A stretch of 64,000 nt of DNA from Eledone cirrhosa. Taxonomy: Eukaryota. Position numbers and translations under genes: made by a program. The first letter of the stretch is position 1. Each line of letters opens with the position of its first letter. The notes under the pieces are model-generated. The model did not search any database. It saw only the letters and a list, made by a program, of their open reading frames with translations, and was not told where the DNA came from. The DNA is taken from the NCBI GenBank assembly GCA_964016885.1, contig OZ024764.1, forward strand, positions 20,398,001 through 20,462,000, written 5' to 3'. Positions 1 through 64,000 of this stretch are shown here, piece by piece.

Positions 1-245
1 TCTAAATGTTGTGGCTTCCCTACACACTAACATACAGGAAAGGAACTATATCACCGTGATGTCTGTGCTAAATAATTCTCTAAATGTTGTGGCTTCACTA
101 CACATTAACACATACAGGAGAGGAACTATATCACTGTGGTGTCTGTGCTAAATAATTCTCTAAATGTTGTGGCTTCCCTACACAGTAACACATACAGGAG
201 AGGAACTATATCACTGTGGTGTCTGTGATAAATAATTCTCTTGTA
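1..245 (+). repeat. 80-bp C2H2-derived non-coding minisatellite (3' tail of an off-window ZNF paralogue)
   Basis: Units CATACAGGA(A/G)AGGAACTATATCAC... start at 31, 111 and 191. They resemble the [14 protein letters not shown] coding unit and are homologous to 16390-16830 and 57043-57570. Confidence 0.85.
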
Positions 246-336
246 AAGGTTACTTGATGCAACTCAAACACAATCAGACAAGATAAAAACCATGTCACTC
301 ACCTAAAATAGTGCCACCAATGTTGTTAATATCTTG

Positions 337-342
337 AATAAA
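337..342 (+). promoter_or_regulatory. Putative polyadenylation signal of the upstream ZNF paralogue
   Basis: AATAAA followed by a T-rich tract, conserved at the same position after all three ZNF units (16923-16928, 57669-57674). Confidence 0.45.
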
Positions 343-507
343 ACTGTTTTACTAAGAAATTATTCTCCTTTCATTTTATTTGTAGAAATTTTAACCAAGA
401 CTTGTGCTGACAAAACTGTATTGTTCAGAATTGACATACGTTATATATATGTGAATGTTTGTGTGTAGAAATTTGTGTCCATGTGTATGTTTGTATATAA
501 GTATCTG

Positions 508-670
508 CATATCATCATCATCATCATCATTTTACGTCCGCTTTTCCCTGCTTGCAAGGGTGGGAGTGAACTGATTCTGGCTTGATTTCTACAGCTGGAT
601 GCCCTTCCTAACACCAACCTCATTTACAGAGAGTGCTGTGTGCTTTTTTGCCGTGGCACCTCCACGACCA
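508..670 (-). mobile_element. SINE/RTE-type 3' end with (GAT)n tail
   Basis: (CAT)n-TTTACGTCCG...CTGGATGCCCTTCCTAACACCAAC motif that recurs throughout the window. Paralogous copy at 57837-58000. Confidence 0.65.
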
Positions 671-711
671 ATTTGCAGTGGAATGATATGGACCCCAGTC
701 CCTATCATCTC

Positions 712-851
712 ATTTCTACAGCTGAGTAAATGGGAGCAATGTGAAATAAAGTGTCTTGCTCAACGAAACAACACATCACACTGTGTGAGAATTGAACTCA
801 CAACCTTTCGATTGCAAGGCCAATGCTCTAACCACTAAGCCATGTGCCTCC
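712..851 (-). mobile_element. tRNA-derived SINE 5' part
   Basis: Reverse strand reads GGAGGCACATGGCTTAGTGGTTAGAGC (A box) ... GAGTTCAATTCTC (B box) ... TTGAGCAAGACACTT. Several copies in the window. Confidence 0.8.
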
Positions 852-904
852 ACTGTGCATATTTGTATTTGATTTATTTATTATGTATGTGTGTATATGT
901 ACGT

Positions 905-1430
905 CATCTTCATCAACATCATCACTGTTTTTATGTCTGTTTTTCTATGCTTCCTTGGGTTGGACATGTCCTTCTCAACATGGCATCTTTCAACTTCTCG
1001 TGTTCCTTTGTCATCTCCTCTGTGAGAGTCAATCATTTGAAGTCAGTTCACACAGCCTCTGTCCAGGTCTTTCTTGGTCTACCTCTACTATGGCTTCCTT
1101 CTACTGGGATGTCCTGGCACTTGTTCACCCAGCTGTCATTATCCATGTGTATCACATGTCCATACCAATGCAGTCTTCTCTCTTACACATCTCTTAAGAT
1201 CCCTCTTAAACCCAGGTTCTCCCTCAACTTGTCCAAGCTCTGCCTTTCTCTCACACTTAAATGGCACATCCAATGAAGCATGGTTGCTTCATTTCTCTCC
1301 AGTCTACACTTTTTTTCTGCTGTCACAACCCTTGTTTCACTACCATGCAGCATCATATTTTATTGGCAGGTGTTATACAGTCATCCTCCACTGCTAATTA
1401 AGTCACAGAAGCTATCAACCACTTCTATGT
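905..1430 (-). mobile_element. RTE-clade LINE 3' fragment (degenerate)
   Basis: Minus strand encodes RRLHWYGHVIHM and a GRPRKTW-type motif, and ends in a (GAT)n-like tail. Near-identical paralogue at 17145-17670. Confidence 0.8.
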
Positions 1431-1489
1431 GTGTATAATTACTTGTGTATCCTTATGTGTTTGCTAATACTATCTATAGGTCACAACTC

Positions 1490-1603
1490 CAGGTAGAAGG
1501 AGCAACGTGAAATAAAGTATCTTGCTCAAGGACACATCACCCGGTCCAAGAATTGAACTCACAACCTTTCAATTACAAGCCCAATGCTCTAACCACTGAG
1601 CCA
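1490..1603 (-). mobile_element. tRNA-derived SINE 5' part
   Basis: Same A/B-box head as 712-851. Paralogue at 17950-18070. Confidence 0.75.
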
Positions 1604-1623
1604 TATATATTATATATATATTA

Positions 1624-1817
1624 CTAGCAGAATGGCCTGGAGATCGCTAAATCACCTAATGCGGTCCCTAAGGCATTGAAAATTTGAAATTGTTTTTTCT
1701 CAAAACACTCACAGGACCATAAGTATTATATGTGTAAAGGTTAAAAACAGTCGGTTGGGTGGTTCTTGAGTTTTAGGTAGTCAGACAGACATACATTCTC
1801 TGTTTTAGATATATAGA
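1624..1817 (-). mobile_element. Short non-autonomous Helitron
   Basis: Minus strand reads A|TCTATATATC...TGCTAG|T: TC 5' end, CTAG 3' end, A/T target, no TSD, internal GTCT microsatellite. Copies at 18091-18260 and 58191-58378. Confidence 0.7.
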
Positions 1818-1896
1818 TATATATATTATATTATATGATATATATATATTATATTATATATATATATATTATATATAATATATATTGTATATATAT

Positions 1897-2123
1897 CAAC
1901 CCACTCTGTAAAGTGGACATGTAGGCAGCACGGAAGAAAAGTACCCAGCACCCACTGTAAATGAGGTTGGTGTTAGGAAGGGCATCCAGCTGTAGAAATC
2001 AAGCCAAAATCAGTTCCCGTATGAGCAAGACAAGGTCAGCCAACCGGACACTGCCCACAACAGGACAACCCGTCTAACCCATGCTAGCATAGAAGAACGG
2101 ACGTAAAACAGTGATGATAATGA
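1897..2123 (+). mobile_element. SINE 3' part (AGGAAGGGCATCCAGC domain, RTE-like tail)
   Basis: GTTAGGAAGGGCATCCAGCTGTAGAAA...CCCATGCTAGCAT...GGACGTAAAAC(GAT)n. Paralogue at 58997-59210. Confidence 0.7.
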
Positions 2124-2136
2124 TATATATATATAC

Positions 2137-2170
<34 letters not shown>

Positions 2171-2223
2171 GTATATTATTATATATATAATATATATATA
2201 TAAATACCATATATGTATATATA

Positions 2224-3095
2224 CAGGGTGCGGACTATAATTATTTGCAAGATTACTGTCTAGGAAAAAATAACACAGTAGTTTAGTTTTTTAAGATTTA
2301 TTTATCAAACTTGGGTCAGTTTGTCTTCATGACTGGTTCTTTCAATCTCACTTGATAAACCCGCCATTGGCTTTGATGACGGCCTTGAAATCAGCTACAG
2401 GCCTTCGTCACTGTCCCCTGACTTAGGCCCCTAAAGGCACTTGTAATCCTGGCCTTCAGATCGTCTTTCGTAATGCAGCTAGATTTGTTGGTGTCTCGTT
2501 CCACTCTGCCCCACACAAAGAAGTCGAAGGGGTTGCAGTCAGGCTAGCTGGGAGGCCAGATGTCAGGTGAAGTGTGGTTGATGAAGTTCTCTGACAGCCA
2601 GGCTTGGATCTTTCAGCTGGTATGGCAGGGCGCTGACTCTTGCTGCCACACGTACGGCCTACCTGCAGCTACCTGGTCGATCCAGGGCTTTACTACCTCG
2701 CGGATGTAGCCATCGGTGTTCAGCTTGAGACCCTCAGGGAAGCAGTGAGGGGGCATTACGTCACCTTGACTGCTGACGACACCTAAGACCAATGTTGTCG
2801 CTGGAAACTTTATCTGCATGACTCTGGGCACGTCTTTGGATGAGACAGCGAGCCACATGTTGTTCTGGGAGTTGATCTTCTGGTCCTTATTTGTCTTACC
2901 GGTGCTGATTCCAAGAAGAACTCTGTGTCTCTTCCACAAATTTGGAGGTTCAAAATTATTCATAATCAATTATTCTGGAAATAAATAATGGAAATATAGT
3001 CACTGTTTTTATGAGGACAAGAGTGACAACGGAAGTAAAAAAAATTTGCATAAAATTAGCAGTTGAAAAATGCGACCAAATATCGTCCACACCTG
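2224..3095 (-). mobile_element. Internally deleted Tc1/mariner transposon, DD37D (maT/mori-type), transposase pseudogene
   Basis: Imperfect ~26-bp TIRs (CAGGGTGCGGAC.../...GTCCACACCTG) flanked by TA. Minus strand encodes YVWQQESAPCH...WPPS*PDCNPFDFFVWG, with 37 residues between the 2nd and 3rd catalytic positions (counted in the paralogous copy). Confidence 0.9.
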
Positions 3096-3968
3096 TATAT
3101 ATATATATCATATATACATACATATATATATACATATATATTCATTGATGTCCTCTCTTTAAGCCTTTTTCCTGCTGATTCAATCTTATATATCGTCTTG
3201 CAGACTAAATAGGGGGTATTGTAGTGACCTACATTCCGAGGGCTCATGGATACATTCTCTGTGCGTTGTTTGGCTCAGTTCAGCCAATCGTTACCAGTTT
3301 AGGAAAATGTATCTCGACTTCTGCCCAGAGGGAAAAATTCCCGCAGAGATTCGATATTCTCTCTCTTGCAGCTCGACACCGTGAAGGTAAACATCTCTTG
3401 CCTTCGTTCCTCAAGCATAGACAATATGTAGCAACAGATATCACTACAGGTCTGGCTAACGCCTCAGCCAGTTGACCGTACGTCTTTAAATCTTTATAAC
3501 CTTTTTATTGATAACATTAACTATCCTCTCAAGAGACATTCTTCTAACCTTTGTAATCTGTAAATAAATTATATATAAACAATTACAAAGTCGTGTGATG
3601 CTATTTTCCACAACATTGCTTTTAACATCTTCAATGGTGACTTCCGTGATAGGATACACAAATACACAGATTCTCAACACAAACATCTACTAAACGTAAG
3701 AGTTGAAAGAAAGAAAAGTTTGTAATGGATAATTTCACTGCTATTTCTAGCAGTCAGAGACACTACGTAGATATATAATTGATATTTTACTGAGTGACAC
3801 CTTTTCATTTACTATCGATTAAATACGATTGGAACTGTCTGAATGTATTAAATTATATCAGGGACTTTTAACTAATGACACCGGTAAGGGAGTTAAATCA
3901 TTTCCAACGATATCGAGTACCTGCTGTCTTAATCTAATTATATCTTGTGCAACAATTACATATATATC

Positions 3969-4023
3969 TGTTAGAACACGAAAAGTGTGAAACAACAGAA
4001 TGTTCACTTTTCGTGTTCTAACA
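3969..4023. repeat. 19-bp perfect inverted repeat (hairpin)
   Basis: TGTTAGAACACGAAAAGTG - 17 nt - CACTTTTCGTGTTCTAACA. Confidence 0.9.
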
Positions 4024-4117
4024 TATATGCCTAACTTCTTCATAAATTTTTCGGGGATAGCCGTGGTGGTGGTGATCGTATGTCATTGGCTAATTTTCAA
4101 CCAATCAGAGTAAGTGT

Positions 4118-4155
<38 letters not shown>

Positions 4156-5490
4156 TATTGCCCCTCTCTCTATATATATCTTACGCTTTCGCTTTACACT
4201 CCTCCCCTTCAATAACACATTTCCCCCTCTCTATATATCTCTTCCACTGTTTCTTACGCCTGTTTCTCTCTATCTGTTCCGTCTCTATATATATCTCTCT
4301 TACTCTTTGCACTCCTCCCCTTCAATACCATCTCTCCCCCTCTCTATATATTTGTTACTCTATCGCTGCACGCTCCTCTCCTTCAATATATCAATTACAC
4401 ACGCTTTACACTCCTTTATCCCCAGCGCCCCTATATATACCCCCCCCCTCCTGCATCTATATTTTAATGTTCCGTTGCACCGTGAATATATGTGTCTATA
4501 TATATATACATATATATTGTATATACACATTCATGTATGTGTATACACACTCATGTATGTATATACACTGGTTTTATGTGTGTATTGTAAATTTGTACTG
4601 TTAAAACACGAAACTAACATTCGATTGACACTTTGATTACCTGTACAGGCAATAGTTATTAGAATGCTGTTGAAGTGTGTATATATTTTTGGGGGACATC
4701 CTGTATATACACACATTATATATAATACAATAAACAGATAAATACACACATATATATATGAGCTTATTTAATTATAAATATTGTGAATTTTTAACTCAGT
4801 TCAATTATATATATAAATGGCTTCTACAGGACTAGAACTGTTTCATTCGAAAGAAATCATCATAATATTGAGAGGGGGGACTAGATAAAATATTTCAAAT
4901 CAAATGTGTATAAGTTATAAGTTAAAATGTATAAATAGAGACGATAGTGGAGGTATATCTGTTTAGTGGAACAGTAGACGATAGAATTAAATACAGACGA
5001 GAATCTCCCTTTAATGAAACAGCAGACGATAGAATTAAGGCAATTTAAATTTTAAGCATTTGCCTTTCATCGTTACGGGGTCGATAAAATAAAGTACCAG
5101 TAATACACTGTCACTATAAGTAGACGACTTTCAAATTGAATTGTTGGTTCCATTTCTTTAGTATTTTCAATTGTAGTTATCTACTTAAAAAGCGTTACAC
5201 GGTTAGAGACATAATTGGTAAGTTATATCTTCCCTATTAAACCATTGCATTATTTCGCCTACAATAGAACAAAAATGAAATGTTCTTTAAAGAAACAGGA
5301 ATATAACTTTATAAAAAAAAAAGTTGCATCCGCTTCTTTTATCATTGATAATTTTTTCGTTTTAATATTAATTGTTTTTTGTAGTTGTTTATATTAAAAA
5401 TCTTACTGTAATATTTACTTAAACGAAGGCAGACATCTAAACTTATAGATTAATCTTGAGCGAAAGACTAGATAAATCTCTCTCTCTCTC

Positions 5491-5690
5491 TCAACAAAGA
5501 ATGATAACATTTCAAGCAAAGAGTTTAATTAGGTAATGACTTACAAATTTGTTTCAGTATATCTTTAATATAATATTATTAACTAATTATTATAATTAGC
5601 GCTTCAGGCTTTGTCTATATACTGAAACAAATTTGTAAGTCATTACCTAATTAAACTCTTTGCTTGAAATTTTATCACTCTTCGTTTTGA
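5491..5690. repeat. Foldback inverted repeat (~70-bp arms)
   Basis: ATTTCAAGCAAAGAG...GTTTCAGTATAT (5509-5562) is the reverse complement of 5617-5670. Imperfect extension to 5491 and 5690. Confidence 0.9.
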
Positions 5691-5970
5691 ATTTCTCCTA
5701 AGTATTCAATACTCTGTTGAGAAATACATTTTACATAAACAGTCTTTGTACCATTTATACGGTATTAATTACTTATATTTATATATATATATATATATAT
5801 ATAGCGTATGATTAGAACTGTGTTTATTATTAATATTTTAATGGATTTAATGAAAAATTTTAGGTGTTCATATATATATTCTAAAAATGCGCGAAATCGT
5901 GAATCCGGGATAGTTGAACCGCCAAGTAGCGAGGTATCACTGTATATATGTTTAAATATATAGTGTAGCT

Positions 5971-6435
5971 GTGATGTATCTCGCGAGTGAATCGAGACCT
6001 GTCACTGATTTTGGTGTCCCCACTGCCGATGTGAATGAGCAACGCTGCACTTGTGAATTGGGTCTTGATGTTGCAGGCAGTTCATATACTTACAATGATG
6101 CGGTCCCACAAGCTTGTTCACATTCCTGTGCTAATAATCTAGATGGGCGTATTAAATTGGATGTGAAAGCAGCTTACCGGATGCGGAATCGGGAGAAGTT
6201 GAGACAAAAACAGGCCGATTATAGAGCTGTGAATTTTGCTAAATTAACACAAAAACAGGCCAAGTATAGATGTTCAAAACGGTATGAGTTGGCAAACAAG
6301 CAGGCCAAGTATAGATCTGCAAATTCAGCTATTATATCTCAAAAGCAAGCCGAGCGTAGAGCTTCTAAACGTACCGAGTTGGCTAAAGAGCAGACCAAGT
6401 ACAGATCTGCAAATATCTTATTGCACAAACAATAA
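5971..6435 (+). pseudogene. ORF with basic 15-aa tandem repeats (KQAKYR..N), probably a TE-protein fragment
   Basis: 154-aa ORF (ATG at 5974) with AAYRMRNREKLRQKQ/ADYRAVNFAKLTQKQ/AKYRCSKRYELANKQ/AKYRSANSAIISQKQ/AERRASKRTELAKEQ. It ends just before a SINE. Confidence 0.4.
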
Positions 6436-6462
6436 TTCTGCACAAATGTTGCTCCATTATTT

Positions 6463-6642
6463 TGGCAGTATTGGTAGAGGGTCGGATGCCATGCTTTCCA
6501 GCATAGTTACGTCCCTTTACGATCTGAGTTCAAATCCTGCCGAGGTTGACTTTGCCTTTCATCCTTACGGGGTAGATAAAATAAAGTACCAGTAATGCAC
6601 TGGGTAATTGCTGGCCTTGTGCCTAAAGTAGAAACAATTATT
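6463..6642 (+). mobile_element. tRNA-derived SINE with Meta-domain-like core
   Basis: GAGTTCAAATCCTGCC B box followed by GCCTTTCATCCTTACGGGGTAGATAAAATAAAGTACCAG. Related copies at 5060-5110, 7950-8120 and 58740-58870. Confidence 0.75.
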
Positions 6643-6828
6643 AGATCTAATGTTGCAACGATACAGTTAAATGTTGTCTGTGTATTTTAAAAAAGATTTG
6701 CTTATAATCTTTTCAAATTTCATTACGCCAATGATTCAAGCTCAAATTGACATTATCTAAAAAATTGTACAAACAGCGGTGGATTAGCAGTAGTGAACAG
6801 ATAAATCAGTCAATTTATTAAGATTGAC

Positions 6829-7480
6829 TTGGCATCAATCAGCAAGACCTTCATTAGCTGCTCTCCAGCCATCTATTTAAAGCTGTATACATCTATGGTA
6901 CGAATACACTTGGAGTTCGCGTCATCAGTCTGGAACCCCTATCTTGCTCAGAACATTGACCTCCTGGAAACTGTTCAGAGACATGCAACCAAGCGCATAC
7001 CCTCTATCAGACACCTACCATACCCTGAATATTTTGCTTCCCTCTGGCAATGGACTTGGTAAACACCCACAAAGTTATTAACCATCCGACCAACAACAAC
7101 CCCGAACACCTTTTTGATCTCCATGTGTCTAACACGTGGACATGCCTACAAAGTCAGAAAACAACACAGCTCCCATGACTTTAGGAAATATTTCTTCATG
7201 CTCAGAGTTGCTGAAGGATGGAACAAACTTCCTGCATCAGTTGTTAGCTGATGACACACTGCATCCTTTAAAACCATCATACATTCCGAAATACACCAAA
7301 ACTACACCTGATGTCCCCCTTCCATACACATGCACATATGTGTATATCATGACTCATGCACTGTTCTTTTTTCCTGACGTTTTTATATTACCCTATGTAT
7401 TATATATGCACTTTTGATGAGTTGTAGTGCACCTCAGCATTGTACACAATATTTTCATTATTATTATCATTATTATTATT
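6829..7480 (+). mobile_element. CR1/L2-group LINE 3' fragment
   Basis: LYTSMVRIHLEFASSVWNPYLAQNIDLLETVQRHATKRIP is a typical post-RT ORF2 C-terminus. It ends in an (ATT)n tail. Confidence 0.85.
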
Positions 7481-7949
7481 ACACTCATTGATCCATTTTG
7501 CACTAACTCTGCATCAAGCACCCTCACCTAAATATTAACCAATCAAGGATCCAATACAGCTATCTGTTGGATGAGTATTGTATAGTGCCAAAAACGAAAC
7601 CAATCAGTTTAGCAGAAAGTTTCCAGACAAGAAACACGCATATTTTGCTATCCTCAAACACGTTTACACATGGCATGAAATATAACTAATCCGAGATGGC
7701 TAGGTTTCATCTTCTAACTGGATATACGAAATCCATTATGTCTTGACAACAACATGAGGTAACATTATGTTATTCACAGACACACTTTGTACACTGTTCC
7801 ATATCAGAATGTATTTCCTTCGTCACATTCACAAACAGTATTGAAAATATGTTCTTCGGCAAATAAAAATGTTTTGTTCATAATATTTCAACTAGCGATT
7901 GCTCTACTCCACGCACGACCACCATAAATTAATGACCAGCTCAACACAA

Positions 7950-8122
7950 GTATTGGTAGAGCGTCAGACACCATGCTTTGCAGTATTGTTATGGTCCTTT
8001 GCATTCTAAGTTCAAATCCTGCCGAGGTTAACTTCGACTTTCATACTTACTAATTCGATAAAATAAAGTACCAGTAATGGACTGCCGTAATGGATTTGTG
8101 CCGAAAAATAGAAACACTATTA
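7950..8122 (+). mobile_element. tRNA-derived SINE (Meta-like), degenerate
   Basis: Homologous to 6463-6642. Confidence 0.65.
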
Positions 8123-8665
8123 ATGTGCAATAAGAGCAAAATATAACGACATTGCTCAATTATTTTATCTAATAACACAAGGAAATGTTGTTTGTGTATT
8201 TTTTTTTATATTTGCTCATAGGCTTTTACAATTTCGCTCAGCCAACAACTATTAAAAAGTGAGTTGCTTAAGATAACAATTTAATCACAAATTGTTGCTA
8301 TCTTTTAATACACTCCAACAAGTCATCAAATTATGTACAATAAAAACAAATCTTATTAATTTGCTCAGGGAATATAAAGAAAATGTATATACACTGATAA
8401 TTGCAATTGTATGTAAATATTTTGTTTTTGTATTGTTTATTTTATGTTTTCTATTATGTATAATATATTGATTTAATATTGATTGTTTTTTGTAGTTGTT
8501 TATATTAAAAGTCTGAAAATATTTTTATACATCTTACACTAATATTTATAAGATAATTTATAATAACAATTACATAATCTAATTACATTACAACGATAAT
8601 TTATTATTAATATATATCCTGTTTAACTAGAGTTATTACAAGCGTTGCCTTAAAAAAATATTAAA

Positions 8666-9620
8666 CTAGACATGAAAAATGCGCAAGCTCAAAAGTGCCA
8701 CAGAATGTTATAATAAACCTTCAAAAGTGTGGGACTAGAGTTGTTGCTAAAAAATATTGTAATCATTATATATCGTACATTCTGTGGCATCCTTTATAAA
8801 AATAGCTTAAACCAACGAAGCCTTTATTTTTACGCTATTTCACTTAGTTAATTCTTAGAGTGTAACATATAAAAATAAATACATCTATGTTTAATGTAAT
8901 AACAGCTATAAATAATTACGTAATATTATTATCATATACTCATAGTAACAAAATAATTGTGTTGAAAATTAATATGATGCTTATATGAACGATCAAATCT
9001 ATAATGATAATTTTTTAAATATACTAATAGTAAAATAATTTAGTTATCTATTGTTACATTTTCATAGAACTATAATATTAACAATCGTATTGCATTATCA
9101 AATTTTTATCACTACAAACTTTCATATTGGAATTACCTTAAGCCACTTATTATTACTTCGCTTTCGTACTTTTACAGCTGTAGATATTGCGCTGTATCTT
9201 ATATCTAATATCAATATCTCATGGTAATTTGCATGCAGTGTAAAATAGGTTTATTAATAACTTTAATATGAAATGTATTATACAGGGCTGCGGAGTCGGC
9301 CAAAAGTTGACTGGCTCCAACTCAGGATCCGATACTCCATTATTTCCTAAATTTCAGCTCCGCAGCTCTGTTATTATATTAATTAATTTATTTTATAGTT
9401 GTAAATCATATTTTTATATGTTACACTCTAAGAATTAACTAAGTGAAATAGCGTAAAAATAAAGGCTTCGTTGGTTTAAGCTATTTTTATAAAGGATGCC
9501 ACAGAATGTACGATATATAATGATTACAATATTTTTTAGCAACAACTCTAGTCCCACACTTTTGAAGGTTTATTATAACATTCTGTGGCACTTTTGAGCT
9601 TGCGCATTTTTAATGTCTAG
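8666..9620. mobile_element. Foldback/MITE-like structure with 212-bp near-perfect inverted arms
   Basis: 8666-8877 is the reverse complement of 9409-9620, with one mismatch seen near the ends. Both outer ends are CTAG. Confidence 0.85.
9283..9370. mobile_element. 88-bp hAT-like MITE
   Basis: TIRs CAGGGCTGCGGAG / CTCCGCAGCTCTG. Flanking 8-mers GTATTATA / TTATTATA match at 7 of 8 positions (TSD). Confidence 0.7.
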
Positions 9621-10325
9621 TATATATATACACACAATTTTAATTCCCCGACATCAGTCTTACACTGCCATATCTATTCTTACTTTACAATTGTGTCTAC
9701 TAAGAGTTCCATTACAATCTGTAGTAGTAAAACTACTATTTCACCAGAACATCTGCTATCAGTCAATTATAGACAATATATATATTTTAGACCACATATC
9801 AACCTAATATATATATATTTCCTATCAAATCTGTAGCTAAAGACATAAAGTCAGCCTCACTACTTCATTCTGACAAGATATCAATTTATGACTAAAGATG
9901 AAGAAGATACACCAACGTTAATGTCGTGAAATAAAGCTGATAACATTGAAACTTCTAATTTGATAACAAAGAGATTATTTCTTTGGTTGTTTAGTAACAA
10001 CTAACAACACAACACATTGATTATATGTGAAGGAGGTAAGTTGACAAAGATGTACTTAATGTCTATATTAATGTGTGTAAATAATATAATTATGTGACCC
10101 CTACAACGATCGAGTAATTAACCAGATTCCACTGTTACATGTGATATAAAATATATTGTTATCATGACTGTCTTCATTATTTAAAATACCTCCGTCTATA
10201 TTTCAACCACTGGAACAACCTCAAACAAGAAACAGTTGTCACCCTCAGTCAACATTTTAATGTCAAACATCGAGATAAATGTTGTGAGTGTATATAGATA
10301 GATGTATGTTGTGTGTGTATATATA

Positions 10326-10726
10326 CAGTAATCCCCCGCTATATCGCGGTTCACTTTTCGCGCTCCCGTTACATCGCTGATATTTCTTTGGAACGTATCT
10401 AATTTCCTATCGCGGTAATCCTCGCCACATCGCGGATTATTCGTTAGAACATATCTATTTTCTTATCGCCGTATGTCTGAATAATAAGTGTTTAAATCTT
10501 AAACTTATTAAATAAGTTTCAATGTTATTAAAGTGTATATCGTAAGGAAGGGACATCTTAAGGCTTTAACTATGAACAAATGTTTTTATTTTTCATTCCA
10601 TTACTGTTTTACTGATTGTGTTTTGCTCTAATCTACTACAAACCTTTCATAGATTGACGGGAGATGTGCAGTGTATTACCAAGTGGCTACCGTGACTGGC
10701 ACTGGTCCTCATTGGTAACTAGTGGT
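10326..10726 (+). mobile_element. pogo/Tigger-like non-autonomous DNA transposon, left part
   Basis: TA|CAGTAATCCCCCGCTATATCGCGGTTCAC terminus with repeated ATCGCGG motifs. Longer paralogue at 61696-62280. Confidence 0.55.
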
Positions 10727-10729
10727 TAA

Positions 10730-11185
10730 AGCTGTCATGGTTAAAGTCGCCTGCAATGATTATGAAGTCATTGTCGTTTGTTATGGCAGTAGTGTGCATT
10801 AAGGACTCGTAATACTTATTCTTAAGTTCGTCTGGCAACCCCGATTGGTGTTCGTAAGATGATATTATTGTGGCAATTGTTTTATTCAGGACTAGTCTGA
10901 GTTTAATTATTCATGCGTTCACCCTGTACACTGAGATTGCCTTATCTACCCATTTGTCAGCTAATGGTATACCTACACCACCCATCCCGTTGTTATTTTC
11001 CCACTCAGAAAAATTTATAGCACTGACTTTTGCCTACAAGGACTCTAGCGAACTCTCCTCTCCACCTAATCTCTTACACACAGCATACATCAATTTCCTT
11101 TCACTCTTACATTTCTACAATTTCTCCTGCCCTTCCATTCATTGTGCTTACGTTGATGGTTCCAACTCAGAGTTTTGGACATTTG
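10730..11185 (-). mobile_element. RTE-clade LINE APE endonuclease domain (pseudogenised)
   Basis: Minus strand translates, with stops and frameshifts, as LRVGTINVSTMNGR...IDVCCV*EIRWRG...MGGVGIPL...IIIAGDFN. Confidence 0.85.
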
Positions 11186-11365
11186 CCATCATTCGTGGGA
11201 AAAGGTGAATTTTTGCAGTGGAGTGTGTATGCTTCCTGTCTGTGAATTAAAATTTAGCATGGGTGCTTAGTAACTCACGGATTCATATTCATTTATTTAT
11301 TCGGGGTTGATTCCATTTATCCTTCGCTCTGCCATAGATAACGGTAAACAAGAATTTTTTGGTGC

Positions 11366-12403
11366 AGGGCTAGAAGGACAGTTGTAGTAATGGCAGAGTT
11401 TGTTGGGGCTGGTAAGGGCTACAAGGACAGTAGTAGTAGTGGCAGAGTTTGTTGGGGCTGGTAAGGGCTAGAAGGACAGTAGTAGTGGCAGAGTTTTTTG
11501 GGGCTGGTAAGGGTTACAAGGACAGTAGTAGTAATGGCAGAGTTTGTTGGGGCTGGTAAGGGCTACAAGGACAGTAGTAGTAGTGGCAGAGTTTGTTGGG
11601 GCTGGTAAGGGGTAGAAGGACAGTAGTAGTAATGGCAGAGTTTGTTGGGGCTGGTAAGGGGTAGAAGGACAGTAGTAGTAATGGCAGAGTTTGTTGGGGC
11701 TGGTAAGAGCTACAAGGACAGTAGTAGCAATGGCAGAGTTTGTTGGGGCTGGTAAGGGGTAGAAGGACAGTAGTAGCAATGGCAGAGTTTGTTGGGGCTG
11801 GTAAGGGCTAGAAGGACAATAGTAGTAATGGCAGAGTTTGTTGGGGCTGGTAAGAGCTAGAAGGACAGTAGTAGTAGTGGCAGAGTTTGTTGGGGCTGGT
11901 AAGGGGTAGAAGGACAGTAGTAGTAGTGGCAGAGTTTGTTGGGGCTGGTAAGGGGTAGAAGGACAGTAGTAGTAATGGCAGAGTTTGTTGGGGCTGGTAA
12001 GGGGTAGAAGGACAGTAGTAGTAATGGCAGAGTTTGTTGGGGCTGGTAAGAGCTAGAAGGACAGTAGTAGTAATGGCAGAGTTTGTTGGGGCTGGTAAGG
12101 GGTAGAAGGACAGTAGTAGTAATGACAGAGTTTGTTGGGGCTGGTAAGGGCTACAAGGACAGTAGTAGCAATGGCAGAGTGTGTTGCGGCTGGTAAGGGG
12201 TAGAAGGACAGTAGTAGCAATGGCAGAGTTTGTTGGGGCTGGTAAGGGCTAGAAGGACAATAGTAGTAATGGCAGAGTTTGTTGGGGCTGGTAAGAGCTA
12301 GAAGGACAGTAGTAGCAATGGCAGAGTTTGTTAGGGCTGGTAAGAGCTAGAAGGACAGTAGTAGCAATGGCAGAGTTTGTTAGGGCGGGTAATGGGTAAG
12401 GAC
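11366..12403. repeat. 49-bp G-rich minisatellite, ~21 copies
   Basis: Unit GGCAGAGTTTGTTGGGGCTGGTAAGGGGTAGAAGGACAGTAGTAGTAAT. Confidence 0.95.
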
Positions 12404-12820
12404 ATGTTGCTGAGATTTGATTGGTCAAATAGCCAATGGTGGTGAGTGGGAAATTGTGAGATAGGTAGCCATCATAACATATATCATCACAGGAGATTCA
12501 GAGGAAATAAGCAGATATAAGTAGGCTTATTAGACAAGGTAGATATGCAAGAATTTTGAAGATGGTCACCTAGCTTCGTAAACACCGAAATGAATGAGTG
12601 GGAGAAAGGGGAGGTAATGGCGGGGGTGAGGGGTGAGTTTGTAGAGAAAGAGACAATGTCCAACATGGTTTATATCAAAAACAAGGTCGAAGTATATACG
12701 TTGTGGAAACAAGTGAATGATAATAATAATGTAAACAGAACATTTTGAAATTGGGGAAGAAAGATAGCTGTAGAATAGAAATAATCTATGGATGTCTTGG
12801 ATATAAGTTATATATAACTA

Positions 12821-13243
12821 TGTTGTGATATCACTGGTGCCAAGCTGTGTCAGCCATTGCCTTTCCCTTGGACAACATATATAGTGTATAATATATATTG
12901 TACACAGTGTATACATATATTGTACACAGTGTATATATAGTGTATATATGTTGTGATGTCACTGGTACCAAGCTGTGTCAGCCATTGCCTTTCTCTTGGA
13001 CAACATATATAGTGTATATATATGTTGTACACAGTGTATATATAATATATATATAGTGTATATATATGTTGTGATGTCACTGGTACCAAGCTGTATCAGC
13101 CATTGCCTTTCTCTTGGACAACATATATAGTGTATATATATGTTGTACACAGTGTATATATAGTGTATATATATGTTGTGATGTCACTGGTACCAAGCTG
13201 TATCAGCCATTGCCTTTCTCTTGGACAACATATATAGTGTATA
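12821..13243. repeat. Tandem repeat (~110-130 bp, 4 copies) of a conserved ~55-bp core with TA/TG-rich spacers
   Basis: Core GTGATGTCACTGGTACCAAGCTGTATCAGCCATTGCCTTTCTCTTGGACAACAT. Two further copies at 62360-62570. Probably a SINE fragment. Confidence 0.8.
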
Positions 13244-13569
13244 TTAGTATATTAGGGAAAAAGTAACGTCTTCGACGCTGGGAAATACGTTACAGGTGTA
13301 AAATTTCCACTGTTAAATCTATCTCTGTATTTTAAGTATTCTCTATTATCTCATACTGTTTCTTTTTTATAAGTCCTATAAGAATGAATTTTTTGCTAAA
13401 CTGCAATAGAGCAAACCTACGATGTGATACAAGGATAACATTTATAGAGCATGCTGGAATACCACTACTTACATTGGAGAGAATTACTCTGGACAGGAAA
13501 GTTGATATCTACAGTTTACCAATATAGAAATATAAAATTTCCACTGTTAAATCTATCTCTGCTTCTTAA

Positions 13570-13589
13570 CTGTTTATTTCTTATTTCAG
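13570..13589 (+). promoter_or_regulatory. Putative 3' splice acceptor upstream of the ZNF coding exon
   Basis: Pyrimidine tract TTTCTTATTTCAG|AATA, conserved in the paralogue (AG at 54771-54772). Confidence 0.4.
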
Positions 13590-13916
13590 AATAACAGATG
13601 ACATTGGGATAAATTATTATTTTCAATCTTGGATACACATCACCTCTATTTATCATCATTTGAAGACTAAAACCTTCTAAACAGAACTTATATAACGCTG
13701 TTTATATAAATCTGTCATTGAATTACTTATTATTTTCCTCCCTATGTGATATTTTTGTATTTTAACTAAACTTGCATGAAACATAAGTTTGTATTATCTT
13801 CAGATGTTAACTGAAATCACAGTTGAGGGAAATATAGAAGATATATATTTTAGGAATATAATATAAGAAATATTACAAGAAAAAAATTTGTATATTCTGT
13901 TGAAGAAAAAATCATT

Positions 13917-15938
13917 ATGCAAAATAAACTGAGTGTGGAGATTGAATGTGAAACACAAATGTTTAGTATTACTGGTACAATGACAAAGGTTAGAGAAGAG
14001 AAGCCATATCACTGTGATATCTGTGGTAAATCAGTCAATAAAAGTAGTACCTTAATTATTCACAAACGAATACATACAGGAGAGAAGCCATATCACTGTG
14101 ATATCTGTGGTAAATCATTCTCTGACAGTGGTACCTTAACTAGACACAAACGTACCCATACAGGAGACAAGCCATACCACTGTGATATCTGTGGTAAATC
14201 ATTCTCTCAAAGAAGTCACTTAACTAGCCACAAACATATACATACAGTAGACAAGCCATACCACTGTGATATCTGTGGTAAATCATTCTCTGATAGTAGT
14301 AGCTTAACTAGCCACAAACGTATACATACAGGAGACAAACCATACCACTGTGATATCTGTGATAAATCATTCTCTCAAAGTGATGATTTAACTAAACACA
14401 AACGTACCCATACAGGAGAGAAGCCATACCACTGTGATATCTGTGGTAAATCATTCTCTCTAAGTAGTAGCTTACCTAGCCACAAACGTATACATACAGG
14501 AGACAAGCCATATTGCTGTGATATCTGTGGTAAATTATTCTCTCAAAGTAGTCACTTAACTAACCACAAACGTAACCATACAGGAGACAAGCCATACCAC
14601 TGTGATATCTGTGGTAAATCATTCTCTCAAAGTGGTACCTTAACTAGCCACAAACGTACCCATACAGGAGACAAGCCATATCACTGTGATATCTGTGGTA
14701 AATCATTCTCTGTAAATAGTACCTTAACTAGACACAAACGAATACATACAGGTGAGAAGCCATATCACTGTGATATCTGTGGTAAATCATTCTCTGTAAA
14801 TAGTAAATTAACTAGCCACAAGTGTATACATACAGGAGACAAGCCTTATCACTGTGATATCTGTGGTAAATCATTCTCTGATAGTAGTAGCTTAACTAGA
14901 CACAAACGTATACATACAGGAGACAAGCCATATCACTGTGATATCTGTGGTAAATCATTCTCTCAAAGTAGTGCCTTAACTAGCCACAAACGTATACATA
15001 CAGGAGACAAGCCATACCACTGTGATATCTGTGGTAAATCATTCTCTGAAAATGGTACCTTAACTACCCACAGACATATACATACAGGAGACAAACCATA
15101 CCACTGTGATATCTGTGGTAAATCATTCTCTCAAAGTTGTCACTTAACTTCCCACAAACTTATACATACAGGAGACAAGCCATATCACTGTGGTATCTCT
15201 GGTAAATCTTTCTCTGATAGTGGTGCCTTAACTAGCCACAAACGTATACATACAGGAGACAAGCCATACCAATGTGATATCTGTGGTAAGTCATTCTCTC
15301 AAAGTAGTAACTTAACGGTACACATATGTAACCATACTGGAGACAAGCCATATAACTGCGATATCTGTGGTAAATCATTCTCTCAAAGTGGTACCTTAAT
15401 TATTCACAAACGTACACATACAGGAGAGAAGCCATATCACTGTGATATCTGTAGTAAATCATTCTCTAAGGGTACCTTAACTAGACACAAACGTACCCAT
15501 ACAGGTGACAAGCCATATCACTGTGATATCTGTGGTAAATCATTCTCTCAAAGTATTACCTTAACTAGACACAGACGTATACATACAGGAGACAAGCCAT
15601 ACCACTGTGATATCTGTGGTAAATCATTCTCTCAAAGTAGTCACTTAACAAGACACATATATACCCATACAGGAGACAAGCCATACCACTGTGATATCTG
15701 TGGTAAATCATTCACTGAAAGTAATGCCTTAACTAGCCACAAACGTATACATACAGGAGACAAGCCATATCACTGTGATATCTGTGGTAAATCATTCTCT
15801 CAAAGTAGTTCCTTAACTAGCCACAAACATATACATACAGGAGACAAGCCATATCAATGTGATATCTGTGGTATATCATTCTCTTGGAAAAGTAGCCTAA
15901 CTACTCACAAACTCATACATGCAGAGGAGAAATCTTAA
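13917..15938 (+). CDS. Tandem C2H2 zinc-finger protein, 23 fingers, no recognisable effector domain
   Basis: 673-aa ORF made of 28-aa CxxC...HxxxH units with TG(D/E)KPY linkers. Finger 15 has C->S and finger 18 lacks one residue. Confidence 0.95.
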
Positions 15939-16157
15939 TGCATTGACATCAGTGATAAATCCTCTCAAAATTGTGAATTAATGAGAATACCAATATATAT
16001 CAGTGTAATATCTATGGTAAATCATTCTCTTTCAATGCTACATTAACTTCACACAAACATATACAGGTGGGAAGCCATATCACTTTGATATGTTTGGAAA
16101 ATATATCTTTTAATCGAGCAATCTAACTAAATATATGCATAGATGAGGGAAACCATA
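15939..16157 (+). pseudogene. Decayed zinc-finger units after the stop codon
   Basis: Frameshifted ZF-like sequence (TGTAATATCTATGGTAAATCATTCTCT...AAGCCATATCACTTTGATATG). Also present at 56645-56862. Confidence 0.7.
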
Positions 16158-16310
16158 TCATCATCATCATCATCATCATTTTACGTCCGCCTTTCCCTGC
16201 TTTCAAGGGTGGGATGGGTCCTATTCAGCAACGCATCTCTCCACATGTCGCGGTCCTTCGTCATCTCCACCGTGAGCTTCAAACGTCTGCTCTCGCCACC
16301 TCCACCCATG
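16158..16310 (-). mobile_element. 5'-truncated RTE-type 3' end, antisense in the ZNF 3' region
   Basis: (CAT)n-TTTACGTCC... interrupts a decayed ZF unit. The same insertion is at 56862-57012, and a longer relative is at 52052-52200. Confidence 0.7.
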
Positions 16311-16389
16311 TAAATCATTTTCTAATTTTGGTTTCACTAAACACTAACATATACCTGAGAGGAACCAGATCATTAACTACACATAAACA

Positions 16390-16830
16390 TATACATACAG
16401 CTGGGAAGCCATTTCACTTTGATATATTTGGTAAATCCTTCTCTATATGTTGTGGCTTCACTACACACTAACATATAGGAGAGGAACTATATCACTGTGG
16501 TAAATCCTTCTCTATATGTTGTGGCTTCCCTACACACTAACATACAGGAGAGGAACTATATCACTGTGATGTCTGTGGTAAATCCTTCTCTAAATGTTGT
16601 GGCTTCCCTACACACTAACATATAGGAAAGGAACTATATCACTGTGGTGTCTGTGCTAAATAATTCTCTAAATGTTGTGGCTTCCCTACACACTAACATA
16701 CAGGAGAGGAACCATTTGACTGTGATGTCTGTGGTAAATCCTTCTCTATATGTTATGGCTTCCCTACACAGTAACACATACAGGAAAGGAACTATATCAC
16801 TGTGGTGTCTGTGGTAAATAATGCTCTCGT
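16390..16830 (+). repeat. ZF-derived non-coding minisatellite (78-80 bp units)
   Basis: Repeated CACACTAACATACAGGAGAGGAACTATATCACTGTGATGTCTGTGGTAAATCCTTCTCT... units. Confidence 0.85.
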
Positions 16831-17144
16831 AAAGGTTACTTGATGGAACACAAACACAACCAGACAAGATAAAAACCATGTCACTCACCTAAAATAGTGC
16901 CACCAATGTTGTTAATATCTTGAATAAAACTGTTTTACTAAGAAATTATTCTCCTTTCATTTTATTTGTAGAAGTTTTAACCAAGACTTGTGCTGACAAA
17001 ACTGTATTGTTCAGAATTGACATACGTTATATATATGTGAATGTATGTGTGTAGAAATTTGTACATGTTTGTATCTGTGTTTATATATAAGTATGTGTAT
17101 ATCTGTATTTGATTTATGTATTATGTATGTGTGTATATGTACGT

Positions 17145-17670
17145 CATCTTCATCAACATCATCACTGTTTTTATGTTCGTTTTTCCATGCTTCCTTGGGT
17201 TGGACATGTCCTTCTCAACATGGCATCTTTCAACTTCTCGTGTTCCTTTGTCATCTGCTCTGTGAGAGTCAGTCATTTGAAGTCAGTTCACACAGCCTCT
17301 GTCCAGGTCTTTCTTGGTCTACCTCTACTATGTCTTCCTTCTACTGGGATGTCCTGGCACTTCTTCACCCAGCTGTCATTATCCATGTGTATCACATGTC
17401 CGTACCAATGCAGTCTTCTCTCTTACACATCTCTTAAGTTCCCTCTTAAACCCAGCTTCTCCCTCAACTTGTCCAAGCTCTGCCTTTCTCTCACACTTAA
17501 ATGGCATATCCAATGAAGCATGGTTGCTTCATTCCTCTCCAGTCTACACTTTTTTTCTGCTGTCACAGCCCTTGTGTCACTACCATGCAGCATCACATTT
17601 TATTGGCAGGTGTTATACAGTCATCCTCCACTGCTAATTAAGTCACAGAAGCTATCAACCACTTCTATGT
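17145..17670 (-). mobile_element. RTE LINE 3' fragment (paralogue of 905-1430)
   Basis: Near-identical sequence and ORF-track translations. Confidence 0.8.
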
Positions 17671-18090
17671 GTGTATAATTACTTGTGTATCTTTATGTAT
17701 CTGTGTATATATGTGTATACATCTGCATAGATTTGCAGTATATGATACAGCCGGGAGAACATGTCATATTATCTGGGTCCTTCTAGCAGATTCAGCAAGT
17801 GACACATATATATATATATATTGTATATATATCTATAATATATATATATACATATATATATCGTCAGTCGATCGACCTTCGTCAAATTGGACCGAAGAAA
17901 CAATGCTTCCATTGGTCTTTCCAATTGCTAATACTATCTATTGGTCACAACTCCAGGTAGAAGGAGCAACGTGAAATAAAGTGTCTTGCTCAAGGACATA
18001 ACACATCACCCGGTCCGAGAATTGAACTCAACCTTCCAATTACAAGCCCAATGCTCTAACCACTAAGCCATATATATTATATATATATTA

Positions 18091-18260
18091 CTAGCAGAAT
18101 GGCCCGGAGATCGCTCAATCGCCTAATGTAGTCCCTAGGGCATAGAAAATTTGGAATTTTTCTCCTCAAAACACTCACAGGACCATAAGTATTACATGTG
18201 TAAAGTTTGAAAACAATCGGTTGGGTGGTTCTTGAGTTTTAGGCATTCTCTATTTTAGAT
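18091..18260 (-). mobile_element. Short non-autonomous Helitron (paralogue of 1624-1817)
   Basis: A|CTAGCAGAATGGCCCGG... same sequence as the first copy. Confidence 0.65.
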
Positions 18261-18261
18261 A

Positions 18262-18905
18262 TCATCATTATCATCATCACCGTTTTACGTCCGTTCTTCC
18301 ATGCTAGCATGGGTTAAACGGGTTGTCCTGTTGTGGGCAGTGTCTGGTCGGCTGACCATGCCTTGCTCATAAAGGAACTGATTTGTCTTGATTTTTACAG
18401 CTGGATGCCCTTCCTAACACCAACCTCATTTACAGTGTGGGCTGGGTGCTTTTTCGTGGCACCTCCACGACCACCTTGCAGTGTGAGGGCATATTGTCTA
18501 TATGCTTCAGCTTGTACCCATGGGAGGTCGGGTACTCTGTATTACTGCATGACACCAGAGGTCACGGTCGTGTGTCATCGCCTTTGAGAGGTGTAATTGG
18601 GTAAGGTCGGCTTTTATCACCTCATCCCAGGTCATCTTGGGTCTCCCCACTCCGCGGTTTCTATCGACTTCTAGTGCTCTGCACCTTTTTATGCAGCTGT
18701 CATCCTTCATACGCATCACATGTCCATACCAACGCAACCGAAGTCCTTTTTTACAGAGAGAGAAACCTTTCGTGGTCAACTGTTGCAGTAGCTCTCTAAA
18801 CTTTTTCCATCCTATCCTTATTCTAGCTATTCATCTTTCAGAGCAGCCTCCTCCACTGCTAATTAAGTCACCAAGATTGTAAAAGCAATCAACCACTTCT
18901 ATGTG
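18262..18905 (-). mobile_element. SINE/RTE 3' end plus RTE ORF2 C-terminal fragment
   Basis: LRLRWYGHVMRMKDDSCIKRC...GVGRPKMTWDEVIKADL, with a (GAT)n tail near 18262-18280. Confidence 0.8.
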
Positions 18906-18929
18906 TGTCTAATGACATATATAATTAAG

Positions 18930-19625
18930 CCTGACAATTCCACCACTAAGAGATTTAGTGGGATACATGGTAAGTTAGCTAAGAATGTAGGTTTTACATG
19001 TGGTCATTGCACTGGAGCAGTAAGAAGCAATCACTTTTGGGAGACAAATTCTATCAAATATTTAAAGGGTTCCATAGAAACAGTTGACAGTTTCTGTTAC
19101 CAGGGTGACCAAATTAGCAGTGGAGGTAGGTGTACTGAAAGTACAGAAACCAGAGTAAGAACAAAATGGCAAAGGTTTAGGGTGCTACTATTACTACTAC
19201 TGCTAGCTACAAAAGGTTGTTTCTCCAAATTGATGTGTGCATATGAACAGCAATGCTGCATTGCAGTGAGGACCTCAGAAGATTGGATAGAAATGAAGCT
19301 TGAATTCTCCGATGGATGTGTAATATTAATATACATGAAGGGCAAAGTGTAAATAAACTGAGAGAGAACCTGGGCATGAGAGGGATAAGATACAGTATGC
19401 AGGAGTGTAGATTGCTGTGGTATGGACATCTGATGTGTATGAAGGTAGAGATGTTGTATAAAAGGTTGACTGCTTGAAATTGATGGAAGAAGACCTAGGA
19501 ATGCTTGGTATGAGGAGGTAAAAACTGATCTAACACCATTGTACCTCACCTAGGTGATGACACAGGATTGAAATATCTGGCGTTGTACAGTACTGCAGGA
19601 GACCTGCATTGCCATGTGCACGGGA
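18930..19625 (+). mobile_element. RTE LINE ORF2 fragment
   Basis: ETVDSFCYQGDQISSGG...RVRTKWQRFR and a degenerate LLWYGHLM motif. Confidence 0.75.
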
Positions 19626-19869
19626 TGAAGCAACATTTAGTGGTTTGAAGTATGCTCCAATTTTCTTCCACCCCACGTCTTAACACTCCAACCCCTTACC
19701 AGCTAGGTACCCCACCCTGACCTACCTCTCCAATCCCCACCCTACATACACACAGCCCCACCCCCACTTTCACATCTGATACACCTCTCTTGACCAACCT
19801 ATGTATACAAGTATGGAAAGCTTAACATGCTCTCCTCCAATGCTGCTGAAATGGCAACAAACCCTCAGG

Positions 19870-20370
19870 CAACCCAGTAAGTCCTCTCTGTTCGGTAATA
19901 TGACAAAAGAGCACCTAACCCTCCCTGCAAGGTAGTCATGCTAGTGACATGACAAAAACCACCCAGTCTGCCCTGTGATGTAGACATGACAGGAGGCCTC
20001 TAGCCCACTCAGTAAAGTGGTCATGCTAGTGGCAAGACTGAAGGCACTCGAACCACCCTTCAAAGTAGTCAAATTGGTGACATGACAAAGAGCACCATGT
20101 CTGCTCTCTTAGCTGGTGGTTGTCATGATGGTGACACAACAACAAGCACCCAGTCCACCCTGTAGGTTGGACATGTTAGCAACGCAACAATAAATACCAA
20201 GTCCACCCTGTAAATGTGGTTGGAGTTAGGAAGGGCACCCAGCCGTAGAAACCAACTAGAAATGGTTCTTGCATGAGAAATTCACGGTCATTTGATCTAA
20301 GTTTTCACACAACAGGACAACTCGTCTGACCCATGCTAGCATGTAAAATGGAATTTAAACTGTGATGATG
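19870..20370 (+). mobile_element. SINE 3' part preceded by degenerate ~50-60 bp tandem units
   Basis: Repeated GTCATG..GTGACATGACAAAA..CACCCAGTC..CCCTGT units, leading into GTTAGGAAGGGCACCCAGCCGTAGAAA and a CCCATGCTAGCATG tail. Confidence 0.55.
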
Positions 20371-20409
20371 TATAATATATGAATATACACGTATATATCT
20401 TATATATAT

Positions 20410-20897
20410 GCATAAAAAGGTGCAGAGCACTAAAAGTTGACGGAAGCTGCGGAGTGGGGAGAACGAAGAAGATGTGGGATGAGGTGATAAAAGTCAACCT
20501 TGCCCAATTGAACCTCTCAAAGGTGACGATACAGGACCGTGACCTCTGGCGTCACCAGTAATACAGAAGACCTGAATTCCCACGTGAACAAGCCAAAGCT
20601 GAAACATATAGACAATATGCCCCCATTCACTCCTACTGGAAATTGGTCGTGGAGGTATCACAATAAAAAACATCCAGCCCACACTGTAAAGTGGTCATGT
20701 AGGTGCCACGGTAAAGAATCACCCAGCACTCACTGTAAATGAGGTTGGTTTCAGGAAGGGCATCCAGCTGTAGAAATCAGCCAAGATAAGTTCCTGTATG
20801 AGCAAGGCAAGATCACCTGACCTGGCATTGCCCACAACAGGACAGCCCGTCTAACCCATGCTAGCGTGGAAGAATGGATGTAAAACGGTGATGATAT
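20410..20897 (+). mobile_element. RTE 3' fragment plus SINE-type tail
   Basis: CIKRCRALKVDGSCGVGRTKKMWDEV followed by AGGAAGGGCATCCAGC...GATGAT. Confidence 0.7.
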
Positions 20898-20902
20898 TGA
20901 AG

Positions 20903-21012
<110 letters not shown>

Positions 21013-21791
21013 GAGAGAGAGAGAGAGAAGGAGAATGATATTCTGACGGTCTCCCAGTTTATTCCGAAGTCTGAACAAAATATTTGCTGTTGATTGTATA
21101 ACTAGACTTTGGAGATTTTAAACAAAAAAACTAAGTTCTAATGGATAATATCACTGCTATTTCTAGCAGTTAGAGAGACTACGTAGAGGTTTTCTTATTG
21201 ATATATAATTGATATTTTATTGAGTGATACTTTCTGATTTACAATTATTTAAATACGATTGGAACTGTCTGAATGTATTAAATTATATCAGGGACTTTTA
21301 ACTAATGACACCGTTAAGAGAGTTTAACATTCTTAACGACACCGCGTACCTGCTGTCTTCATTATAACTTTAATTAATCTAATTATATCTTGTGTAACAA
21401 TTATATATATATACACAATTTTAATTCCCCGACATCAGTCTTACACTGTCATATCTATTCTTACTTTACAATTGTGTCTACTAAGAGTTCCATTACAATC
21501 TGTAGTAGTAAAACTACTATTTCACCAGAACATCTGCTGTCAGTCATTTATAGACAATATATATATTTTAGACCACATATCAACCTAATATATATATATT
21601 TCCTATCCTTTGGTTGTTTAGTAACGACTAACAACACAATACATTGATTATATGTGAAGGAGGTAAGTTGACAAAGATTTACTTAATGTCTATATTAATG
21701 TGTGTAAATAATATAATTATTTGAACCTTACAACGATCCAGTAATTAACCAGATTCCACTGTTACATGTGATATAAAATATATCATGACTG

Positions 21792-21997
21792 TCTTTATTA
21801 TTTAAATTACCTCCGTCTATTTAATTATGTGGTTCACTCCCTTACATTATAAAATATAGTTTATATTTAGCTGTACCTTGTTATTGCTTTAAGTAAATTA
21901 AAGATATCTTTATTATTTAAATTACCTCCGTCTATTTAATTATGTGGTTCACTCCCTTACATTATAAAATATAGTTTATATTTAGCTGTACCTTGTT
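21792..21997. repeat. 91-bp perfect direct duplication
   Basis: 21792-21882 equals 21907-21997. Confidence 0.9.
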
Positions 21998-22212
21998 TCA
22001 GGGAAGTTTTGTTCGTTTTAGTCTAAATCTATCTTGATTTAATTTACTTCATCTACACCAAAGGTTCTCAACCCATTTAGGCCAAACGCCCCCTTTTGTC
22101 CCTCGAATTCATGAAACGCCCCCTCCCCCGCCACCCTATTTTTTCACTTTTTCAATATACTACTGATTTTTATATCAGTAGATTACTAAAAAATTGATTA
22201 ACAATATTCCAA

Positions 22213-25200
22213 AGATGTGTGTATTATCTGATTATGTGTTGTATGTGGTCCTAGATGTGTGTATTATCTGATTATGTGTTGTATGTGGTCCTAGATGTGT
22301 GTATTATCTGATTATGTGTTGTATGTGGTCCTAGATGTGTGTATTATCTGATTATGTGTTGTATGTCGTCCTAGATGTGTGTATTATCTGATTATGTGTT
22401 GTATGTGGTCCTAGATGTGTGTATTATCTGATTATGTGTTGTATGTGGTCCTAGATGTGTGTATTATCTGATTATGTGTTGTATGTGGTCCTACATGTGT
22501 GTATTATCTGATTATGTGTTGCATGTGGTCCTACATGTGTGTGTTATCTGATTATGTGTTGTATGTAGTCCTAGATGTGTGTATTATCTGATTATGTGTT
22601 GTATGTGGTCCTAGATGTGTGTATTATCTGATTATGTGTTGTATGTGGTCCTAGATGTGTGTATTATCTGATTATGTGTTGTATGTGGTCCTAGATGTGT
22701 GTATTACCTGATTATGTGTTGTATGTAGTCCTAGATGTGTGTATTATCTGATTATGTGTTGTATGTGGCCCTAGATGTGTGTATTATCTGATTATGTGTT
22801 GTATGTGGTCCTAGATGTGTGTATTATCTGATTATGTGTTGTATGTGGTCCTAGATGTGTGTATTATCTGATTATGTGTTGTATGTGGTCCTAGATGTGT
22901 GTATTATCTGATTATGTGTTGTATGTAGTCCTAGATGTGTGTATTACCTGATTATGTGTTGTATGTAGTCCTAGATGTGTGTATTATCTGATTATGTGTT
23001 GTATGTGGCCCTAGATGTGTGTATTATCTGATTATGTGTTGTATGTGGTCCTAGATGTGTGTATTATCTGATTATGTGTTGCATGTGGTCCTACATGTGT
23101 GTATTATCTGATTATGTGTTGTATGTAGTCCTAGATGTGTGTATTATCTGATTGTGTTGTATGTGGTCCTAGATGTGTGTATTATCTGATTATGTGTTGT
23201 GTGTGGTCCTAGATGTGTGTATTATCTGATTATGTGTTGTATGTGGTCCTAGATGTGTGTATTATCTGATTATGTGTTGTATGTGGTCCTAAATGTGTGT
23301 ATTATCTGATTATGTGTTGTATGTGGTCCTAGATGTGTGTATTATCTGATTATGTGTTGCATGTGGTCCTACATGTGTGTATTATCTGACTATGTGTTGT
23401 ATGTAGTCCTACATGTGTGTATTATCTGATTATGTGTTGTATGTAGTCCTAGATGTGTGTATTATCTGATTATGTGTTGTATGTGGTCCTAGATGTGTGT
23501 ATTATCTGATTATGTGTTGCATGTGGTCCTAGATGTGTGTATTATCTGATTATGTGTTGTATGTGGTCCTAGATGTGTGTATTATCTGATTATGTGTTGT
23601 ATGTGGTCCTAGATGTGTGTATTATCTGATTATGTGTTGTATGTAGTCCTAGATGTGTGTATTATCTGATTATGTGTTGTATGTGGTCCTAGATGTGTGT
23701 ATTATCTGATTATGTGTTGTATGTGGTCCTAGATGTGTGTATTATCTGATTATGTGTTGTATGTGGTCCTAGATGTGTGTATTATCTGATTATGTGTTGT
23801 ATGTGGTCCTAGATGTGTGTATTATCTGATTATGTGTTGTATGTGGTCCTAGATGTGTGTATTATCTGATTATGTGTTGTATGTGGTCCTAGATGTGTGT
23901 ATTATCTGATTATGTGTTGTATGTAGTCCTAGATGTGTGTATTATCTGATTATGTGTTGTATGTGGTCCTAGATGTGTGTATTATCTGATTATATGTTGT
24001 ATGTGGTCCTAGATGTGTGTATTATCTGATTATGTGTTGTATGTGGTCCTAGATGTGTTTATTATCTGATTATGTGTTGTATGTGGTCCTAGCTGTGTGT
24101 ATTATCTGATTATGTGTTGTATGTGGTCCTAGATGTTTGTATTATCTGATTATATGTTGTATGTGGTGCTAGGTGTGTGTATTATCTGATTATGTGTTGT
24201 ATGTGGTCCTAGATGTGTGTATTATCTGATTATGTGTTGTATATGGTCCTAGATGTGTGTATTACCTGATTATGTGTTATATGTGGTCCTAGATGTGTGT
24301 ATTATCTGATTGTGTTGTATGTGGTCCTAGATGTTTGTATTATCTGATTATGTGTTGTATGTGGTCCTAGATGTTTGTATTATCTGATTATATGTTGTAT
24401 GTGGTGCTAGGTGTGTGTATTATCTGATTATGTGTTGTATGTGGTCCTAGATGTGTGTATTATCTGATTATGTGTTGTATATGGTCCTAGATGTGTGTAT
24501 TACCTGATTATGTGTTATATGTGGTCCTAGATGTGTGTATTATCTGATTGTGTTGTATGTGGTCCTAGATGTTTGTATTATCTGATTATGTGTTGTATGT
24601 GGTTCTAGATGTGTGTATTATCTGATTATGTGTTGTATGTGGTCCTAGATGTTTGTATTATCTGATTATGTGTTGTATGTGGTCCTACATGTGTGTATTA
24701 CCTGATTGTGTTGTATGTGGTCCTAGATGTGTGTATTATCTGATTATGTGTTGTATGTGGTCCTACATGTGTGTATTATCTGATTATGTGTTGTATGTGG
24801 TCCTACATGTGTGTATTATCTGATTATGTGTTGTATGTGGTCCTAGATGTGTGTATTATCTGATTATGTGTTGTATGTGGTCCTACATGTGTGTATTACC
24901 TGATTGTGTTGTATGTGGTCCTAGATGTGTGTATTATCTGATTATGTGTTGTATGTGGTCCTAGATGTGTGTATTATCTGATTATGTGTTGTATGTGGTC
25001 CTAGATGTGTGTATTATCTGATTATGTGTTGTATGTGGTCCTAGATGTTTGTATTATCTGATTATGTGTTGTATGTGGTCCTAGATGTATGTATTATCTG
25101 ATTATGTGTTGTATGTGGTCCTACATGTGTGTATTATCTGATTATGTGTTGTATGTGGTCCTAGATGTGTGTATTATCTGATTATGTGTTGTATGTGGTC

Positions 25201-28200
25201 CTAGATGTGTGTATTATCTGATTATGTGTTGTATGTGGTCCTAGATGTGTGTATTACCTGATTGTGTGTTGTATGTGGTCCTAGATGTGTGTATTATCTG
25301 ATTATGTGTTGTATGTGGTCCTAGATGTGTGTATTACCTGATTGTGTGTTGTATGTGGTCCTAGATGTGTGTATTATCTGATTATGTGTTGTATGTGGTC
25401 CTAGATGTGTGTATTATCTGATTATGTGTTGTATGTAGTCCTAGATGTGTGTATTATCTGATTATGTGTTGTATGTGGTCCTAGATGTTTGTATTATCTG
25501 ATTATGTGTTGTATGTGGTCCTAGATGTATGTATTATCTGATTATGTGTTGTATGTGGTCCTACATGTGTGTATTATCTGATTATGTGTTGTATGTGGCC
25601 CTAGATGTGTGTATTATCTGATTATGTGTTGTATGTGGTCCTAGATGTTTGTATTATCTGATTATGTGTTGTATGTGGTCCTAGATGTATGTATTATCTG
25701 ATTATGTGTTGTATGTGGTCCTACATGTGTGTATTATCTGATTATGTGTTGTATGTGGTCCTAGATGTGTGTATTATCTGATTATGTGTTGTATGTGGTC
25801 CTACATGTGTGTATTATCTGATTATGTGTTGTATGTGGTCCTAGATGTGTGTATTATCTGATTATGTGTTGTATGTGGTCCTACATGTGTGTATTATCTG
25901 ATTATGTGTTGTATGTGGTCCTACATGTGTGTATTATCTGATTATGTGTTGTATGTGGTCCTACATGTGTGTATTATCTGATTATGTGTTGTATGTGGTC
26001 CTAGATGTGTGTATTATCTGATTATGTGTTGTATGTGGTCCTAGATGTGTGTATTATCTGATTATGTGTTGTATGTGGTCCTAGATGTGTGTATTATCTG
26101 ATTATGTGTTGTATGTGGTCCTACATGTGTGTATTATCTGATTATGTGTTGTATGTGGTCCTACATGTGTGTATTATCTGATTATGTGTTGTATGTGGTC
26201 CTAGATGTGTGTATTATCTGATTATGTGTTGTATGTGGTCCTACATGTGTGTATTATCTGATTATGTGTTGTATGTGGTCCTAGACGTGTGTATTATCTG
26301 ATTATGTGTTGTATGTGGTCCTAGATGTGTGTATTATCTGATTATGTGTTGTATGTGGTCCTAGATGTGTGTATTATCTGATTATGTGTTGTATGTGGTC
26401 CTACATGTGTGTATTATCTGATTATGTGTTGTATGTGGTCCTACATGTGTGTATTATCTGATTATGTGTTGTATGTGGTCCTAGATGTGTGTATTATCTG
26501 ATTATGTGTTGTATGTGGTCCTACATGTGTGTATTATCTGATTATGTGTTGTATGTGGTCCTAGACGTGTGTATTATCTGATTATGTGTTGTATGTGGTC
26601 CTAGATGTGTGTATTATCTGATTATGTGTTGTATGTGGTCCTAGATGTGTGTATTATCTGATTATGTGTTGTATGTGGTCCTACATGTGTGTATTATCTG
26701 ATTATGTGTTGTATGTGGTCCTACATGTGTGTATTATCTGATTATGTGTTGTATGTGGTCCTAGATGTGTGTATTATCTGATTATGTGTTGTATGTGGTC
26801 CTACATGTGTGTATTATCTGATTATGTGTTGTATGTGGTCCTACATGTGTGTATTATCTGATTATGTGTTGTATGTGGTCCTAGACGTGTGTATTATCTG
26901 ATTATGTGTTGTATGTGGTCCTAGATGTGTGTATTATCTGATTATGTGTTGTATGTGGTCCTAGATGTGTGTATTATCTGATTATGTGTTGTATGTGGTC
27001 CTAGATGTGTGTATTATCTGATTATGTGTTGTATGTGGTCCTACATGTGTGTATTATCTGATTATGTGTTGTATGTGGTCCTACATGTGTGTATTATCTG
27101 ATTATGTGTTGTATGTGGTCCTAGATGTGTGTATTATCTGATTATGTGTTGTATGTGGTCCTAGATGTGTGTATTATCTGATTATGTGTTGTATGTGGTC
27201 CTAGATGTGTGTATTATCTGATTTTGTGTTGTATGTGGTCCTACATGTGTGTATTATCTGATTATGTGTTGTATGTGGTCCTAGATGTGTGTATTATCTG
27301 ATTATGTGTTGTATGTGGTCCTAGATGTGTGTATTATCTGATTTTGTGTTGTATGTGGTCCTACATGTGTGTATTATCTGATTATGTGTTGTATGTGGTC
27401 CTACATGTGTGTATTATCTGATTATGTGTTGCATGTGGTCCTACATGTGTGTATTATCTGATTATGTGTTGTATGTGGTCCTAGATGTGTGTATTACCTG
27501 ATTGTGTTGTATGTGGTCCTAGATGTGTGTATTATCTGATTATGTGTTGTATGTGGTCCTACATGTGTGTATTATCTGATTATGTGTTGCATGTGGTCCT
27601 AGATGTGTGTATTATCTGATTGTGTTGTATGTGGTCCTAGATGTGTGTATTATCTGATTATGTGTTGCATGTGGTCCTACATGTGTGTATTATCTGATTA
27701 TGTGTTGTATGTGGTCCTAGATGTGTGTATTATCTGATTATGTGTTGCATGTGGTCCTAGATGTGTGTATTATCTGATTGTGTTGTATGTGGTCCTACAT
27801 GTGTGTATTATCTGATTATGTGTTGTATGTGGTCCTAGATGTGTGTATTATCTGATTGTGTTGTATGTGGTCCTACATGTGTGTATTATCTGATTATGTG
27901 TTGTATGTGGTCCTACATGTGTGTATTATCTGATTATGTGTTGCATGTGGTCCTAGATGTGTGTATTATCTGATTATGTGTTGTATGTGGTCCTAGATGT
28001 GTGTATTACCTGATTGTGTTGTATGTGGTCCTAGATGTGTGTATTATCTGATTATGTGTTGTATGTGGTCCTAGATGTGTGTATTATCTGATTATATGTT
28101 GTATGTGGTCCTACATGTGTGTATTATCTGATTATGTGTTGTATGTGGTCCTAGATGTGTGTATTATCTGATTATATGTTGTATGTGGTCCTACATGTGT

Positions 28201-31200
28201 GTATTATCTGATTATGTGTTGTATGTGGTCCTAGATGTGTGTATTACCTGATTATGTGTTGTATGTGGTCCTAGATGTGTGTATTACCTGATTGTGTTGT
28301 ATGTGGTCCTAGATGTGTGTATTATCTGATTATGTGTTGTATGTGGTCCTAGATGTGTGTATTACCTGATTATGTGTTGTATGTGGTCCTAGATGTGTGT
28401 ATTATCTGATTATGTGTTGTATGTGGTCCTAGATGTGTGTATTACCTGATTATGTGTTGTATGTGGTCCTAGATGTGTGTATTATCTGATTGTGTTGTAT
28501 GTGGTCCTAGATGTGTGTATTATCTGATTATGTGTTGCATGTGGTCCTACATGTGTGTATTACCTGATTGTGTTGTATGTGGTCCTACATGTGTGTATTA
28601 CCTGATTGTGTTGTATGTGGTCCTAGATGTGTGTATTATCTGATTATGTGTTGTATGTGGTCCTACATGTGTGTATTATCTGATTATGTGTTGTATGTGG
28701 TCCTACATGTGTGTATTACCTGATTGTGTTGTATGTGGTCCTAGATGTGTGTATTATCTGATTATGTGTTGTATGTGGTCCTACATGTGTGTATTATCTG
28801 ATTATGTGTTGTATGTGGTCCTACATGTGTGTATTATCTGATTATGTGTTGTATGTGGTCCTAGATGTGTGTATTATCTGATTATGTGTTGTATGTGGTC
28901 CTACATGTGTGTATTACCTGATTGTGTTGTATGTGGTCCTAGATGTGTGTATTATCTGATTATGTGTTGTATGTGGTCCTACATGTGTGTATTATCTGAT
29001 TATGTGTTGTATGTGGTCCTAGATGTGTGTATTATCTGATTATGTGTTGCATGTGGTCCTACATGTGTGTATTACCTGATTGTGTTGTATGTGGTCCTAG
29101 ATGTGTGTATTATCTGATTATGTGTTGTATGTGGTCCTAGATGTGTGTATTATCTGATTATGTGTTGTATGTGGTCCTACATGTGTGTATTATCTGATTA
29201 TGTGTTGTATGTGGTCCTAGATGTGTGTATTATCTGATTATGTGTTGTATGTAGTCCTAGATGTGTGTATTATCTGATTATGTGTTGTATGTGGTCCTAG
29301 ATGTGTGTATTATCTGATTATGTGTTGTATGTAGTCCTAGATGTGTGTATTATCTGATTATGTGTTGTATGTGGTCCTAGATGTGTGTATTATCTGATTA
29401 TGTGTTGTATGTAGTCCTAGATGTGTGTATTATCTGATTATGTGTTGTATGTGGTCCTAGATGTGTGTATTATCTGATTATGTGTTGTATGTAGTCCTAG
29501 ATGTGTGTATTATCTGATTATGTGTTGTATGTGGTCCTAGATGTGTGTATTATCTGATTATGTGTTGTATGTAGTCCTAGATGTGTGTATTATCTGATTA
29601 TGTGTTGTATGTGGTCCTAGATGTGTGTATTATCTGATTATGTGTTGTATGTAGTCCTAGATGTGTGTATTATCTGATTATGTGTTGTATGTGGTCCTAG
29701 ATGTGTGTATTATCTGATTATGTGTTGTATGTGGTCCTAGATGTGTGTATTATCTGATTATGTGTTGTATGTAGTCCTAGATGTGTGTATTATCTGATTA
29801 TGTGTTGTATGTGGTCCTAGATGTGTGTATTATCTGATTATGTGTTGTATGTAGTCCTAGATGTGTGTATTATCTGATTATGTGTTGTATGTGGTCCTAG
29901 ATGTGTGTATTATCTGATTATGTGTTGTATGTGGTCCTAGATGTGTGTATTATCTGATTATGTGTTGTATGTAGTCCTAGATGTGTGTATTATCTGATTA
30001 TGTGTTGTATGTGGTCCTAGATGTGTGTATTATCTGATTATGTGTTGTATGTAGTCCTAGATGTGTGTATTATCTGATTATGTGTTGTATGTGGTCCTAG
30101 ATGTGTGTATTATCTGATTATGTGTTGTATGTAGTCCTAGATGTGTGTATTATCTGATTATGTGTTGTATGTGGTCCTAGATGTGTGTATTATCTGATTA
30201 TGTGTTGTATGTAGTCCTAGATGTGTGTATTATCTGATTATGTGTTGTATGTGGTCCTAGATGTGTGTATTATCTGATTATGTGTTGTATGTAGTCCTAG
30301 ATGTGTGTATTATCTGATTATGTGTTGTATGTGGTCCTAGATGTGTGTATTATCTGATTATGTGTTGTATGTAGTCCTAGATGTGTGTATTATCTGATTA
30401 TGTGTTGTATGTGGTCCTAGATGTGTGTATTATCTGATTATGTGTTGTATGTAGTCCTAGATGTGTGTATTATCTGATTATGTGTTGTATGTGGTCCTAG
30501 ATGTGTGTATTATCTGATTATGTGTTGTATGTAGTCCTAGATGTGTGTATTATCTGATTATGTGTTGTATGTGGTCCTAGATGTGTGTATTATCTGATTA
30601 TGTGTTGTATGTAGTCCTAGATGTGTGTATTATCTGATTATGTGTTGTATGTAGTCCTAGATGTGTGTATTATCTGATTATGTGTTGTATGTAGTCCTAG
30701 ATGTGTGTATTATCTGATTATGTGTTGTATGTGGTCCTACATGTGTGTATTATCTGATTATGTGTTGTATGTGGTCCTACATGTGTGTATTATCTGATTG
30801 TGTTGTATGTAGTCCTAGATGTGTGTATTATCTGATTATGTGTTGTATGTGGTCCTACATGTGTGTATTATCTGATTATGTGTTGTATGTGGTCCTACAT
30901 GTGTGTATTATCTGATTGTGTTGTATGTGGTCCTAGATGTGTGTATTATCTGATTATGTGTTGTATGTAGTCCTAGATGTGTGTATTATCTGATTATGTG
31001 TTGTATATGGTCCTAGATGTGTGTATTATCTGATTGTGTTGTATGTAGTCCTACATGTGTGTATTATCTGATTATGTGTTGTATGTGGTCCTACATGTGT
31101 GTATTATCTGATTGTGTTGTATGTGGTCCTACATGTGTGTATTACCTGATTATGTGTTGTATGTGGTCCTAGATGTGTGTATTATCTGATTATGTGTTGT

Positions 31201-34200
31201 ATGTAGTCCTAGATGTGTGTATTATCTGATTATGTGTTGTATGTGGTCCTACATGTGTGTATTATCTGATTATGTGTTGTATGTAGTCCTAGATGTGTGT
31301 ATTATCTGATTATGTGTTGTATGTGGTCCTAGATGTGTGTATTATCTGATTATGTGTTGTATGTGGTCCTAGATGTGTGTATTATCTGATTATGTGTTGT
31401 ATGTAGTCCTACATGTGTGTATTATCTGATTATGTGTTGTATGTGGTCCTAGATGTGTGTATTATCTGATTATGTGTTGTATGTGGTCCTACATGTGTGT
31501 ATTATCTGATTATGTGTTGTATGTGGTCCTAGATGTGTGTATTATCTGATTATGTGTTGTATGTGGTCCTAGATGTGTGTATTATCTGATTATGTGTTGT
31601 ATGTAGTCCTAGATGTGTGTATTATCTGATTATGTGTTGTATGTAGTCCTACATGTGTGTATTATCTGATTATGTGTTGTATGTAGTCCTAGATGTGTGT
31701 ATTATCTGATTATGTGTTGTATGTAGTCCTACATGTGTGTATTATCTGATTATGTGTTGTATGTAGTCCTAGATGTGTGTATTATCTGATTATGTGTTGT
31801 ATGTGGTCCTAGATGTGTGTATTATCTGATTATGTGTTGTATGTGGTCCTAGATGTGTGTATTATCTGATTATGTGTTGTATGTGGTCCTACATGTGTGT
31901 ATTATCTGATTATGTGTTGTATGTGGTCCTAGATGTGTGTATTATCTGATTATGTGTTGTATGTGGTCCTAGATGTGTGTATTATCTGATTATGTGTTGT
32001 ATGTAGTCCTAGATGTGTGTATTATCTGATTATGTGTTGTATGTGGTCCTAGATGTGTGTATTATCTGATTATGTGTTGTATGTGGTCCTAGATGTGTGT
32101 ATTATCTGATTATGTGTTGTATGTGGTCCTACATGTGTGTATTATCTGATTGTGTTGTATGTGGTCCTAGATGTGTGTATTATCTGATTATGTGTTGTAT
32201 GTGGTCCTAGACGTGTGTATTATCTGATTATGTGTTGTATGTGGTCCTAGATGTGTGTATTATCTGATTTTGTGTTGTATGTGGTCCTACATGTGTGTAT
32301 TATCTGATTATGTGTTGTATGTGGTCCTAGATGTGTGTATTATCTGATTATGTGTTGTATGTGGTCCTAGATGTGTGTATTATCTGATTTTGTGTTGTAT
32401 GTGGTCCTACATGTGTGTATTATCTGATTATGTGTTGTATGTGGTCCTAGATGTGTGTATTATCTGATTATGTGTTGTATGTGGTCCTAGATGTGTGTAT
32501 TATCTGATTATGTGTTGTATGTGGTCCTAGATGTGTGTATTATCTGATTATGTGTTGTATGTGGTCCTACATGTGTGTATTATCTGATTATGTGTTGTAT
32601 GTGGTCCTAGATGTGTGTATTATCTGATTAAATGTTGTATGTGGTCCTAGATGTGTGTATTATCTGATTATGTGTTGTATGTGGTCCTAGATGTGTGTAT
32701 TATCTGATTATGTGTTGTATGTGGTCCTAGATGTGTGTATTATCTGATTATGTGTTGTATGTGGTCCTAGATGTGTGTATTACCTGATTATGTGTTGTAT
32801 GTGGTCCTAGATGTGTGTATTACCTGATTATGTGTTGTATGTGGTCCTAGATGTGTGTATTACCTGATTATGTGTTGTATGTGGTCCTAGATGTGTGTAT
32901 TACCTGATTGTGTTGTATGTGGTCCTAGATGTGTGTATTACCTGATTATGTGTTGTATGTGGTCCTAGATGTGTGTATTACCTGATTGTGTTGTATGTGG
33001 TCCTAGATGTGTGTATTATCTGATTATGTGTTGTATGTGGTCCTACATGTGTGTATTATCTGATTATGTGTTGTATGTGGTCCTAGATGTGTGTATTATC
33101 TGATTATGTGTTGTATGTGGTCCTAGATGTGTGTATTATCTGATTATGTGTTGTATGTGGTCCTAGATGTGTGTATTATCTGATTATGTGTTGTATGTGG
33201 TCCTAGATGTGTGTATTATCTGATTATGTGTTGTATGTGGTCCTAGATGTGTGTATTATCTGATTATGTGTTGTATGTGGTCCTAGATGTGTGTATTATC
33301 TGATTATGTGTTGTATGTGGTCCTAGATGTGTGTATTATCTGATTATGTGTTGTATGTGGTCCTAGATGTGTGTATTATCTGATTATGTGTTGTATGTGG
33401 TCCTAGATGTGTGTATTATCTGATTATGTGTTGTATGTGGTCCTAGATGTGTGTATTATCTGATTAAATGTTGTATGTGGTCCTAGATATTTGTATTATC
33501 TGATTATGTGTTGCATGTGGTCCTACATGTGTGTATTATCTGATTGTGTTGTATGTAGTCCTAGATGTGTGTATTATCTGATTATGTGTTGTATGTGGTC
33601 CTAGATGTGTGTATTATCTGATTATGTGTTGTATGTGGTCCTAGATGTGTGTATTATCTGATTATGTGTTGTATGTGGTCCTACATGTGTGTATTATCTG
33701 ATTATGTGTTGTATGTAGTCCTAGATGTGTGTATTATCTGATTATGTGTTGTATGTGGTCCTAGATGTGTGTATTATCTGATTATGTGTTGTATGTGGTC
33801 CTAGATGTGTGTATTATCTGATTATGTGTTGTATGTGGTCCTAGATGTGTGTATTATCTGATTATGTGTTGTATGTAGTCCTAGATGTGTGTATTATCTG
33901 ATTATGTGTTGTATGTGGTCCTAGATGTGTGTATTATCTGATTATGTGTTGTATGTGGTCCTAGATGTGTGTATTATCTGATTATGTGTTGTATGTGGTC
34001 CTAGATGTGTGTATTATCTGATTATGTGTTGTATGTGGTCCTAGATGTGTGTATTATCTGATTGTGTTGTATGTGGTCCTAGATGTGTGTATTATCTGAT
34101 TATGTGTTGTATGTGGTCCTAGATGTGTGTATTATCTGATTATGTGTTGTATGTAGTCCTAGATGTGTGTATTATCTGATTGTGTTGTATGTGGTCCTAG

Positions 34201-37200
34201 ATGTGTGTATTATCTGATTATGTGTTGTATGTGGTCCTAGATGTGTGTATTATCTGATTATGTGTTGTATGTGGTCCTAGATGTGTGTATTATCTGATTA
34301 TGTGTTGTATATGGTCCTAAATGTGTGTATTATCTGATTATGTGTTGTATGTGGTCCTAGATGTGTGTATTATCTGATTATGTGTTGCATGTGGTCCTAC
34401 ATGTGTGTATTATCTGATTATGTGTTGTATGTAGTCCTACATGTGTGTATTATCTGATTATGTGTTGTATGTAGTCCTAGATGTGTGTATTATCTGATTA
34501 TGTGTTGTATGTGGTCCTAGATGTGTGTATTATCTGATTATGTGTTGCATGTGGTCCTAGATGTGTGTATTATCTGATTATGTGTTGTATGTGGTCCTAG
34601 ATGTGTGTATTATCTGATTATGTGTTGTATGTGGTCCTAGATGTGTGTATTATCTGATTATGTGTTGTATGTAGTCCTAGATGTGTGTATTATCTGATTA
34701 TGTGTTGTATGTGGTCCTAGATGTGTGTATTATCTGATTATGTGTTGTATGTGGTCCTAGACGTGTGTATTATCTGATTATGTGTTGTATGTGGTCCTAG
34801 ATGTGTGTATTATCTGATTATGTGTTGTATGTGGTCCTAGATGTGTGTATTATCTGATTATGTGTTGTATGTGGTCCTAGATGTGTGTATTATCTGATTA
34901 TGTGTTGCATGTGGTCCTACATGTGTGTATTATCTGATTATGTGTTGTATGTAGTCCTAGATGTGTGTATTATCTGATTGTGTTGTATGTGGTCCTAGAT
35001 GTGTGTATTATCTGATTATGTGTTGTATGTGGTCCTAGATGTGTGTATTATCTGATTATGTGTTGTATGTGGTCCTAGATGTGTGTATTATCTGATTATG
35101 TGTTGTATGCGGTCCTAGATGTGTGTATTATCTGATTATGTGTTGTATGTGGTCCTAGATGTTTGTATTATCTGATTATGTGTTGCATGTGGTCCTACAT
35201 GTGTGTATTATCTGATTGTGTATGTAGTCCTAGATGTGTGTATTATCTGATTATGTGTTGTATGTGGTCCTAGATGTGTGTATTATCTGATTATGTGTTG
35301 TATGTGGTCCTAGATGTGTGTATTATCTGATTATGTGTTGTATGTGGTCCTAGATGTGTATATTATCTGATTATGTGTTGCATGTGGTCCTACATGTGTG
35401 TATTATCTGATTATGTGTTGTATGTCGTCCTAGATGTTTGTATTATCTGATTGTGTGTTGCATGTGGTCCTACATGTGTGTATTATCTGATTATGTGTTG
35501 TATGTGGTCCTAGATGTGTGTATTATCTGATTATGTGTTGCATGTGGTCCTACATGTGTGTATTATCTGATTATGTGTTGTATGTAGTCCTACATGTGTG
35601 TATTATCTGATTATGTGTTGTATGTAGTCCTAGATGTGTGTATTATCTGATTATGTGTTGTATGTGGTCCTAGATGTGTGTATTATCTGATTATGTGTTG
35701 TATGTGGTCCTAGATGTGTGTATTATCTGATTATGTGTTGTATGTAGTCCTAGATGTGTGTATTATCTGATTATGTGTTGTATGTGGTCCTAGATGTGTG
35801 TATTATCTGATTATGTGTTGTATGTGGTCCTAGATGTGTGTATTATCTGATTATGTGTTGTATGTGGTCCTAGATGTTTGTATTATCTGATTATATGTTG
35901 TATGTGGTGCTAGGTGTGTGTATTATCTGATTATGTGTTGTATGTGGTCCTAGATGTGTGTGTTATCTGATTATGTGTTGTATGTGGTCCTAGATGTGTG
36001 TATTATCTGATTATGTGTTGTATGTAGTCCTAGATGTGTGTATTATCTGATTATGTGTTGTATGTGGTCCTAGATGTTTGTATTATCTGATTATGTGTTG
36101 TATGTGGTCCTAGATGTGTGTATTATCTGATTATGTGTTGTATGTGGTCCTAGATGTTGTATTATCTGATTATGTGTTGTATGTGGTCCTAGATGTGTGT
36201 ATTATCTGATTATGTGTTGTATGTGGTCCTAGATGTGTGTATTATCTGATTATGTGTTGTCTGTGGTCCTAGATGTGTGTATTATCTGATTATGTGTTGT
36301 ATGTGGTCCTAGATGTGTGTATTATCTGATTATGTGTTGTATGTGGTCCTAGATGTGTGTATTATCTGATTATGTGTTGTATGTGGTCCTAGATGTGTGT
36401 ATTATCTGATTAATGTGTTGTATGTGGTCCTAGATATTGTGTATTATCTGATTATGTGTTGTATGTGGTCCTAGATGTGTGTATTATCTGATTGTGTTGT
36501 ATGTGTCCTAGATGTGTGTATTATCTGATTATGTGTTGTATGTGGTCCTAGATGTGTTGTATTATCTGATTATGTGTTGTATGTGGTCCTAGATGTGTGT
36601 ATTATCTGATTATGTGTTGTATGTGGTCCTAGATGTGTGTATTATCTGATTATGTGTTGTATGTGTCCTAGATGTGTGTATTATCTGATTATGTGTTGTA
36701 TGTGGTCCTAGATGTGTGTATTATCTGATTATGTGTTGTATGTGGTCCTAGATGTGTGTATTATCTGATTATGTGTTGTATGTGGTCCTAGATGTGTGTA
36801 TTATCTGATTATGTGTTGTATGTGGTCCTAGATGTGTGTATTATCTGATTATGTGTTGTATGTGGTCCTAGATGTGTGTATTATCTGATTAGTGTTGTAT
36901 GTGGTCCTAGATGTGTGTATTATCTGATTATGTGTTGTATGTGGTCCTAGATGTGTGTATTATCTGATTATGTGTTGTATGTGGTCCTAGATGTGTGTAT
37001 TATCTGATTATGTGTTGTATGTGGTCCTAATGTGTGTATTATCTGATTATGTGTTGTATGTGGTCCTAGATGTGTGTATTATCTGATTATGTGTTGCATG
37101 TGGTCCTACATGTGTGTATTATCTGATTATGTGTTGTATGTAGTCCTACATGTGTGTATTATCTGATTATGTGTTGTATGTGGTCCTAGATGTGTGTATT

Positions 37201-40200
37201 ATCTGATTATGTGTTGTATGTGGTCCTAGCATGTGTGTATTATCTGATTATGTGTTGTATGTGGTCCTAGATGTGTGTATTATCTGATTATGTGTTGTAT
37301 GTGGTCCTACATGTGTGTATTATCTGATTATGTGTTGTATGTGGTCCTAGCATGTGTGTATTATCTGATTATGTGTTGTATGTGGTCCTAGATGTGTGTA
37401 TTATCTGATTATGTGTTGTATGTGGTCCTACGATGTGTGTATTATCTGATTATGTGTTGTATGTGGTCCTACATGTGTGTATTATCTGATTATGTGTTGT
37501 ATGTGGTCCTAGATGTGTGTATTATCTGATTATGTGTTGTATGTGGTCCTACATGTGTGTATTATCTGATTATGTGTTGTATGTGGTCCTACATGTGTGT
37601 ATTATCTGATTATGTGTTGTATGTGGTCCTACATGTGTGTATTATCTGATTATGTGTTGTATGTGGTCCTACATGTGTGTATTATCTGATTATGTGTTGT
37701 ATGTGGTCCTACATGTGTGTATTATCTGATTATGTGTTGTATGTGGTCCTAGATGTGTGTATTATCTGATTATGTGTTGTATGTGGTCCTAGATGTGTGT
37801 ATTATCTGATTATGTGTTGTATGTGGTCCTACATGTGTGTATTATCTGATTATGTGTTGTATGTGGTCCTACATGTGTGTATTATCTGATTATGTGTTGT
37901 ATGTGGTCCTACATGTGTGTATTATCTGATTATATGTTGTACATGGTCCTAGATGTGTGTATTATCTGATTATGTGTTGTATGTGGTCCTAGATGTGTGT
38001 ATTATCTGATTATGTGTTGTATGTGGTCCTAGATGTGTGTATTATCTGATTATGTGTTGTATGTGGTCCTAGATGTGTGTATTATCTGATTATGTGTTGT
38101 ATGTGTTCCTAGATGTGTGTATTATCTGATTATGTGTTGTATGTGGTCCTACATGTGTGTATTATCTGATTATGTGTTGTATGTGGTCCTAGATGTGTTT
38201 ATTATCTGATTATGTGTTGTATGTGGTCCTAGATGTGTGTATTATCTGATTATGTGTTGTATGTAGTCCTAGATGTGTGTATTATCTGATTATGTGTTGT
38301 ATGTGGTCCTAAATGTGTGTATTATCTGATTATATGTTGTATGTAGTCCTAGATGTGTGTATTATCTGATTATGTGTTGTATGTGGTCCTAGATGTGTTT
38401 ATTATCTGATTATGTGTTGTATGTGGTCCTAGATGTGTTTATTATCTGATTATGTGTTGTATGTGGTCCTAGATGTGTTTATTATCTGATTATGTGTTGT
38501 ATGTAGTCCTAGATGTGTGTATTATCTGATTATGTGTTGTATGTGGTCCTAGATGTGTGTATTATCTGATTATGTGTTGTATGTGGTCCTAAATGTGTGT
38601 ATTATCTGATTATGTGTTGTATGTAGTCCTAGATGTGTGTATTATCTGATTATGTGTTGTATGTAGTCCTAGATGTGTGTATTATCTGATTATGTGTTGT
38701 ATGTGGTCCTAAATGTGTGTATTATCTGATTATATGTTGTATGTAGTCCTAGATGTGTGTATTATCTGATTATGTGTTGTATGTGGTCCTAGATGTGTTT
38801 ATTATCTGATTATGTGTTGTATGTGGTCCTAGATGTGTTTATTATCTGATTATGTGTTGTATGTGGTCCTAGATGTGTTTATTATCTGATTATGTGTTGT
38901 ATGTAGTCCTAGATGTGTGTATTATCTGATTATGTGTTGTATGTGGTCCTAGATGTGTGTATTATCTGATTATGTGTTGTATGTGGTCCTAAATGTGTGT
39001 ATTATCTGATTATGTGTTGTATGTAGTCCTAGATGTGTGTATTATCTGATTATGTGTTGTATGTGGTCCTAAATGTGTGTATTATCTGATTATATGTTGT
39101 ATGTAGTCCTAGATGTGTGTATTATCTGATTATGTGTTGTATGTGGTCCTAGATGTGTGTATTATCTGATTATGTGTTGTATGTGGTCCTAGATGTGTGT
39201 ATTATCTGATTATGTGTTGTATGTTGTCCTAGATGTGTGTATTATCTGATTATGTGTTGTATGTGGTCCTAAATGTGTGTATTATCTGATTATGTGTTGT
39301 ATGTGGTCCTAGATGTGTGTATTATCTGATTATGTGTTGCATGTGGTCCTACATGTGTGTATTATCTGATTATGTGTTGTATGTAGTCCTACATGTGTGT
39401 ATTATCTGATTATGTGTTGTATGTAGTCCTAGATGTGTGTATTATCTGATTATGTGTTGTATGTGGTCCTAGATGTGTGTATTATCTGATTATGTGTTGT
39501 ATGTGGTCCTAGATGTGTGTATTATCTGATTATGTGTTGCATGTGGTCCTACATGTGTGTATTATCTGATTATGTGTTGTATGTAGTCCTAGATGTGTGT
39601 ATTATCTGATTGTGTTGTATGTGGTCCTAGATGTGTGTATTATCTGATTATGTGTTGTATGTGGTCCTAGATGTGTGTATTATCTGATTATGTGTTGTAT
39701 GTGGTCCTAGATGTGTGTATTATCTGATTATGTGTTGTATGTGGTCCTAAATGTGTGTATTATCTGATTATGTGTTGTATGTGGTCCTAGATGTGTGTAT
39801 TATCTGATTATGTGTTGTATGTGGTCCTAGATGTTTGTATTATCTGATTATGTGTTGTATGTGGTCCTAGATGTGTGTATTATCTGATTATGTGTTGTAT
39901 GTGGTCCTAGATGTTTGTATTATCTGATTATGTGTTGTATGTGGTCCTAGATGTGTGTATTATCTGATTATGTGTTGTATGTGGTCCTAGATGTGTGTAT
40001 TATCTGATTATGTGTTGTCTGTGGTCCTAGATGTGTGTATTATCTGATTATGTGTTGTATGTGGTCCTAGATGTGTGTATTATCTGATTATGTGTTGTAT
40101 GCGGTCCTAGATGTGTGTATTATCTGATTATGTGTTGTATGTGGTCCTAGATGTTTGTATTATCTGATTATGTGTTGCATGTGGTCCTACATGTGTGTAT

Positions 40201-43200
40201 TATCTGATTGTGTTGTATGTAGTCCTAGATGTGTGTATTATCTGATTATGTGTTGTATGTGGTCCTAGATGTGTGTATTATCTGATTATGTGTTGTATGT
40301 GGTCCTAGATGTGTGTATTATCTGATTATGTGTTGTATGTGGTCCTAGATGTGTATATTATCTGATTATGTGTTGCATGTGGTCCTACATGTGTGTATTA
40401 TCTGATTATGTGTTGTATGTAGTCCTAGATGTTTGTATTATCTGATTGTGTGTTGCATGTGGTCCTACATGTGTGTATTATCTGATTATGTGTTGTATGT
40501 GGTCCTAGATGTGTGTATTATCTGATTATGTGTTGCATGTGGTCCTACATGTGTGTATTATCTGATTATGTGTTGTATGTAGTCCTACATGTGTGTATTA
40601 TCTGATTATGTGTTGTATGTAGTCCTAGATGTGTGTATTATCTGATTATGTGTTGTATGTGTTCCTAGATGTGTGTATTATCTGATTATGTGTTGTATGT
40701 GGTCCTAGATGTGTGTATTATCTGATTATGTGTTGTATGTAGTCCTAGATGTATGTATTATCTGATTATGTGTTGTATGTGGTCCTAGATGTGTGTATTA
40801 TCTGATTATGTGTTGTATGTGGTCCTAGATGTGTGTATTATCTGATTATGTGTTGTATGTGGTCCTAGATGTTTGTATTATCTGATTATATGTTGTATGT
40901 GGTGCTAGGTGTGTGTATTATCTGATTATGTGTTGTATGTGGTCCTAGATGTGTGTGTTATCTGATTATGTGTTGTATGTGGTCCTAGATGTGTGTATTA
41001 TCTGATTATGTGTTGTATGTAGTCCTAGATGTGTGTATTATCTGATTATGTGTTGTATGTGGTCCTAGATGTTTGTATTATCTGATTATGTGTTGTATGT
41101 GGTCCTAGATGTGTGTATTATCTGATTATGTGTTGTATGTGGTCCTAGATGTTTGTATTATCTGATTATGTGTTGTATGTGGTCCTAGATGTGTGTATTA
41201 TCTGATTATGTGTTGTATGTGGTCCTAGATGTGTGTATTATCTGATTATGTGTTGTCTGTGGTCCTAGATGTGTGTATTATCTGATTATGTGTTGTATGT
41301 GGTCCTAGATGTGTGTATTATCTGATTATGTGTTGTATGTGGTCCTAGATGTGTGTATTATCTGATTATGTGTTGTATGTGGTCCTAGATGTGTGTATTA
41401 TCTGATTAAATGTTGTATGTGGTCCTAGATATTTGTATTATCTGATTATGTGTTGCATGTGGTCCTACATGTGTGTATTATCTGATTGTGTTGTATGTAG
41501 TCCTAGATGTGTGTATTATCTGATTATGTGTTGTATGTGGTCCTAGATGTGTGTATTATCTGATTATGTGTTGTATGTGGTCCTAGATGTGTGTATTATC
41601 TGATTATGTGTTGTATGTGGTCCTACATGTGTGTATTATCTGATTATGTGTTGTATGTAGTCCTAGATGTGTGTATTATCTGATTATGTGTTGTATGTGG
41701 TCCTAGATGTGTGTATTATCTGATTATGTGTTGTATGTGGTCCTAGATGTGTGTATTATCTGATTATGTGTTGTATGTGGTCCTAGATGTGTGTATTATC
41801 TGATTATGTGTTGTATGTGGTCCTAGATGTGTGTATTATCTGATTATGTGTTGTATGTAGTCCTAGATGTGTGTATTATCTGATTGTGTTGTATGTGGTC
41901 CTAGATGTGTGTATTATCTGATTATGTGTTGTATGTGGTCCTAGATGTGTGTATTATCTGATTATGTGTTGTATGTGGTCCTAGATGTGTGTATTATCTG
42001 ATTATGTGTTGTATGTGGTCCTAAATGTGTGTATTATCTGATTATGTGTTGTATGTGGTCCTAGATGTGTGTATTATCTGATTATGTGTTGCATGTGGTC
42101 CTACATGTGTGTATTATCTGATTATGTGTTGTATGTAGTCCTACATGTGTGTATTATCTGATTATGTGTTGTATGTAGTCCTAGATGTGTGTATTATCTG
42201 ATTATGTGTTGTATGTGGTCCTAGATGTGTGTATTATCTGATTATGTGTTGCATGTGGTCCTAGATGTGTGTATTATCTGATTATGTGTTGTATGTGGTC
42301 CTAGATGTGTGTATTATCTGATTATGTGTTGTATGTGGTCCTAGATGTGTGTATTATCTGATTATGTGTTGTATGTAGTCCTAGATGTGTGTATTATCTG
42401 ATTATGTGTTGTATGTGGTCCTAGATGTGTGTATTATCTGATTATGTGTTGTATGTGGTCCTAGACGTGTGTATTATCTGATTATGTGTTGTATGTGGTC
42501 CTAGATGTGTGTATTATCTGATTATGTGTTGTATGTGGTCCTAGATGTGTGTATTATCTGATTATGTGTTGTATGTGGTCCTAGATGTGTGTATTATCTG
42601 ATTATGTGTTGTATGTGGTCCTAGATGTGTGTATTATCTGATTATGTGTTGTATGTAGTCCTAGATGTGTGTATTATCTGATTATGTGTTGTATGTGGTC
42701 CTAGATGTGTGTATTATCTGATTATGTGTTGTATGTGGTCCTAGATGTGTGTATTATCTGATTATGTGTTGTATGTGGTCCTAGATGTGTTTATTATCTG
42801 ATTATGTGTTGTATGTGGTCCTAGATGTGTGTATTATCTGATTATGTGTTGTATGTGGTCCTAGATGTTTGTATTATCTGATTATATGTTGTATGTGGTG
42901 CTAGGTGTGTGTATTATCTGATTATGTGTTGTATGTGGTCCTAGATGTGTGTATTATCTGATTATGTGTTGTATATGGTCCTAGATGTGTGTATTACCTG
43001 ATTATGTGTTATATGTGGTCCTAGATATGTGTATTATCTGATTGTGTTGTATGTGGTCCTAGATGTTTGTATTATCTGATTATGTGTTGTATGTGGTCCT
43101 AGATGTGTGTATTATCTGATTATGTGTTGTATGTGGTCCTACATGTGTGTATTACCTGATTGTGTTGTATGTGGTCCTAGATGTGTGTATTATCTGATTA

Positions 43201-46200
43201 TGTGTTGTATGTGGTCCTAGATGTGTGTATTATCTGATTATGTGTTGTATGTGGTCCTACATGTGTGTATTATCTGATTATGTGTTGCATGTGGTCCTAC
43301 ATGTGTGTATTATCTGATTATGTGTTGTATGTAGTCATAGATGTGTGTATTATCTGATTGTGTTGTATGTGGTCCTAGATGTGTGTATTATCTGATTATG
43401 TGTTGTATGTGGTCCTAGATGTGTGTATTATCTGATTATGTGTTGTATGTGGTCCTAGATGTGTGTATTATCTGATTATGTGTTGTATGTGGTCCTAAAT
43501 GTGTGTATTATCTGATTATGTGTTGTATGTGGTCCTAGATGTGTGTATTATCTGATTATGTGTTGTATGTGGTCCTAGATGTTTGTATTATCTGATTATG
43601 TGTTGTATGTGGTCCTAGATGTGTGTATTATCTGATTATGTGTTGTATGTGGTCCTAGATGTTTGTATTATCTGATTATGTGTTGTATGTGGTCCTAGAT
43701 GTGTGTATTATCTGATTATGTGTTGTATGTGGTCCTAGATGTGTGTATTATCTGATTATGTGTTGTCTGTGGTCCTAGATGTGTGTATTATCTGATTATG
43801 TGTTGTATGTGGTCCTAGATGTGTGTATTATCTGATTATGTGTTGTATGTGGTCCTAGATGTGTGTATTATCTGATTATGTGTTGTATGTGGTCCTAGAT
43901 GTGTGTATTATCTGATTATGTGTTGTATGTGGTCCTAGATGTTTGTATTATCTGATTATGTGTTGCATGTGGTCCTACATGTGTGTATTATCTGATTGTG
44001 TTGTATGTAGTCCTAGATGTGTGTATTATCTGATTATGTGTTGTATGTGGTCCTAGATGTGTGTATTATCTGATTATGTGTTGTATGTGGTCCTAGATGT
44101 GTGTATTATCTGATTATGTGTTGTATGTGGTCCTAGATGTGTATATTATCTGATTATGTGTTGCATGTGGTCCTACATGTGTGTATTATCTGATTATGTG
44201 TTGTATGTAGTCCTAGATGTTTGTATTATCTGATTGTGTGTTGCATGTGGTCCTACATGTGTGTATTATCTGATTATGTGTTGTATGTGGTCCTAGATGT
44301 GTGTATTATCTGATTATGTGTTGCATGTGGTCCTACATGTGTGTATTATCTGATTATGTGTTGTATGTAGTCCTACATGTGTGTATTATCTGATTATGTG
44401 TTGTATGTAGTCCTAGATGTGTGTATTATCTGATTATGTGTTGTATGTGGTCCTAGATGTGTGTATTATCTGATTATGTGTTGTATGTGGTCCTAGATGT
44501 GTGTATTATCTGATTATGTGTTGTATGTAGTCCTAGATGTGTGTATTATCTGATTATGTGTTGTATGTGGTCCTAGATGTGTGTATTATCTGATTATGTG
44601 TTGTATGTGGTCCTAGATGTGTGTATTATCTGATTATGTGTTGTATGTGGTCCTAGATGTTTGTATTATCTGATTATATGTTGTGTGTGTATTATCTGAT
44701 TATGTGTTGTATATGGTCCTAGATGTGTGTATTACCTGATTATGTGTTATATGTGGTCCTAGATGTGTGTATTATCTGATTGTGTTGTATGTGGTCCTAG
44801 ATGTTTGTATTATCTGATTATGTGTTGTATGTGGTCCTAGATGTTTGTATTATCTGATTATGTGTTGTATGTGGTCCTAGATGTGTGTATTATCTGATTA
44901 TGTGTTGTATGTGGTCCTAGATGTTTGTATTATCTGATTATGTGTTGTATGTAGTCCTAGATGTGTGTATTATCTGATTATGTGTTGTATGTGGTCCTAG
45001 ATGTGTGTATTATCTGATTATGTGTTGCATGTGGTCCTAGATGTGTGTATTATCTGATTATGTGTTGTATGTGGTCCTAGATGTGTGTATTATCTGATTA
45101 TGTGTTGTATGTGGTCCTAGATGTGTGTATTATCTGATTATGTGTTGTATGTAGTCCTAGATGTGTGTATTATCTGATTATGTGTTGTATGTGGTCCTAG
45201 ATGTGTGTATTATCTGATTATGTGTTGTATGTGGTCCTAGACGTGTGTATTATCTGATTATGTGTTGTATGTGGTCCTAGATGTGTGTATTATCTGATTA
45301 TGTGTTGTATGTGGTCCTAGATGTGTGTATTATCTGATTATGTGTTGTATGTGGTCCTAGATGTGTGTATTATCTGATTATGTGTTGTATGTGGTCCTAG
45401 ATGTGTGTATTATCTGATTATGTGTTGTATGTAGTCCTAGATGTGTGTATTATCTGATTATGTGTTGTATGTGGTCCTAGATGTGTGTATTATCTGATTA
45501 TGTGTTGTATGTGGTCCTAGATGTGTGTATTATCTGATTATGTGTTGTATGTGGTCCTAGATGTGTTTATTATCTGATTATGTGTTGTATGTGGTCCTAG
45601 ATGTTTGTATTATCTGATTATATGTTGTATGTGGTGCTAGGTGTGTGTATTATCTGATTATGTGTTGTATGTGGTCCTAGATGTGTGTATTATCTGATTA
45701 TGTGTTGTATATGGTCCTAGATGTGTGTATTACCTGATTATGTGTTATATGTGGTCCTAGATATGTGTATTATCTGATTGTGTTGTATGTGGTCCTAGAT
45801 GTTTGTATTATCTGATTATGTGTTGTATGTGGTCCTAGATGTGTGTATTATCTGATTATGTGTTGTATGTGGTCCTACATGTGTGTATTACCTGATTGTG
45901 TTGTATGTGCTCCTAGATGTGTGTATTATCTGATTATGTGTTGTATGTGGTCCTAGATGTGTGTATTATCTGATTATGTGTTGTATGTGGTCCTAGATGT
46001 GTGTATTATCTGATTATGTGTTGCATGTGGTCCTACATGTGTGTATTATCTGATTATGTGTTGTATGTAGTCATAGATGTGTGTATTATCTGATTGTGTT
46101 GTATGTGGTCCTAGATGTGTGTATTATCTGATTATGTGTTGTATGTGGTCCTAGATGTGTGTATTATCTGATTATGTGTTGTATGTGGTCCTAGATGTGT

Positions 46201-49200
46201 GTATTATCTGATTATGTGTTGTATGTGGTCCTAAATGTGTGTATTATCTGATTATGTGTTGTATGTGGTCCTAGATGTGTGTATTATCTGATTATGTGTT
46301 GTATGTGGTCCTAGATGTTTGTATTATCTGATTATGTGTTGTATGTGGTCCTAGATGTGTGTATTATCTGATTATGTGTTGTCTGTGGTCCTAGATGTGT
46401 GTATTATCTGATTATGTGTTGTATGTGGTCCTAGATGTGTGTATTATCTGATTATGTGTTGTATGTGGTCCTAGATGTGTGTATTATCTGATTATGTGTT
46501 GTATGTGGTCCTAGATGTGTGTATTATCTGATTATGTGTTGTATGTGGTCCTAGATGTTTGTATTATCTGATTATGTGTTGCATGTGGTCCTACATGTGT
46601 GTATTATCTGATTGTGTTGTATGTAGTCCTAGATGTGTGTATTATCTGATTATGTGTTGTATGTGGTCCTAGATGTGTGTATTATCTGATTATGTGTTGT
46701 ATGTGGTCCTAGATGTGTGTATTATCTGATTATGTGTTGTATGTGGTCCTAGATGTGTATATTATCTGATTATGTGTTGCATGTGGTCCTACATGTGTGT
46801 ATTATCTGATTATGTGTTGTATGTAGTCCTAGATGTTTGTATTATCTGATTGTGTGTTGCATGTGGTCCTACATGTGTGTATTATCTGATTATGTGTTGT
46901 ATGTGGTCCTAGATGTGTGTATTATCTGATTATGTGTTGCATGTGGTCCTACATGTGTGTATTATCTGATTATGTGTTGTATGTTGTCCTACATGTGTGT
47001 ATTATCTGATTATGTGTTGTATGTAGTCCTAGATGTGTGTATTATCTGATTATGTGTTGTATGTGGTCCTAGATGTGTGTATTATCTGATTATGTGTTGT
47101 ATGTGGTCCTAGATGTGTGTATTATCTGATTATGTGTTGTATGTAGTCCTAGATGTGTGTATTATCTGATTATGTGTTGTATGTGGTCCTAGATGTGTGT
47201 ATTATCTGATTATGTGTTGTATGTGGTCCTAGATGTGTGTATTATCTGATTATGTGTTGTATGTGGTCCTAGATGTTTGTATTATCTGATTATATGTTGT
47301 GTGTGTATTATCTGATTATGTGTTGTATATGGTCCTAGATGTGTGTATTACCTGATTATGTGTTATATGTGGTCCTAGATGTGTGTATTATCTGATTGTG
47401 TTGTATGTGGTCCTAGATGTTTGTATTATCTGATTATGTGTTGTATGTGGTCCTAGATGTTTGTATTATCTGATTATGTGTTGCATGTGGTCCTACATGT
47501 GTGTATTATCTGATTATGTGTTGCATGTGGTCCTACATGTGTGTATTATCTGATTATGTGTTGTATGTGGTCCTAGATGTGTGTATTATCTGATTATGTG
47601 TTGCATGTGGTCCTACATGTGTGTATTATCTGATTATGTGTTGTATGTGGTCCTAGATGTGTGTATTATCTGATTATGTGTTGTATGTGGTCCTAGATGT
47701 TTGTATTATCTGATTATGTGTTGTCTGTGGTCCTAGATGTGTGTATTATCTGATTATGTGTTGTCTGTGGTCCTAGATGTGTGTATTATCTGATTATGTG
47801 TTGTATGTGGTCCTAGATGTGTGTATTATCTGATTATGTGTTGTATGTGGTCCTACATGTGTGTATTATCTGATTATGTGTTGTATGTGGTCCTAGATGT
47901 GTGTATTATCTGATTATGTGTTGTATGTGGTCCTAGATGTGTGTATTATCTGATTATGTGTTGTATGTGGTCCTACATGTGTGTATTACCTGATTGTGTT
48001 GTATGTGGTCCTAGATGTGTGTATTATCTGATTATGTGTTGTATGTGGTCCTAGATGTGTGTATTATCTGATTATGTGTTGTATGTGGTCCTACATGTGT
48101 GTATTATCTGATTATGTGTTGTATGTGGTCCTAGATGTGTGTATTATCTGATTATGTGTTGTATGTGGTCCTAGATGTGTGTATTATCTGATTATGTGTT
48201 GTATGTAGTCCTAGATGTGTGTATTATCTGATTATGTGTTGTATGTGGTCCTACATGTGTGTATTAGCTGATTATGTGTTGTATGTGGTCCTAGATGTGT
48301 GTATTATCTGATTATGTGTTGTATGTGGTCCTAGATGTGTGTATTATCTGATTATGTGTTGTATGTGGTCCTACATGTGTGTATTATCTGATTATGTGTT
48401 GTATGTGGTCCTAGACGTGTGTATTATCTGATTATGTGTTGTATGTGGTCCTAGATGTGTGTATTATCTGATTATGTGTTGTATGTGGTCCTAGATGTGT
48501 GTATTATCTGATTATGTGTTGTATGTGGTCCTAGATGTGTGTATTATCTGATTATGTGTTGTATGTGGTCCTAGATGTGTGTATTAGCTGATTATGTGTT
48601 GTATGTGGTCCTAGATGTGTGTATTATCTGATTATGTGTTGTATGTGGTCCTACATGTGTGTATTATCTGATTATGTGTTGTATGTGGTCCTAGATGTGT
48701 GTATTATCTGATTATGTGTTGTATGTGGTCCTAGATGTGTGTATTATCTGATTATGTTGTATGTGGTCCTACATGTGTGTATTATCTGATTATGTGTTGT
48801 ATGTGGTCCTAGACGTGTGTATTATCTGATTATGTGTTGTATGTGGTCCTAGATGTGTGTATTATCTGATTATGTGTTGCATGTGGTCCTAGATGTGTGT
48901 ATTATCTGATTATGTGTTGTATGTGGTCCTAGATGTGTGTATTATCTGATTATGTGTTGCATGTGGTCCTAGATGTGTGTATTATCTGATTATGTGTTGT
49001 ATGTGGTCCTAGATGTGTGTATTATCTGATTATGTGTTGTATGTGGTCCTAGATGTGTGTATTATCTGATTATGTGTTGTATGTGGTCCTAGATGTGTGT
49101 ATTAGCTGATTATGTGTTGTATGTGGTCCTAGATGTGTGTATTATCTCATTATGTGTTGTATGTGTTCCTAGATGTGTGTATTATCTGATTATATGTTGT

Positions 49201-49448
49201 ATGTGGTCCTAGATGTGTGTATTATCTGATTATGTGTTGTATGTGGTCCTAGATGTGTGTATTATCTGATTATGTGTTGTATGTGGTCCTACATGTGTGT
49301 ATTTTCTGATTATGTGTTGTATGTGGTCCTAGATGTGTGTATTATCTGATTATGTGTTGTATGTGGTCCTAGATGTGTGTATTATCTGATTATGTGTTGT
49401 ATGTGGTCCTACATGTGTGTATTTTCTGATTATGTGGTCCTAGATGTG
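22213..49448. repeat. 40-bp satellite array, ~680 copies
   Basis: Consensus AGATGTGTGTATTATCTGATTATGTGTTGTATGTGGTCCT. Recurrent variants are CTAG/CTAC, GTGG/GTAG and a 2-bp deletion. Confidence 0.98.
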
Positions 49449-49614
49449 AGTTCTACTCGCTTCTGTTTTTTTCTTTTCTTTTTTTTTTATTTGTAATATT
49501 ATTTATACAATAAGGAATAAAATAAATCTACATAGTGTTAACTCGTTATGGTTGAGTCAATAATTTTAGACAAGATTCTGTCTGCGCTCAAAGTGTCTTT
49601 GACCCAGTTGACTG

Positions 49615-49792
49615 TGGGTTTTTCCATTTTTAGGATCCCAATTACCGGTTAACGTCTCAATTACTGGACATGCCTGCACACCTGCTCACAGCTGTAGACA
49701 GCATAACTATAGTCTGACCGCAGGTGTGCAGGCATGTCCGGTAATTGAGACGTTAACCGGTAATTGAGATCCTAAAAAATGGAAAAAACCCA
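49615..49792. repeat. Inverted repeat, ~71-bp arms, 34-nt loop
   Basis: TGGGTTTTTCC...GCACACCTGC (49615-49685) pairs with GCAGGTGTGC...GGAAAAAACCCA (49720-49792). Confidence 0.9.
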
Positions 49793-49967
49793 GCACCCCC
49801 ATAACCCCCTCCCCCAGCTCCAAACGCCCCCCTAACGCGACCTTGCTCCCAAACGCCCCCCTAACGCGACCTTGCTCTCAACCGCCCCCCCTGGAGTTCT
49901 GAAATGCCCCCCCCCCCCCCCCCCCCCCGGGATCATATGCCCCTCGTTGAGAACCTTTGATCTACAC

Positions 49968-50880
49968 CATCATCATAATTTTACGTCCGTTTTTCAATCC
50001 TGGCATGGGTTGGTGGGTCCTTTTAAGCACAACATCTCACCACTAGCTTGTTCCTTCGTCATCTGTAAGTCACAGCAATTTGAGATCAGCTCTCACCACA
50101 CCTACCCTCGGCTCCCTCTAGTATGGCTTCCCTTCTCTGGTTTTCTGTGGCACTTCTTTAACCAGTGATTACTAATTTCTTCCTCATTTAATCCAAGCTC
50201 TGCCTTCCTCTCACATTTACGTTGCACACCCAACGAAGCATGGTTGCTCCATTTCTCTCTAGCTTATGCATGTCTTCTGCAGTTACTGCCCATGTTTCAC
50301 TTCCATGCAGTATTGCACTTTACACACAAGCATTGTACAGCCAACATCTTTGTACGTAGGGAGAAACCTGTATTTGCCAACAGTGGAAGTAGCTCTCTAA
50401 ACTTCAATCCTATCCTCTCTTACGAGGCACCCTCCTCTGCTGCTAATTAGGTTACCTAGATAGCGGAAGCTATCATTGTGTACAGTTTATGCCTACTTCT
50501 ATCCTACATGCGCAGTAGGGTCACTTATTCTCTAGTTCTTTTATGGATGCAGCTATAAGGACCAGATCATTCACATTAGACTGTTTCCCATGAACAGCCA
50601 GTCTTAAACCCATTGGTTATGGCCTGGAGAACTATGAAGAACAGCAGTGGGTTGTGAACTGTACCATGATGAACACCTACCTGTACATTGAATTCCTCAC
50701 TAAACTCCCTTCCTATTCTCACTTTACTGACAGGTCCACTGTACATGGCTTGCACTGCTCTCAAAAGCCATTCTCCACCTAATTTTCTGAAGGACCACCA
50801 GATAATAGAGTAAGGTACTCTGTCAAAGGCATTTTCTAGATCTAGGATCTTCTCTTGTAGTTGTCTCACTAACAAGTTTC
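49968..50880 (-). mobile_element. RTE LINE fragments (RT to 3' end)
   Basis: DLENAFDRVP...VGVHHGTVHNPLLF, with a (GAT)n tail at ~49968. Confidence 0.8.
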
Positions 50881-50964
50881 ATCAGTAATTCCAAAGAGAA
50901 TGTCAATTATATGTGTGTGTGTGTTGAACAATGAACATAAAACAAAAGTCTAAGATTGCTTCTT

Positions 50965-51325
50965 AATTTATTCTCTACATTCATCAATCTCTCATAGTAA
51001 CATTTCCAGGCCTCTTTCTTTTGAGCATCAGTGGTGCTAAGTGTACCAGTGACATTTCTACCACACCTTTCCCTGTCTTGCAATGTGGAACACTTCACAC
51101 CTCTCATTCTCACGTCTCAAGACTTTGGCAAACTTTCTTTTTTCAGCCTCTCTCTGTGTTATGTATACCTGTCTTCTAGCTTCTCTCTTAGCTACCTGGT
51201 CCTGGTCTGACGCCCCTATTTTTCCTGTATTTCCATGCCTGTCACTTGTCTTTAACCCTTTATCATTTAAACTGGCCATATCCAGCCAGAATTCTCTCAC
51301 TTCTTTCTGTTCAAACCGGCTGTAA
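50965..51325 (-). mobile_element. RTE LINE linker-region fragment
   Basis: AKREARRQVY...AEKRKFAKV and KEAWKCYYERLMNVEN are typical of the RTE EN-RT linker. Confidence 0.65.
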
Positions 51326-51564
51326 CTCGCAGCTCATATTGATGTTAATGTATTTTCCTCAAAATAAGTAATATCAAAGTCTCATAGATTCAATATTATG
51401 TGAGATAAAGACTTTACCATGAAAACATAATAGTAAATATAGAGTAATGTAAATGCTACAGGGTTAATAGCTCTATCTACTGTGCTGTTTCACCACTAGG
51501 TCACCCTCTGTCTGGCTGGTACTTTGTTCCAGCCACAAGTCTTATCAATTATTCCAAAGAAATT

Positions 51565-51880
51565 GTCAATTATATATGTGTGTTTGTGGGTATTGAACAT
51601 TGAAAATAAAACAAAAGTCTGAGATATGGTTCATTGTTTTACAATTGTTTCAGAGGTTTGATTGATGATGGTAAATCAATATATTGATACAGTGTGATTG
51701 ATCAGGGATTTTGAGACTAGAAATAGTTAATGACATAACAACTACCTGTTTGTCAATATATCAATCTACCATGATCAATCAAACCTCTGAAATGATCGTA
51801 AAACAGTGAACTAATTAAGAACATATCTTTGTCTCTAGTTTTACTTTCATTGTTCAAAACACACACATATATATAAATGA
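51565..51880. repeat. Degenerate foldback element (~125-bp imperfect arms)
   Basis: TTTCAGAGGTTTGATTGAT pairs with ATCAATCAAACCTCTGAAA, and TATATGTGTG..TTGAACATTGAAA pairs with TTTCATTGTTCAA..CACACATATATA. The left end is also seen at 50885-50957. Confidence 0.7.
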
Positions 51881-52051
51881 CTCTGTAACTCTAGAAGAAT
51901 CTTTGAAGGAACCTTATGTGATGAGATCCTACTACAAAAACTATAACTTTCATCACCCAATCTTGTTGAAACCAGCTCTTCAAAGCTGCAATGGGTTCTA
52001 ACAATGTTATCGGTCTCCCTAAACACTGGAATACTAGTATATATATATATA

Positions 52052-53500
52052 TCATCATCATCATTTTACGTCCGTTTTTCCATGCTTGCAAGGGTGGGAC
52101 AGGTCCTATTCAGCACAGCATCTCTCCACTTGTCATCTCCTCGGTGAGTTTCAGCGTTCCGAGGTCTTCGCTCACCACCTCCGCCCATGTTTTATGTGGT
52201 CTACCTCTTCTGTGTCTTCCTATTACTGGGATTATTTGGCACTTCTTTACCCAGTGGTCACATGTCCATACCATCTCAGTCTTCTCTCCTGCACACCACA
52301 ACCTATCCCTCTTATACTCAGTTTCTTTCTCAACTCGTCTATGCTTGGTCGTTCACACACATTGATATTGCACATCCAACGGAGCATGCTTGCTTCACTC
52401 CAGCCGTCACATATCCTTTGCAGTTGCTGCCCATGTCTTACAACCATGCAGCATCGCACATTGGCATCATATAACCATACTTTCATGTGCAGGGAGAAAC
52501 CCTTCTTTGTCAACAGAGAAAGCAGCTCCCTAAACTTCTTCCAACCCGTCCTTATTCTAGATAATATGGTCTCGGAACCCCCCCCCCCCCATACTGATCT
52601 GATCACCTAGGTACCGGAAGCTATCAACCACATCTATAGAACCCACCTGTATTTGAAAAATGTGTTTATCACTGCGATTACTACTGCCAACTTTCCCTAT
52701 ACATCTACTGCACACATAGTTATCCCTACCTGTTGGTTTGTCTGCTATCCCACTACATCTCTTGTGTACATTTTATGGAATTTATGCCAGTTCCTTTCCC
52801 ACATATCGAACATGGCCATTTCCCTGATGGAATCAGAGTTTTGTCCTCTTTTCTACTCATCAACACTTTTGTTTAAGCTATGTTCACTCTCAGGCCTCTT
52901 GATTCCAACTGCTGTTTCCATTGCCAGAATTTATTATTATATAACCCCTCTACTGATTCACTGATTCTGCTATAAGAACCAGATCATCAGCATAGAGAAG
53001 TTCCCATGGGCATCCAGTCTTAAACTCCTCTGTTATGGCTTGGAGGCTTATAACGAGCAAGAGTGGGCTGAGGACCAAACCTTGATGTATACCTACTTGT
53101 ATCTGGAATTCCTCACTAAACTCCATTCCTACCCTCACTTTACTGACAGCACCCCTGTACATAGCTAGCACTGTCCTCACAAGCCATTCCTCTACACCTA
53201 GTTTCCTTAGGCACCACCAGATGACAGATCGGGGTACCCTAACAAAAGCTAAGTATAGAGACTTATTCTTCTCTAAGAACCTCTCTTGTAGTTACCTCAC
53301 TAAGAAGAGGGCTTCTGTTGTACTTTTCCGAGGCACAAAACCAAACTGCATCTCATCTAAATTGATCCTTTCTCTAATCAACTGCGCTAATATTCTCTCT
53401 GCCACTTTCATAACCAGATCCATCAGCTTTATGCCCCTATAATTGCTCCTCTCTAGAGCATCCCCTTTACCTTTGTAGCAATTTCTGAGAATACTGCTGT
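52052..53500 (-). mobile_element. RTE LINE RT and C-terminal fragments
   Basis: GIHQGLVLSPLL...ELLYADDLVLIAES, RRLRWYGHV, and a (GAT)n tail. Confidence 0.85.
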
Positions 53501-54949
53501 ACCTACATTATATGCTTTCATTATACCATTCTACTTAGATTATATATATTGCTTGTCATCATCATCATCATCGTTTAACGTCTACCTTCCACGCTGGCAT
53601 GGGTTTAGACGGGAATTGTCCTACTTGAGGCAAGATTGGTCGGGTGACCGTGTCTCACTTGTATAGGACTAGATGGCAGGTTTTCTATGGCTGGATATCC
53701 TTCCTAACACCAACCACGTTTACAGTGTGGACTGTGAGGTTTTACCATGTTACCGACACGGCCACATTACAGCGTGGACTGTGTGTTTTTTAGTCGTGAC
53801 ACCTACACGACCTCATTTATTTAGGACTGGATGTTGTGGTACCAACATAACTTTACAGAGAAAGGGAGGTGTTGATGGGGGTGGGGGTTGGGTAGTGGGA
53901 TGGGGGTGTATATTTAGTAAAGAGGTGCCTACTGACAGTAGGTTTTGCTTTGTACATAGGCAAGGCGAGTCTTCTGTATTACTGAGTAGCGCCAAAGATC
54001 TTGGTCCAGTGACATTGTCTTAATGTATATATATATATACTGAGATCCCACTACATCTCTTGTGTAGCCGTTGTTTGTATTTTGGACAGAGAATGGAATT
54101 TCTACCTCCACCTTTCTAGCACACTGAGCAAAGCCATTTTTCTGAGGGGATCAGGGCCCTGTTTTCCCTTCTACTGATACTTGGCTGGCTAACCTAGTCA
54201 TAGTCCTAAATAAATGAAGCACTGGTGGAGTCGTAGGGGTACTCTAAGTGACATACAGTATTTCTCGGGCATATTTTAAAACCTGATGGAGCCCATCACC
54301 TCTCTCGTTTGAACACAATTGAGATCTGAATAAAACTTCAAGTGAAATCAGATATTGTATGGATTCATATAGACTCGTAACTCCTGGTCTAAACACGGCC
54401 GATTTCTCCCAGAGAAAGATAGAAAAGAAGTAAGATAAAGATATAGAGGAACAATTGACTCCTACTAATAAAAAGATGGAGGTTAAACTGGTGTTGACAT
54501 GTCACCAGGAGAGGAGATAATAGCTATGTTAGAAAGTCCTATCAGAATGAATTTTTCACTAAACTGCCATAGATCAGACCTCTCTAGAGATAGAAGGATA
54601 ACATTTATAGAGCATGCTGGAATACCACTGTTTGCATTGGAGAGAATTACTCTGGACAGGAAAGTTAATATCTACAGTTTACCAATATAGAAATATAAAA
54701 TTTCCACTGTTAAATCTATCTCTGTTTCTTAAGTATTCTGTATTATCTCATACTGTTTCTTTCTTATTTCAGAATACCAGATCACATTGGGATAAATTAT
54801 TATTTTCAATCTCGGATACATCACCTCTATTTATCATCATTTGAAGACTATTAACAGAAATCACAGTTGAGGGAAATATAGAAGATATATTTTTTAGGAA
54901 TATAATCTAAAAATTATTACAAGTATATTCTGTTGGAGATGAAATTATT

Positions 54950-56644
54950 ATGGAAAATAAATTGAGTGAAAAGGTTAAATGCGAAACACAATCGAAAATG
55001 TTTAGTATTCCTGGTGAGATGACAAAGGTTGGAGAAGAGAAGCCATATCACTGCAATATCTGTTGTAAATCATTCAATATACGTAGTACCTTAACTACTC
55101 ACAAAGTTATACATACAGGAGACAAACCATATCACTGTAATATCTGTGCTAAATCATTCTCTGGGAAAAGTATCCTAACTAGTCACAGCCATTTACATAC
55201 AGGTGAGAAGCCATATCACTGTGAGATCTGTGGTAAATCATTCTCTCAAAGTAATGCCTTAACTAGCCACAAACGTACCCATACAGGAGACAAGCCATAC
55301 CACTGTGATATCTGTGGTAAACCATTCTCTCAAAGTAGTACCTTAACTAAACACAAACGTACCCATACAGGAGACAAGCCATACCACTGTGATATCTGTG
55401 GTAAATCATTCTCTCAAAGTAGTCACTTAACAAGACACATACATACCCATACAGGAGACAAGGCATACCACTGTGACATCTGTGGTAAATCATTCACTGA
55501 AAGTAATGCCTTAACTACCCACAAACGTATACATCCGGGAGACATGCCATATCACTGTGACATCTGTGGTAAATCATTCTCTCAAAGTAGTCACTTAACA
55601 AGACACATACATACCCATACAGGAGACAAGCCATACCACTGTGATATCTGTAGTAAATCATTCTCTCAAAGTAGTCACTTAACAAGACACATACATACCC
55701 ATACAGGAGACAAGGCATACCACTGTGACATCTGTGGTAAATCATTCACTGAAAGTAATGCCTTAACTACCCGCAAACGTATACATCCAGGAGACATGCC
55801 ATATCACTGTGACATCTGTGGTAAATCATTCTCTGAAAGTTGTAAGTTAACTATCCACAAACGTATACATACAGGAGACAAGCCATATCACTGTGATATC
55901 TGTGGTAAATCATTCTCTCAAAGTCAAATCTTAACTACACACAAACGTACCCATACAGGAGACAAGCCATATCACTGTGATATCTGTGGTAAATCATTCT
56001 CTTTAAATAGTACCTTAACTAGACACAAACGAATACATACAGGAGACAAGCCATATCACTGTGATATCTGTGGTAAATCATTCTCTGTAAGTAGTCACTT
56101 AACTAGCCACAAACATACCCATACAGGAGACAAGCCATATCACTGTGATATCTGTGGTAAATCATTCTATTTAAATAGTACCTTAACTAGACACAAACGT
56201 ACCCATACAGGAGACAAGCCATATCAATGTGATATCTGTGGTAAATCTTTCTCTGATAGTGATACCTTAACTAGCCACAAACGTATACATACAGGAGACA
56301 AGCCATACCACTGTGATATCTGTGGTAAATCATTCTCTCAAAGAAGTCACTTAACTAGCCACAAACGTATACATACAAGAGACAAGCCATATCACTGTGA
56401 TATCTGTGGTAAATCATTCTCTGTAAATGGTACCTTAACTAGACACAAACGAATACATACAGGAGACAAGCCATATCACTGTGATATCTGTGGTAAATCA
56501 TTCTCTCAAAGTAGTACCTTAACTAGCCACAAACGTACCCATACAGGTGAGAAGCCATATCACTGTGATATCTGTGGTATATCATTCTCTGGGAAAAGTA
56601 GCCTAACTACTCACAAACTCATACATGCAGGAGAGAAATCTTAA
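54950..56644 (+). CDS. Tandem C2H2 zinc-finger protein, 19 fingers, paralogue of 13917-15938
   Basis: 564-aa ORF with a homologous N-terminus (MENKLSE..CETQ) and C-terminus ([15 protein letters not shown]). Finger 9 has H->R. Confidence 0.95.
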
Positions 56645-57042
56645 TGCATTGACATCAGTGATAAATCCTCTCAAAATTGTGAATTAATGAGAATACCAAT
56701 ATATATCAGTGTAATATCTCTGGTAAATCATTCTCTTTCAATGCTACATTAACTTCCCACAAACATATACAGGTGGGAAGCCATATCACTTTGATATGTT
56801 TGGAAAATATATCTTTTAATGCAGCAATTTAACTTAATATATGCATAGATGAGGGAAACCATATCATCATCATCATCATCATTTTACGTCCACGTTTCCC
56901 TGCTTGCAAGGGTGGGATGGGTCCTATTCAGCAAAGCATCTCTCCACTTGTCGCGGTTCTTCGTCATCTCCACCGTGAGCTTCAAACGTCTGCTCTTGTC
57001 ACCTCCACCCATGTAAATCATTTTCTAATTTTGGTTTCACTA

Positions 57043-57570
<528 letters not shown>

Positions 57571-58039
57571 TCTTGTAAAGGTTACTTGATGCAACCCAAA
57601 CACAATCAGACAAGATAAAAACCATGTCACTCACCTAAAATAGTGCCACCATTGTTGTTAATATCTTGAATAAAACTGTTTTACTAAGAAATTCTTCTTT
57701 CATTTCATTTGTAGAAGTTGTAACCAAGACTTGTGCTGACAAAGCTGTATTGTTCAGAATTGACATATGCTATATATATGTGAATGTATGAGTGTAGAAA
57801 TTTGTGTCCATGTGTATGTTTGTTTATAAGTATGTGCATATCATCATCATCATCATCATACGTCCGCTTTTCCCTGCTTGCAAGGGTGGGACTGAACTGA
57901 TTCTGGCTTGATTTCTACAGCTGGATGCCCTTCCTAACACCAACCTCATTTACAGTGAGTGCTGGGTGCTTTTTTGCCGTGGGACCTCCACGACCACTTT
58001 ACAGTGGAATGATATGGACCCCAGTCCCTATATTCTCAT

Positions 58040-58168
58040 TTCTACAGCTGAGTAAACTGGAGCAATGTGAAATAAAGTGTCTTGCTCAAGGAAACAACAC
58101 ATCACACGGTCTGAGAATTGAACTCACAACCTTTCGATTGCAAGCCCAATGCTCTAACCACTAAGCCA
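58040..58168 (-). mobile_element. tRNA-derived SINE 5' part
   Basis: Homologous to 712-851 and 1490-1603. Confidence 0.75.
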
Positions 58169-58190
58169 TATATATATTATATATATATTA

Positions 58191-58378
58191 CTAGCAGAAT
58201 GGCCCGGAGATCGCTAAATTACCTAATGTGGTCCCTGGGGCATTGAAAATTTGAAATTTTTTTAATCAAAACATTCACAGGACCATAAGTATTATATGTG
58301 TAAAGTTTAAAAACAATCGGTTGGGTGGTTCTTTTAGGGAGTCAGAGAGACAGACATTCTCTGTTTTAGATATATAGA
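58191..58378 (-). mobile_element. Short non-autonomous Helitron (paralogue of 1624-1817)
   Basis: A|CTAG...TATATAGA|T. Confidence 0.7.
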
Positions 58379-59275
58379 TATATATATTATATTATATATA
58401 TATGTTATATATATTATATTATAGTATTAAGGATACTATTTATGGTTATGTATCTAATAAAACCTTTTATAGTTATATATATTTTAAACCCTAAATAGTG
58501 AAAGACAGTAATTCATTACTATCTTATTACCAGTAAGATAAATAGCTCAATGTAACAACATCAGTTGTTTTACAGAGCAGTTATATAGAAATTACATGAA
58601 TCAAAGTTCAGTTTAAATCATTAACTTTAATTTTGTCCTTTAATATGACTGTATTCTTTGTATGTAAATTGCCATGCTATATTATTATGATGGATGTCAA
58701 CCCACTGTGGGTCAATATATACATATGTTTTTATATGTGTCCCTTTACGATCTGAGTTCAAATCCCGCCGAGGTTGACTTTGCCTTTCATCCTTACGGGG
58801 TCGATAAAATAAAGTACCAGTGAGGCACTGGGTAGTTGCTGGCCTTGTGCCTAAAGTAGAAACAATTATATTATATATATATATATATATATATGTTATA
58901 TATATTATATGATATATATATATTATATTATATATATGTTATATATATTATATGACATATATATGTTATATATATTATATATAATATATATATATCAACC
59001 CACACTATAACGTGGACATGTAGGCACCACGGAAGAAAAGTACCCAGCACTCACTGTAAATGAGGTTGGTGTTAGGAAGTGCATCCAGCTGTAGAAATCA
59101 AGCCAGAATCAGTTCCCGTATGAGCAAGACAAGGTCAGCTAACCGGACACTGCCCACAACCCGTCTAACCCATGCTAGCATAGAAGAATGGATGTAAAAC
59201 AGTGATGATATATCTATACATATATATATATATAATATATATATATATATATCATATATTATATATGTATATATA

Positions 59276-60134
59276 CAGGGTGCGTACGATATTTGTTCGC
59301 AAGATTACTATCTAGGAAAAAGTAACACAGTTGTTTAAGATATATTTATCAAACTTGGGTCAGTTTGTCTTCATGACTTGTTCTTTCAATCTCACTAGAT
59401 AAACCCGCCATTGGCTTTGATGACGGCCTCGAAACCGGCTACAGGCCTTCGTCACTGTCCCCCAACTTAGGCCCCTAAGGGCACTTGTGATCCTGGCCTT
59501 CAGATCGTCTTTCGTATTGCAGCTGGATCTGTTGCTGTCTCGTTCCACTGTGCCCCACACAAAGAAGTCGAAGGGGTTGCAGTCAGGCTAGCTGGGAGGC
59601 CAGATGTCAGGGGAGGTGAGGTCGACGAAGTTCTCTGACAGCCAGGCTTGGACCTTTCGGCTGGTATGGCAGGGTGCTGACTCTTGCTGCCACACGTACG
59701 GCCTACCTGCAGCTACCTGGTCGATCCAGGGCTTTACTACCTCGCTCAGAACGCGAATGTAGCCATCTGTGTTCAGCTTGAGACCCTCAGGGAAGCAGTC
59801 AGGTGGCATTACGTCACCTTGACTGGTGACGACACCTAAGACCAATGTTGTCGCTGGAAACTTTATCTGCATGACTCCGGGCACGTCTTTGGATGAGACA
59901 GCGAGCCACCTGTTGTTCTGGGAGTTTATCTTCTGGCTTGTTTGTCTTCCCGGCGCTGATTCCAAGAAGAACTCTGTGTCTCTTCCTTAAATTTGGAGGT
60001 TCAAAATTATTTAGCATCAATATTCTGAAAATAAATAATGGAAATATAGTCACTGTTTTTATGAGGACAAGAGTGACAACGGAAGTAAAAAAAATTAGCA
60101 GTTGAAAATTGCGACCAAATATCGTCCACACCTG
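59276..60134 (-). mobile_element. Internally deleted DD37D Tc1/mariner (paralogue of 2224-3095)
   Basis: TA|CAGGGTGCGTACGATATTTGTTCGCA ... TGCGACCAAATATCGTCCACACCTG|TA, with transposase motifs and the same stop. Confidence 0.9.
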
Positions 60135-61695
60135 TACATATATATATCATATATACATACATATATATATATATATACATATATATTCATTGATGTCCTC
60201 TCTTTAAGACTTTGATTCAATCTTATATATCGTCTTGCAGACTAAATAGGGGGTATTGTATTGACCTACATTCCGAGGGCTCATGGATACATTCTCTGTA
60301 CGTTGTTTGGCTCAGTTCAGCCAATCGTTACCAGCTTAGGAAAATGTATCTCGACCTCCGTCCAGAAGGAAAAATTCCCGCGGAGATTCGAAACTCTCTC
60401 TTTTGCAGTTCGACACCGTGAAGGTAAACATCTCTTGCTTTCGTTCCTCAAGCATAGACAATATGTAGCAACAGATATCACTACAGGTCTGGCTAACGCC
60501 TCAGCCAGTTGACCGTACGTCTTTAAATCTTTATAACCTTTTTATTGATAACATTAACTATCCTCTCAAGAGACATTCTTCTAACCTTTGTAATCTGTAA
60601 ATAAATTATATATAAACAATTATAAAGTCGTACGATGCTATTTTCCACAACATTGCTTTTAACATCTTCAATGGTGACTTCCGTCATACAATACACAAAT
60701 TCGCAACACAAACATCTACTAACGTAAGAGTTTAAAGAAATAAAAGTCTGTAATGGATAATTTCACTGCTATTTCTAGCAGTCAGAGACACTACGTCGAT
60801 ATATAATTGATATTTTACTGAGTGATACCTTTTCATTTACTATCGATTAAATACGATTGGAACTGTCTGAATGTATTAAATTATATCAGGGACTTTTAAC
60901 TAATGACACCGGTAAGGGAGTTAAATCATTTCCAACGATATCGAGTACCTGCTGTCTTAATCTAATTATATCTTGTGTAACAATTATATATATATATATA
61001 CACACAATTTTAATTCCGCGACATCAGTCTTACACTGTCATATCTATTCTTACTTTACAATTGTGTCTACTAAGAGTTCCATTACAATCTGTAGTAGTAA
61101 AACTACTATTTCACCAGAACATCTGCTATCAGTCAATTATAGACAATATATATATTTTAGACCACATATCAACCTAATATATATATATTTCCTATCAAAT
61201 CTGTAGCTAAAGACATAAAGTCAGCCTCACTACTTCATTCTGACAAGATATCAATTTATGACTAAAGATGAAGAAGATACACCACCGTTAATGTCGTGAA
61301 ATAAAGCTGATAACATTGAAACTTCTAATTTGATAACAAAGAGATTATTTCTTTGGTTGTTTAGTAACAACTAACAACACAATACATTGATTATATGTGA
61401 AGGAGGTAAGTTGACAAAGATGTACTTAATGTCGATATTAATGTGTGTAAATAATATAATTATGTGACCCCTACAACGATCCATTAATTAACCAGATTCC
61501 ACTGTTACATGTGATATAAAATATATTGTTATCATGACTGTCTTTATTATTTAAAATACCTCCGTCTATATTTCAACCACTGGAACAACCTCAAACAAGA
61601 AACAGTTGTCACCCTCAGTCAACATTTTAATGTCAAACATCGAGATAAATGTTGTGAGTGTATATAGGTAGATGTATGTTGTGTGTATATATATA

Positions 61696-62280
61696 CAGTA
61701 ATCCCCCGCTATATCGCGGTTCACTTTTCGCGGCCCCGTTACATCGCGGATATTTCTTTGGAACGTATCTAATTTCCTATCGCGGTAATCCTCGCCACAT
61801 CGCGGATTATTCGTTAGAACATATCTATTTTCTTATCGTGGTATGTCTGAATAAAAAGTATTTAAATTTTAAACATATTAAATAAGTTTCAATGTTATTA
61901 AAGTGTATATCGTAAGGAAGGGACATCTTAAGGTTTTAACTATGAACAAATGTTTTTATTTTTCATTTCATTACTGTTTTACTGATTGTGTTTTGCTCTA
62001 ATCTGCTACAAACCCTTCATAGATTGACGGGAGATGTGCAGTGTATTACCAAGTGGCTACCGTAACTGGCAATGGTCCTCATTGGTAACTAGTGGTATGA
62101 TGGTTGATGGTAGTTTCTAGAAGATCGTTACTGGCTGTTTTTGGTGTTTAAATACAAAAGTGTGTTTTAATAAGTTTATATGTACTTAAAGCATGTAGGA
62201 GAGGTATTTTAAGGCTTAAACTAAGAAAACAACGGTTGTCTTTATGGTCTCTATATCACGGTTGGTTCTGGAACTTATCA
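61696..62280 (+). mobile_element. pogo/Tigger-like non-autonomous element, truncated
   Basis: TA|CAGTAATCCCCCGCTATATCGCGG terminus. Paralogue of 10326-10726. Confidence 0.55.
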
Positions 62281-62644
62281 TAGCTTAGTGGTTAAAGCAT
62301 TGGGCTTGCAATTGACAACATCATATATAGTGTGTATAAGCTGTACATAGTGTATATATATTGTGATGTTACTGGTGCCAAGCTGTATCAGCCATTGCCT
62401 TTCCCTAGGACAACGTCATATATACTGTAAATAGTAAATATATAATATATATATATATATAGTGTATATATACTGTACGTAGTGTATATATATATATAGT
62501 ATATATATTGTGACGTCACTGGTGCCAAGCTGTATCAGCCATTGCCTTTCCCTTGGACAACATCATATATAGTGTATAATATATACATTACATAGTGTAT
62601 ATATAATATATATATAGTGTATATATACTGTATAAAGTGTATAG

Positions 62645-63605
62645 TTTTTAACTGGTTGAAATCCTTCATTCTCAGTCGAAGAGAGGTAGTCACGGTTCTA
62701 GAACAGCATTCTTCACTGTATGAGATGTCATCTGGTTTACCACAGGGATCTGTTCTTGGACCCCTTTTGTTTGTTGCATATGTAGTGTGTGTATCCTTAG
62801 TATTTGTTATTCCTCTCAAGGACTGCTGCTTCGGTCTCTATTGTCTGGTGGTGTAGTCTGTGGCCGAGAAGGTGAGGGCCAGGAGAGAGCGATAGAGTAA
62901 AAGGTCCGTAGACGCCAGTAGAAGTCTGTAGACCCCAAGAGGTCTGTAGAACGTGAATGTTTCACATCATTATTCTCTCAAGCACTGCTGCTTCGTGGTC
63001 TGGCTGCTGGATTCCCTTTGTACTTGTATTTATAATAACCCTATAGCTAGAAGAATGTGTATAAGGGGTTAATTTATGAGTAGCCATGTGAGTTTCAGCT
63101 ATCTTGAAGCTGGAGTCACAGGTCAAGTGGCATGTATGTTTATCATTGTTGTCTCTTGACAGGATAATGGTGGGAAACTCGCAACAATAGGTGGTCCCAG
63201 ATGCGAGAACTCATAGATTCGGTTTCGAATCTTCGCCAGGTGATTTATAGGAGAATTCCATTACACATATATTAATGACATAGATGGCAACTTAAAGTAT
63301 GTCACAGTACTGAAATATGCAGATGACATCAAGCTGTCCCTTGAGATAAAAAGGACAGATCTTGAACACTATAGATCTGGACACAATGCAGCAATGGATC
63401 ACAGACTGGCAACTCAAGCTATGGTGCAGCCACACTAAGAATTTGCATCACCTGTCTGGAACCCCTATCTTGCTCAGAACATTGACCTCCTGGAAATTGT
63501 TTAGGGACATGCAACCAAGTGAATACCCTCCATCAAGCATCTACCATACTCTGAATACCTTGCCTCCCTGGGTATGGATACATTGAAGGTCTGACGTCTG
63601 GAACT
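62645..63605 (+). mobile_element. CR1/L2-group LINE RT fragment interrupted by a solo LTR
   Basis: SSGLPQGSVLGPLLFVAY|INDIDG...LKYADDIKL, plus a 3' part homologous to 6900-7050. Confidence 0.85.
62781..63265. mobile_element. Solo LTR (485 bp)
   Basis: TGTAGTG...CATTACA termini with 4-bp TSD CATA. Removing it restores the LINE codons GTT GCA TAT ATT AAT GAC (VAYIND). Confidence 0.85.
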
Positions 63606-64000
63606 TGCTACTTATTACACCTGAGCATCGGCCACTTATAAAATCTACTTTCTTAGATAGCTGGCCTGTGTTCCCAGTACGTCTGTTATGTACCCATAGT
63701 TTGTATTTGGGACATAAAATGGAATTTCTACCTACTCCTTTCCTACACACTGAACATGGCCATTTCCCAGAGAGCACCTGTGCCCTATTTTCCTTCCTAC
63801 AAACTAGAACTTTAATCTTAGACAAGTTAACTTTAAGGCCATTTGATTCTAGGCCATGCTTCCATGTTTGGAATTTCTGATCTAGTTCAGCTGTTAGATC
63901 ATCTGCATATAGAAGTTCCCATGGGCAGCCAGTCTTAAACTCTGTTTTAGCCTGAAGGACAATAATAAATAGGAGGGGGCTAAGGACTGAGCTTTGATGA
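63606..64000 (-). mobile_element. RTE LINE RT-region fragment, running off the window
   Basis: GCPWELLYADDL and SGKWPCSVCRKGVGRNSILC on the minus strand. Confidence 0.8.

Follow-up and report, generated by a model that had tools for sequence, protein, structure and literature searches.

The MITE miDNA4-Xt was reportedly described by Scalvenzi and Pollet in 2014. It is a Tc1/mariner element of Xenopus tropicalis that carries a satellite motif. According to the available passages of three papers, most copies hold one unit, the multi-unit copies lie near telomeres, and growth is proposed to start from microhomologies at the unit edges (PMC12628747, PMC9659126, PMC12054243). The route from MITE to satellite is already known, and the element described here, found in a 64,000-nucleotide stretch of DNA that we call the window, is a further example. 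Judged from the same passages, miDNA4 is its closest precedent. Both families have a TIR-(unit)n-TIR layout with one unit in most copies and many in some, and in both a pre-existing repeat appears to have been captured. Short direct repeats at the unit edges are the proposed driver of growth in both, and the subtelomeric position of multi-unit miDNA4 copies has a hint of a parallel in the window family. However, the window family is of the hAT/Buster type, has an 8-bp TSD, and still has transposase-bearing intermediates. In the miDNA4 model, long arrays lose their ends, whereas here both TIRs are still present around arrays of 27 and 144 kb, and an array of 48 kb has lost its right TIR.

Other elements offer partial parallels, as far as the accessible texts describe them. 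In Tetris/TIR-220 of Drosophila virilis, the internal tandem repeats of a non-autonomous element also gave rise to satellite-like arrays, but Tetris is a foldback element with larger units, and its repeats lie inside the TIRs (PMC4079207). The internal tandem repeats of Helitron/Helentron central arrays likewise grow; however, Helitrons are rolling-circle elements with larger units. The Buster/Charlie subgroup of hAT elements has TIRs of 14 to 16 bp and transposases of 597 to 677 aa (PMC3499496; PMC12637253, AnBT and others), and the target consensus of TcBuster is nnnTAnnn (PMC3499496). The window element is similar in its 8-bp nnnTAnnn TSD, its 14-bp TIR, and its relatives with a ZBED5/ZBED8-like transposase of about 590 aa. 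It differs in being non-coding and in holding an internal tandem array, and no intact two-ended autonomous copy was found.

Octopods have lineage-specific C2H2 expansions of clustered, recently duplicated single-ORF genes, according to the available part of one report (PMC12513265), in which the word "satellite" does not occur. The zinc-finger genes of the window are also clustered, recently duplicated, and single-ORF, but the array is a passenger of their duplication unit and is not found in all such genes. The text of a 2026 repeat annotation of Octopus vulgaris does not mention satellites, and the 80 satellite families of its supplement lack these motifs; its repeat library could contain the family. 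We found no hAT-borne case of MITE-to-satellite conversion in review passages and a literature search whose scope excluded most subscription papers, and no description of the window MITE family in the literature searched, a scope that excluded repeat databases. This silence is weak evidence of absence.

Structure of the window element

The window element is a hAT MITE of the Buster/Charlie type with an array grown inside it. A first-pass annotation of this DNA had reported about 680 copies of a 40-mer within perfect 14-bp TIRs and an exact 8-bp TSD, and all of these features were recovered. The TSD, ATCTACAC, is at 22051 to 22058 and 49960 to 49967 (both + strand), its only two occurrences in the whole window, and is of the nnnTAnnn type. 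The left TIR, CAAAGGTTCTCAAC, is at 22059 to 22072 (+ strand), and the right TIR, its reverse complement, is at 49946 to 49959 (- strand). The match between the two ends extends for 14 bp and then ceases. Between them, about 681 head-to-tail 40-bp units (22213 to 49436, + strand; TRF period 40, 681.7 copies, 95% matches) are enclosed by a left MITE body of 154 bp (22059 to 22212, + strand) and a non-coding right MITE body of 523 bp (49437 to 49959, + strand). Without the array, the element is therefore only about 0.7 kb long, as had been claimed.

Four subterminal AAACGCCCCC motifs were also present where annotated, at 22084 and 22114 in the left body and at 49822 and 49851 in the right body. 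All four are on the + strand, so they are direct and not inverted. Together with the exact 8-bp TSD and the short TIRs, they identify a hAT element. The right body also contains a 74-nt inverted repeat (49612-49685/49720-49793) and a 29-bp subterminal repeat (49820-49890). No ORF of at least 120 aa was found within 22059 to 49959. The element is a MITE, being short, non-coding, and TIR-bounded, with many similar dispersed copies.

The commonest unit is matched by 45% of the units of the array, and the mean difference is 2.5%. Such a long, homogeneous head-to-tail array is a satellite, and elsewhere in the family the arrays have up to 3,571 units. Among the repeated blocks of the window array, no regular higher-order period was found. 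Macrosatellites have units of hundreds to thousands of bases, and we rejected this label of the first-pass annotation for a unit of 40 bp. An Rfam search of the window gave no family for the unit, with matches outside the element only. Hairpin-driven expansion was rejected as well, because the fold of three units was no better than that of shuffles (z 0.30).

Chance pairing of the two ends is excluded, because both belong to one dispersed family, short versions of the element lie between the same two flanks at 15 further loci, and three empty paralogous loci have a single ATCTACAC. These empty sites, which the first-pass annotation had proposed to look for, confirm the insertion.

The MITE family and its target sites

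Genome searches with the two window ends each matched many dispersed copies. The exact left-junction pattern has 252 matches, so the family has at least 252 copies, and the TIR 14-mer has 1,934 matches, versus 25 for a control. Most of the best-matching solo copies measure 0.56 to 0.83 kb, hold one or two units, and are flanked by 8-bp TSDs of their own. A 25-mer of the unit has 5,290 exact matches in the genome, of which at least 4,614 fall in the element loci examined. TA occupies TSD positions 4 and 5 (nnnTAnnn) at 76 of 77 distinct target sites, as in the TcBuster consensus. The Charlie-like hAT identity first proposed was correct. Among 60 complete sites, the TSD is exact in 47 and within one mismatch in 55.

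The left TIR has CACAGG (base 3 = C) in 90 of 95 elements, including 16 other filled same-site paralogs. CAAAGG (base 3 = A) was found only in the window element and its near-identical copy, which means that the perfect TIR of the window reflects a one-base change in the window lineage and is no sign of youth. The undamaged TIRs and TSD had been read as marks of a recent event; this reading loses its force when the matching TIR base is derived and most complete sites keep exact TSDs. In a tree of 81 of the 95 elements, the 12 same-site elements form one clade (99/73, with bootstrap not fully settled) among one-unit MITEs. The terminal branch of the window element is 0.03, versus a median of 0.024. 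The 14 elements dropped had open, truncated, or oversized ends and included three giant arrays.

Two other clusters of copies were observed. At 13.0 to 15.1 Mb of contig C27 (L032-L035, L037, L059), a second single insertion, with TSD GTCTAGAA, has been duplicated at least six times and has 16 to 27 units; no C2H2 ORF was present in 30 kb around one copy. At 11.31 to 11.33 Mb of contig C9 (L137-L138), three neighboring element copies have 25 to 57 units, and their left TIR was not found.

Transposase-bearing relatives and the origin of the 40-bp unit

A Buster-type transposon with a transposase of about 590 aa exists in the genome. Open frames of 588 aa are present at two loci, where the left 158 bp are shared with the MITE and no unit was seen. 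In these full-length relatives, the left MITE body corresponds to the end 3' of the transposase gene (82 to 87% identity over 158 bp). Among the best 120 of 642 matches, the protein resembles ZBED5/ZBED8/SCAND3-like proteins, which we take to be Buster-derived, at 44 to 56% identity, and one unnamed record at 78%. The Buster label of the 588-aa protein is a putative one, drawn from homolog names and motifs; searches of Pfam and PDB gave no match. Four of the five long-ORF loci examined share only one end with the MITE, and at the fifth lies a two-ended derivative with half of the transposase. A transposase copy flanked by both TIRs was not seen at these five loci or among the 150 of 2,307 candidates that were scored.

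Elements with TIR pairs 2.0 to 3.5 kb apart (nine examined) share both ends with the MITE and have the 3' half of the transposase on the opposite strand. This half adjoins a short array of the same 40-bp unit. Two to 18 units (median, 9) were counted in 24 of 29 long elements, the parsable ones. Their unit next to the right body is nearest to the satellite unit, with 3.3 differences versus 4.6 to 5.7. Since about nine divergent units are present in these longer transposase-bearing relatives, the MITE appears to have inherited the 40-bp unit and not to have created it. The MITE had been proposed as the birthplace of the array; instead, it seems to have kept one or two units of an older one. At the left junction, CCAAAGAT is followed by ACC in the long derivatives versus GTG in the MITE. 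From these junctions, we infer that a deletion at AGAT microhomology in a longer derivative may have yielded the MITE.

Array expansion across the family

A pattern that requires at least six units had 66 matches, one of them false, leaving about 65 copies. The anchor of this pattern differs slightly from that of the 252-copy pattern, and the expanded share of about a quarter is approximate. The window array is thus not unique, and arrays elsewhere reach 144 kb and 48 kb. In 40 regions examined, arrays range from 6 to more than 100 units, nearly all at unrelated sites. Complete expanded elements with both ends were found in 27 of the 40, and 23 of these 27 have exact TSDs. The largest arrays have 3,571, 1,231, 681 (the window), 565, 283, and at least 201 units.

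The 3,571-unit array is gap-free over 144.7 kb and lies between both TIRs, with a one-mismatch TSD (G000:C2:408506019-408650742; L117, L212-L224, L118, L119). This copy and a one-unit copy (L016) occupy the same position of a LINE-like repeat, with flanks that are 89 to 91% alike, through either independent use of a preferred target or an old duplication. The 1,231-unit array of 48 kb has lost its right TIR (G000:C1:435956238-436005400; L128, L210, L211, L225-L227). Its place is taken by an unlike tandem repeat with a period of about 49 bp, which may come from some other hAT-like element.

Signature variants are private to each of the largest arrays examined, and a comparison of the window with three unrelated big arrays gave no 8-unit informative block in common. 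The only array with which the window array has variants and an 11-unit block in common is that of its near-identical copy. This result suggests that the window array expanded where it lies and that its units turned over there, once the paralogs had split. Short arrays did travel with the element in the longer derivatives and probably in two-unit MITEs; a group of separate insertions has one two-unit variant pattern in common.

Hand counts over the first 100 of 252 rows did not support a perfect direct repeat at the first unit as favoring expansion (0 of 21 versus 12 of 79, p = 0.066), and the window's own lineage is a counter-example. On two contigs, giant copies were 2 of 3 in the distal 2% versus 0 of 68 elsewhere (p = 0.001, post hoc), in a comparison that leaves out the 565-unit array, which lies at 10% from an end and was missed by the junction pattern. 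The result is a hint of a bias of giant arrays toward contig ends. The window array itself is 30% into its contig.

Paralogous insertion sites

The left flank with the TSD occurs at 21 places in the genome, on four large contigs and two small ones. Three of these sites are empty, with one ATCTACAC, and 18 are filled, with 3 to 681 units. Fifteen filled loci have 3 to 23 units, and the others have at least 201, about 280 (283), and 681; 16 of the 18 have at least six. The paralogs share 1 to 5 kb of flank with the window. Both the left flank (20903 to 22058, mostly 89 to 97%, on other contigs) and the right flank (49960 to 55100, 92 to 96%) are common to paralogous zinc-finger duplication units. 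Homology reaches the zinc-finger gene start (54.7 to 55.1 kb) in 5 of 18 examined 10-kb paralog stretches, and a C2H2 ORF is present in three.

The right flanks of 14 filled paralogs differ from that of the window by 3.2 to 4.5%, with two paralogs with rearranged flanks (C10, L096) left out, and those of the empty ones differ by 3.4 to 4.2%. The element body differs by 3.5 to 5.6% from 11 same-site copies. These divergences, the same TSD and kilobases of flank at 18 loci, and the single clade in the element tree indicate one old insertion, which spread as the gene unit was duplicated. In the star-like flank tree, the window falls weakly with the empty sites (94/87), and gene conversion could therefore obscure which paralogs are older. 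Aligned to a 7-unit paralog, a single contig of run X1 bridges the element, skipping 869 bases with just 23 letters on the short side, which weakly fits an empty site. Run X6, from another organism, covers the 40-bp unit, but its coverage of the element bodies is slight or absent. With one insertion in 18 replicates (3 to 681 units) and three empty sites, array growth and its effect on the neighboring gene can be tested with matched controls.

Alternative explanations

The first-pass annotation viewed the MITE as the possible vehicle of the large array in a recent event. The intact TIRs and TSD would suit an element that transposed recently with the large array as cargo, and short arrays did move, as derivatives of about nine units with their own TSDs and the recurrent two-unit pattern indicate. 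However, intact TSDs are the family norm, each big array has private variants, and the same-TSD copies at 18 loci share kilobases of flank, which points to segmental duplication. Divergences of 3.2 to 4.5% in the flanks and 3.5 to 5.6% in the element body do not fit a recent event either. Recent transposition with the array as cargo is largely refuted, and we give it almost no chance. It is also quite improbable that an assembly error, in the form of an over-expanded array or a join of paralogs, created the 27-kb length or brought the two ends together. The length of the window array is assembly-derived, and no piece in four public runs aligned to the 7-unit paralog spans even that short element. 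Furthermore, a near-identical copy 3.5 Mb away (G000:C25:23882001-23910387; L082-L084; 98.3 to 99.8% to window 2.2 to 22.2 kb) has at least 201 units and ends in a 200-N gap inside the array. This copy is a haplotype that was misplaced or a duplicate of recent date; either way, the region is hard to assemble. But the window has no N, its units are heterogeneous with few long exact self-repeats (the longest, 16 units), and its variant spectrum is steady over all 14 bins, as expected of one array. The same flank order also brackets the complete 283-unit paralog and the 15 short ones.

An array at a zinc-finger locus might instead have grown because growth was favored or functional, by silencing or insulating the downstream gene or by promoting duplication of the cluster. 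The expansion of 16 of the 18 filled paralogs to at least six units fits this idea, as does the presence of three of the six arrays of more than 200 units at the window insertion site. However, the 18 copies come from one insertion and are not independent, and two of those three arrays may be one locus. Empty and 3-unit paralogs exist, and the window's 27-kb array has only 14 CpG. No C2H2 ORF occurs in the stretches examined around the 144-kb, C27, and C22 arrays; for the 144-kb array, the largest, these are about 60 kb of flanks, which speaks against a special tie of the array to the zinc-finger cluster. We consider functional growth unlikely. Most probably, the array is neutral DNA without a selected function, and neutral stochastic growth by slippage and unequal exchange would be the most likely mechanism. 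In the available part of a review, unequal crossover is the standard model of array growth. One more far-reaching idea, a long shot, is that the MITE family is a genome-wide satellite seeder, with runaway growth mainly near chromosome ends and in duplicating zinc-finger clusters, and that array length tunes the downstream gene. In that case, the regulation of a neural gene family by a satellite would have a natural dose series in the 21 paralogs, with their 0 to 681 units.

Proposed history

We think it very likely that the window holds an old Buster/Charlie-type hAT MITE, itself non-coding, in which the internal 40-bp unit multiplied in situ to about 681 copies, and that this growth followed the copying of the insertion together with the zinc-finger gene unit. 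Its history would start with the Buster-type transposon and its transposase of about 590 aa. From this, a 2- to 3.5-kb derivative may have descended, which lacks the 5' half of the transposase, has about nine divergent units and an end of about 500 bp, and has transposed many times. A second deletion, at the 4-bp AGAT microhomology, would then have joined position ~157 to the last unit or units and produced a MITE of about 0.65 to 0.7 kb with one or two units; the junctions are those described above, and the order of the two deletions is our suggestion. One copy inserted at this site, with a zinc-finger ORF about 5 kb downstream, and copying of the gene unit gave at least 18 filled loci, beside three empty paralogs. 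A direct repeat of 9 to 10 bp that bounds the single unit would permit a first duplication by slippage. Afterward, unequal exchange or gene conversion may have driven stochastic growth separately at each locus, as the locus-private variants suggest. One assembly contains all of the stages, from a full-length transposase through an array-bearing derivative and a one-unit MITE to arrays whose size runs from 6 to 3,571 units and which mostly still lie between their TIRs.

Zinc-finger genes and other features of the window

The array does lie between two zinc-finger genes, as first annotated. One C2H2 ORF (13854-15938, + strand), with 21 fingers by motif count, is about 6 kb from the element, and the other (54911-56644, + strand), with 18 fingers, is about 5 kb downstream. 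For the N-terminal region of one zinc-finger ORF, only Octopus proteins cover 98% of the query among the matches listed, which makes an octopod genome likely. In the near-identical copy on C25, an in-frame stop divides the first zinc-finger ORF into parts with 13 and 7 fingers. Tandem repeats of 78 to 80 bp occur just 3' of each zinc-finger ORF (1-241, 16393-16827, and 57013-57573). They are about 70 to 74% similar to the 84-bp finger repeat and look like decayed fingers turned minisatellite.

An unrelated 49-bp array of 21 copies is upstream of the first zinc-finger ORF (11366-12392). A 132-aa frame at 59588-59986 (- strand), which had no Pfam match, resembles a fragment of a Tc1/mariner transposase in its motifs. 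In the whole window, Rfam gave only two tRNA-like matches (785-842 and 58111-58168, - strand), outside the element, in duplicated sequence; they are probably SINE heads. An element of 963 bp (8662-9624) has 216-nt arms that are 99% complementary and is probably another young MITE.
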